Positions 1 through 64,000 of a stretch of DNA of 64,000 nucleotides are shown here, in pieces. Location: contig CM075988.1 of assembly GCA_038087875.1 (NCBI GenBank), positions 17,548,001 to 17,612,000 on the forward strand, given 5' to 3'. Positions within the stretch are counted from its first letter, which is position 1, and each line of letters starts with the position of its first letter. Origin of the DNA: Malacoraja senta (Eukaryota). The translations under genes were made by a program, and so were the position numbers. The notes under the pieces were generated by a model that was not told the origin of the DNA, searched no databases, and worked only from the letters and a program-made list of their open reading frames with translations.

Positions 1-589
1 CGATGGTGCAGAGGTAGAAGTTCACCAGAATCTGAGGAGACAGATGGACCTTCTTTAGTCTCCTCAGGAAGAAGAGACGCTGGTGAGCCTTCTTGACCAG
101 TGCAGAACAAGTGTGAGTGGCTACTTATTACACTGGGTCTGTGCATTATAAAGGTCACAGCTTGTAGGCACAGATGAAGTATTGCAAATGGAGTGCATGC
201 CGTGCAATTGCCAGCAAGTATCCTACTTCTGATCTTACGATGTGGTCAAGGTGACTGATACAGCAGGAGAATTGGAGTGCGTAGAAGTCTAATCAGAGAT
301 TGCAATTATAAAGAGAGCATAGATAAATGTAATGAAGTGATTACTTAAACAAGACATTGAAGGCATCTTTATAACTATGGAACAATGCCCAGAAAGAATC
401 ACCATCATCAGGAGAGGAATTCTAAGAAACTGAAGCAAATTAACGTAATGGTGGCTGCACTGAAGCGATTCTTGACGTCATTGATACAGCGCGCATAACA
501 TTGATAAAAATTAATTTAATTTCATGGTCCACGTTAGAAATAGATTTGCAATCCGCAGGACAAGGGAATGAAGCCAGTGATCAGATGCT

Positions 590-787
590 TTTGCGTAGGA
601 AGGAATTGCAGATGCCGGTTTATACCGACGATAGATACAAAACGCTGGAGTAACTCAGCGGGACAGGCAGCATCTCTGGGGAGAAGGAATAGGTGACGTT
701 TCGAATCGAGCCCCGAAGTGTCACCTATTCCTTTTCTCCAGAGATGCTGCCTGACCCGCTGAGTTACTCCAGCATTTTGTGTCTATC
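590..787. mobile_element. Fold-back (inverted) insertion of the short Penelope-LTR-like repeat, with 10-bp TSD ATCAGATGCT
   Basis: Left arm (~630-700) is the reverse complement of right arm (~718-787). ATCAGATGCT occurs at 580-589 and 788-797. Confidence 0.7.
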
Positions 788-1122
788 ATCAGATGCTGTT
801 CACAGATGTGACAATCTCAACAATGGAGGCAACTGTGGATAAAACTAAACTTTGGGCTAAAATACAAATAAAGCATATGCAATAATGGCTAATAATAAAC
901 ACATTCGTAAGGTTCCAAGAAAAATGCATTCGGCTTCACCAGATATACATTATTTAAATTGAAACCTGAATAGCCAAAGGCATTTGAGAACCTCTGCAGA
1001 TGATTTAATGTCATTAATCTATGATATTGCAATGAATCACACTTTGGTGCTGGGAAGGTACTGATGTCAGTCGGCACCTAAGGTATGTCTGTCCATGTGC
1101 TGCAGAGAAAGAGGTGGCTGTG

Positions 1123-1960
1123 AGAACATAGAAACATAGAAAGTAGGTGCGAGAGTAGATCACCAGGCCCATCGAGCCCGCACCGCCATTCGCTCATGGC
1201 TGAACACTAAACAGACACCCTTACCCACAAACAGTAGACACAAGACACAGAACACAAGACACTACCCTCCCCTTTATATCGCTATCACCCCTCTCCACCC
1301 CAAGAACCGCGTGATCTCCTGGGGGAGGCAAAAAAACGGATAAAAACCCAGGTCCAATTCGGGGAAAAAATCCGGGAAATTCCTCTCCGACCCCAATCCA
1401 GGCGATCGACACTTGTCCAGGAGATCACTCAGGTCTTACTATACTAACCATACCTAGGTCCATATCCCTGCCCTCTCCCCGTAGCCCCTTATCCCCTTGG
1501 CAGCTAAAAAACCATCTATTTTAGACTTAAATATATTTAATGTTTCTGCTTCCACTGCTCCCTGGGGCAGTGAATTCCATAAATTAACCACCCTCTGGGT
1601 GAAGAAGTTCTTCCTCATCTCAGTTTTAAAAGAGCCCCCTCTTATTCTACAACTATGTCCCCTAGTTCTAGTTTCCCCGATCATTGGGAACATCCTCGGT
1701 GCATCCACCCGATCAAGGCCCCTCACGATCTTATATGTTTCAATGAGATCGCCTCTCATTCTTCTAAACTCCAAAGAGTAGAGTTCCAGCCTACTTAACC
1801 TTTCCTCATATGTCAATCCCCTCATTGCAGGAATTAATCTTGTAAACCTTCGCTGCACTGCCTCCAGGGCCAGTACATCCTTTCTTAAGTATGGACCCCA
1901 GAACTGTACACAGTATTCCAAATGTGGTCTCACTAATACTGTGTACAGCTGCAGCAAGAA
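1123..1960 (-). mobile_element. 5'-truncated CR1-type LINE (ORF2 C-terminus, 3'UTR, (TTCTATGT)n-type tail)
   Basis: ORF 1454..1957 has the CR1 C-terminal motifs LVRPHLEYCVQFW, LEAVQRRFTRLIP, RRMRGDLIETYKI. Tail repeat catagaaacatagaaa at ~1126-1142. Confidence 0.9.
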
Positions 1961-2464
1961 CCTATCTCTTCTTCCATTCCAACCACTCGGATAAATGGAC
2001 TGGATATGGATGTGAAGACGTGGCTCATCACCTTGGCTTGGGGGTAGGGTAGCACCAATCCAAAGGTCCGTTTTTCAGTGGAAGATTAGAAAAAGACTCC
2101 AATTGATATGGTAACTTTCATAATCCCCACAATGTCCTTAACTAGTCAATAAATTACTTTTCAGATGGGATTAATGTTAAAGAGTCATCCAGCACAGAAG
2201 CAGGCCCTTCCATCAACTATATTCATGCTAGACAATACAAATCTACTTTAATCCCATTTCCCAGCACTTGGCCACTGCATTTCAAAGGCTCATCTAAATA
2301 TTAAATGTTACAACAATACCGGTTTGCACCAACTCCTCAGACAATAAATTCCATTTTAACCGTCCACTTTATGAAACAAATTATTTGTCAAATCTCCTCA
2401 GAATCTCCTACATGACCAGATGGTCATGGACTCTTCTGCTAAGGGGAAAAGTGTCAAACCATAT

Positions 2465-2920
2465 TTCATAAGGTCATAAGTGATAGGAGCAGAATTAGGA
2501 CATTCGGACCATCAAGTCTACTCCGCCATTCATTCATGGCTGATCTATCTCTCCCTCCTAACCCCCTCATCCACCTGTGCTCCACGGAATACTGTCCTAG
2601 CCTGCTCAACATCTCCTTGTAGATCTGGCCCTCAAGTCCTGGCAACATCCTCGTAAATCTTCTCTGAACCCTTTCCAGCTTAACAACATCTTTCCTATAG
2701 CAAGGTGACCAAAACTGAACGCAATGCTCCAAATGTGGTCTCATCGATGTCTTGTACAACTTTAACATAACTTCCCCATTTCTCTACTCGATCCTGACTG
2801 GTGGCCAATGTGCTGAAAGCCTTCTTGACCACCCTATCTACTTGTGATGCCACTTTCAAGGAACTATGTACCTGCACTCCTAGATCCCTCTGCTCTACAA
2901 TCCTCCCCAGAGCCCTACCA
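2465..2920 (-). mobile_element. Degenerate CR1 LINE 3' fragment
   Basis: ORFs 2466..2768 and 2695..2877 show CR1 motifs (RPHLEHCVQFWSP, LERVQRRFTRMLPGL) with frameshifts. Confidence 0.8.
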
Positions 2921-3409
2921 GTTAAAACTGGGAAGCGTTTTCATTTCTTCTCACATAGGGTGGTGAATCTTTAATTCACTATCCTGGAGTGTTCTGGAGG
3001 TGAAATCACAGAAGGTAGATAACATTTCTGAATGATCTGTGAATTGGGACAGACACAGAGGAGAAATTGAGGCCTGGGGCAGATCAGCCATGATCACAGG
3101 CATGGTGGGACACTCTTGAAGGGCCGGGTGGCCTCCTTCTGCTCCCATTCGGAGAGGAATAGTGGCGAACACTGCCCAGTCCATCACGGGTACTGACCTT
3201 CCCACCATCGAAGGGATCTATTGGAGGTGCAGCCTCAAAAAGGCAGCCAGCTTCATCAGGGCCCCACACCACCCTGGCCACACTCATTTCACTCCTGCCA
3301 TCGGAAAGATATAGGAGCCTGAAACCATAACATACAAGTTCAGGAGCAGGTTCTTCCCAACACCCATCAGACTATTGGACACGAGGAAGTCCAACTAAAC
3401 CCAGAAATA

Positions 3410-4985
3410 CTAGGGTACCGTGGATCTAGTGTGTGGAAGGAACTGAAGGAAATTCACATTAGTTAGGAAATGGTGTTGGGTAAACTGTTGGGACTGAAGG
3501 CAGATACAATAAATCCCCAGGGCCTGATGGTCTGCATCCCAGAGTACTCAAGGAAGTGGCCCCAGAAATCGTGGATGCATTGGTGATCATTTTCCAATGT
3601 TCTATAGACTCTGGATCAGTTTGTGTGGACTGGAGAGTAGCTAATGTAACCCCACTTTTTAAGCAAGGAGGGAGAGAGAAAACAAGGATTTATAGACCAG
3701 TTAGCCTGACATCGGTCATGGGGAAGATGCTTGAGTCGATCATTAAAGATTTAAAAGCAGCGCATTTGGAAAGCAGTGACAGGATCGGTGAAAGTCAGCA
3801 TGGATTTATGAAGGGGAAATCATGCTTGACTAATCTTCTGGATTTTTTTGAGGATGTAACAAGTAGAATGGATAAGGGAGAGCCAGTGAATGTGGTGTAT
3901 CTGGACTTTCAAAAAGCCTTTGACAAGGTCCCACACAAGAGAATAGTGTGCAAAATTAGAGCACATGATATTGAGGGTACGGTATTGACATGGATAGAGA
4001 ACTGGTTGGCAGACAGGAAGCAAATTCCTTTTCAGAATGGCAGACAGTGACTAGTGGGGTGCCACAAGGCTCAGTGCTGGGTCCCCAGTTATTTACAATA
4101 TGTATTAACGATTTAGATAAAGGAATTAAATGTAACACCTCCAAGTTTGTAGATGACATAAAGCTGGCTAGCAGTGTGAGCTGCGAGGAGGCTGCAGGGT
4201 GACTTGAATATGTTGGGTTAGTGGGCGGATGCATGACAGGTGTAGTATAATGTTGATAAATGTGAGGTTGTCCACTTTGTTGGCAAGAACAAGAAGACAG
4301 ATTATTATCTGAATGGTGTTAGATTAGGAAAAGGGGAGTTGCAATGAGACCTGGGTGTCCTTGGCCTTCATGGCAAGAGGATTTGAGGAGCAAGGAGGTC
4401 CTACTGCAGTTGTACAGGGCCCTGGAGAGAACGCAGCTGGAGTCATGTGTGCAGCTTTGGTCTCCTAGTTTGAAGAAGGACATTCTTGCTATTGAGGGAG
4501 TTCAGCGTAGGTTCACCAGGTTAATTCCCGGGATGGCGGGACTGACATATGATGAAAGAATGATCAACTGGGCTTATATTCACTGGGAATTTAGGATTAG
4601 TGGGGGTCTTATAGAAACATTACATTATTAAGGGATTGGACAGGCAAGATGCAGGAAAAATGTTCTCGATGTTGGGGGAGGCCAGAACCAGGGGTGACAG
4701 TTTAAGAATAAGGGGTAGGTCATTTAGGACTGAGATGAGATTTTTCACCCAGAGCATTGTGAATCGGTGAAATGCCACAGAAGGCAGTGGAGGCCAATTC
4801 ACTGGATGTATTCAAGAGAGAGATGGATGTGGCTCTTAGTGCTAACAGAATCAAGGGATATGGGGAGAAGGCAGGTACGGAATACTGATTCTGGATGATC
4901 AGCCATGATCAAATTGATTGGTGGTGCTGGCTCGAAGGGCCGAGTCGGCTACTCCTGCGCCTATTTTCTATGGTTCTATGCTTCT
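3410..4985 (+). mobile_element. Frameshifted CR1 LINE ORF2 (RT domain) and 3' end
   Basis: Consecutive ORF pieces: YRPVSLTS, QHGFMKGKSCLTNL, VYLDFQKAFDKVPH, SGVPQGSVLGP, KFVDD, then CR1 3'UTR. Confidence 0.9.
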
Positions 4986-5024
4986 AAACTCCTACCTATG
5001 AACTATGCATGTGTAGCATACAAT

Positions 5025-5395
5025 CCAGTGGTATGAATATTGATTTATCTAATTTCAAGTAACCCTTGCATCCCCTCTTTTTCCAACCCCCCCCCCACCC
5101 CCACACACGCACACCCTAGTCATTCTGCTAGTTTCACTGTTCATAATCCCTCGTTAACACCTCCTCCACGGCCAACAATGGACCATGGTGGGCTCTTTGA
5201 CCACCGGTGCCGGCTGATTTGTTCTGTACCTCTTCATTCCTCTAGTTTCCCTCTTCCCTGACTCTGTCTGAAGAAGGGTCTCGACCCAAAACGTCACCTA
5301 TTCCTTTTCTCCACAGATGCTGCCTGACCCGCTGAGTTACTCCAGCAATTTGTATCTACCTTCGGTGTAAACCAGCATCTGCATTTCCTTCCTAA
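5025..5395 (+). mobile_element. Penelope-like element 3' end / pseudo-LTR with mutated hammerhead core
   Basis: Shares atgaatattgattt..ctaa..ttcaagtaacccttgcatccc with the end of the GIY-YIG element at ~33050-33100. CTGAAGA..GACCC-AAAACGTC at 5268-5295 (GAAA changed to AAAA). Confidence 0.7.
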
Positions 5396-8300
5396 ATATA
5401 AACTGCCTTGATTGCACTAGGGATGTGGAGCTTTGTTTTTGTCTTTGCACTATATTGTTTGTTTTTATATGTTGAACTTCTTTTTGATGTGTATTAGGGT
5501 GTCTACTGAGTATTATGTTTACATATCTGTTGCGCTGCTGTAAATAAGAATTTCATGGTTCCATTTTGGGGCATCTGACAATAAAGCATTCTTGTGTAGG
5601 AAGGAACTGCAGATGCTGGTTTACACCGAAGATAGACACAAAATGCTAGAGTAACTCAGCAGGACAGACAGCATCTCTGGAGAGAGGGAATGGGTGACGT
5701 TTCGTGTGGAGACCCTTCTTAAGACTGAGGGTCAGGGAAGAGGGAATCTAGAGGTATGAAAAGGTGCAGAACAAATCAGAGCCGGCACTGATGGCCAAAG
5801 AGCCCACAATGGTCCATTGTTGGCTGTGGAGGAGGTGATCAGACTTAAACACGCTTGACTCTCTTGACTATTATCTTGCGTGCATGCTAATGAAAAGGCT
5901 CTAGATTATTGTAGCCAAGTGGAGTGTGGAAACATTGCACGCAGAGTAATTGTATAAGATTAAAAAATACTCGGAGATTTGGACAAAGGCAGCTGGAGAT
6001 GCCACCGTGTTTAAGAAGGAACTGCAGATGCTGGAAAATCGGAGGTAGACAAAAATACTGGAGAAACTCCGCGGGTGTGGCAGCATCTATGGAGCGAAGG
6101 AAATAGGCAACGTTTCAGGTCGAGACCCTTCTTCAGAGTCTGAGTTTCTCCAGCAATTTTTGTTTTCAGGAGATATGGTCGTGTTTGGCTTTGAGACTGA
6201 GCTCCCAGCGTCTGATGCGCCCACTAGCGCAGTTTTGGTAACCGCTGCAGCGCAAGGGTTACTCTCGGTCAAAATACTCCGCGGTTACTCCCGGTCACAG
6301 GCTGTTACCTGCCTCCAACCTGTAATGGCCCGCGGGAACCAGCTGAATAAAACCAGGATTTAGCAAAAATAAAACACGGATATACCGATACAATTCCATT
6401 CGCACCATAATAGCTGAAATATGGAACAATTTAACGAGGATACTGTGTGTTTACATATTCTGTTGTGTTGCTGCAACGTAAAATAATCTCATTGTTCCAT
6501 CTGGGGCATATGACAATAAAACACTCTGGACTCTCTTGACACAACCTATAATATTTATATTTTTATTGTACACTATCTCCATTTCAATGTGCATGCGTGT
6601 TCTCAATACATTGTCCCAAATATAAACAAAACCTAATTCGGCTGGACATTTTCGAATTTAATATTCATTTCAGAATATATTGCATTTTTTTACGGGGACG
6701 TGCAATATTTAAATGTGCAATATTTTCTTCGTAGGTGTATTAATTAAATAAAAAAAACATTTACTGCACCTTTCTATTCGGCGACAATGCAGAGATGAAA
6801 CACGAAGATGCCATAGCGCACATGCAGATCTGTCTCCTATTCCTGTTGCAGTCGCTTGGGGGGTTTTGAGATGGAGAAGGTTTGTTTATCAACCCCTATT
6901 CTATTTATTGTTACCGTCCCAGAGTTTTGAGGCAAGCGGACAAGTGAACAGGCTGCGGCTTGTGTCTTGTGTCTTCAATGGGGGGAGAATTACAGGATAC
7001 TGCCTTCCTCTCTTGCCTCTTTACAGGTGCACCGTTTCCTATTGTTCCTCTGGGAAGGAAGGCGTCGACTCTCGCTGAGTTTACAGTCCGCAGCTCTCGG
7101 CTGCAGCTTCAGCGCTGGCTATTTGACTATATATTGTCACTCCTCTCCGGGTACATCCTCTGCAAGCGGCTGCTGTGTGCAGTGAGCAAGATCGCCTCCA
7201 GAACACGGATGTGGTGGCAAAGTGTTGCTACGTTAATAATGTGGAGTGGAAGAAATACAACAAAGCGCTGGAGGAACTCAGCGGGTCGGGCAGCATCTGT
7301 GGAGGGGAATGGTCAGAGCATGTGTCGGGTCAGGAGCCATCTGCAGAGAGAAGAGTCCCATAGTTTGGGACTGGGGCCAGAATAAGACTGAACGGCCACT
7401 TTATACAAAGCCAAGTCACTTCAAATGATCTTCATTACCAAGAAGGATATATTTTCATCCAGAGTTGTAAATCTGTGGAATTCTCTGCCACAGAAGGCAG
7501 TGGAGGTCAATTCATTGGATATTTTCAAGAGAGAGTTCGATTTAGCTCTCAGGGCTAAATGAATCAAGGTATATGGGGGGAAAAGCAGGAATGGGATACT
7601 GATTTGGGATGATCAGCCATGATCATATTGAATGGTGGTGCTGGCTCGAAGGGCCGAATGGCCTACTCCTGCAACTATTTTCTATGTTTCTACCTAATAA
7701 TATGGAGCTTTGTATTTACAACCTATAGAGAATGTGAGTTATAAAGCCATACAGCACACAAACAGGCCCTTCGGCCCAACTTGCCCATGCCCATCAAGAT
7801 GCCCCATCTACGCTAGTCCCACTTGCCCGTGTTGGCCTCTAAACCTTTCCTATCCATATACCTGTTCAAACGTAACGACTGCATTTCAAGAAATCAAATA
7901 GGCAAATAAAATAAAACTGGCAAATGTAAGAGTGACTTTAAAGGTCTTTTTGTGATATAAACCCAGTAATTAAACAAGAAACCCACCTTACCTGTTCTGG
8001 TCTATGCATTTCTTAAATCCTACAAGAGTATTGTTGACGACTTTCCCTCTAAAGTGACCCTGCAAGTGATTTCATTGCATCCAGTTCATCATTTCAAGAT
8101 TATTTTCCATAAATAAACTTTATCCATGGAAAATGCACAATCCCAAAACAGTACATGTCTTTCATTATATACATATCATTGTCATGTCTATGCATTCACG
8201 ATGTTGTCAAGTCAATATATCTAGTCAATATAGTACAGGTGCCATCAAGTTCATACATCCTGTGTACAAAACACCAACCTGGATAGGCAATGCAATGCAG

Positions 8301-10282
8301 ACTGGACTTTGAAAGAGATATTAGAAATGGTGCTACTGTTTGTAGGTTTAAACAGACCAGAGCTATCCCTTCTCACAAAGTTGTGCATTTGGATCAGCTA
8401 CCAGCTCCCCAGCTTCCTCACCACATTGGAGTGGTCGCTAGAGTTTGTGTGCCGGGATCATAGAGAAACCTCCGAAGTGTAGGAGGGAAGGAAATACATT
8501 CAAGAGAGTCAAGAATCGAGAACGTTTAATTGTCCTATGTACCCGCTGGAGTTTAGATGGATGAGGGGGAATCTCATTGAAACCAAGCAGATCATGAGAG
8601 GCCTAGATAGAGTGGACGTGAAAAGGATGTTGCCAGTAATGAGAGAGTCTAGAACTGGAGGATTCAGCCTTGGAATAAAAGGAGGTACCTTTAGAATGGA
8701 GATGAGGAGGAATTTATTTAACTAGTGGATGGAATTCATTACCACAAATGGCTGTGGAAGCTAAGACATTGGGTATTTTTAAAGTGGAGATTGATAAGTT
8801 CTTGATTAGTAAGGGCAACAAAGGTTACGTGGAGAAAGCCGGTGAATTGGGTGAAAAATACATCAACCATAATCAAATGGCCAAGTAGATTCGATGGGCT
8901 GAATGGCCTAATGCTGCTCCTATGTCTTACGGTCTTATTTGCTACAACCTATTAATAATAACCACATATAAATATACAATAATCAATAGTGCAATCAATT
9001 AATAATCAGTAATCCTAGGTAACCCGACCATAATCGTACAAAACCAAAGTCCGTCAGGCAATCAAAACAAAGTCCATAGTAGATCATAGTTGCCGAGGTA
9101 GTAGTTAGTGTTGTGCAGTGTTCAAGACCCTCATGGTTGCTGGAAAGAAGCTGTTTTTTAACCTGTTTTCAAGCTCCTGAACCTTCTTCCCAAAGGTGGC
9201 CTGGGTGGCATGGGTCCTAGATGATCTTAGCTGCAGATCACTTCAATGGAGGGAAGGTCAGTAGCAATGATGGTCCGGACAATGTCTACCACTTCCAACA
9301 GCCTCCTTCATTCCTTTGTAAAATATGCAACTTCCACCACTTTACTGTAGGTGGTTAACTACATGTGAGATTTTTTTTAACACAACCATTAATTCAACAA
9401 TGGCAATACTTAAATCACATTGTTATTCCCTTTCCCTACTTGCAAATGTGATGAACTGTCGTCATGCTGCTGATGAGGGTACTCCCACTATGTTGTTGGA
9501 TAGGGAGAGAATATCAAAGAACAGCGATACGTTTCGAAGAGTGACATTCTCCTTGAGACCCTCTCAGTAAAATCCCCCAAACTCCAAGTACAGCACAAGA
9601 TAGACACAAAATGCTGGAGCAACTCAGCGGGGCAGGCAGCATCACTGGAGAGAAGGAATGAGTGACATTTCGGATCGAGACCCTTCTTCAGACTGGTACA
9701 GCAAGTTTTTTATACTCTTAAGACCAAAGAAACAGGGTGAGGCAGGCAAGAGACTGTGTATCTCACCAGCTGACAGATAAATTACTTAAAGTGGCATCTG
9801 ATGCTGCTGAATAAGAAAATGCGTGAATGGAGTTGGTGGGGGGGGGGGGGGATTTTGATTTAGTTCATGTGAAAGAGCATCCACGTGTTTGCCTAGGTGT
9901 TTCTGCTTTGAAAGTCTTTTAAGAAGTATGTACGTCTGTGTATGTATTATATCAGTCACTATGTGTAAGAAGGAACTGCAGGTAGTGGTTTACACCAAAG
10001 ATAGACATAAAAAGCTGGAGTACCTCAACGGGTTAGGCAGCATCTCTGTAGAAATGGAATAAGTGACGTTTCGTGTGGAGACCCTTCTTCAGTCTGAAAT
10101 GTCACCTATTCCTTTTCTCCAGAGATGCTGCCTGACTCGTTGAGATACTCCAGTTTTTTATGTCTAAACCAGATTAACTGCTGGGTTAACATCACATGGT
10201 TCTGCGAGAAGACCTCATGTATAGGAAACTGGTGACCTCTGGTGGAAAAATAATGCATAGCAGAACTGCACCTTTGATTAGT

Positions 10283-10310
10283 CTGAAGAAGGGTCTTGAC
10301 CCGAAACGTC
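10283..10310 (+). ncRNA. Minimal type-I hammerhead ribozyme core in Penelope-LTR-like repeat
   Basis: CTGAAGA-A-GGGTC-TT-GACCC-GAAA-CGTC: CUGANGA box, stem II, GAAA box, palindromic ACGU, GUC triplet. Confidence 0.6.
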
Positions 10311-10467
10311 ATGCATTCATTCTCTCCAGAGTTGCTGCCCGTCCCGCTGATTTACTCCAGCTTTTTTTGTCTATCTTCACCTTTGATTATTTGTGTCTAC
10401 CCGAATTTGTGCTACTCGTTGAATATGAGCAATCTGAGCACCCATTCAAAGAACAGAGGTGATTAGG

Positions 10468-11035
10468 GGACCACACCTGGAATATTGTGTGCAATTTTTG
10501 TCCCCTAATTTGAGGAAGGACATTCTTGCTATTGAGGGAGTGCAGCGTAGGTTTACAAGGTTAATTCCCGGGATGGCGGGACTGTCATATGCTGAGAGAA
10601 TGGAGCGGCTGGGCTTGTACACTCTGGAGTTTAGAAGGATGAGAGGGAATCTTATTGAAACATTTAAGATTGTTAAGGGTTTGGACACGCTAGAGGCAGG
10701 AAACATGTTCCCGATGTTGGGGGAGTCCAGAACCAGGGGCCACAGTTTAAGAATCAGGGGTAAGCCATTTAGAACGGAGACGAGAAAACACTTTTTCTCA
10801 CAGAGAGTTGTGAGTCTGTGGAATTCTCTGCCTCAGAGGGCGGTGGAGGCAGGTTCTCTGGATACTTTCAAGAGAGAGCTAGATAGGGCTCTTAAAGATA
10901 GCGGAGTCTGGGGATATGGGGAGAAGGCAGGAACAGGGTACTGATTGGGGATGATCAGCCATGATCACATTGAAAGGCGGTGCTGGCTCGAAGGGCCGAA
11001 TGGCCTACTCCTGCACCTATTGTCTATTGTCTATT
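10468..11035 (+). mobile_element. Young 5'-truncated CR1 LINE 3' end
   Basis: Uninterrupted ORF 10459..10944 with CR1 C-terminal motifs; (CTATTGT)n tail at ~11017-11035. Confidence 0.9.
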
Positions 11036-12224
11036 ATCTAAATTGTGAGGGGGGTTTGATGGAGAGAATAGTCAGTAACCAAAAGACACAGATTTAAAGT
11101 ATTTTTCAAGGAAACCAGAAGAAAAGTGATACTTTTACAGACCTGGCTGTTATAATCTAGAAACACTGCTTGAAAGGGAGATAACGATTCAATAATACCT
11201 TTGAAGAAGGAGTGGGTTTATATGATAGTTTAAAAAAAAAAACTTTATGAGGTTCTGGAAAAACGCAAGTTATAGGAATGGGTAGATCTTACCAACGTAT
11301 CACGAGCATAATGGGCTCAATTCTAAATTCCTATTCCATGAATCAATAAAGTCTCCTTTCTTTATTGATTTTGAGGGCATGTTGTAAGATGAATGGACTC
11401 ATACTGTATGTGGAGTCTACAATCGGTAAGTAAGTAATCGCACAGGGACAACGTTGCAGTGGATTGTTCAATGGGGTTTTTTCAACCATGCTTCAAAATG
11501 ATACATTATTTGAAGCTATACTTTGTTGCAGAGATCTCGACCTCATTGGAGTTGCAGAATTATTTTATTTTGTTTAAAATTGTTCTATAGATTTTTTAAA
11601 AATAGATTGACAGATTCTTGATTAGCACGGGTGTCAGGGGTTATGGGGAGAAGGCAGGAGAATGGGGTTGAGAGGGAAGGATGGATCAGCCATGACTGAA
11701 TGATGGTGTGGACTTGATGGGCGGAATGGCCTAATTCTGCTCCTATAACTTATGAACTTATGAACCTGAAGCGAGTGGCTCACCTCCGAGCCTTTCCACA
11801 GTCAATAAGGTGAAAATCAGACGTGTGACAGACTATCCCCCACCTACCTGGATGAGTGCAGAATAAACAACACTCAAAAAACTCAACACCATCCAGGGCA
11901 AAGCAGCCACTTGATTAGCACTACCCCAGGTATAGGAGCATTTCATCACTAGCCTACCATGGGTACAATGTGTGCCATCCACAATATGCACCCCGACAAC
12001 CTACCAAGAATCCTCTACAACAGCTCCTAAACTTGTGAACTCTACCGTCTAAAAGGGCAAAGGTTGCAGGGGTATGGGAATGTAAGCATCCCAGTTCCCC
12101 TCCACTGCACACCATCCTGACTCGGAGATGTTGTATATCATCCCCACTGCTTGATCAAAATCTTGGAACTCCTGGAAACACCTTTCCCAACTCACTTTGA
12201 GAATTCACTCCCAAGATGAACTAT

Positions 12225-12620
12225 AATGAGGGGGCACCTCATTTAAATGTACAGAATAGTGAAAGACTTGGATAGAGTGGACGCGGAGAGGATGTTTCCA
12301 CTAGTGCGAGAGTCTAGGACTAGAGGTTACGGCCTCAGAATTAAAGTATGTTCTTTTAGGAAGGAGATGAGGAGGAATTTCTTTAGTCAGAGGATGGTGA
12401 ATCTGTGGAATTCTCTGCCACAGAAGGCTGTGGAGGCCAAGGCAATGAATATTTCGAAGGCAGTGACAGATAGATTCTTGACTAGTACAGGTGTTAGGGT
12501 TATGGGGAGAAAGCAGGAGAATGGGGTTAGGAGGAAGAGATAGATCAGCCATGATTGAATGGCGGAGTAGACTTGATGGGCCGAATGGCCTAATTCTGCT
12601 CCTATCACCTATGGCCTTAT
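12225..12620 (+). mobile_element. CR1 LINE 3' fragment
   Basis: ORF 12247..12543 (LDRVDAERMFPLV..RNFFSQRMVNLWNSLP) followed by CR1 3'UTR. Confidence 0.8.
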
Positions 12621-13453
12621 GATCATATAACAGTAGAAGCCAGCTCAACACCCCGTTCACAAGCAGAGTTAGAATCGGCCAATAAATGTTGGTCTTGCCA
12701 GTGATGTTTACATGCCAACAAATATACATTTTGACCTTCTAATTTCTGCTTCCTGCACTGAATCTTCTCTTTATGTAGCTTCTCAAAATAAATGCTATAA
12801 TTAGAATGTGAGTATGTTCAGGCGAAGAACTGATATCAATGATCTATTGAATATGAACAATATTAATCAGCGCTCAGAAGGAAATTTGATGACAGCGTCG
12901 AGTCATGTAAGTGAGGTATCTGTGACAGGAAAACGGGCACTCACAATGGAAGTGAGTAATGGAGAGGAGGAACTGAGGGAGACAGGGAAGGTCAGGGAGC
13001 AGGCAATGGAAGACTACAGGTAAGGACCACCAGAAATAGGAGAGCAATAATGGAGAAAGGAAGACCTCGACACTATCTGAAGCCATCTTCCGGCACAACA
13101 GGAAAGAAAATAAAAGAACAATTATCAATTAACATAAATAAATAAGGAAGAGTTAAGATAAAGTAACAGGAAGCACGTTCTTTTTAATGGTGAAACTAAT
13201 TATCAAAAATGCCCATATCTAATTGTTGAAAAGAACAGAGAAGGAGGAATCGAGTAGTCAGCGATAGAACAAAACCGTAATGAGAAAACGGTAATTAGTC
13301 TTTGGGCAAGTCCTTGTGCTGTGTTGCCAACTAATGGAAAACAAATCTCACACTTTACCTTTCTAGTTTAGGAAATCTCTTTTAGTTCACCACTTACCCA
13401 TGTCGCCTCTCATGCCAAAGCCACTCCAGCTTCTTATTTTTCTGCTGGTGACA

Positions 13454-13775
13454 GGGCGGCACAGTGACGCAGCTGGTAGAGCTGCTGCCCCACAGCGCTA
13501 GAGACCTGGGTTTGACCCTGACCTCGAGTGCTGTCCTTTTGCACTTTCTCCCTGTTTCCTTTGGGTGCTCTGGTTTCCTCTGGATGCTCTGGTTTCCTCC
13601 CACATCCCAATGACGTGTGGGTTTGTAGGTTAATTGGCCTCTGTTAATTGCCCCTTGGGCGATGGGGAATGCATACGAAAGTGGGATAACACAGAATGAG
13701 TGTTACCAGGTGATTGATAGTTGGCGTGGACTCAGTGAGCTGAAGGGCCTGTTTCCATGCTGTATCTTTCAATCA
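13454..13775 (+). mobile_element. tRNA-derived V-SINE (HE1/MER6-like)
   Basis: tRNA-like head gggcggcacagtgacgcagctggtagagc with B-box-like ggtttgaccc, V-core gggtgctctggtttcctcccacatccc, CR1-like tail gggcctgtttccatgctgtat. Confidence 0.7.
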
Positions 13776-14588
13776 ATTCAATCAGTCTCAAGTGGGTGGC
13801 AATGGTCTCAACTTGTGAATCAGAATAATGATAGATTAATTCTACTTTGGAGACAAGCACACAATCCAGGATGATATAGAGTCATAGAGTGATACAGTGT
13901 GGAAACAGGCCCTTCAGCCCAACTTGCTCACACAGGCCAACATGTCCCAGCTACACTAGCCCCACCTGCCTACGCATGGTCCATATCCCTCCAAACCTGC
14001 CCTATCCATGTACCTGTCTAACTGTTTCTTAAACGTTGGGATAGTCCCAGGCTCAACTATCTCATCTGACAGCTTGTTCCATACACCCAGCACCCTTTGT
14101 GTGAAAACGTTACCCTTCAGATACCTATTAAATCTTTTCCAATTTACCTTGAACCTATGTCCTTTGATCCTCGATTCCCCTATTCTGGGCAAGAGACTCT
14201 GTGGCAAGGGTGTTTGAGCAGGAATTCTGTGATTGAGGGGGAATGCGTGGAGGTATGGGATGGGGCAGCAGGTGGAGGAAAGGGTTCCAACGGAGAGAAG
14301 AATTGAAAGAGCACCTACTTGAGTTGGGTGTAGAACAATATGCTGGGACGTATACATGGAAGACCTCGTCAAAGTGTGTATCTCCAGAGCAAGCAATACT
14401 ATAAAAGCCTGACTGGTCTGAGAGTGCCCAATAAGGGGTACTTATGGGAGCAATGTGAACCAATTTCTCCCAGCAACATCCTTGATGAACACTGTACAGA
14501 AAATGATCTTATTCTGAGCCAGTCTAACAAAGGAAACAGACAAAAAGCTGGAGTAAAAAGGCGGCATCTCTGGAGAGAAGGAATGGGT

Positions 14589-14616
14589 GACGTTTCGGGT
14601 CGAGACCCTTCTTCAG
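14589..14616 (-). ncRNA. Minimal hammerhead ribozyme core (minus strand)
   Basis: Reverse complement reads CTGAAGAAGGGTCTCGACCCGAAACGTC. Confidence 0.6.
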
Positions 14617-15377
14617 TGTCTACAAATGCCCAGTTAGTGTGCATAACTTTGTTAATCAATTCTAGCTTGGACTGGTTATAGAATTGGGCTTCGTTATAAT
14701 GTGTTCAAGGCTATAAACAAAGCTGGTTGACTGCTGAAATCATGCGACAGAAGTCACAACTCATACTTTACATGTGCCATGCACTAATTCAAGTTCCAGG
14801 TGAATTATGCATCAAGATCCCAGAACCCATTCTAATTTATCCACCTGAGCTTCAAACCCTCTCCACTGTCACTTTGAAGGATGCTGACATCAGAATCACA
14901 CTTCTTCAATTCAAGTTTTCTTTTTAAGTTAACTTGTTTTTAACATTCAAAAGAGAATAAAAAAGTAGGAGCAAAGCATAACAGGGAGAAAAGGGACACT
15001 AAATATAGATATGATATGAGCGTATAAATCTAACTCACTACTTTAAAAGGCTTTTCAATCTGTCTCTGTGTAAGGCGAAGGTATTACTTAGGTTTGCAGT
15101 TAGCTCATTAACTCATTATTATCTCATTAGCTTTCTCAGAAAAGTTTTCTCTCAACAATGTGTGAGACCTCAGTGAGACCCATGAACATGTCACCTGTGT
15201 GGGTTTCAAGCAACAGAAGTGAAAGAGTTTTCTTGGTGGCAGGCTGCTTGCAAAGATAGCAGATATCTGATGTCAAGCCAGGACTTCGCTCCATAGATGC
15301 TGCTGCACCCGCTGAGTTTCTCCAGCACTTTTGTCTACCTTCGATTTTCCAGCATCTGCAGTTCCTTCTTAAACACT

Positions 15378-15663
15378 TTAGTTTAGTTCAGAAATACAGC
15401 ATGGAAACAGGCAATTCGGCCCACAGAGTCCATGCCGACCATCAATCACATGACTTCTATGTCATACATACCAGGGTCAATTTACAGAAGCCAATTAATC
15501 TACAAACCTGCACATCTGGGAGGAAACCGGAACACCTGGAGAAAATTCACAAGGTCACAGGGAGAACATACAAACTCTGTACAGTCAGCAACCGTGATCA
15601 GGATCGAACCCGGGTCTCTGGCGCTGTTAGGCAGCAGTTCTACCACTACGCCACTCTGCTGCC
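15378..15663 (-). mobile_element. V-SINE (HE1-like)
   Basis: Reverse complement of the same SINE consensus; B-box ggttcgatcc on the minus strand near 15601-15612. Confidence 0.7.
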
Positions 15664-16877
15664 CAGAATGATGGAAGATATATTCCATATCAAGGCACTC
15701 ATAGAACAATGCCACAAATAAAATATGTTCAGGTTTTATTTCATCCAAGACTGGGCTTCTGGATCCTGGAGTGTATGTCAACAACTAAAGAAATAAGACA
15801 AAGCACTCTCAAAGGACGTGGCAAATGATGACAACATCATCTTCAATCTGCAAGTGAGAGAAAGAAAATTATTACTACGTAACAAACTGGAATGAGTGCA
15901 GCGCTGATTCATATCAGATCCCACCAAGACTGAAGTTCATTCCAGTGGGATGGGGAAATGCAGTATGTGAGATCTTGGTTGGGCTACAGAGCTTAAGGTC
16001 ATCAATGACAGTAATCAGGTCTCTTGTTAATCACTGGATCTGTTTACCAATAGAAGAAGGCCAAGAAAGTGCTGGGTCAATGTGACATCCGTGATGATCA
16101 CAGTGATTCATCCCATGTTGCTGAGTTTAGAGTTTAGAGACATGGCATGGAAACAGGCCCTTTGGCCCACCGAGACGATGCTAACCATCGATCACCCTTT
16201 AAGAGCTAAGAGAAAAGGAATGGGTGACGTCACCCATTCCTTCTCTCCAGAGATTCTGTCTGGCCCGCTGAGTTACTCCAGCATTTTGTGTCTATCTTCA
16301 GTGTAAACCAGCATCTGCAGTTCCTTCCCACACAAGAGCTAAGAGATGTTGGAGTGCATAATGACCATCTTTCTTTCTATAAGCAAACACGTTTGCAAAA
16401 ATGGATTTAAGGAATCATATTGATGACATATGCTTGTTGTCATTGCCTGCTTTTGAAGATGATATTTAATAATTTAATTCCTGCTCTTTCTTTACAATGG
16501 TACCAAGACCTAGAATATGGCTTTAGATCAGAGCTTTTGCTTTTCCCAGTTTAACCACATTGTCTTGTCTCTCACCAGATTGATTATTTCTGATTCTTTG
16601 CCAGAATTAATAGAGTCATACCTTGAACACACTATCAGAAATGGCTGGTGTTGCAAAGAATGTAGTTTGCTTTGGGAAAGTAAGTGTAATTGCCATTGCT
16701 TCTCAATTGTTACATTAGCTCCTCCTTCACGATTGTGCATATCCAGATGATGTACAAATCTGTGCGCAGGCACACAACGGTGATGCAAGTGCATGGGGAC
16801 ACCTACATTTACAGGTTCTTTCCAAGTCACACACTATCCTAACACGGAAATATATCTCCACTCCTTTATCAACATTG

Positions 16878-17180
16878 TTTAGTTTGGAGGTACAGCATGG
16901 AAACAGGCCCTCTGGCCCACAGAGTCCACGTCGACCAGCAATCATCCGTTCACACTAGTTCCATTGTTTCCCACTTTCCCATCCTCTTCCTACAGAATAA
17001 GGGCAAATTACAGAGACCAATCAACCTACAAACCCACATGGCCTTTGGATGTGGGAGGAAACCGGAAGACTTGGACGAAACCCACATAGTCACAGGAAGA
17101 ACATGCAAACTCCACACAGACAGCACCTGAGGTGGGGATTGAATCCGGGTCTTTGATGCGCTGAGGCAGCAGCTCTACCT
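16878..17180 (-). mobile_element. V-SINE (HE1-like)
   Basis: Same head/core/tail organisation on the minus strand. Confidence 0.7.
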
Positions 17181-18569
17181 GCTGCGCCACTGTGCTGCCC
17201 CTTGGGTCTTGATCCTAGAACTCCCTCACCAAGCATTAGTTTCACTAGGACTGCATCACCTTCTCAAGGGCAACTAGAGATGGGCAATATATGCTGGCTT
17301 TAACACTGATATGTACCCAAATTATGATTAAAAGAAAGCACCCACATGTTCTCCGACAAGCATACATACATAGATTCTGCAAACACAGTTAGAAGAAAGA
17401 TCCTAGCCAAAACCTGCGTCTGTCCATTTCCTCCACAGATGTCGCCTGACCCAAGGAGATCTTCCAGCTCTTTGTTTTTCAACACAGTTTTCAGGGGCAA
17501 TTCTAGAAGAAGAAACAAACAACAACTGTGGAGGTGGAAGGATGATTAATGTTTTAGATCAAGAACCTGCATCAAGACTGAGGGTGTAGAGGGAAGATGG
17601 TATAAAGAGGTGAGAGGGAGGGGTAAGATGGGGTCCTGAGGGTGGTAGGTGGAACCAGGTGGAGGTGAGGAAAAATAAGTGGTTGGAACCAGGTTATGTG
17701 AGGGAGGTGGACATTTAGGGATCGAGGCTAGTGAATGATAAGTGGAAAGAAATAAGGAAAAAATGTAGAAGGAGTCAAATGGGAAGAGGAGAGGCACAAG
17801 GTAGAGACAGAGGCTTGTAGATGATAAGTGGAACCAGAGGGTTCTTAAGATCATAAGTTCATAAGTGATAGGAGTAGAATTAAGCCATTCGGCCCATCAA
17901 GTCTACTCCACCATTCAATCATGGCTGATCGATCTCTCCCTCCTAACCCCATTTTCCTGCCTTCTCCCCATAACCTGATGAGCAGATGGAACCAGGTAGG
18001 GATGGGATAGGCAATATACTGAGCATGAGGCTATGATGATGAAACAGTCAGCCCCGACTAGCTGAAGAACTCACGAAGAGTGTCCACTGAATGACTGATG
18101 CAACTATAGATGAACAAGCAGAGGAGAGGGAAGATTGTGGCAAATGAAAACAAAGACCTGAACTGTTGTAGTTTTCTCTTTGTAAGGACTCTCTCTGTTT
18201 CACGTTGCAGCCACAGACAGAAGGTGCGGCTGTGCTTCATTCTGTGAGTAATGTTGTGCAATACACAATAATGAGTTTACTGTTTCAACGTTGTCACTAG
18301 TTTGATGTTAATTAAGAGGTAACACTATTCTTGATGGTGGATGTCACACCAACACGAGGAAAAGTTGTTTCTATGATACTGCATAAGCAACTTTGTGGAA
18401 GGTGTTGATCAAAATCCCAACCAGTTCATAATAACTGTTATTCACAAAAAAATTACTCGGCTGCTACCAGACGAAGTTAAACTATAAGTCTTGAGGAGAT
18501 AAACTGTGAGTGTAATGCTTTCAAATGATTTTATAAAAAATCTTTTTTATTTTCTGTATTGAGTTTTTA

Positions 18570-18870
18570 GTTTCAGTTTTAGAGATACAGTGCAGAAAAG
18601 GACCTTTCGCCCACCGAGTCCGCACCGAACAGCCATCCGCTCACATTAACACTGTCCTACACTAGGGACAATTTGTACATTGGTACCAAGCCAATTAACC
18701 TACATACCTGTACGTCTTTGGAGTGTGGGAGGAAAACGAAGATGTTGGAGAAAACCCACGCAGGTCACAGGGAGAACGTACAAACTCCGCACAGACAGCA
18801 CCCGTAGTCAGGCTCGAACCCGAGTCTCTGGCACTGTGAGGCAGCAACTCTGCCACTGTGCCACTGTGTC
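18570..18870 (-). mobile_element. V-SINE (HE1-like)
   Basis: Same consensus on the minus strand. Confidence 0.7.
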
Positions 18871-19273
18871 CTCCCCAAGAGTCGTGAGCCAGTGGTACCC
18901 GACTAATCAGTTTATCTCTTCCTCCCTCGTCTATTTTCTCTCTCCCTTTGGCCCTGCCTCCTTCATCCATCAGATGCTTCCCACATTGCTGAGAATTCCC
19001 ACCATGTTCTGATTTTGCCTGGTTGGCTTTGGCTCTGGACGCAAAAAGATCAATGCCTCGCTTTTAGACTCTAATACTTTTTGAACTGATGAATAATTTT
19101 TTGTCATATACGCACATTAATCTTGCCTCTTGCATCACTGTAAAGCATTCCATGTCTTCAGATAAAGATGAGCTGGTGAGAGATCCTGTATGTCTTGGTC
19201 ATGAGGGTGAATTGTGTAGAGTGGCCACACAGGAGAAGGGACTGACATCTGTAGTTGGTTCTGTATAGCTCAC

Positions 19274-19379
19274 TTTTTGGTGGTAAACTCTGTGTTTTGA
19301 GCAGAGCCATTGAATCTCCAACCCCGAACACTCTGATGGCCTTCACTATCGAATGCTTCTGAACTGTTTTTAAGTATAC
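19274..19379 (-). other. Candidate exon, paralog of 23816-23947
   Basis: Minus-strand acceptor ..ctatcag|GT at 19380-19382. Open phase-1 frame ILKNSSEAFDSEGHQSVRGWRFNGSAQNTEFTTK. Ends at a weak donor GTGAGC (19273-19268) or an in-frame TGA. Confidence 0.3.
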
Positions 19380-20342
19380 CTGATAGTCAGATTCATGCAA
19401 AAACGATTCAAATAATTTTAAAGTAAAAAAACTGGCATTAGAATTGGTATTGGTTTATTGTTGTCACGTGTGCCGAGGTACAGTGAAAAAATTAGGGCGG
19501 TACAATGGCGCAGCAGTAGAGTTGCAGCTCCAAACCCCGGTTCTATCCTGACTACAGGGTGCTGTCTGTACAGAGTTTGTACATTCTCCCTGTGACCGTG
19601 CGGGAGTTCTCTGGGTGCTCCAGTTTCCTCCCACACTCCAAAGACATACAGGTTTACAGGTTAATTGGCTTCTGTAAATGTTTGCATTGTTGACAGAGAA
19701 AATAGACTAGATAGTAAGAATGATTGTTAATTGACCATGACTGATGGTCATTACTGCAGCCAAAGATTCATTTCATCCACATGTTTGCCTCGTTTATTTC
19801 TGCAGCTGTTTGTGACAATTGTCTTTTTATTTATTCAGGATGAACCAGCAATTAATTGCCCTCCAGAAGGTGATGAGCTGTGGTCCTTACGGTGCGGCTT
19901 TGCCCACAAAGATGTTGACAAGTTCCAGGATTTTAACTCAGTGACAGCAAAGGAATGGCGATATATTTCCAAGTCACAATGGGGTGTGGCTTGGAGACAA
20001 TGTACAGGTAATGCTATTCTCTTGCTTTTGCTGCTCTTTTATTTTCATTTTATTATCAAAAAATTTAATCAATTATTAAAAATAATATTTATAAAACACT
20101 AAAACAAAACAGAACCCACTAGCATAATACAAGACAAACAAATATAGCAAATAAACTACTTTACAACTATAATTACAGTCCTTGTCAAGGATGCATTCAA
20201 CCCCCAGCGGTATGAACATCGACTTCTCCAAGTAGCCCTTGCTTTCCCTCTCTCTCCATCCCCTCCCCCTTCCGTTCTCCCACCAGTCTTGCTGTCTCTG
20301 ACTACATTCTATCTCAGTACCGCCCACTCCCCTGACATCAGT

Positions 20343-20370
20343 CTGAAGAAGGGTCTCGACCCGAAACGTC
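20343..20370 (+). ncRNA. Minimal hammerhead ribozyme core in a Penelope-like 3' end (~20195-20475)
   Basis: CTGAAGAAGGGTCTCGACCCGAAACGTC, downstream of the PLE 3' motif cagcggtatgaacatcgacttctcc. Confidence 0.65.
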
Positions 20371-20907
20371 ACCCATTCCTTCTCCCTAGAGATGTTGCCT
20401 GTCCCGCTGAGTTACTCCAGCATTTTGCGTCTTTCATCGATTTAAACCAGCATCTGCAGTTCTTTGCTACACATGTATATAGGTTAATTGGCTTGGTGTA
20501 TGTGTAAAATTGTCCCTGGTGTGTGTGGGATAGTGTTAATGTGCGGGGATCGTTGGTCGGTGCGGACTCAGTGGGCAGAAGGACCTGTTTCCACCCTGTA
20601 TCTCTAAACTAAACTAAACAAAGGTTATTCCCCTGCTTCCCATTGACAAGTATAGAAAGTGCTCCTTTATGCTATGCTTGATCATGTCAATGCCAGTTAC
20701 TGTCACTTCACCTCTGGCATTCAACTCTTTTAGCCATGCTTGTATCAAAGCTGCATTGAGGTCAGGAGCTGAGTTACCCTGGCAGAACTAAAAGAGAGTT
20801 TTTGGTGAGCAGGTTGTTCCTAAGAAAGTGCTGCTTGATAGCACTGTCGATTATACCTTCCTCCACTTTGCTGATGATCCAGAGTGGTAATTGACCAGGT
20901 TGGGTTT

Positions 20908-21450
20908 AGAAACATAGAAACATAGAAAATAGGTGCAGGAGGAGGCCATTCGGCCCTTCGAGCCAGCACCGCCATTCATTGTGATCATGGCTGATCGTCC
21001 CCTATCAATAACCCATGCCTGCCTTCTCCCCATATCCCTTGACTCCACTAGCCCCTAGAGCTCTATCTAACTCTCTCTTAAATCCATCCAGTGATTTGGC
21101 CTCCACTGCCCTCTGTGGCAGGGAATTCCACAAATTCACAACTCTCTGGGAGAAAACGTTTTTTCTCACCTCAGTCTTAAATGACCTCCCCTTTATTCTA
21201 AGACTGTGGCCCCTGGTTCTGGACTCGCCCAACATTGGGAACATTTTTCCTGCATCTAGCTTGTCCAGTCCTTTTATAATTGTATATGTTTCTATAAGAT
21301 CCTCCCTCATCCTTCTAAACTCCAGTGATTACAAGCCTAGTCTTTTCAATCTTTCCTCATATGACAGTCCCGCCATCCCAGGGATCAATCTCGTGAACCT
21401 ACGCTGGCTGCACTGCCTCAATCACAATGATGTCCTTCCTCAAATTAGGG
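20908..21450 (-). mobile_element. CR1 LINE 3' fragment, near-identical to the 27.3-28.8 kb copy
   Basis: ORF 21005..21310 matches the C-terminus of ORF 27406..28785; agaaacatagaaacatag tail. Confidence 0.9.
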
Positions 21451-23159
21451 TTTGTCCTACTTCTAGTAGACAGGACATATCTGAGCAATACTCCACATTG
21501 TCAGGTAGATGTCAGTATTGTAGCTAACTTGCTCTGTGCAAATTATCTATTTCATTGTTCCATGCAGAAAGGAGATTCCTTGTACAGACGTATTCCTCAT
21601 TGCTCTTTCTAGCTTCTAGTGCCACTGCAAGACATGTTCATACAGTTTCCTCATGAGTTTGCAATTTGAAGGCTAAATATTTTGATCAGGATGTTGAGGC
21701 AAATGCAACAATGAAACTTACGGAATAACTTACGGAATAGGACATGGAATGGTACAGCACAAGAATAGACTCTATGGGCCACAATGTCCATGCCAAACAT
21801 AAAGCAAAGACCATATCTTATCTGCTGCACATATTCCATATTCTTCACCTCCTCTGGTCTTAACACTATTATTATCCCAGTTTATTTGGGATGATTGAAG
21901 TCCCCCATCATGCTCAGTATAGTTTATGCACTTGTTTGTCATCCTCCTGCATATTGGCTCCTTGGTAGCACTCTCATTGTATGAGAGAAAGCTGAGAGCA
22001 ACATGTGATTGTGAACTGGTGGGCTAGTATATGGGCAGGTAGTGTCATAAGGTCAGAGGGAATAGGAGTAGAATTAGACCATTTGGCCCATCAAGTCTAC
22101 TCCGTCATTCGATCATGGCTGATCTATCTCACCCTCCTAATGGAATCAAGGAATATGGGGAGAAAGCAGGACTGGGGTACTGATTTAGGATGATCAGTCA
22201 TGATCATATTGAATGGCGGTGCTGGCTCGAAGGGCCAAATGGCCTACTCCTGCGCCTATTTTTCTATGTTTTCTATATTTCTAACCCCATTCTCCTGCCT
22301 TCTCCCCGTAACCTCTGACACCTGTACTAATCACAAACATGTGAAACGAATGTCAAACATTCTAGATTTTGATATTCCAGAATGAATGGCACCAAGTACC
22401 TCTGATCATGTGCAATTGAACATAGATGGTATATCTAGACTAAATACTGGCCAAGATCTTTATGTCATCACTTGCTGCTGGCCTACTGTGATCCAATTAG
22501 CTCAATAACAGAGATTAACCTTTTCTGACATCATGGCCCAGTCTATTTAAAGACATATCTGTGGTCCAGTCCAATTCTTTAACAAAGTGCAGCCCTGTCT
22601 TCCCATACAATCTACTGACAAATGGGAAACTTTGGGGAAACTATCCCAACGGCATCGACACCTAATAAACAGCTGAGCAATCAGAGACAGCCTCGAATTC
22701 TGACACTAGTTGTACTCAGGTTTTCTTTGAGCTGTTCTGTCGTCCTAGAGCCTAGGGATTTGCTGTGGTGGGGGATATTTTACTGTATGTTCAACATTGG
22801 CCTTTCATCTCTGGAATCAGATTCACACAGGTGTAAAGGAACAGAACAATTCGTACATCTGTTGCTTTGTGAGGATCAATGTCCATTCTCCAGCAGGTAC
22901 AAAGCTACTGAGAATCTAGAATTCATCGACAATTTTACCCTCAGTTGCCTTTTGCAAATGTGTTGTGTTTGAGGGTTAGATTTTAATAGAAATCACCATT
23001 GCCCGATGTAGAGGTATATGAGACATGCATCAACTCTAATATGTTGGGTTCTGGGAGACAATAAAACATCTACTCATGATCGTACTAAATCATGTCAATT
23101 ACATAACAAAGGAAAACCAATGCAAAGCTTTTGAGGTATTTTGTTTGGAAAATAGTTTT

Positions 23160-23465
23160 TTTTCAGTTTAGAGATACAGCATGGAAACAGGCCCTTCAGT
23201 CCACCGAGTCCACGCCGACCAGCGATCCCCGCACATTAACACTATCCTACACACACTGGGGACAATTTACAATTTTACTGAGCCAATTAGTCTACAAACC
23301 TGTACATCTTTGGAGTCTGGGAGGAAACCAGAGCAGCCAGAGAAAACCCACGCAGGTCATGGGGAGAACGTACAAACTCCATACAGACAGCACTCGCAGT
23401 CAGGATCGAACCCGGGTCTCTGGCGCTGTAAGGCAGCAACTCTACCGCTGCGCCACTGTGCTGCT
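23160..23465 (-). mobile_element. V-SINE (HE1-like), well preserved
   Basis: Full head/core/tail on the minus strand. Further copies at ~19495-19680(+), ~20475-20615(+) and ~24050-24330(+). Confidence 0.75.
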
Positions 23466-23815
23466 CCAAAATACTTGATCTTTTCTCAGAATCTTACAGA
23501 TACACATTGGTTTGCAATCCAACTAAATAATCAATGAACATTAATGCCAGGGGAATGTTTCTCCAATCAGTAACAATTCATGATAGGTTTAGTTCACATT
23601 ATCAGAGGTTGTGACTGAATTCAGACCTCAGCACCCACGGGCCGAGGTGTAATTGAAAGCATCATCTGATCCATTTGCCCTGATCCTCTTCAATTGTATC
23701 TGGATCAAGAAATGCACAGGGTCATCTGGACCCACCTCTCTGCCCAGACTCGTTGACCACTGCTCCTACAGCCCAGAGTTACTTCTTCCACGTTTGGGGG
23801 AAAAAATATTCTTAC

Positions 23816-23947
23816 CTTCTCTATCTACATAAGGTGAAGCAAACTCTGTGCGTTGAGGAGGCTTTAGCTGTTGAACCACTGAATCCCCACCCCTCAAACT
23901 CGCTGGGCCTTCTCTATCGAATGCTTCTGAACGGTTTCTAAATGCAC
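23816..23947 (-). other. Candidate 132-nt symmetric (phase 1-1) coding exon of an unidentified minus-strand gene
   Basis: Acceptor ..ctatcag| at 23948-23950 and consensus donor AAG|GTAAG at 23815-23811. Open frame AFRNRSEAFDREGPASLRGGDSVVQQLKPPQRTEFASPYVDRE; no family recognised. Confidence 0.4.
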
Positions 23948-25634
23948 CTGATAGCCAGATACACGCAAAAACGATTCAAATAATTTTAAAGTAAAACAAT
24001 AATCATTAATATTGGTATTGGTTTATTATTGTCTCATGTACTAAGATACTGTGATGGTGCAGTGGTGGAGTTGCAGCCTTACAGCCAGAGATCTGGGTTC
24101 GATCCTCACTACAGGTGCTGTCTGTATGGAGTTTGTACGTTCTCCCTGTGACCGTGCGGGTTTTCTCCAGGTGCTCCGGTTTCTTCCCACACTCCAAAGA
24201 TGTACAGGTTTGTAGGTTAATTGGCTTCTATAAATTGTAAATTGTCCCTAGTGTGTAGGATACTGCTAGCTGGGCGGCGTAAACTCGGTGGGCCAAAGGG
24301 CCTGTTTACACGCTGTATCTTTAAAGTCTAAACTTTGTTTGCATGCTATCCAGTCAAGTCACACAAGTCATCAAGTGATTGCACAGTACAACAGATAGTG
24401 CAAAGAGAAATATACCAGAGTGCAGAACATATCTCGACCTGAAACGTCACCCATTCCTTCTCTCCAGAGATGCTGCCTGTCCTGCTGAGTTACTCAAGCA
24501 TTTTGTGTCTATCTTCGGTTTAAACCAGCATCTGCAGTTCCTTCCTACACATAGTATAAAACTAAGAGGCCAGGTGCAAAATGCATTCACCTTTCCTTCA
24601 ACTTTCACTGCTCCACCACTTGTCTCAGCTTGGTGGCATTTGACCTCCAGTTCATCTAAGGCTTCCATATTTAATCAGGCAGGTATTGTAGTCCGTGACG
24701 TAATGGAAATTGAGCATCTGGTTGCTGTTGGTTCCCAAAGGGACTGCGGCTTGTGGTCCGTGACGTAGTCCGTTAACCATTTTTATTGCTTGTGGGAAGA
24801 AGCTGTTTAGCATCCTGCTGGTTCTGCAGCTGATACTCCTGTACCTCTTCCCAGATGGCAGGAGGGAGAAAATGTAGTGGGAGGGGTGGTAAGGGTCCTT
24901 AATGATGGAGATGGATCTGCGGATCTGCGGATGCAGCGCTTCTGGTAGATCTCCAACAGGAAAGGGAGGGGGGCACCAATGATCCTATGATAATGTTAAC
25001 AATTAATCTTTAACATATAAGGGATCAATTTCCTCAGGACTTTAGGGATAGTTATTGCCCTGGATGAACAAAAGCAGCCCTAAAAAATCATTTACATACA
25101 CCTGATGCGGCTTCATACCTCTGAGGAAGTGGATATCAGGCAAGTAATGTCACGCCCAATTCCAATGAAATAATCTATGTGTTTTATCATTTTGTGACCA
25201 AAAGGATTTTTTTTTTAAATGAAGCTTAGATTTTATACTCAGATCTTGAGAGTGAGACTTGAATCCGCAGTATGTGTACTATCAACTGTGCCATCGCTGA
25301 ACTGGAACAGTTGAATATCTCTAACCCTCATTCCGTTCATCTTGTTCCTGAAGAGTCATAGAGTTATAGTCATACAGCATGGAAACAGGCCCTTCAGCCC
25401 AATTTGCCCACACCGACCAACATGCCCCATCTACATTAGTCCAACATGCCTGCATTTGGCCCATATCCTTCCAAACCTATCCTTTAGGTTAAATGTTTGT
25501 TAAATGTTTTGATAGTACCTAAATTACCTGCTCCAGTAGCTCGTTCCATATACCTATCGCCCTCTGTTGTAAAAAAGTTACCCCTCAGATACATATTAAA
25601 TCTTTCCCCCTGACCTTAAATCTGGTTCTTGATT

Positions 25635-26085
25635 AATAATAATAATAATAAACTTTATTTCAGACTCAAGGTCCAGACAAGGGACAACATTACATAAAAA
25701 TACATCGCATATAAAAACACCATAAAATACATATAAAATCTTAGTATATCACTTATAAAAGCATCATAAATTATATGTTTAAAAAAACACAATACGATTT
25801 AAAATCCAGAATAAAAAAGAAAGATCAATGTCCTGCAACGAGACAGCGATACCAGTGTCTCCTCAACTGGGATTCGTAGCGTGTTGTGCTAAACCTTATT
25901 TGACAAAGCCACGGTAATTACATTTTTAGAGTCATTTATCCTGCAACAGAATTTAAACATATGATTTCCTAGGATAGCTTCTAAAGTACTGACTCCTGCA
26001 GCCACAAACATGTTACTACCACCACCCCATCTAGGTTTCCTTAGCAGTGTTCTCATTTCATCATTATAGGCCACCTATAATGGCC
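25635..26085 (-). mobile_element. Non-CR1 LINE 3' end with (ATT)n tail, nested in a CR1 fragment
   Basis: ORF 25889..26074 resembles a LINE ORF2 C-terminus; taataataataataataaac tail at ~25634-25652; CR1 sequence on both sides. Confidence 0.5.
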
Positions 26086-26804
26086 TATAATACAAGTCTC
26101 TGCAAACCATAGACCATAGTTACCCTACTCTGGGAAAAAGACTGGACATTTACCCAATCTATTCCTTTCATGATCTTATACACCTCCATAAGATCACCCC
26201 TCATCATCCTATTCTCCAAGGAATAAATCCCTAATCTGCTCAACCTCTCCCTATAGCTCTGGCCTTCGAGTCCTGGCATTATCCTTGATAATCTTCTCTG
26301 CACCCATTCCAACTTAACATTATCTTTCCTACAACAGGGTGACCAACACTGAACGCAACGTGCCCTCACCAATGTCTTGTACAAGCATCCTTTAATGTCT
26401 TGTTTGTACCCTCCATAAACTTCTCATCCAAATCTTTGAGTGAGAAGGCTACCAATCCATTCCAGAATTTTGGCACAAATATTCAGATGAGTTTTGGTCA
26501 TAGTACTAGGGAAGTTGGGCACCGTCAGAGGGTCAGAAGAATGAGAAACAAGCAAACAGCCTGCTACACCTCTAGGCAACATTTACAGAGCTACAGTACT
26601 TAATTGTAAATTTCTTTGGAAAACTTTGAGCCATAAATAGTATTATTTTTAAACCGGTTCCTTTAACTTGTTCTGCACAAATGAAATTCCTTCATGTTTA
26701 GTAATCTCAAAGTAAATCTAAGCAACATTTTTTACATTATTTTCAGTCACAGACTGGTTAAGCAAGTTGATGGTTTCATTGGAATTGGGTCTACGTAATT
26801 ACTT

Positions 26805-27037
26805 GTTCAAGAAGGAACTGCAGATGCTGGAAAATTGAAGGTAGACAAAAATTTTGGAGAAACTCAGCGGGTGCGGCAGCATCTGTGGAGCGAAGGAAAT
26901 AGGCAATGTTTCGGGCCGAAACCCTTCTTCAGAGGTCTTCAGGGTCTGAAGAAGGGTTTCGGCCCGAAACGTTGTCTATTTCATTCGCTCCATAGATGCT
27001 GCCGCACCCGCTGAGTTCCTCCAACATTTTTGTCTAC
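26805..27037. mobile_element. Fold-back insertion with two divergent hammerhead cores and a 14-bp TSD
   Basis: CTACGTAATTACTT at 26791-26804 and 27038-27051; the arms are inverted repeats. Plus-strand core CTGAAGAAGGGTTTCGGCCCGAAACGTT at 26946-26973; minus-strand core at ~26905-26932. Confidence 0.8.
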
Positions 27038-27330
27038 CTACGTAATTACTTTCCTGATATCCACATATGAGATGGTGAGGGTAAATTAGAGCGATAGAGC
27101 CATACAGTGTGGACAAAGGCCCTTCTCTCCAACTTGCCCATGCCAACCAACATGCCGTGTCTACACTAGTTTAGTTTAGTTTAATTCATGTCACATGTCC
27201 TGAGGTATAATGAAAAACTCTTGTTTCGTGCTAACCAGTCATCGGAAAGACAATACATGATTACAATTGAGCCAGCCACGGTGTACAGAAACATGATAAG
27301 GGAAAAATGCGGAAGATAAAGTCAGTAAAT

Positions 27331-28785
27331 TCATAGAAACATAGAAAATAGGTGCAGGAGGAGGCCATTCGGCCATTCATTGTGATCATGGCTGATCGTC
27401 CCCTATCAATAACCCGTGCCTGCCTTCTCCCCATATCCCTTGACTCCACTAGCCCCTAGAGCTCTATCTAACTCTCTCTTAAATCCATCCAGTGACTTGG
27501 CCTCCACTGCCCTCTGTGGCAGGGAATTCCATAAATTCACAACTCTCTTGGTGAAAGAGTTTTTTCTCACCTCAGTCTTAAATGACCTCCCCTTTATTCT
27601 AAGACTGTGGCCCCTGGTTCTGGACTCGCCCAACATTGGGTACATTTTTCCTGCATCTAGCTTGTCCAGTCCTTTTATAATTTTATATGTTTCTATAAGA
27701 TCTCCCCTCATCCTTCTAAACTCCAGTGAATACAAGCCTAGTCTTTTCAATCTTTCCTCATATGACAGTCCCGCCATCCCAGGGATCAATCTCGTGAACC
27801 TACGCTGCACTGCCTCAATCACAAGGATGTCCTTCCACAAATTAGGAGGCCAAAACTGTACACAATACTCCAGATGTGGTCTCACCAGAGCCCTATACAA
27901 CTGCAGAAGAACCTCTTTACTCCTATACTGAAATCCTCTTGTTATGAAGGCCAACATTCCATTAGCTTTCTTCACTGCCTGCTGTACCTGTAAGCCAACT
28001 TTCAGTGACCGGTGTACAAGGACGCCCAGGTCTCGCTGCACCTCCCCCTTACCTAACCTAACCCCATTGAGATAATAATCTGCCCCCTTGTTTTTGCCGC
28101 CAAATTGGATAATCTCGCATTTATCTATATTATACTGCATCTGCCACGCATCTGCCCACTCACTCAACCTGTCCAGGTCATCCTGCAACCTCCTAACATC
28201 CTCTTCACAGTTCACACTGCCACCCAGCTTTGTGTCATCCGCAAACTTGCTAGTGTTGCTCCTAATTTCCTCTTCCAAATCATTAATATATATGGTAATC
28301 AGTTGCGGCCCCAACACCGAGCCTTGCGGCACTCCACTCACCACTGCCTGCCATTCTGGAAAGGACCCGTTCACTCCTACTCTTTGCTTCCGGTCTGCCA
28401 ACCAATTTTCTATCCACGTCAACACCCTACCCCCAATACCATGTGCTCTAATTTTAGTCACCAGTCTCCCGTGCGGGACCTTATCAAAGGCTTTCTGAAA
28501 GTCTAGATACACTACATCCACTGGCACCCCTTCATCCATTTTACTTGTCACATCCTCAAAAAATTCCAGAAGATTAGTCAAGCATGATTTCCATTTCATA
28601 AATCCATGTTGACTTGGACTAATCCTTTTACTGCTATCCAAATGCCCCATTATTACCTCTTTAATAATTGACTCCAGCATCGAAGTCAGGCTAACTGGTC
28701 TGTAATTCCCCGTTTTCTCTCTCGCTCCTTTCTTGAAAAGTGGGATAACAATAGCTATCCTCCAATCCACAGGAACTGATTCCAA
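27331..28785 (-). mobile_element. Young 5'-truncated CR1 LINE with an uninterrupted 459-aa RT-containing ORF2 segment
   Basis: YRPVSLTS, QHGF, YLDFQKAFDKVPH, GVPQGSVLGP and FADD motifs; no endonuclease domain; 3' tail at ~27331-27350. Confidence 0.95.
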
Positions 28786-30954
28786 TCAAAGATAGTCTGT
28801 GGTTCTCCAATGGGGTAGATAGTAGTTCAGGACTGCTCTCTGTGGTAGGATGATTCAGTTGCCTGATAAAAGTTGGGAAAAAACTGACCCTGAATCTGGA
28901 GGTGTGCGTTTTCACACATGTATCTTTTCCCCGATAGGAGAGGGTAGAAGAAGAGAGATGCTGCTGGCCCTGATGAGGAAGTGTGAGGTATAAACTGAGT
29001 TAATGGAAAGGTTGGTTTGTGCGATGGTCTAGGATGCGTCCGCAATTCGCTGCAAATTCTTGCGGCCTTGGATGGAGCTGTTCCCAAACCAAGCTGTGAT
29101 GTAACCCGATAAAATGCTTTCTACAGCACATCTGTAGAAGTTGGCGAGAGTTGTTGGGGACATGCCAAACTTCCTAAGTCCCACCTGCCTGCTTTTGGCC
29201 CAAATCCTCTAACCCAATCCAAGGGTTAGCCAATGTACTAAAAAGTGGGTAAAGTAATTTCTGTACTAGAAATTTGGTCCATGGCAAGCTCCTAAAAAAC
29301 AGCAGTATAATTTAAACAATTAACCTGTAACATTTAAGCGATACATTTTCTCAGGACTTCAGGGATAGTGATTAATAATTTACATACTCCTGACATGGCT
29401 TCATTCTTCTGAGAAAGTGGATATCAGGCAAGTAATTAGATATGCCCAATTCCAATGAAATAATCAACGTATTTTACCAGTTTGTGATCAAAAGGGATTT
29501 TTTAAAATCTACTTAATTTCACTAATCTACTAAATCTACTAAAGCATTTCATTTGTGAGAAACAAGTTCAAGGAAGCAATTTTTAAAATGTTGTAATTAT
29601 TTGGCACTTTTTGTAGTCTAAAGTTTTCTGAAGAACTTTGCACTGTAGCATCAAATGTGATGTTTATACTCAGATCTTTAGAGTGAGAATTGAATCCACA
29701 GTATGTGTACTATCAACTGTGCCATCGCTGAACTGGAACAGTTGAATATTTCTAACCCTCTTTCTGTTCATGGTTTCTGAAGAGTCATGGAGTCATAGAG
29801 TCATACAGCTGGGAATCAGGCCCTTCAGCCCAACTTGCTCATGCCGACCAACATGCCCCATCTACATTAGTCCAACCTGTCTGCATTTGGCCCATATCCA
29901 TGAAAACCTATCCTATCCATGAACCTGTCTAAATGTTTCTTAAACATTGTAATAGTACCTGCCACAACTACCTCCTCCGGCAGCCCATTCCAAGCTTTAT
30001 GTAACAAAGTTACCCCTCAGGTTCTTATTAAATCTTCCCCCCCTTACCTTAAGTCTATGTCCTCCGGTTCTTGATTCCCCATCTCCGGGTAAAAGACTGT
30101 GCATTAACCCTATCCATTCCTCTCATGATCTTATACCTTTATCTTTCCTATAACAGGGTGACCAACACTGAACACAATATGGCCACACCTACTGTATGTC
30201 ATGTACAAGAATCCTTTGATGTCTTGTTATGTCGTCTTCATTGTTCCAATCTTTTCCTGGGCATTCTTCCCCCTTTTTTGTACACTCCATGATCTGCCGT
30301 TTTCACACCGTGCCCTTCCATATCTCCAGTTTCCCTCTCCCCTGACTCTCAGTCTGAAGAAAGGTTTCCACCCGAAAACTCTTTGACTGACCCACTGAAT
30401 TCCTCAAACAGTTTAATTTTTTGCATCACGTAGCTCATCTGTGATTATTAAGTAATGCTGAGAGACTAAAAAAAAGCAGTAAACATCCTTATTATGAAAA
30501 GATACTGCATTTAAAAGAAAATCATGTGCATTTTGATATGTTTATCCTTTATGCAAAGGATCAGTTATTAAGATGTAAGTGTCATTTGGATTTCAGTTCA
30601 ATGTCATTTATATGTGATTGGAAACAAGGTCAAAGGTTTCTCAGAAGCTGCATTTTTTATTTTTCACTTCAATTTTCAACAGAATATTCTTTACTGAGGG
30701 CAGGCAAATGGGAATAGCTTTGATAGACATCTTGGTCAGCATAGATGAGTTGGGTCTGTTTCCATGCTGCATAATTCTGTGACTATTATTTTACTATTTT
30801 GTCTGCAATGAGTAAACTATGGATAATATAAATAATGTTATGTTTTAATTTTAATTTCTGATAACAACAACATTTTAACACAATGAAAATATGAGTGATC
30901 ACATGAATAAGATCTTAAGATCTTATGCTACAAACGTGGGTTTTTGTGCTTTTG

Positions 30955-31835
30955 CAGATAGTCGGTGTGAAAAATTACAGCATGATCTTGATTGATTGGC
31001 CAGGTGGGCTGAGGAATGGTCCATGGAATTTAATACAGAGAAATGTGAGGTTGCATTTGGAAAGTCTAATATAGGCAGGACCTACACAGTGAATGGGAGG
31101 GCTCTGGGGAATGTTGTAGAGCAGAGGGATCTAGGAGTGTAGGTGCATGGTTCCTTGAAGATAGAGTCTCAGGTAGATAGTGTGGTCAAAAAGGCTTTTG
31201 GCACATTGACCTTCATCAGACAGAGTACTGAGTAAAGAAGTTGGGAGGTCATGTTGCAGTTGTATAAGACGTTGGTGCAGCCGCATTTAGAGTATTCAGT
31301 TCTGAACACCATGTTATAGGAAAGATGTCCAGAGAAGATTTACTCGAGAAAGGGTACAGAGAAGATTTACAAGGATGTTGCCAGGACTAGAGGGTCTGAG
31401 CTAAAGGAAGAGATTGAGTAGGCTGGGACTCTTATAGAGGTGTATAAAATCATGAGAGGATTCGATCAGGTAAGATGCACAGTCTCTTGCCCGGAGTAGG
31501 TGAATCGAGGACCAGAGGACATAGGTTTAAAATGAAGGGGAAAAGATTTAATAGGTATCTGAGGGGTAACCTTTTGATACAAAGAGCGGTGGGTGTATGG
31601 AACAAACTGCTAGAGGAGGTAGTTAACACAAGGACTATCTCAACGCTTAAGAAACAGTTAGATAGGTACATGGATAGGACAGGTTTGTAGGGATATGGGC
31701 TAAACGCGGGTAGGTGGGACTAGTGTAGCTGGGACATGGGACTAGTGTAGCTGGTAGGTGGGACTAGTGTAGCTGGCCGGTGTGGGCAAGTTGGGCCAAA
31801 GGGCTTGTTTCCAGACTGTATCACTCTATGACTAT
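30955..31835 (+). mobile_element. Degenerate CR1 LINE 3' part, present at this site only upstream of Gig2 copy A
   Basis: CR1 motifs (ORF 31475..31690). The flanks are near-contiguous in the paralogous regions (~53340-53390, ~61520-61570). Confidence 0.75.
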
Positions 31836-32058
31836 CAGTACAACAGAGGGTGCAAGCGCTATACAGCAGGTCCATTTTCTTGAAACATTTCTTGAGAAGG
31901 AAACTGAAAAGTTAGGAATTAATACGTTGGGCAGCATTCCGTGATGAGAAAAACAGTTAACATTTTAGGTCAGTAACCCTTCATCAGACTCGATCAGTCC
32001 AATGACAAAATGTTAACACTCAGTTTCGCACCACAGATGCTGCCTAACCTGCTATGTA

Positions 32059-33252
32059 AGGATACTTCCTGCACCCGTGCAGAACTCATGAGTTTCATTA
32101 ACTTCACTACCAATTTCCATCCTGAACTCAAATTCATTTGGACCATCTACGGCACCTCCCTCTCCTTTCTTGATCTCAACGTCTCCATCACAGGAGACTA
32201 TTGACTGACGTCTATTATAAACCTATTGACTCCCACAACTATCTAGACTATACTACTTCTCACCCTGCTTCCTGCAAAGACTATATCTCCTACTCCCAAT
32301 TCCTCTGACTATGCTGCATCTGCATCCAAGATGAGGTGTTCCATACCAGGACAACTGAGATGTCCTCATTCTTTAGGGAACGGAGTTTTCCCACTCCCAT
32401 CATAGATGAAGCCCTTCACATGTGTCTCCTCAGTACCCCGCAGCTCCGCTCATGTTCCCCCTCCGCCCAGTCGCAACAGGGACAGTCCCCCATGTCCTTA
32501 CCTTTCACCCCATCAGCCATCGCATACAACACATAATCCTCCGACATTTTTGCAACCTCCAATGGGATCCCACCACTCGTCACATCTTCCCATCTCCATC
32601 CCTTTCTGCCTTCCCCAGAGACTGTTCCCACCACAATTACCTGGTTAACTCATCCTTTCCCACCCAAACCACCCCCTCCCCAGATACCTTCCCCTGCAAC
32701 CACAAGAGATGCAACACCTGTCCCTATACCTCCTCCCTTGACTCTGACAGTCCTTTCAGGTTAGGCAGAGGTTCACTTGCACCTCTTCCAACCTCATCTA
32801 TGGTATCCATTGTTCAAAGTGTGGACTCTTATACATCAGCGAGACCCAACGTAGACTGGGCAATCGTTTCACTGAACACCTTTGCTAAGTCCGCCTGGGC
32901 CCACCTGATCTCCCGGCTGCCAAACACTTTAATTCCCCTTCCCATTCCCAGACTGACCTTTCCGTTCTGGGCCTCCTCAATTGTCAAAGTGAGGGAAAAG
33001 CAAATTGGAGGAACAGCACCTCATTTTTCACTTGGGCAGCTTGCAGCAGTATGAATATTGATTTCTCTAACTTCAAGTAACCCTTGCATCCCCACTCTCT
33101 CTGTTCCTCCCCCCACTCAAATCATTGTACTAGCTTCAGAGTCGTTTTGTTGAGTCTCACTGTCTGAAACTCATTTTCATCTAGCCCACACCTAACTATG
33201 GCCTAGATGCTGTCTGACCCGCTGAGTTCCTCCAACTTTATATGTCTATCTA
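32059..33252 (+). mobile_element. Penelope-like element (Neptune-type) fragment: RT thumb, Cys-rich linker, GIY-YIG endonuclease, 3' end; 7-bp TSD CTATGTA
   Basis: Translations FTTNFHPELKFIWT..LSFLDL, CNHKRCNTCPY, FTCTSSNLIYGIHCSKCGLLYISETQRRLGNRFTEH. CTATGTA at 32052-32058 and 33253-33259; single copy at the empty paralogous site (61752-61758). Confidence 0.85.
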
Positions 33253-33377
33253 CTATGTACTTCCATCAATTTACATTTTCATCTCTGATTTTAAACATTG
33301 GCCTTTGATGTTTATAAGTGAATGACTTTGGAGAAGTATAAGCTCACAACTGAAGTTGTAAAACTACTTTGGAGTAC

Positions 33378-33388
33378 GAAACTGAAAC
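33378..33388 (+). promoter_or_regulatory. ISRE/IRF-E-like element, distal promoter of Gig2 copy A
   Basis: GAAACTGAAAC fits GAAANNGAAA(C/G). AT-rich AAATAAAA at 33401-33408. Position conserved in copies B and C. Confidence 0.65.
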
Positions 33389-33424
33389 CCACAAAAATTC
33401 AAATAAAAGTACAGATGTTCCTCA

Positions 33425-33455
33425 TCCTGACAGCAGAGTTGCTTCCTGGAAGCAG
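33425..33455 (+). other. Predicted short non-coding exon 1 of Gig2 copy A (5' end uncertain)
   Basis: Donor CAG|GTGAGT at 33456-33461, conserved in all three copies. GAS-like TTCCTGGAA at 33443-33451. Confidence 0.55.
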
Positions 33456-34199
33456 GTGAGTAACACGGTGATTTCTGCTCCTTCGTGCGTGTGATATAAG
33501 CTGTAAGTAGTGAAGGAATCAAGGGGAAGAGGAGAACTTTCTTATACATTGAGGGATTGTAATATTAAGTGAAGTTGAAATTTTAAAAGGGGAAATGTAT
33601 ATTTACTTGAAAAGTACAAAATCAAAAAGCCATGATCAAGAGCAGGGGTGTGGGACTAATTGCATAATGGCGTGCCTTCTCACTGGGATATCTTTAAGGC
33701 TATTGTGTCATTTTTCTGGGAATTTGGGACTGTGTTAAAAATTTTGAAGTCTTCATGTACCAGTCATGTATCAATAAGTCACTCTGAACGACAGAGGATT
33801 GAATCGACAAATTTGCAGTCGGTTCCTGTTATTGCAAACTCACAAGAGTTGACGTTGGATTTCCTTTGGAAGTTTAATTGTGAAATAAATCCTGCATTTT
33901 TAAATAATTGTAAGCAGAAATAATAAGCGGTGTACGAGGTGAAACACACTTTAATGTTATTAATAACGGTGAGCAGACACACAACTTGTGGAAAATGCTA
34001 ATGTGCTCACTCCCTTGCCTTTAGTCAAGTCAGGTCAAGTCACATTTATTTATATAGCCCATTTAAAAAACAACTCTCATTGGCCAAAGTGTTGGCCTTT
34101 AAGTATTGATTTCACTCCTTTTCCTACCCAACGAATCAACAACTTTTGCCATTTATTTTTTGAGGATTATTATAAAACTGTTTGCTCGCTGGAAAAAAT

Positions 34200-36167
34200 G
34201 AGGAATTTGAAGTCTGAAGAAGGGTTTCGGCCCGAAACGTTACCTATTTCCTTCGCTCCATAGATGCTGCTGCACCCGCTGAGTTTCTCCAGCATTTTTG
34301 TGTACCTAGGAATTTGAAGTGTCCTGTTAAACATTACTGAACATATCTTTACTGAAAGACTAGACAAATTCATTGAGAAGCACAAATTGCTGACTGATAG
34401 TCAGTATGGATTCAGATCAAACAGATCAACATGTATGGCGCTAATCGAATTAAAAGAAGAAATTACTAATAGTATTGACAAAAGAAATATACAGTGGGAG
34501 TATTTATAGATCTAAAAAAAGCTTTTGATACCATTGATCACAATATATTCCTTGATAAATTGGAAAGCTACGTTATCAGGGGGGGTGTTGAATTGGTTGA
34601 GAAGATATTTAAGTAACAGGCAACAGTTTGTGAAGATAGGTGAGCATAAATCAACATGCTTGGATATTACTTGTGGAGTACCTCAGAGGCCAGTATTAGG
34701 ACTGAAATTGTTCATCCTGTATATAAATGATATATGTAGAGTATCAAAAATATTGAAATTTGTTTTATTTGCGGATGATACTAATATCTTTTGTTCCGGG
34801 AAGAATTTACAGCAGCTTTTGGAGGCGATCACATCAGAAATTAGAACATTAAAAAGGTGGTTTGACATAAACAAATTATCATTAAATTTGAACAAAACAA
34901 AGATTATGTTGTTTGGAAATTGTAAAATAAACACTCAGGTACAAGTGAGGATATATGGTGTTGATATAAAAAGAGTATATGAAAATAAATTTCTTGATGT
35001 GATATTAAACCACAAAATCTGCTGGAAACCTCATATAAAACATGTGCGAGCAAAGAGCATTGCAGTCCCAGGAAGAACAAGGTACATTCTGAATCACAAA
35101 GTGCTGTACATTGTTTATTGTTCACTTGTGCTGCCATATCTAAATTACTGTGTGGAGCTATGGGGTAACATTTACAAAAGTGCTTGAACTTTTTCATTTT
35201 TTTCTCTTCCCCTGTTATGTACTATGTTTACATATTCACATATTCTGTTGTGCTGCAGCAAGTAAGAATTTCATTGTCCCATCCGGGACATATGACAATA
35301 AAACACTCTTGAATCTTGACTCTCTTGACCCTACATCCATTATGCATACTGCAAAAAAGGGCCATAAAGGATAGTTAATAATGCAGGATTTCGTGAACAC
35401 ACCAACTCTCTGCTTTTCAAGTCAAATGCCTTGAAGTTGATGGATCTATTAGAATTTAATACAGCACAAATAAAGTATAAAGCAAGAAATAATTTATTAC
35501 CAGGTAATATACAAAAATTGTTCTTTAACAGGGAGGGTGGTTATAATTTGAGAGGAAAGTTTAATTTAAAGAAACTTTGTGTTCGTACAACTGAAGAGTA
35601 TGTGTATTTCAATCCGTGGGGTGAAATTGTGGAATGATTTGGATGTAGAACTCAAGCAAAGCACAAACATTACTCAGTTTAAGAAGAAGTGCAAAAATAT
35701 TATTTTCCAGAGGTATAAGAATGAGGAAGGGCTGTGATGATGGTTAAGTTTTAGTTTATTGACAGAGTGTGATGTTCGTGATGTACATAGAATTTGGATA
35801 ATTGTTTATAAACTGTGTATATGTATGTTTGCGGGCGTGCATATGCTATAATATATGTATGTATGTATGTATGTGGCTTATGTGTGGAAGTATGTATGTA
35901 TATGTTTGTGTATGTATATATATATAGGTGAGATAAAGTTTGTGAATTAATCGATGAGTAGAGGGGAAGGGGTTGCAATAAATAAGTGTATACTTCCTCC
36001 TACTCTTTTTCGAACATGTAAGATTTAATTTGTGATGTTTATGAGAAGTTATTCAATGAGTTATGTATAAGTTTATTGTTCATTTCATGTTATTGTTATT
36101 GTGCTTTGTTTTTAACTTTTTTTGTTTTACATGTTTGAAATAAAATGTATACTAATACTACTACTAA
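34200..36167 (+). mobile_element. AT-rich L2/Crack-like LINE RT fragment with 3'UTR and (ACT)n-like tail
   Basis: [53 protein letters not shown] and actaatactactactaa at ~36139-36167. Interrupted by small insertions. Confidence 0.8.
34214..34307 (+). mobile_element. 94-bp hammerhead-bearing insertion with 13-bp TSD
   Basis: AGGAATTTGAAGT at 34201-34213 and 34308-34320; the insert begins CTGAAGAAGGGTTTCGGCCCGAAACGTT. Confidence 0.8.
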
Positions 36168-36374
36168 ACATAGCAACATAGAAACATAGAAAGTAGGTGC
36201 AGGACTAGGCCATTCGGCCCTTCTAGCCAGCACCGCCATTCAATATGATCACGGCTGATCATACAGAATCATTCCTGCTTTTACCCCATATCCCTTGATT
36301 CCATTAAACATGATATCTGCATGAAAGATATGCAAAAAAGCAACGATGATCAAGAAGACAATCCATAATTACTT

Positions 36375-36640
36375 GTGGGCTAGGTGAAAATGAGTTTTAC
36401 AGACAATGAAACTCACCAGGACGCCAGTGAAACTCGTATAACGACTGGGGTGGGGGAGGGGCGAAGAGAGAGGGGATGCAAGGGTTACTTGCAGTTAGAG
36501 AAATCAATATTCAGACTGCTGACTTGTCAGCTGCCCAAGCAAAATATTAGGTGCTGTTCCTCCAATTTGCGTGTGGCCTCACTCTGACAATGGAGGAGGC
36601 CCAGGATAGAAAGGTCAGCATGGGAGTGGGAAGTAGAGTT
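36375..36640 (-). mobile_element. Penelope-like 3' fragment
   Basis: Reverse complement of the 32950-33190 region (aaattggaggaacagcacct, ttgggcagc, aatattgatttctctaac). Confidence 0.7.
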
Positions 36641-36774
36641 AAACTGTCCCTGAACCTGGAGGTATACACTTCACACTTCTGTTCCTCTTGCATAGAGGGG
36701 AGAGGAGAGAAGAGGGAATGTCCTTGATTCTGCTGGTGGTGTTGCTGAGGCAGTGTGGAGTTAATTAGAAGATA

Positions 36775-36905
36775 CCATCCATCCATCCATCCATCCATCC
36801 ATCCATCCATCCATCCATCCCTCCATCCATCCATCCATCCATCCATCCCTCCATCCCTCCCTCCCTCCCTCCATCCCTCCCTCCCTCCCTCCCTCCCTCC
36901 ATCCA
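36775..36905 (+). repeat. (TCCA)n/(TCCC)n microsatellite at the 5' end of the Helitron array
   Basis: Seen directly. Confidence 0.95.
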
Positions 36906-39900
36906 ATATTAAAACTCTGTGGCTGCCATCCGCCTGACTTGTGTCACAAATCCCCTTTGATACCGCCCTAGGCCCACACAGCACGCGGAAACGCCGATAT
37001 TTTTTACCATTTCTATACGAATTCTTTACGAATAGACACTCCTGATTAAATTTCTTCCTGTTTATGTACACATTTTTTAATAAAATACATCACCCCCCCC
37101 AACCCCACTCACTCATTTTGTTTCCTCCTGCTGGTCAGCCACCATAACGGCTGCTGCCGACCTCCTCTGCTCCGAAAACGACGCCATCTTTTTTTCGCAA
37201 GCAATTTTCACCCCGGGGTATGAATCACGTTTGGACTCTAAACCCCGGGTTCTGAAGCACGTTCAGTGTCCAAGGGGTCTGAAGCACGTTCTGAGTTTTC
37301 ACCCCGGAGTTTGAAACATGTTCATGGGTTTTTTTCGCTAATGATTTTCACCCCGGGGTCTGAAGCACGTTCGGGATCTCACACCCTGGGGTCTTAAGCA
37401 CGATCGGTGTCCAGACCCAACGGGTCTGCACTTGGTCTAGTAATATATTAAAATTCTGTGGCTGCCATCCGTCTGGCGGTCCGGCCGCCTGACTTGTGCC
37501 ACCAAGCCCGTTTGATACCGCCCAATGCCCACACCGCACGCGGAAACGCCGATATTTTTTTCCATTTCTAAAGAGATTTCATTTATCTTTACGAATAGCC
37601 ACTCCTGATTAAATTTGGTTGTGTTTATGTACACTTTTTAAAATAAAATACTTCTCCCCCCCCCAACATTTCAAAATGTTAAAAAACCAGCTCTCAGCCA
37701 TAGAATATTAGTCAAGTTTCCATTGTGTGATGTCACAATGCCCGATGCTCGCACATGTCCAATCGGAATGGATCCATTTACATATGCCTTTGCAGCAGCC
37801 CCAGCCCCAGCCTCTCCCCCCCACCCCCACAGCCTGTGTCGAAGGGCGTCGTCACGTGTGTGGGGGTGATAGGGAATGGGGAAATTTCAAAATGTTAAAA
37901 AAAACAGCTCTCAGCAATAGAATGTTAATGAAGGTTCCGTTGTGTGATGTCACAATGCCCAATGCTCACAGATGACAAATCGGAATGGATCCATTTACAT
38001 ATGCCTTTGCAGCAGCCACAGCCCCAGCACCTCCACCCCCACCCCCACCCCCGCAGCCTGTGTCGAAGGGCGTCGTCACGTGTGTGGGAATAGAGAAAGA
38101 GGATTGGGGGTGATAGGGAATGGGGAACAGATGGACTGTCCCTACCCCTCCTACTTCCACTCACCCTCCCCACTCTTCCCCCTCTCTCCTCTCCCCCTCC
38201 CTCCCCTCCCACACCCTCTCTTCCCTCTCCACCACCCCTCTTCACCCCCAACTCACCCCGCCCCCTTCCCCTCTCTCTTGCACCACTCCCCGCTACCCCT
38301 CTGCCCCTCACTCCCCACTCTTCCCTTCTCCCTCCCCCACCTGTCTCCCTCCACCCTCCCTCTCTCCCTCTCTTCCCCCTACTCCTCTCCCCTTCCCCTC
38401 ATCCCCTCTCTCCACCTCTAACATCCCCTCCCCCCCTCTCCCCCCTTCCTGCCCTCCCTGCTCTCCTACCACTCCCCACTCTCCTCCCCCTCCCTCTCCC
38501 CCACCCTGCTCTCTCCTCCCTCACCAATCTCTCCCCTTTCCTCCTCGCCCTCTCCCCTCCCTCCCCCTCTCCTCTGCTCGCCCCACCCCAGTCCCCTCTC
38601 CCCTCTTCTCTCCCCACCCCGTCTTCCTCTCCCCCCTCCCCCCCGCCTGTGTTTGGGGGGTGGGTAGTGTGAGTGTGATGCCGCAGAACCCCCCCTCCCG
38701 CAAACGTGCGTTGGGAAAACCGCCTGTCAACAGTCTCTCTGTCTTTAAGACGGAACTGCAGATGCTGGAAAATCGAAGGTACAAAAAAAAAAAGTATAAC
38801 CTCAGCGGGTGCAGCAGAATCTATGAATCGAAGGAAATAGGCAACATTTCGGAAGAAAACACGTCTGAGGATGGACTTCGGCCAAAAGCATTGCCTATTT
38901 CCTTCGCTCCATAGATACTGCTGCAACCGCTGTGTTTCTCCAACTTTTTTTTGTGTACCAGTCTCTCTGTCTCTCCCCTCTCTCTCTCTCTCCCTCTCTC
39001 TCTGCGCTTCTCTCTTCACAGCCCGCGGATCGACTCATGCACGCCTGCTCCAACACCCCCCTTCACCTCTCTCCCCCATCCTCTCCTTCCTCTCTCCACC
39101 CCTCTCCTCTCTCCACCTCCTCTCTCACCACCTTCCTCTCCCCCCTTCCACTCCCCCCTTCCTCTCCACCGTCCTCCTCGCCCTCTTCAAATTTTTTTTT
39201 CAAACATTAAATTTTCTCTCTCTGCCCCCCCCCCTCTAGACGCACCTGAGAAGTGAGGGCTATTCATCAGTGGATAGGGTGGAGATGGGATAAAAGAAAC
39301 AAATTTAAAAATTAAATTAATATCAAGGGGTGTGATGAGAGTGTGTGTTTGTGGGTGCCGGATTCCGTGCTTTGGAGGAAAGAGGGTGGTTAGTGTGACG
39401 CCACAGCCCCACCCCCACCACCACCCCCCCCCCCCCCCCCCCGCAAACGCACGTTCGGTGTCCAGACCCAACGGGTCTGCACTTGGTCTAGTCTATCTAT
39501 CTGTTATATAAAACTCTGTGGCTGCCTGACTTGTGTCCGCCTGACTTCTGTCTGCCACCAAATCCCCATTTGATACCGCCCCAGGCCCACACAGCGCGCG
39601 GAAAGGCCCATGTTTTTTACCATTTCCAAAGAGATTACATTTATCTTTACGAATAGCCACTCCTGATTAAATTCGGTCGTGTTTATGTACACGTTTTTTA
39701 ATAAAATCTGCCCCCCCCAACCCCCACTCGATTTTCTCCGATTTTCTCCGAAAACGACGCCATCTTTTTTCCGCCTATTTTCTCCCAAAACGACGCCATC
39801 TTTTTTTCGCCGATTTTCTCCGATTTTTCCCGAAAACGACGCCATCTTTTTTTCGCTGATTTTCACCCCGGGGTCTGAAGCACCTTCGGGAACAACACCC

Positions 39901-42900
39901 CGGGGTGTGAAGCACTTTTGGGGACCAGACCCAACGGGTCTGCACTTGGTCTAGTATACTAATAAAACTCTGTGGCTGCCTGACTTGTGTCTGCCATCAA
40001 ATCCCCTTTGATACCGCCCTTGGCCCACACAGCACGTGGAAACGCCGATATTTGTTACCATTTCTAAAGAGATTACATTTTTCTTTACGAATAGAAACTC
40101 CTGATTAAATTTCTTCCTGTTTATGTACACATTTTTCAATAAAATCCATCACCACCCCCCCCCCCCACCCCCCACTCACTCATTTTGTCTCCTCCTGCTG
40201 GTCACCCACCATAACGGCTGCTGTTTTTGTCTCCTCCTGCTGGTCACCCACCATAACGGCTTCACACCCCGGGGTGTTGTTCCCGAAGGTTCTTCAGACC
40301 CCGGGGTGTGAAGCACTTTTGGGGACCAGACCCAACGGGTCTGCACTTGGTCTAGTATACTATTAAAACTCTGTGGCTGCCTGACTTGTGTCTGCCATCA
40401 AATCCCCTTTGATACCGCCCTTGGCCCACACAGCACGCGGAAACGCCGATATTTGTTACCATTTCTAAAGAGATTACATTTTTGTTTACGAATAGAAACT
40501 CCTGATTAAATTTCTTCCTGTTTATGTACACATTTTTCAATAAAATCCATCACCACCCCCCCCCCCACCCCCCACTCACTCATTTTGTCTCCTCCTGCTG
40601 GTCACCCACCATAACGGCTGCTGTCGACCGCCTCTGCTCCAAAAATGACGCCATCTTTTTTTTGCTGGCGATTTTCACCCCAGGGTCTGAAGCACCTTCG
40701 GGATCTCACGCCCCGGGGTCTTAAGCACGTTCGGTGTCCAGACCCAACGGCTCTGCACTTGGTCTAGTATTATATTACAACTCTGTGGCTGCCTGACTTG
40801 TGTCTGCCATCACATCCCTTTGATACCGCCCAAGGCCCACACAGCATGAGGAAACGCCGATATTTTTTACCATTTCTAAAGAGATTACATTTATCTTTAC
40901 GAATAGACACTCCTGATTAAATTTGGTCGTGTTTATGTACACTTTTTTAAATAAAACACTTCTGCCCGCCCCCCCCCCAACATTTCAAAATGTTTTTAAA
41001 AAAGCTCTCAGCCATAGAATGTTAGTGAAGTTTCCATTGTGTGATGTCACAATGCCCAATGCTCACAGATGTCCAATCGGAATGGATCCATTTACATATG
41101 CCTTTGCAGCAGCCCCAGCCCCAGCCCCTCCCCCCCCACCCCCGCAGCCTGTGTCGAAGGGCGTCGTCACGTGTGTGGGAATAGAGAAAGATGATAGGGG
41201 GTGATAGGGAATGGGGAACAGATGGACTGTCCCTACCCCTCCTACTTCCACTCTCCCTCCCCACCCCTCCACCACCCCTCTTCAACCCCATCTCCCCCCC
41301 ACCCCCTTCCCCTCTCTCTTGCACCACTCCCCGCAACCCCTCACTCCCAACTCTTCCCCTCTCCCTCCCCCACCTCTCTCCCTCCCCCTCCCTTTCTCCC
41401 TCTCTTCCACCTACTCCTCTCCCCTTCCCCTCATCCCCCCTCTCCACCTCTAACATCCCCTCCCCCCTTCCTGCCCTCCCCGCTCTCCTCCCACTCCCCA
41501 CTCTCCTCCCCCTCCCTCTCCCCCACCCTACTCTCTTCAACCTCACCAATCTCTCCCCTTTCCTCTTCCCCCTCTACCCTCCCTCCCCCTCTCCTCTTCT
41601 CTCCACACCTCGTCTTCCTCTCCACCCTCCCCCCGAGTGTGTTTGGGGGGTGGTTAGTGTGTGTGATGCCGCAGCCCCCCCCCCCCCTCCTGCAAACGCG
41701 CATTGGGAAATCAGCCCACCAACAGTCTCTCTGTCTTTAAGACGGAACTGCAGATGCTGGAAAATCAAAGGTACACAAAAAAAAGCTGTATAACCTCAGC
41801 GGGTGCAGCAGCATCTATGGATCGAAGGAAATAGGCAATGTTTCGGGAGAAAACCCGTCTGAGGATGGGCTTCGGCCCAAAGCGTTGCCTATTTCCTTCG
41901 CTCCATAGATGTTGCTGCATCCGCTGTGTTCCTCCAGCTTTTTTTTGTGTACCAGTCTCTCTGTCTCTCCACTCTCTATCTCTCTCTCTCTCTGCCCTTC
42001 TCTCTTCACAGCCCGCGGCTCGACTCATGCACGCCCGCTCCAACACCCCCCCTTCACCTCTCTCCCCCATCCTCTCCTTCCTCTCTCCACCCTTCTCCTC
42101 TCTCCCCCTCCTCTCTCCCCACCTTCCTCTCCCCCCTCCTCCATCCCTCTACCAATTTTTTTTTTCTAACATTAAATTTTCTCTCTCTGCCCCCCCCCTC
42201 TAGACGCACCTGAGAGGTGAGGGCTATTCATCAGTGGATAGGGTGGAGATGGGATAAAAGAAGCAAATTTAAAAATTAAGATAATATCAAGGGGTGTGAT
42301 GAGTGTGTGTGTTTGTGGGTGCCGGATTCCGTGCTTTGGAGGAAAGGGGGTGGTTAGTGTGACGCCACAGCCCCCCCCCCCTGCCCCCCCCCCGCAAATG
42401 CATGTTCGGTGTCCAGACCCAACGCGTCTGCACTTGGTCTAGTAATATATTAAAACTCTGTGGCTCCCATCCATCCGCCTGACTTGTGTCACCCAGCCCC
42501 TTTGATACCGCCCTACGCCCACACCGCACGCAGAAACGCCGATATTTTTTTCCATTTCTAAAGAGATTTCATTTTTCGTTACAAATAGCCACTCCTGATT
42601 AAATTTCGTCGTGTTTATGTACACTTTTTAAAATAAAATACTTCTCCCCCCCCTCCCCAAACATATCAAAATGTTAAAAAAAACAGCTCTCAGCCATAGA
42701 ATGTTAGTGAAGGTTCCGTTGTGTGATGTCACACTGCCCAATGCTCACAGATGTCCAATCGAAATGGATCCATTTACATATGCCTTTGCAGGAGCCCCGG
42801 CCCCTCCCCCCACCCCCGCAGCCTGTGTTGAAGGGCGTCGTCACGTGTGTGGGAATAGAGAAAGAGGATTGGGGGTGATAGGGAATGGGGAACAGATGGA

Positions 42901-44210
42901 CTGTCCCTACCCCTCCTACTTCCACTCGCCCTCCCCACTCTTCCCCCTCTCTCCTCTCCCCCTCCATCCCCTCCCACCCCCTCTCTTCCCCCTCCACCAC
43001 CCCTCTTCACCCCCATCTTCCCCCCCACCCCCTTCCCCTCTCTCTTGCACCACTCCCCGCTACCCCTCTGCCCTCACTCCCCACTCTTCCCCTCTCCCTC
43101 CCCCACCTCTCTCCCTCCCCCTCCCTCTCTCCCTCTCTCCCCCCTACTGCTCTCCCCTTCCCCTCATCCTCTCTCTCCACCTCTAACATCCCCTCCCCCC
43201 CTCTCCCCCCTTCCTGCCCTTCCTGCCCACCCCGCTCTCCTCCCACTCCCCACTCTGCTCCCCCTCCCTCTCCCCCACCCTGCTCTCTTCTCCCTTACCA
43301 ATCTCTCCCCTTGCCTCCTCCCCCTCTCCCCTCCCTCCCCCTCTCCTCTTCTATCCCCACCCCGTCTCCCTCTCCCCTCTTCTCTCCACACCCCGTCTTC
43401 CTCTCCCCCCCTCCCCCGAGTGTGTTTGGGGGGTGGTTAGTGTGTGTGATGCCGCAGCCCCCCCCCCCCCTTCCCGCAAACTCACGTTGGGAAAACAGCC
43501 CGCCAACAGTCTCTCTGTCTTTAAGACGGAACTGCAGATGCTGGAAAATCAAAGGTACACAAAAAAAAGCTGTATAACCTCAGCAGGTGCAGCAGCATCT
43601 ATGGATCGAAGGAAACAGGCAACGTTTCGGGAGAAAACCGTCTGAGGATGGGCTTCGGCCCAAAGCGTTGCCTATTTCCTTCGCTCCATAGATGCTGCTG
43701 CATCCGCTGTGTTTCTCCAGCTTTTTTGTGTGTACCAGTCGCTCTGTCTCTCCACTCTCTCTCTCTCTCTCTCTGCCCTTCTCTCTTCACAGCCCGCGGC
43801 TCGACTCATGCACGCCCGCTCCAACACCCCCCCTTCACCTCTCTCCCCCATCCTCTTCTTCCTCTCTCCACCCCTCTCCTCTCTCCCCCTCCTCTCTCCC
43901 CACCTTCCTCTCCCCCCTCCTCCATCCCTCTTCCAGTTTTTTTTTCTAACATTAAATTTTCTCACTCTGCCCCCCCCCCCTCTAGATGCACCTGAGAGGT
44001 GAGGGCTATTCATCAGTGGATAGGGTGGAGATGGGAGAAAAGAAGCAAATTAAAAAATTAAGATAATATAATATCAAGGGGTGTGATGAGTGTGTGTGTT
44101 TGTGGGTGCCAGATTCCCACCCCGCAACCGTGCTTTGGAGGAAAGGGGGTGGTTAGTGTGAGCAAACGCACATTCGGTGTCCAGACCCAACGGGTCTGCA
44201 CTTGGTCTAG
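36778..44210 (+). mobile_element. Tandem array of seven non-autonomous Helitron-like units
   Basis: Each unit ends with hairpin CAGACCC-AAC-GGGTCTG + CACTTGGT + CTAG (ends at 37440, 39491, 39954, 40355, 40767, 42442, 44210) and restarts with an AT-rich 5' end (..TAAAACTCTGTGGCTGCC). The array starts at A|TC and is followed by T; no TSD. Confidence 0.8.
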
Positions 44211-44416
44211 TATATATATATTACTATATTATATTATTATACTATATTATATATTATATATAATATATGCAAAATATACATGGAATTATATACATAATTA
44301 TATACATACTATACATTACATGAAAAGATAAGCACATTTTTGATCCATTGTTCAGGAAGCAATTTTGTTTCCACTATACAAAATCAGATTATTTGCTCAA
44401 ATTTATTCTTTGCATA

Positions 44417-44434
44417 GAAAAGGAAACTGAAAGC
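44417..44434 (+). promoter_or_regulatory. Proximal triple-GAAA ISRE-like element (copy A)
   Basis: GAAA-AG-GAAA-CT-GAAA-GC; conserved at 55589-55606 and 63303-63320. Confidence 0.55.
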
Positions 44435-45113
44435 TCATAACCCAGCCAATAGTTTAAAAAAATTATATACCACAAAGTACAAGTTAAGACATTTGTTTCC
44501 TGATATACTGGTCAGGGCAATATAATAAGGCATTGAATACCTTTACAATATTTAAAATTGTGGTTGAGTCAGAGCCAGGGTAGGTTTTTCCAAGAATCTG
44601 TTTGGCAGATTCACCAGCATGCAAGAACATGAGGGACATATGGAGACTCAAGGAACTGCGGATGCTTGAGCTAAAAACAAAGTACTTATTACAAAGTACA
44701 AAATATTAATTTGCCAGATGAGGCAGCATTTGTGGTGGAAAATGAACGGTTCTTGTTTTGGGATCTTGTCGGTATCTTGTCGGGATCTTTCTTCAGACTG
44801 ACGGAGCAGGGACGAGGAAGCTGGAGAGAGGGGGTCGGGCAAAGCCCAGTAAGTGATAGGTGAGGGAGGAGGAATTGATTGAGAGATGGTTAGAGATAAT
44901 GATGAAGTCTAGAGGTAAAACAGAGACAAAAGGATATAAGAAAAGAAAAGAAGCGGAACAGTGAAATGTGCTAAGGGAGAGGGTGGAGTAAGAAAGAAGA
45001 GGGGGAAATATGATCAGATTCGGTTAAGGATTTAGGACAGAATTAATAAATCTCTTACCTTTATTTTATTTTATTTTTGTCAAAAGGCAAGTTTTGAACT
45101 TCGACTCGTTACA

Positions 45114-45581
45114 ATGGCCTGCTATATTCCAAATATATGGGGAGCAGAAGATATGCCTTGTTTTACTCCACTGTGCCTCATGGACGGTACGGCACCAGTT
45201 GAAAACAAAATCTATGTGATGTACCATGGAACCAGTGCTGCAGATGCGCATGCCATTCGTAAAAGTGGTTTCCGTCGATCCAAAGATGGCATGTTCGGTC
45301 CTGGAGTCTATGTCACGCGAAGCCTCGATAAAGCCAGGAGGTATCCCCTAGATTTGAATAACAGGCAAAAGGCTGTGCTTAAGTTGCTGGTCAATGTGGG
45401 AAAAGTCAAAAAGATAGATTATCAAGGGCACCCACTCCAGAAGACATGGCACTGTCATGGCTATGACACTGCTTGGTGCCCTCCAAGGTGTGGGATGGTT
45501 AAAAGTGGTCTGGAAGAAGATTGTGTCTGGGATCCCAGGAGAATAAAAGTTATTGATGTAATTCGCCCAAAAAAACATTAG
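45114..45581 (+). CDS. gig2: Gig2-family (grass carp reovirus-induced gene 2-like) PARP-like ADP-ribosyltransferase-fold protein, copy A, 155 aa
   Basis: Family motifs YVMYHGTS, GFRRSKDGMFGPGVYV, KARRYP, VNVGKVKKIDYQGHPLQKTWH, GYDTAWCPP, SGLEEDCVWDP. Branch-like CTTAC, pyrimidine tract and AG acceptor (45085-45086) lie 27 nt before the ATG (ACAATGG context). Confidence 0.92.
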   Translation: MACYIPNIWGAEDMPCFTPLCLMDGTAPVENKIYVMYHGTSAADAHAIRKSGFRRSKDGMFGPGVYVTRSLDKARRYPLDLNNRQKAVLKLLVNVGKVKKIDYQGHPLQKTWHCHGYDTAWCPPRCGMVKSGLEEDCVWDPRRIKVIDVIRPKKH

Positions 45582-46107
45582 CAAAACCAGTGGATCTTCC
45601 CTGAATACTTCTGATCTTACTTGGGCAATGGGGTAATAGTTAGAAGATGTGGATAATGGTGATCTTGGGTGTAACAATGGTGGTGGGAGCTCCACATATG
45701 ACAATCAAACTTTGGGTTTGGGGGGAGAAAGCTCCTATTTTTGAAGATGGCCCTCAGTATGCTTTAGAGAGTAATAGAAATGAATTAAGTGGGTTATCCC
45801 ATAACCTACCAATGTTCATCGTGTAAATCTTGTGAAAAATTAGTTGTTTTGGTGACATATTGGAGGTTGCTGTAACCGGGAAAGCAGATAATTAGGTAGA
45901 TCAGCATCAGCTGCAGTGGGATTAAAACAAGTTCGGGAAATAAAGCAAATAATTCTACTCAGACAATAAAAAATCAGGTGGTTAAAGTCTTACATTGTGA
46001 TCTTTGAAATGCAACCTCTCAAAGCAATCACTGTATTATGCTGTAGTAACAAATTTTGTGAGTTGGAAAACCATTGATCACTGTATTCTGTGTCTTGTAC
46101 TACATTT

Positions 46108-46113
46108 AATAAA
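46108..46113 (+). terminator. Candidate polyadenylation signal of copy A (alternatives at 45939 and 45965)
   Basis: AATAAA followed by T/GT-rich ttttagttgttttgctgt; conserved in copy B at 57424-57429. Confidence 0.45.
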
Positions 46114-48827
46114 ATCATTGGCCACTTTTTAGTTGTTTTGCTGTATTTATGGGATAACATGGTTCCTCAGTGGTGAAGGTACCACCATTATATGAGATGA
46201 AGCCATATACAAAATGTTATGTGACTCTTCCACCAATATTTCTCCCTATGTTGTCCCATTTCATCTAAATCCCTCCCCCGGGTGTCTCCTTCCACCTATT
46301 TGTCTTTCAACAATATCCATCCCTCTGGCTTTACATTTCACTCCTCCTCATCTAACCTTCCTCAACTGCATCCACCTATCACTTGCCAGGCATTGTTCTG
46401 CCTCCACCTTTTTACTGGCTTTCGCATCCCCGACTACAATTAATCTGAAGAAGGGCTCTGACCCAAAATATCGTCTTTCACTTCCCCCCACAGATGATGC
46501 CTGACCTGCTGAGCTACTCCAGCACTTTGTATTTCGATCAAAATTCCAGCATCTTCCATTTATTTTGTCTCCATGATGTGACTCTTTTTCTTCTAACCAC
46601 TGGCCTACTGCACACCTCTCCATCTATAACCAATGGCACTACTTTCAACCATGTCAATAGTAAAAACCTGTTCTGTGAGTCTACCTGTCTCTCTCTCTCA
46701 GAAAACCCATTCCAATCCTCACATTCCTCGCATTTCCTGCCAGTTGTTCAATTCCTTTGCTATCATAACCCTTGTGTTAGTGGTAAAATAAAGGACCTCT
46801 AGGAAGGATGTAGTTAAACTGAATAGTGCGGAGATGATTAATGAGGATGTTGCATTTATCAGGACTTGAGGGTCTGAGCTATATGGAGAGGTTGGGCAGG
46901 CTCGGACTGTATTCCTTGTAGTGTAGGAGGATGGGAGATGGTCTTTCAGTTCAGAAGCTCATAAGTCATAGGAGCAGAATTAGGCCATTTGGCCCATCAA
47001 GTCTACTCTGCCATTCTCTGTCTACTCTGCCAAAGGGCCTGTTTCCATGCTGTCTTCTCCTTTTCGTGTCCATCTTGTTACAAATGTTGACCTCGCTGCC
47101 ATCGTCCGTCCTGAAAAGGACGCAAGCTTCCGGCGACAATCAGTGGAAGCCATCACTTGTCGCAATAGATAATGGTAGTAGCAGAATTAGCTCAGGATAC
47201 TTCCAGTTTTTAGCCCCGCGACATGGAGACTTCTGCTATGGGGCCATCCGTGCTGTATGACTCTGGTTTATAGTTAGTAACCTTTCACACTGCCTAATTC
47301 AGCTGCTGCCTCCTTTGAAGGTTTATCTGCCTGCAGGGACTGGTGACATCAACACAAGGTAGGCATGTTTCGTTATCTTGTGGCATTTTCATCAGGTGCA
47401 TTGAGGGTTGAGAGAAGATTTAAGAATTTTGATGTATCAAGGGTTGTAGTAAACATGCAAACTGATGGAGCTAAGCCTGGATGAGATCAACTGGGCTGTT
47501 CTTGCATGTCTGTGCAGGCTCAAGGAGGGTGTATGGTTTATTTCTGCTCTTACTTCCTATCTTCTTATCTTTTTATAGTAACTGAAAATTTAGTACACAC
47601 TGTGTACAACATAGGCTCCCTCTAACTCCATAAAATGGTTCATTTTTGCATTGTGTTTTTTAACCCAGTGACAAGTTAGATCTTTCAATCAAGTTGATGA
47701 ATTTGCAGTTATGTTGTATCTTTTAGATTATTTTATATTTTCAAATTTGCAATTACCACAAATAATTACCACTCGCTGATGATTCTCTCTCTGTTTAACT
47801 GCACAAACTATAACTTGTATCTCTTATATATGAGACCCATTTTCGCCTTTAATTTCAAGTGCTGCAAAGTTTACTGGCAATTGTCCTCACTAATAAAGCA
47901 GAGCATTACTGTCCAGGAATGATCAGGTTTAACTCCTGACTGCAGATGGGCTGGCTAATATGATTGATGCAGACAGCATCTCTATTCATGTAATGGAAGG
48001 CAAAAATAAAAATCAGGCTTCTTGCTTGCAATTACACCTGAGAGTTGCATTCATTGATTGAGGACAGGGCTTTGTTGTTGAGTGCCCTGCATTGTTGATA
48101 ACCCTACTGGTGCTTATTATCCATATAATCCTTTTCTTACAAGGCGAGGCGATATACACTTGTGAGACTGAGTCTACATTCACTGGACACCTTCAGTATC
48201 AGAACGGACAAATTAAACAAAGGTCCCACATGTGGGCATCTAATACGAGTCTTATATCAGAGAGCAATGGTAAATTGTAATGATTAATTCACAGGATGTG
48301 GTTATGACTCGGAAAGTCAGCATTGCCCATCACTTTATGGCCCTGAACGTGATATGTTTAACCAAACAATGATAAAAATGGTAGATTTTAAAAATACCAT
48401 TTCAATTAAAAGGATTAGTTTAGATCATCCACAGATAGCACTTGTGGAAACTTGCTTTCTGTCGAAGCCTCGTTGTTATTCCCATTGATATTCATTTAGT
48501 TTAGTTTAGAGATACAGCATGGAAATATATCTGTAGAAGTTGGTGAGAGTTGTTGGGGACGTGCTGAACTTCCTAAGTCGCATCTGTCTGTCTGGCACAT
48601 ACCCTCTAAGCCTACCCAAAGATAGACACAAAAAGCTGGAGTAACTCAGCAGGACAGGCAGCATCTCTGAAGAGAAGAGAAGAGATGGGGGAAGTTTTTA
48701 GTCGAGACCCATGAAAAGGCCCTTCAGCCCACAATGTCTGTGCCGAACAAGATGCCAAGATCGTCACTCATCTGCCAGCGTATGATCAATATCCCTCCAT
48801 ATCCATGTGCCTATTCAAAAGTTTCTT

Positions 48828-49662
48828 TTTTTTTCTTTAAACATTTTTTTTTTAAATTAGAAGTATTGTACATTGCAGTGATATCAAGCAAAAATAAAAT
48901 TATACAAATCTTATACCACTTCTTATTTTAATCTTTAAAGAGAAAAAAGATAGAGAGAGTTAGCAAAGATAGTGAGTGAGTGAAAGAGTGGTCCAGGGAA
49001 ACCCGTAGGGACCTAAACCACAAGAAAGAGTTAAACAGAAAACAAAAGGAAAAGGAAAAAAAAGAAAAAAAGTAAGATAAGATAAGACAAGATAAAAGGG
49101 ATGTACCTACTTCGTATCTTTACACACCCCTCACCAGGTCCTGAAACCATTTATTTTCAACGTTTTGTTGCACCCTATGTTTGTAACAAGTCGATAAATG
49201 GAGACCAAATCTTTTGGAAATGGTCTGATTTACCTGCTAAGAGGAATCTCATATCTTCCAGGTGTAACAGTTCGGACATATTAGAAAACCACATTTTTAT
49301 CGTTGGTGTGGGAGCGTTTTTCCAGAATTTCAGTATAAGTTTTTTTGCCATTATTAAGCCGTAATTAAGGAAGCTCTTTTGAAATGAAGTCAGCTCAAAG
49401 CTGGCTTCCATTGTTCCAAAAATAATCAGTTCTGCATTCGGTTTCATTTTTATTTTAAATAATTTCATAAAAATTTCAAAGATTTCATTCCAAAATTTTT
49501 GAATTTTTATACAAAAAACAAAAGAATGTGCTATAGTTGCTTCTTGGGTTAGATATTTATCACAGATGGAAGAGACATTTGGATAAAATTTACTTATTTT
49601 AGCTTTTGAGTAGTATAGTCTATGTAAAGTTTTAAAGTGAATTAGAATGTGTCTTACATTAA
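48828..49662 (-). mobile_element. 5'-truncated L1-clade LINE (ORF2 C-terminus, 3'UTR, polyA) with 13-bp TSD
   Basis: HFKTLHRLYYS..ICDK..HSFVFC..KFW L1-type C-terminus. TCAAAAGTTTCTT at 48815-48827 and 49663-49675; T-run at the left end. Confidence 0.85.
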
Positions 49663-51607
49663 TCAAAAGTTTCTTAAACACCACTATCGTATCTGCCTCC
49701 ACCACCACCCCTGGCAGCGCAGAATGGTCTCATCCCGAGACGTCGCCCATTTCTTCTCTCTAGAGATGCTGCCTGTCCAGTTGCGTTGCACCAGCTTTTT
49801 GTGTCTATCTTTATACCAACATCTGCACTTCCTTCCTACAAACCTAATGACAAATGTACTACAAATTTTGTTCATGGCAAGCTCTCAAAAATTAGCAGTA
49901 TAATTTTAACAATTTATCTGTAACATTTAAGGAATTAATTTTCTCAGGATTTTAGGTATAGTAATTGCCCTGGATGAACAAAAGCAACCCTTGAAAATCA
50001 TTTACATGCCCGGATGTGGCTTCATACCTCTGAGGAAGTGGATATCAGGCAAGTAATGTCATGCCAAATTCCAATGAAACAATCAGCTTATTTTACCAAA
50101 AGGGATGAAAACAATGAAGCTTAGATTCACTTTGACGTTACTAAAAATAAAGGAATTTCAGTTGTGACGAACCAGTTAAAGGAAGCTTTTTTTTTCAATT
50201 GCAATTATATGGCACTTTTTGCAGTCTAAAGTTTTCTGAACTTTAGCATCAGATGCAATTTTTATACTCAGATCTTTATAATGAGACTTGAATACACAGT
50301 GTGTGTGCAATCAACTGTGCCATCTCTGAACTGGAATGATTGAATATTTCTAATCCTTCATCTTGTTTCTCAAGTCATAGAGGCATACAGCAGGGAAACA
50401 GGCCCTTCAGCCCAATTTGCCCATGCCGACCAACATGCCTCATCTACATTAGTTCAACCTGACTGCATTTAGCCCATATCCATCGAAACCTATCCTATCC
50501 ATGAACCTGTCTAAATGTTTCTTAAACATTGTAATAGTACCTGCCCCAACTACCTCCTCCAGCATCTCATTCTATATATCTACCAAGCTTTATGTTAAAA
50601 AGTTACACCTTAGTTTCCAATTAAATCTCCCCCGCTCCCCCTCACCTTAACTATATGTTGTCTGGTTCTTGATTCTCCTAATCTGGGCATTTACCCTATT
50701 TATCCCTCTCATGATCTTTTACATCTCTATGTGACAGTCTTCTGAAGAACTCTATATGAAGATTGCAAATGGATGACTCACACACAAGTCAGCGAGCTGA
50801 GACCGGAAGGTTGTGGCAAACGTAGGTAGATGAATGCTTGAACTATTGTGAAATTCTCTTGCAAGAGAATTATACTGCAGACCAAATATAACGTATACAG
50901 TGTGGCAGTGTTCATACCACTGGTGTTGATTTCTCTAACTTCAAGTAATCCTAGCATTCCCTCTCTCTGTGTCTCTCCACCACCCTAGTTCTCTGACTAG
51001 TTTCACTATCCTAATTCACTAATTCTAATATTAATCAGTCCAGAGCAGAATTAGGTGTTCATTAATTGGTTTCTACTAAAGGAAATTGAACAGTTTTGCA
51101 AAAATAAACTCTGTGACATCAGCTATAGTAGTTTGCTTTTCCTGTCACAGATTATCACTGCCTTATACTAAAGTGAAATGAGAGAACATTTAATTTAGTT
51201 CATCTGATGCTAAAATTTGCCACAGTTCATTCAGTAAGGTGATGCAGCTTTTGAGAAAACGGTGACCTTGTTTCCAATCACATATAAATGACATTGAACT
51301 GAAATCTAATTGACACTTACATCTTAATAACTGATCCTTTGCAAAAAGAAAAAAAAGATTAAAAATGCACATCATTAAGACAGTATCTGTTCGTAATAAG
51401 GATGTTTAGCACTTTTTATTTTCTCAGTCTCTCAGCATTACTTAAAAAACACAGATGAGGGAACAGGTGATGTACGTGATGCAAAATATAAACTGTTTGA
51501 GGAACTCAGCGGGTCAGGCAGTATATGTGGAGGGAAAAGGATGGACAACAGTTTGGAATTGGACCCTTCTTCAGACTGAGGGAGAGGGGAGATAGCTAGC
51601 AGAAAAA

Positions 51608-52630
51608 GTCATAGTCTTTCACCCAACTTTCCCACACCGGCCACATGTCCCAGCTACACTAGTCTAACCTGCCTGCATTTGGCCCATATCCCTTTAAACC
51701 TGTCGTAGCAAGAGACTCTGTGCATCTACCCGATCTATTCCTCTCATGATTTAATACACCTCTATAAGATCACCCCTCACCCTCCTACGCTCCAAGGAAT
51801 AGAGATGGCCTGTTCAATCCCTCCCTAGACCTCAGACCCTCGAGACCTGGCAACATACATCTTCTCTGTACCCATTCCAGCTTGACAACATCTTTCCTAT
51901 AACATAGTGCTCAGAACTGGACAAAATACTCTAAATGTGGCCTCACCAACTTCTTATATAACTGCAACATGATCTCCCAACTTCTATACTCTGACTGATG
52001 AAGGCCAAAAGCCTTTTTGACCACCCTATCTACCTGCGACTCCACCTTTAAGGAAACATGAACTTGCACTCCTCGATCCCCAGGTCTACAAAACTCCCCA
52101 GACCCCTACCTTTCACTGTGAAGGTCCTGCCCATGTTACACCTCACATTTCTCTGTATTAAATTCTATCAACCATCCCTCAGCCCATCTGGCCAACAAAT
52201 CATGATCCTGCTGCAATTTTTGACAACCTTCTTCACTGTCTGCAATACCACCCACTTTTGTATCATCTGCAAACTTGCATGTATGTTCTCATCCAAACCA
52301 TTGATATAGATGACAGACAATAACAGGCCCCGTACCAAACCCTGAGGCACACCACTAGTCACAGGCCCCCAGTTCGAGTAGCAGCCTTCCACCATCACCC
52401 TCTGCTTCCTTCCATGAAACCAATTTTCTATCCATTCAGCTACCTCTCCTTGAATCGCATGCGATCTAACCTTCCAGAGCAGCCTACCATGTGGAACCTT
52501 GCTGAATGGTTTGCTGAAGTCCATATATACAGCATCTACAGCTCTGCCCTCATCAACCTTTTTGGTCACATCTTCAAACACATCAATCAGATTTGTGAGA
52601 CATGACCTTCCACATACAAACCCATGATAT
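51608..52630 (-). mobile_element. CR1 LINE fragment carried in the tandem-duplicated unit (paralog ~59125-60690)
   Basis: ORFs 52168..52656 and 60225..60638 are nearly identical CR1 RT remnants. Confidence 0.85.
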
Positions 52631-53739
52631 TTTTGCAACCATGAACTGCTTTCCATTCAGCTCCTCTGTGGAAAATTCCTATCAGCACTCAGTACTGGTC
52701 CTACAACACCTAGCATCCCAACTCAAGATGAGGGAGGTCACATATGTCTTCCTGGTTAACCTGGAAGTATTTGTGATGGGGAAATGGACAAACGACATTG
52801 ACCCTTCACCTGAAACATCATCTGTCCATTCCCTCCACAGATGCTGCTTGTCCTGCTGAGTTTGTTTTTTGTAATTTGTTTTTTTTGCTCAAGATTCCAG
52901 CATCTGCAGACTCTTGTGGCCCCAACTAAACCCAACAGCTGATTGCCATGGTCATAGTTTTCTCAATGCTACTTTTTATGTACAGTTTTACTGTGACTCT
53001 GTAGACCTGGGGTATAATCCATTTGGATCAATCCAATCAAGACTAGTATATTGCGAGGTCTCATGAGTTGCTTGATGAAAGATCATTCATCTGAAGCATT
53101 AACAGTTTCTCACCACAGATGTTGCCAGACCTGTTTACTTCCAGCATTTTCTTTGTTTTCATTTCTGTTTTCAACCGGATATACTTTACTGAAGGCAGGC
53201 AAATGGGACTGGCTTCAATAGACATCTTGGTCAGCACAGATGAGTTGGGGTCGAGAGGGCTATTTCCATGCTGCATAATTCTATGACAATTATTTTATTA
53301 TTTTTTAAGCGATGGCTAATATAAATAATTTAGTGAGCAAATAAGTAAGATCTTAAGACCAGAACAACAGTTGGCACTATACAGCAGCTCAATTTTCTTG
53401 ACAAATTTTGTTAAGAAGGAAACTATGAAAAGTTAGGAATTAATACAAGTTGGGCAGCATTCTGTGATGAGAAAAATAGTTAACATTTCTGGTCAATAAT
53501 CTTCATCAGACTTGAACAGGCCACAGACTTAAAATGTGAATGCTCTGTTTTTCTCCACAGATGCTGCCTAACCTGCTATATATTTCCATTAGTTTGCTTC
53601 TTCAACTGATTTTAAGCATTGGCCTTTAATGTTTATAAGCGAATGACTTTGGAGAAGTATAAACTCATAAAACTGACGTTATAAAACTACTTTGAAAAAT
53701 ATATTTTAAAAAAAATAAAATAAATAAAACTACTTTGGA

Positions 53740-53828
53740 GAAATTGAAACTGAAACTCAAAAAATTCAAAATAACGTTCAGATGTTGCCCAACCTGACGG
53801 CAGTGTTACTTCCTGGACCACGGTGAGT
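53740..53828 (+). promoter_or_regulatory. Distal promoter and exon 1 of Gig2 copy B: triple-GAAA ISRE and donor
   Basis: GAAATTGAAACTGAAACT at 53740-53757; GTGAGT at 53823-53828. Confidence 0.65.
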
Positions 53829-54590
53829 AACACCATGATCTCCGCTCCTTCGTGTGTGTGATCCAAACTCTAAGTGGTGAAAGAATCAAGGGGAAGAGCA
53901 GAACATTCTTACACATTTACGGGTTGTAATATTGAGTGAAGTTGAAATTTTAACAGGGGAAACTTGAAAACTACAAAAACAAAAAGCTATGAACAAGAGC
54001 AAGGGCGTGGGACTAATTGCATAACTGCGGCTTTCTCCCTGGGATATTATCTTTAAGGCTGTCATGTCGTATTCCTGGGAAAATGGGACAGTGTTAAAAA
54101 TATTGATGTCTTCATGCACCAGTTTCTGTCAATAAGACTCTGAACGGCAGAGGACTGAATCAACAAATTTGTACAGTCGTTTCCTGTTATTGCAGTCTCA
54201 CTAGCGTTGAATTTGGATTTCCTTTGGAACATCAATTGTGAATTAATTCCTGAATTATTATATAATTGTAAGCAAAAATAATAAGCGGTGTACTAGGTGA
54301 AACACACTTTAATGTTATCAGTAACAGGGAGCAGAGAGACACACAACTTGCGGAAAATGTTAGTGTGCTTACTCCCGTGCCTTTAAGTTTCCATTTCAGT
54401 ACTTTTCCTATTCAGAAAATCAACTGTTGAAACTTGTACCCAAAGTGGCCAGTTCTGATGTAAGAACTCAACCTCTAAAGTTAATTCAGCTTTTTCGTTC
54501 CATAGATGTTTTCTGATTTTTTTTTAAATACTGGTATTTTACACATATTACAACTCTGCGTAACTTGTTATTGAAATGAAATTTTTGTGC

Positions 54591-55036
54591 TCGGTCCTGG
54601 AGTCTATGTCAGTAGGGACCTCCAAAAAGCTAGCAGGTATCCCCTGGACATCGATCCCAGCCAAAGGATTGTGCTTAAGTTGCTAGTCATTGTGGGGAAA
54701 GTCTAAAAGATAGATTATCAAGGGCACCCACTAGAGAAGACATGGCGCAGTGAAGGCTATGACACTGCTTGCTGCGCTCCATTCTGTGGGATGGTTGAAA
54801 GTGGTTTGGAAGAGGATTGTGTCTGGGATCCCAAAAGAATAAAAGTTATTGATGTATTTCGCCCAAGAAATAATCAGTATAACCAGTGGATCTCCACCGA
54901 ATACTTCTGATCCTACTGGGGCAATGGGGTAATAGTTAGAAGATTTGGATAATGGTAATCTTGGGTGTAACAATGGTGGTGGGAGCTCCACGTATGACAA
55001 TCAAACTTAGGGTTCGGGGGGAGAAAGCTCCTATTT
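54591..55036 (+). pseudogene. gig2: 5'-truncated Gig2 fragment (3' ~2/3 of CDS plus start of 3'UTR) inserted in the intron of copy B
   Basis: Reads LGPGVYVSRDLQKASRYPLDIDPSQRIVLKLLVIVGKV*KIDYQGHPLEKTWRSEGYDTACCAPFCGMVESGLEEDCVWDPKRIKVIDVFRPRNNQYNQWISTEYF*. Premature TAA at 54704-54706; lacks the ATG and the HGT motif. Confidence 0.9.
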
Positions 55037-55588
55037 AGAAACATTGGTCGGATGTACTAAGGTTAAACTATTGGCAAATTAGTTGAGTCTAGTTTAGTTT
55101 TTAATCAGTTTATTGTCACATATACGAGGAGCTGTGAAAAGATTTTTTGTTGCGTGTTATCCAGTCAGCGGAAAGACTACATGCTTAAAATCAAGCTGTC
55201 CACAGTGCAGATACAGGATGAAAGGAATAACATTTAGTGCAAGATAAAGTCCAATAGGGTCTCCAAGGAGGTAGACGGTAGCTCAGGACCGTGCTCTACT
55301 TAGTGATACTAATTGGTGATAGCAGCTGGGAAGAAACTGTCCCTAAATCTGGAGGCTTTCACACTTCTGTACCACCTGCATAAAGGGGAGAGGGAAGAAA
55401 CTAAGACACGCTCTTGATTATGCTGGTGGCCTTGCCGAGGCAGTGTGAAGTGTTGATTCGAAGACATGAGTCAAAATATACATATATATATAGAAAGATA
55501 AGTAAATTTTTGATCCATTCCTCTGGAAGCAATTTTTTTTTTTACTATCACAAAACCAGATTTGTTGCTCAAATTTATTCTCTGCATA

Positions 55589-55606
55589 GAAAAGGAAACT
55601 GAAAAC
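55589..55606 (+). promoter_or_regulatory. Proximal triple-GAAA ISRE-like element (copy B)
   Basis: GAAAAGGAAACTGAAAAC followed by TATATAAA at ~55632-55639. Confidence 0.55.
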
Positions 55607-55764
55607 CCATAACCCAGCTTATACTTAAATATATATAAACCACAACATACAAGTCAAGACATTTATTAATTGATATATTGGTCAGGGCAATATCATAAGG
55701 CATTGAATACCTTTACAATATTTAAGATTGTGGTTGAGCAGGAGCCAGGGTATGTTTTTCCAAG

Positions 55765-55911
55765 TGGTGCAACATACCTTGAGGAGATTTCGCAGTGGAG
55801 TGAAAGACTTCTTCATTCTGAAGAAGGGTCTTGACCCGAAACATCACCCATTCCTTCTCTCCAGAGATGCTGCCTGTCCCACTGAGTTACTCCAGCATTT
55901 TGTGTCTACCT
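55765..55911 (+). mobile_element. Hammerhead-core short insertion with 14-bp TSD, shared by copies B and C, absent from A
   Basis: TATGTTTTTCCAAG at 55751-55764 and 55912-55925; paralog 63479-63625; empty site at 44581-44600. Confidence 0.8.
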
Positions 55912-56423
55912 TATGTTTTTCCAAGAATCTGTTTGGCAGATTCACCAGCATGGAAAAACCTGAGGGACATATGGAGACACAAGGAAATGCAGATGCTTGA
56001 GCTAAAAACAAAGTACTGATTACAAAGTATAAAGTATTAATTTGCCAGGTGAGGCAGCATTTGTGGTGGAACATGGATGGATCTTCTTTTGGGATCTTGT
56101 CGGGATCTATCTTCTTACTGATGGAGCAGGGACGAGGAAGCTGGAGAGAAGGGGTGGGGCAAAAGCCCAGTAAGTGATAAGTGAGGGAAGAGGAATCGAT
56201 TGAGAGATGGTTAGAGATCATGATAAAGACTAGAGGTGAAATAAAGAGGAAATGGTAAAAGAAAAGAAGTGGATCAGTGAAACGTAAAAGGGGACAACGT
56301 AAAAGGAGGGCGAAATCGGAGAGGGAAATATGATCAGATTTGGTTAAGAATTAAGGACAGAATTAATAACTCTCTTACTTTTATTTTTGTCAAAAGGCAA
56401 GTTTTGAAATTCAACTCATTACC

Positions 56424-56924
56424 ATGGCCTATTCTATGCAAAATATATGGGCTGAACAAGATGGACCTGGTTTTAATCCACCGTGCCTCGAAAGTCTTGT
56501 GTCACCAGTTGAAGACAAGATCTATGTGATGTACCATGGAACCAGTGCTGCAAGTGCACAGGCCATTTGTAAAACTGGTTTCCGTCAATCCAAGGATGGC
56601 ATGCTCGGTCCTGGAGTCTATGTTAGTAGGGACCTCCAAAAAGCTGGCAGGTATCCCCTGGACATCGATCCCAGCCAAAGGATTGTGCTTAAGTTGCTAG
56701 TCAATGTGGGAAAAGTCAAAAAGATAGATTATCAAGGGCACCCACTCCAGATGACATGGCACAGAAAAGGCTATGACACTGCTTGGTGCCCTCCAAAGAG
56801 TGGGATGGTTGAAAGTGGTTTGGAAGAGGATTGTGTCTGGGATCCCAAAAGAATAAAAGTTATTGATGCAATTCCCCCCCAAAAGAATCAGTGTAATCAG
56901 TGGATCTTCACCAAATACTCCTGA
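56424..56924 (+). CDS. gig2: Gig2-family PARP-like protein, copy B, 166 aa
   Basis: Same motifs as copy A and colinear without gaps; acceptor AG at 56395-56396; ACCATGG start context. Confidence 0.93.
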   Translation: MAYSMQNIWAEQDGPGFNPPCLESLVSPVEDKIYVMYHGTSAASAQAICKTGFRQSKDGMLGPGVYVSRDLQKAGRYPLDIDPSQRIVLKLLVNVGKVKKIDYQGHPLQMTWHRKGYDTAWCPPKSGMVESGLEEDCVWDPKRIKVIDAIPPQKNQCNQWIFTKYS

Positions 56925-59367
56925 TCTTACTGGGGCAATGGGGTAATAGTTAGAAGATGTGGATAATGGTGATCTTGGGTGTAACAATGGTGGTGGGAGC
57001 TCCATATATGACAATCAAACTTAGGGTTCCTGGGGAGAAAGCTCCTATTTTTGAAGATGGCCCTCAGTATGCTTTAGAGAGTAATAGAAACGGATTAAGT
57101 GGGTTATCCCATAACCTACCAATGTTCATCGTGTAAATCTTGTGAAAAATTGGTTGTTTTGGTGATATATTGGAGGTTGCTATAACCGGGAAAGCAGATA
57201 ATTAGGAAGATCAGCATCAGCTGCAGTGGGAATAAAACAAGTTCGGGAAATAAAGCAAATAATTCTACTCAGACAATAACATTAAAAAATCAGGTGTATA
57301 AAGTGTCAGATCATGTTCTTTGAAATGCAACCTCTCAAAGCAATCACTGTATTATTCTGTAGCAACAACTTTTGTGAGCTGGAAAACCATTGATCACTGT
57401 ACTCTGTGTCTTGTACTACATTTAATAAAAATCATTGGCCACTTTTTAGTTGTTTTGTTGTATTTATGGGATAACATGCCTCCTCAGTGGAGAAGGTACC
57501 ACCATTATATGAGATACAAGCCATATACAAAACATTGTTCACAACGTTATGTGACTCTTCCGCCTATATTTCTCCCTCTTGTCTCTCCTTTCATCTAAAT
57601 CCCTCCCCCGGGTGTCTCCTTCCACCTATCTGCCTTCCAACACTATCCATCCCTCTGGCTTTACATTTCACTCCTCTTCATCTAACCTTCCTCACCTGCA
57701 TCCACCTATCACTTGCCAGGCATTGTTCTGTCTCCACTTTATTTTCCTAGCTATCCCCTACTACAATCAATCTGAAAAAGGTCTCTAACCCAAAATGTCG
57801 TCTATCACTTCCCCCCACAGATGATGCCTGACCTGCTGATCCACTCCAGCACTTTGTATTTTGATCAAAATTCCAGCATCTGCATTTTTTGTGGCTCCAA
57901 TATGTAACTCTTTTTCTTCTCACCACAGGCCTACTGCGCACCTCTCCATCTATAACCAATGGCACTACTTTCAGCCATTTCCATTTCGATAGTAAAACTT
58001 GTTCAGTTAGTTTACCTGTCTCTCAGAAAACTCATTCAAACCCTCACATTCCTCTCATTTTATGCCAGTTGTTCAATTCCTTTCCTACCATAACCCTGTC
58101 ACACCTTAGTTTCCTATTAAAACTACCCCCCCCCCCCCAACCCCCCTCTCTCACTTTAACTATATGTTGTCTGGTTCTTGATTCCCCTGCCCTGGGCATT
58201 TATCCTATTTATCCCTCTCATAATCTTATAAACCTCTATAAGGTGACAGTCTTCTGAAGAACTCTATATGAAGATTCCAAATGGATGACTCACACACAAG
58301 TCAGGAGTGATTGTGGCAAACAAATGTAGATGAATGCTTCAACTATAGTGAAATTCTCTTGTAATAATTGTGGATCAGTTTTGTACTGCAGACCACATAT
58401 ACTGTATACGCTGTGGCAGTGTTCATACCACTGGTGTTGATTTCTCTAACTTCAAGTAATCCTAGCATTCCCTCTCTCTGTGTCTCTCCACCACCCTAGT
58501 TCTCTGACTAGTTTCACTATCCTAATTTACTAATTATAATATTAATCAGTCCAGAGCAGAATTAGGTACCCATTAATTGATTACTACAAAAGGAAATTGA
58601 ACAATGTGGTTTTGCAAAATTAAACTCTGTGCCATCAGCTACAGTAGTTTTCTTTTCCTGTCACAGATTATCACTGCCTTATACTAAAGTGACATGAGAG
58701 AAAATTGAATGTAGCTCATCTATGTTAAATTTGCCACAGTTCATTCAGTAAGGTGATGCAGCTTTTGAGAAAACTTTGACCTTGTTTCCAATCACATATA
58801 AATGACATTGAACTGAAATCTAATTGACACTTACATCTTAATAACTGATCCTTTGCAAAAAGAAAAAAAAGATTTAAAAATACGCATCATTAAGACAGTA
58901 TCTGTTCGTAATAAGGATGTTTAGCACTTTTTATTTTCTCAGTCTCTCAGCACTACTTAATAATCACAGATGAGGGAACAGGTGATGTACGTGATGCAAA
59001 ATATAAACAGTTTGAGGAACTCAGCGGGTCAGGCAGTATATGTGGAGGGAAAAGGATGAGCAACAGTTTAGAATTGGACCCTTCTACAGACTGAGGGAGA
59101 GGGGAGGTAGCTGGCAGAAAAAGTCATAGTCTTCCACCCAACTTTTCCACACCGGCCAACATGTCCCAGCTACACTAGTCTAACCTGCCTGCATTTGGCC
59201 CATATCCCTATAAAAACCTGTCATACCAAAAGACTCTGTGCATCTACCCGATCTATTCCTCTCATGATTTTATACACCTCTATAAGATCACCCCTCACTC
59301 TCCTGTGCTGCAAGGAATAGAGCCAGCCTGTTCAACCTCTCCCTAAAGCTCAGAACCTCGAGACTTG

Positions 59368-59916
59368 TGTGGAAGTTAATAATGATTTAACTCACAAAAT
59401 GGATTCCGCTGAAACTAAGACAGGCTTTCACCTTCTTGTATTAAGTTGCAAAGCCAGCGAAACGCACTAACCTTTGCTTTCAGTACATTAACAAAGCTAG
59501 CAGACTGTTGATGTTCCCTTTCCAATAACATAAGCGAGATAACAAGCACAGCTTCATGAATGTCTCCTCTATAACATAAACATTAGAGAGAATTCAGCCT
59601 GACCCTTGTTCTATAAGATTATGATGTGCGTCATAAGTAGAAAAAATCAAAAAGCTTGTTCTGCAGAAATATAACTTTCTCATATAACCATATATGGCTA
59701 ACCCTTCGTCTGTCAGAAGAACCTGTCAATCATAAGAAGCTGTCAATCTTAAGGATCTGTCAATCTTAAGAAGCAAGATGCTGTACTATGCTTTGTAGAT
59801 AACATATTCCTGAATCGTCGATTAGTGGGGTATATATACATGTAGTGAGATCATTGTCCCTTTGTGTGGGACTTCTCTTTATAGTCTGTTAACAGTATAA
59901 TGTAAAGAGTTTCACA
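59368..59916 (+). mobile_element. Possible solo LTR (TG...CA) inserted in a CR1 fragment, only in the B-C spacer
   Basis: Termini TGTGGAA / TTTCACA; three 17-bp direct repeats at 59723-59773; TATATATA at ~59831; absent at the paralogous site ~51845-51865; no clean TSD. Confidence 0.45.
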
Positions 59917-61871
59917 TCTTCTCTGTACCCATTCCAGCTTGACAACATCTTTCCTATAACATAGTGCTCAGAACTTGTCAAAATACTCTAAATGTGGCCT
60001 CAGCAAAGTTTTATATAACTGCAACATGACCTCCCAACTTCTATACTATGACTGATGAAGGCCAAAAGCCTTTTTGACCACCCTATCTACCTGCGACTCC
60101 ACCTTCAAGGAAACATGTACCTGCACTCCTCAATCCCTACGTTTACAACACTGCCCAGAGCCCTACCTTACACTGTGAAGGTCCTGCCCATGTTACACCT
60201 CACATTTCTCTGTATTAAATTCTATCAACCATCCCTCAGCCCATCTGGCCAACAAATCATGATCCTGCTGCAATTTTTGACAACCTTCTTCACTATCTGC
60301 AATACCACCCACTTTTGTATCATCTGCAAACTTGCATGTATGTTCTCATCCAAACCATTGATATAGATGACAGACAATAACAGGCCCCGTACCAAACCCT
60401 GAGGCACACCACTAGTCACAGGCCCCCAGTTAGAGTAGCAGCCTTCCACCATCACCCTCTGCTTCCTTCCATGAAACCAATTTTCTATCCATTCAGCTAC
60501 CTCTCCTTGGATCCCATGCGATCTAACCTTCCAGAGCAGCCTATCATGTGGAACCTTGCTGAATGGTTTGCTGAAGTCCATATATACAACATCTACAGCT
60601 CTGCCCTCATCAACCTTTTTGGTCACATCTTCAAACACCTCAATCAGATTTGTGAGACATGACCTTCCACATACAAAACCATGATATTTTTACAGCCATG
60701 AACTGCTTTCCATTCAGCTCCTCTGTAGAAAATTCCTGTCAGCACTCAGACCTGATCATACAATACCAAGCATCCCAACTCAAGATGAGGGCGGTCACAT
60801 ATGTCTTCCTGGTTAACCCTTCACAAACTGATACAAGGATCTACAACCTGATCACAAAGCAAACTGATAGGAGAACTCAACAGGCCTGGAAGTATTTGTG
60901 ATGGGGAAAAGGACAAACAACATTGACCCTTCACCCGAAACATCATCTGTCCATTCCCTCCACAGATGCTGCCTGGCCTGCTGAGTTGTTTTTTGTAATT
61001 TGTTTGTTTTTCTCAAGATTCCAGCATCTGCAGACTCTTGTGGCCCCAACTAAACCCAACAGCTGATTGCCATGGTCATAGTTTTCTCAATGCTACTTTT
61101 GTCATGTACGGTTTTACTGTGACTCTGTAGCCCTGGGGTATAACCCATTTGGATAAATCCAATCAAGACAAGTATACTTGCGAGGTCTCATGAGTTGCTT
61201 GATGAAAGATCATTCATCTGAAGCATTAACAGTTTCTCACCACAGATGTTGCCAGACCTGTTTACTTCCAGTATTTTCTTTGTTTTAATTTCTGTTTTCA
61301 ACCGGATATACTTTACTGAAGGCAGGCAAATGGGACTGGCTTCAATAGACATCTTGGTCAGCATAGATGAGTTGAGGGCGAGAGGGCTATTTCCATGCTG
61401 CATAATTCTATGACTATTATTTTATTATTTTGTAAGCAATGGCCAGTATAAATTTTATGTTTTAATTTTAATTTCTGATAAAAACAACATTTTAACAACT
61501 GTGAATCATTAGTGAGCAAATGAGTAAGATCTTAAGACAGAGTGTGTTGGCACTATACAGCAGCTCAATTTTCTTGACAAATTTTGTTAAGAAGGAAACT
61601 ATGAAAAGTTAGGAATTAATACAAGTTGGGCAGCATTCTGTGATGAGAAAAATAGTTAACATTTCAGGTGAATAACCTCCATCAGACTCGAACAGACCAC
61701 AGACTTAAAATGTGAATGCTCTGTTTTTCTCCGCAGATGCTGCCTAACCTGCTATGTATTTCCATTAATTTGCATTTTCAACTGATTTTAAACATTGGCC
61801 TTTGATGTTTATATGCGAATGAATTTGGAGAAGTATAAACTCAAACACTGACGTTATAAAACTACTTTGGA

Positions 61872-61960
61872 GAAATTGAAACTGAAACTCAAAAAATTTA
61901 AAATAAAGTACCGATGTTGCCCATCCTGATGGCAGTGTTACTTCCTGGACCAAGGTGAGT
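61872..61960 (+). promoter_or_regulatory. Distal promoter and exon 1 of a third Gig2 copy (C)
   Basis: GAAATTGAAACTGAAACT at 61872-61889; AAG|GTGAGT at 61955-61960. Confidence 0.65.
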
Positions 61961-64000
61961 AACACAATGATCTCTGCTCCTTCGTGTGTGTGATCCAAAC
62001 TGTAAGTGGTGAAGGAATCAAGGGGAAGAGGAGAACTTTCTTACACATTTAATATTAATATTAATTAATATTAATATTGAGTGAAGTTTAAATTTTAACA
62101 GGGGAAACTTGAAAACTACAAAAACAAAAAGCTATGAACAAGAGAAAGGGCGTGGGACTAATTGCATAACTGCGTGCTTTCTCTCTGGGATATTATCTTT
62201 AAGGCTGTCATGTCGTATTCCTGGGAAAATGGGACTGTGTTAAAAATATTGATGTCTTCATGCACCAGTTTCTATCAATAAGTCTCTGAACGGCAGAGGA
62301 TTGAATTAACAAATTTGTACAGTCGTTTCCTGTTATTGCAATGTCACGAGAGTTGAAGTTGGATTTCCTTTGGAACATCAATTGTGAATTAATTCCTGCA
62401 TTATTATATAATTGTAAGCAAAAATAATAAGCGGTGTACGAGGTGAAACACACTTTAATGTTATCAGTAACGGGGAGCAGAGAGACACACAACTTGTGGA
62501 AAATGTTAATGTGCTCACTCCCGTGCCTTTAAGTTTCCATTTCACTCCTTTTCCTTTTCAGAAAATCATCTTTTGAAACTTGTGCCCAAAGTGGACAGTT
62601 CTGATGTAAGAACTCAACCTCTAAAGTTAATTCAGCTTTTTCATTTCATAGATGTTTTCAGATTTTTTTTTAAATACTGGTATTTTACACATATTACAAC
62701 TCTGCGTAACTTGTTATTGAAACAAAATTTTTGTGCAAATTTTGAAAGGGATAGAAACATTGGTCGGATGTACTAAGATTAAACTATTGGCAAATTAGTT
62801 GAGTTTAGTTTAGTTTATTCAGTTTATTGTCACATATACGAGGAGCTGTGAAAAGCTTTTTTGTTGCGTGTTATCCAGTCAGCGGAAAGACTATACATGC
62901 TTTAAATCAAGCTGCCCACTGTACAGATACAGGATGAAAGGAATAACATTTAGTGCAAGATAAAGTCCAATAGGGTCTCCAAGGAGGTAGACGGTAGCTC
63001 AGGACCGTGCTCTACTTAGTGATACTAATTGGTGATAGCAGCTGAGAAGAAACTGTCCCTAAATCTGGAGGTTTTCACACTTCTGTACCACCTGCATGAA
63101 GGGGAGAGGGGAGAAACTAAGACTCACTCTTGATTATGCCAGTGGCCTTGCCGAGGCAGTATGAAGTGTTGATTCGAAGACATGTCAAAATATACATATA
63201 TATATTAACAAAATAAGTACATTTTTGATCCATTGCTCTGGAAGCAATTTTTTTTTTTACTATCACAAAACCAGATCTGTGCTCAAATTTATTCTCTGCA
63301 TAGAAAAGGAAACTGAAAACCCATAACCCAGCTTATACTTAAAAATATATAAACCACAACATACAAGTCAAGACATTTATTCATTGATATATTGGTCAGG
63401 GCAATATCATAAGGCATTGAATACCTTTACAATATTTAAAATTGTGGTTGAGCAGGAGCCAGGGTATGTTTTTCCAAGTGGTGCAACATACCTTGAGGAG
63501 ATTTCGCAGTGGAGTGAAAGACTTCTTCATTCTGAAGAAGGGTCTCGACCCGAAACATCACCCATTCCTTCTCTCCAGAGATGCTGCCAGTCGTGCTGAG
63601 TTACTCCAGCATTTTGTGTCTTCCTCATGTTTTTCCAAGAATCTGTTTGGCAGATTCACCAGCATGGAAAAACCTGAGGGACATATGGAGACACAAGAAA
63701 ATGCAGATGCTTGAGCTAAAAATCAAAGTACTGATTACAAAGTATAAAGTATTAATTTGCCAGGTGAGGCAGCATTTGTGGTGAAACATGGATGGATCTT
63801 CTTTTGGGATCTTGTCGGGATCTATCTTCATACTGATGGAGCAGGGACGAGGAAGCTGGAGAGAAGGGGTGGGGCAAAAGCCCAGTAAGTGATAGGTGAG
63901 GGAAGAGGAATCGATTGAGAGATGGTTAGAGATCATGATAAAGACTAGAGGTGAAATAAAGAGGAAATGGTAAAAGAAAAGAAGTGGATCAGTGAAACGT
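61955..64000 (+). other. Predicted intron of Gig2 copy C; coding exon expected just beyond the window
   Basis: Colinear with 53823-56285 apart from the pseudogene insert; the window end aligns with 56285, 139 nt before copy B's ATG. Confidence 0.7.

Follow-up and report, generated by a model that had tools for sequence, protein, structure and literature searches.

Short hammerhead-bearing repeats of Malacoraja senta are ends of Neptune-type Penelope-like elements, and their copies begin at a probable transcription start, not at the ribozyme cut site

The short repeat analyzed here, in the window (the whole 64-kb stretch of DNA under study), is the 3′ end, or pLTR, of Neptune-type Penelope-like elements (PLEs), and comprises a hammerhead motif, a short end, and a 35-nt tail. 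Its short copies insert with target-site duplications (TSDs) of their own, as a preliminary description of this DNA had claimed, and the mobile unit has boundaries other than the ribozyme cut. The copies start just before the motif, not at the cut site, and therefore probably derive from uncut RNA; they also span the cut site, which shows the template to be uncut.

Linkage of the repeat to Neptune-type elements

An nhmmer model built from the repeat, to which the reference copy aligns over model positions 2–136, matched 49 pieces of the window, against 0 when the window was reversed. The reference copy (20185..20473, +; blastn, nhmmer) runs from a PLE ORF end (...PSGMNIDFSK, then a stop) through a pyrimidine-rich 3′UTR into the hammerhead, a short end at ~20436, and the 35-nt tail, and from 20185 it matches the PLE ORF end at 33044–33113 at 74.6% (blastn). 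A second copy (5020..5397, +) joins an ORF end, 85% to the PLE ORF end (blastn), to a second 3′UTR type, a hammerhead (5268, G12 mutated), and a tail. This continuity of ORF end, 3′UTR, hammerhead, and tail at 5020–5397 and 20185–20473 bears out the earlier suggestion of a Penelope pLTR end. A 5′-truncated PLE 3′UTR, 89% to 5158–5265 (blastn), is likewise followed by a hammerhead (~5723, G5 mutated) and a tail at 5593..5837 (−). The pLTR lies 3′ of the RT and GIY-YIG ORF on the same strand, and the 3′ ends of the repeat are of two kinds separated by about 35 nt, the short end at about +97 and the tail end at about +134.

Tblastn with RT and GIY-YIG proteins (E down to 9e-43) identified a dead, 5′-truncated Neptune-type PLE at 32059..33252 (+), which retains the C-terminal part of the RT, a C-x4-C-xx-C linker, GIY-YIG, the 3′UTR, and the short end, with the hammerhead deleted. 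It has a 7-bp TSD, and two empty paralogous sites (53576–82 and 61752–58) lie in segmental duplicates. The Zn-finger-like CX2-5CxxC motif between RT and EN, here CNHKRCNTC, has a counterpart of the same type in 16/16 long relatives, and is a Neptune trait common to Nematis (Craig 2021, PMC8557442). Although this element had been proposed as the mobilizer of the short repeats, that role is ruled out because it has no RT core, carries frameshifts and stops, and has lost the hammerhead. Within the 64-kb window, tblastn detected PLE ORF pieces in only two regions (about 32–33 kb and 36 kb), the RT core being absent, and no full-length partial-tandem PLE with a pLTR at both ends.

Hammerhead motif and predicted folding

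A strict descriptor (CUGANGA, one extra base, a 4-bp stem, GAAA, a palindromic pair, U, H) matched six times in the window (10283+, 20343+, 26946+, 34214+, 14616−, and 6136−) and had 0 matches in 200 first-order Markov windows. These are exactly the six intact cores of the preliminary description, whose list of mutated cores (5268, ~9664, ~10065, 55818, and 63532) also stands. The last two, listed separately there, belong to a single insertion that was duplicated together with its flanking sequence (96% over 1254 bp). We detected further mutated cores at 26932− and ~5723−, and CUGANGA is gone from both arms of 590–787. In the reference copy, the minimal type I hammerhead (20343..20370, +; descriptor scan and pairing) consists of CUGAAGA, an extra A, stem II GGGU(CUCG)ACCC, GAAA, and ACGU, with a 2-bp helix I and a predicted cut after C20370. 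The single extra base 9/10.1 and the ACGU palindrome occur in 6/6 matches, and the PLE-type features G10.1–C11.1 and palindromic 15.2–16.2 are present. Its sequence places the motif among the minimal hammerheads of PLEs. An Rfam search of the window returned no hammerhead even at E up to 5–10.

Stem II pairing is kept in both subfamilies (A and B), as previously described, but the 2-nt loop drawn earlier is better replaced by 4 bp closed with a CUCG or UUCG loop. The subfamilies differ in this stem by a one-sided change, U-A to U-G. Paired cells amounted to 84% in helix II and 72.5% in helix I, with no covariation excess (shuffles 151–261/500). The non-CpG bases of the core are more conserved than their neighbors (233/245 versus 232/283), and the core is thus not the evenly conserved stretch that had been said to speak against a ribozyme; the Fisher P of 3e-6 is overstated, since the copies share ancestry and the core served as the anchor of the alignment.

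Minimal type I hammerheads are said to have been found in pLTRs of metazoan PLEs by Lunse et al. in 2017. In fish, minimal hammerheads occur in Xena, Poseidon, and Neptune PLEs, mostly single and dispersed with some opposite-strand pairs, according to the portions considered here of Cervera & de la Pena (2014, PMC4209133). The metazoan PLE hammerheads in those portions share with ours the CUGANGA/GAAA/UH core, the extra base 9/10.1, G10.1–C11.1, palindromic 15.2–16.2, and the lack of loop 3; helix II has 4 bp here versus 7–8 in Schistosoma, and a helix I of only 2 bp is also found in D. virilis. The same portions neither name cartilaginous fish nor map the 5′ ends of copies.

The ViennaRNA MFE structure contains a predicted core-sequestering hairpin (20345..20382, +), in which GAAGAAGGGU forms base pairs with the nucleotides that follow the cut site, and the probability of stem II in the fold is about 0. 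This fold is predicted for subfamilies A and B alike, with 72/80 cells paired across 20 copies, and the cofold MFE of two copies did not form the double hammerhead. The competing hairpin probably holds the hammerhead off, and cutting would, on these predictions, need a dimer or the PLE protein.

Insertions and 5′ ends of the short copies

We tested 19 units for TSDs. The four duplications of 10–14 bp claimed earlier proved real, at 10, 14, 13, and 14 bp. They flank two units with an inverted arm and a tail, one clean solo, and one unit with 50 extra bp: a head-to-head inverted pair with the tail on one arm only (590..787; 580–589/788–797), a subfamily B inverted pair with a mutated core at 26932− and an intact one at 26946+ (26805..27037; 26791–26804/27038–27051), a clean 94-bp subfamily B solo with an intact core (34214..34307, +; 34201–34213/34308–34320), and a short copy with the mutated core 55818 and 50 bp of other sequence on its 5′ side (55765..55911, +; duplicated at 63479–63625). 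A segmental duplicate preserves the empty site of the 55765 insertion, with a single target copy (44581..44594, +). TSDs of 12, 8, and 13 bp were found at units 10280, 9597, and 16209, corresponding to a solo short copy with the intact core 10283 (10281..10377, +; 10269–10280/10378–10389), a solo short copy starting at CAGT (9596..9695, −), and a tailed copy whose fold-back lies at the ACGT palindrome and leaves a 14-bp stub (16214..16333, +). No TSD above 6 bp was present in 11/19 units, and random spans gave TSDs of at least 10 bp in 5/600.

A tailed arm with the intact core 6136–6109, its 5′ edge joined to an inverted stub (6008..6163, −), has no clear TSD; none was found for an inverted pair centered on the 5′-edge palindrome (9962..10167), and a solo short copy with the intact core 14616–14589 (14533..14619, −) has no exact TSD above 5 bp. 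An older inverted pair (38743..38959), with a 12–13 bp direct repeat at its ends by eye, was copied within a larger tandem unit to 41736–41954 and 43520–43737. The tail is confined to one arm in 5/5 inverted units that pair a tailed arm with a second arm (590, 6008, 9962, 26805, and 38743).

The same boundaries and TSDs would be predicted if solos arose in the manner of solo LTRs, the two pLTRs of a full-length insertion recombining and leaving the TSD in place. Repeats of only about 100–135 bp are short for efficient recombination, ORF pieces are restricted to the two regions noted above, and the inverted pairs would be left unexplained. Solo pLTRs attributed to recombination or deletion have been described (Arkhipova 2013, PMC3846280), but such an origin is very unlikely for the present solos.

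Among 34 non-redundant hits, none started at model positions 30–41, around the cut site (between positions 33 and 34), and 13 started at positions 2–5, 0–4 nt before CUGA, without UTR-like sequence upstream. This edge-start excess (binomial on 12, P about 1e-8 to 1e-13) depends on sorting by eye, on pyrimidine content and scores, and may include misfiled old copies with an unrecognized 3′UTR, because the HMM begins at this edge.

Two public runs, X1 and X2, were examined as contigs, in which junctions are DNA, not RNA. Loose ends before 20340 occurred in 1067 (X1) and 1412 (X2) contigs and before 20341 in 1033 and 1309, although X1 may share the source of the window and would then not be independent. 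Their flanks are unrelated and AT-rich (agreement 0.31–0.32), and the last flank consensus letter, the commonest letter irrespective of frequency, is G in 4/4 rows; short fold-back stubs that end in CAG would also leave AG at this position. No loose end at 20371, the cut site, appears among the six positions listed per run; with 1287 further loose-end rows outside that listing and the counting saturated, this bounds cut-site junctions only to under about 1,000 per run. The loose ends fall within TCAGTC (20338..20343, +), from which we infer A20340/G20341 as the probable RNA start; TCAGT at 20338 resembles the initiator consensus. The stretch overlaps an interrupted palindrome, TCAG-T-CTGA.

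This palindrome permits another reading, in which every copy is initiated in the 3′ pLTR and the 5′ edge marks a hot spot of truncation, caused by palindrome fold-back or annealing or by RT drop-off past the hairpin, with no transcription start involved. Inversions center on TCAG-T-CTGA in four units (9962, 26805, 38743, and 6008) and, at 16227, on ACGT; the copies at 34214 and 10280 share microhomology (AGT or A) with their targets, and palindromes at inverted junctions have been read as self-priming (Arkhipova 2013, PMC3846280). We nevertheless consider a hot spot rather improbable, given the clean uninverted solos with the TSD abutting the edge (9597, 10280, and 34214) and the thousands of unrelated-flank junctions at two adjacent bases preceded by G.

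Head-to-tail joints, connecting the short end or the tail end back to 20340–42, occur in both runs, compatible with a true retrozyme, whose tandem units would self-cleave, circularize, and be reverse-transcribed as circles. Retrozymes have been reported in one chondrichthyan and derive from pLTRs (Li 2026, bioRxiv 10.64898/2026.07.22.740005). The joints, however, number only tens of contigs (20432 back to 20340–42: X1 27+24+16, X2 38+26+12) among about 199,000. The unit is 92–134 nt versus 150–450 bp, the core is minimal and not canonical, and the ends are neither permuted nor at the cut site, making this origin exceedingly improbable. The earlier label of a retrozyme-like non-autonomous element is not retained: the window holds no head-to-tail arrays of the repeat, the core is minimal, and subfamily A solos intermix with 3′UTR-linked copies.

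A route from autonomous elements to short copies

On balance, we favor a route in which an uncut, probably capped transcript is reverse-transcribed from a point within its 5′ pLTR up to the 5′ end of the RNA, yielding the solos. In autonomous tandem PLEs, a promoter within the upstream pLTR would drive transcription, starting at TC|AGT, 2–3 nt before CUGA. The PLE RT-endonuclease would nick AT-rich DNA, and the two 3′ ends suggest that cDNA begins at the short end or the tail end. Initiation in the 3′ pLTR would give 5′-truncated copies retaining 3′UTR or ORF; initiation in the 5′ pLTR would end in run-off at the RNA 5′ end after about 100–135 nt, the cap often being copied as an extra G. Fold-back at TCAG-T-CTGA or ACGT, or a second template, may produce the inverted pairs and occasional head-to-tail dimers, and staggered nicks would account for the observed TSDs of 7–14 bp. 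If solos arise from 5′-pLTR initiation, most short copies are by-products that autonomous PLEs leave behind and do not constitute an element of their own.

Several precedents exist for these steps. Drosophila Penelope has its transcription start within the pLTR and an internal promoter (Schostak 2008), an Inr-like TCACT was noted in rotifer pLTRs (Arkhipova 2013, PMC3846280), and PLE tails measure 30–40 bp (Craig 2021, PMC8557442). An anole PLE, Poseidon_Ac, used two internal RT start sites in vitro, with uncut RNA as the main substrate and a protein-assisted ribozyme (Frangieh 2024, PMC11167929). Judging from the parts of that paper drawn on here, the two systems have in common two internal RT starts that define the tail, an uncut template, and a weak, assisted ribozyme; in our case the RT starts are deduced from the two 3′ ends and the state of the ribozyme is predicted. 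Poseidon_Ac belongs to the Poseidon clade and, unlike here, its hammerhead overlaps the ORF start; those parts report no short solo products ending at the transcript start.

Some solos, above all those of subfamily B, could instead form a self-standing non-autonomous family, with a SINE-like pLTR carrying an internal promoter and tailed copies re-copied by PLE protein in trans. Subfamily B, which differs from A at 21 model columns, forms a well-supported clade on the tree (support 0.94), and all 6 B copies are solo or inverted, leaving B without an autonomous partner in this window. Besides the internal promoter of Penelope (Schostak 2008), rotifer pLTRs are sufficient in trans (Arkhipova 2013, PMC3846280) and non-autonomous Chlamys PLEs exist (Craig 2021, PMC8557442). 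Yet the A solos form no separate clade and intermix with copies attached to PLE 3′UTRs (supports within A are low), the anole PLE requires RNA about 55 nt downstream of the RT start, which short-ended solos lack, and one window leaves room for ORF-linked B copies elsewhere. A self-standing family is thus unlikely.

The minimal hammerhead, tail, inverted arms, TSDs, and solo pLTRs are already described elsewhere. Complex insertions of EN+ PLEs show 5′ truncation, an inverted pLTR, a 30–40 bp one-arm tail, 8–10 bp TSDs, and solo pLTRs (PMC3846280, PMC8557442). Ours are alike in the one-arm tail, junction palindromes, TSDs, and CX2-5CxxC linker, and differ in that most comprise only the terminal 100–230 bp and end abruptly at the hammerhead on their 5′ side. 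Non-LTR retrozymes, tandem repeats of about 150–450 bp with canonical hammerheads and circRNA (Cervera 2020, PMC7229834; Li 2026, bioRxiv 10.64898/2026.07.22.740005), are also non-coding, hammerhead-bearing, and pLTR-related, with TSDs >4 bp and known monomers. In contrast, our units are dispersed, 92–134 bp long, and joined in head-to-head pairs, and helix I is 2 bp, whereas the canonical retrozyme hammerhead has a helix I of about 6 bp and loop 1–2 contacts.

The role of the PLE hammerhead is debated: template cutting and circularization have been proposed, and one in vitro study found cutting unnecessary. That the ends of many natural insertions disregard the cut site and accumulate at a likely transcription start lends genomic support to the in vitro result. 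The pattern also suggests how an autonomous PLE could, in a simple way, give rise to abundant short hammerhead repeats, the proposed raw material of retrozymes. More tentatively, and with somewhat less assurance than the route itself, PLE transcripts in skates and rays may be capped 2–3 nt before the hammerhead, each giving rise, through internal RT initiation in that first pLTR, to SINE-like retrocopies of about 100 bp that are headed by a hammerhead and in which a conserved hairpin keeps the ribozyme off; some, such as those of B, may possess a promoter of their own and multiply independently. If so, a genome would hold on the order of 100,000 intact motifs, provided the window is typical. 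With the ribozyme held off by the hairpin, the genome would record transposition from uncut RNA and mark the PLE start site to the base.

The terminal repeat and its insertion units

The short repeat that carries a hammerhead ribozyme motif is the end of a Penelope-like element (PLE). Two regions (5020-5397 and 20185-20473) each show, on one strand and in this order, the terminal codons of an ORF, a pyrimidine-rich 3'UTR and the repeat; both ORF termini are similar to that of the Neptune-type element at 32059-33252 (85% and 75%, respectively). The latter aligns to residues ~477-810 of proteins of 750-950 aa (tblastn, E 9e-43) that carry RT, DKG, a C-x(3-5)-C-xx-C linker and GIY-YIG; the closest named relative is a Leucoraja erinacea protein (68% identity), which makes a skate or ray the probable host. 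The linker motif CNHKRCNTC is present in the window, and linkers of the CX2-5CxxC type mark Neptune and Nematis PLEs in the available excerpts of Craig 2021 (PMC8557442). A protein search using the linker piece returned no matches, the PDB sequences contained no match for a PLE protein, and Pfam models gave no score to the PLE pieces of the window.

Copies of the repeat stop at one of two 3' ends, near positions 95-103 and 135-136 of the repeat HMM, which delimit a tail of ~35 nt. The tail is on one arm only in 5/5 inverted units having a tailed arm and a partner. Tails, inverted arms, junction palindromes, TSDs of 8-10 bp and solo terminal modules (pLTRs) have already been described for PLEs in the portions available of Craig 2021 (PMC8557442), Arkhipova 2013 (PMC3846280) and Schostak 2008. 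With its tail, inverted arms, TSDs and solo form, the window repeat is real and behaves like the other EN+ PLE ends in these sources.

The preliminary description had attributed mobilization to the PLE at 32059-33252 (+). This copy has no RT core, its reading frame is broken by stops and frameshifts, and its hammerhead is gone; it is therefore related to the mobilizer without being the mobilizer itself. It sits inside an older copy of the same type of terminal repeat (31926-32053 and 33259 onward). Older, diverged families of the module occur at 7250, 17387, 31926, 44649, 46442, 51478 and 52805; several have their own pyrimidine-rich upstream sequence, and CTGA(A/T)GA is mostly kept. Tandem units of ~1.7-3 kb at 37329-44219 each contain C/T-rich tracts and an inverted pair of PLE ends whose core is mutated. 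The window also holds LINE-type reverse transcriptase fragments at 27406-28785 (-) and 34516-35187 (+) (RVT_1, E 4.5e-28 and 2e-9) and many shorter pieces; all of these are presumably CR1-like.

A plain scan located CTGANGA…GAAA strings at the positions previously reported. Requiring the core, a single extra base, a helix II of 4 bp, GAAA, a palindromic pair, U and H, a strict descriptor matched exactly six sites, at 10283 (+), 20343 (+), 26946 (+), 34214 (+), 14616 (-) and 6136 (-). These are the cores that had been called intact, and the descriptor gave no match in 200 simulated 64-kb windows. The HMM, built from 14 copies, found 49 pieces in the window and none in the reversed window; 15 segmental or tandem paralogues were removed ahead of counting, leaving 34. 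No metagenome or viral contig matched the repeat pattern.

Exact flanking repeats of 10-14 bp were found in 6/19 insertion units, namely the four listed in the preliminary description (590, 26805, 34214 and 55765) and those at 10280 and 16209, against 5/600 random spans with repeats of at least 10 bp. The remaining units have repeats of 8 bp (one), 7 bp (one) or at most 6 bp (eleven). A single-copy target for the 55765 insertion is present at 44581-44594 in a segmental duplicate, and empty sites with one target copy for the 32059 element lie at 53576-82 and 61752-58, also in segmental duplicates. No empty site was found in the window paralogues for 34214, where paralogy stops near 34150, or for 49721. 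Judging by these TSDs and by the empty sites with one target copy, short copies have inserted as units. The four units, described as one short repeat moving on its own, are of different kinds: a clean solo at 34214, inverted pairs at 590 and 26805 (the former no longer having CUGANGA), and a copy with 50 extra bp at 55765.

This extra segment (55765-55815) lies within the TSD, 5' of the hammerhead; it terminates in a short piece of the hammerhead start in inverted orientation, and its one other occurrence in the window is in the duplicate. The segmental duplications that supplied the empty sites (33250-34023, 44581-46772 and 50602-64000) show 78-96% identity. Short ORFs with a PARP catalytic domain (45036-45581 and 56370-56924, both +; E 3e-6) and a third, partial copy near 54489-55036 sit in a cluster of such duplicates; we take them to resemble fish gig2 genes.

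Conservation and predicted folding of the hammerhead

The window motif has an extra base 9/10.1, a G10.1-C11.1 pair and palindromic 15.2-16.2 positions, as listed for metazoan PLE hammerheads in the accessible part of Cervera & de la Pena 2014 (PMC4209133), and it shares with these minimal motifs the CUGANGA/GAAA/UH core with helix II. The preliminary description had offered retrozyme-like non-autonomous elements as an alternative to PLE ends. Non-LTR retrozymes are defined by tandem arrays and a canonical core in the excerpts of Cervera 2020 (PMC7229834) and Li 2026 (bioRxiv 10.64898/2026.07.22.740005); the window repeat has neither, and a true retrozyme is most improbable.

The expectation that the core is more conserved than the rest of the repeat was borne out, with non-CpG core bases modal in 233/245 cases versus 232/283 for neighboring bases, and differing bases within subfamily A, one of the two sequence groups, amounting to 2/98 in the core versus 72/1004 outside; both contrasts are inflated by copy relatedness and by anchoring of the alignment on the core. 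The CpG positions of the core are decaying (G12 in 20/29 copies; 8-15% in X1, one of two public sequencing runs, X1 and X2, whose contigs we used). Helix I has only 2 bp, and covariation in helices I and II of the window copies did not exceed that of shuffles. These three observations count against function in these copies. No hammerhead family was matched in an Rfam search of the window, which is unsurprising given that the motif lacks loop 3, and the miRNA matches there correspond to the inverted pairs.

In ViennaRNA predictions, GAAGAAGGGU pairs with bases 3' of the cut site in 3/6 copies whose folded sequence reached at least the short end, and again with bases beyond the cut site in the tailed form of 20340. 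The probability of stem II was ~0 in 6/6 folded cases, and among 44-nt pieces stem II appeared in the MFE structure for one of the six intact copies. The rival helix was paired in 72/80 cells, with a covariation score reached by 8/500 shuffles, a level attainable by chance among related sequences. These predictions suggest that a competing hairpin may hold the hammerhead in an off-state. For such minimal motifs, the accessible parts of Cervera & de la Pena 2014 (PMC4209133) and of a review report nil cleavage for monomers and low cleavage for dimers, and in an anole PLE the hammerhead activity is protein-assisted, according to excerpts of Frangieh 2024 (PMC11167929).

A joint from 20377 to 20340, found in 12 (X1) and 6 (X2) contigs, is a 38-nt head-to-tail duplication of the hammerhead alone with an extra G between the units, a natural minimal dimer. 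An HDV-like ribozyme look-alike, single-copy within the window, lies at 47180-47256 (-) (Rfam CPEB3 model, 23 bits against a gathering threshold of 35; E 0.11 window-wide). Its P1 (6 bp, first pair G-U) and P2 (7 bp, AGCAGAA/UUCUGCU) are complementary, and P3 is broken.

The 5' edge of the copies

A template whose 5' end was made by cleavage is expected to yield copies starting at model position 34. None of the 34 non-redundant window copies starts at model positions 30-41, and 20/34 start at positions 2-5; by a classification made by eye on alignment scores, UTR-like sequence continues beyond the edge in seven of the latter and is missing in the other 13. The TSD directly adjoins this edge in three copies (9597, 10280 and 34214).

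The public contigs, from two studies with two organism labels (the window itself may derive from X1), were aligned to 20170-20500, around the reference copy, at 80% likeness, giving ~199,000 contigs each, where counting saturated. Among the six loose-end positions listed per run, 20340 (1067 contigs in X1, 1412 in X2) and 20341 (1033 and 1309) have AT-rich, unrelated flanks, 20338 represents a second 3'UTR family, and the cut site is absent from these six, with 1287 further rows lying outside the listing. The copies run across the cut site, so their template was uncut there, and they have a sharp 5' edge. Joints leading back to 20340-42 from the short end (67 contigs in X1, 76 in X2) and from the tail end (16 and 13) show rare head-to-tail dimers sharing the same edge. 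The summed depth step at 20338 (X1, 2.5M to 25M) was not used as a copy ratio, because further 3'UTR families converge at this point and because regions of high copy number are inflated by overlapping contigs. Contigs X21 and X22, whose RNA nature was guessed, were left out as expression evidence.

For both 20340 and 20341, in X1 as in X2, the commonest letter preceding the edge is G; the flanks would predict A or T. An extra G at the 5' end of a retrocopy usually reflects reverse transcription of the cap, and the edge lies within TCAGTC, which we take to be an initiator-like string. We infer a transcription start site at the edge, with cap copying. Alternatively, the edge could be a hot spot of truncation or fold-back, since stubs ending in CAG would yield the same letters; we consider this unlikely. 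A 3' splice site (CAG|TCTG) was rejected as the cause, given that TSDs adjoin the edge without exon sequence and that the preceding letter is G, not A/C. GAAACGT was also considered as a Drosophila-type downstream promoter element but not retained, its spacing being ~3 nt off.

Proposed origin of the solos and comparison with other genomes

Penelope transcription starts within the upstream pLTR (Schostak 2008, in part), and cDNA of an anole PLE is initiated on uncut RNA at either of two internal positions, which set the limits of the tail (Frangieh 2024, PMC11167929, in part). A tandem PLE transcript would contain both cDNA start sites twice, once per pLTR. Starting in the 3' pLTR would give truncated copies that retain the 3'UTR; starting in the 5' pLTR would reach the RNA end within ~97 or 134 nt and give solos, and fold-back or a second template could generate inverted pairs and dimers. 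We lean slightly toward this internal cDNA start in the 5' pLTR of an uncut tandem-PLE transcript as the source of the solos. If they are such by-products, solos and UTR-linked copies should share lineages, which they do in subfamily A on a 27-copy tree with low supports; on the same tree, 6/6 copies of subfamily B are solo or inverted. That the short copies form a separate non-autonomous family appears fairly unlikely, and an origin of the solos by solo-LTR-type recombination is highly doubtful.

At the density seen here, with six intact motifs per 64 kb, a gigabase would hold ~100,000 of them if the window is typical, an extrapolation from one window. The excerpts give 126,247 type I hammerhead motifs for axolotl (Cervera 2020, PMC7229834) and ~9,000 minimal hammerheads for Xenopus (Cervera & de la Pena 2014, PMC4209133). 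Our literature search found no account of the repeat in sharks, skates or rays; Repbase or Dfam may already include these families, and the chondrichthyan retrozyme consensus sequences of Li 2026 may bear on its novelty in cartilaginous fishes. Nor did the search find a description of 5' ends clustering at a hammerhead, and the 5' edge of the copies provides one useful mechanistic lead.
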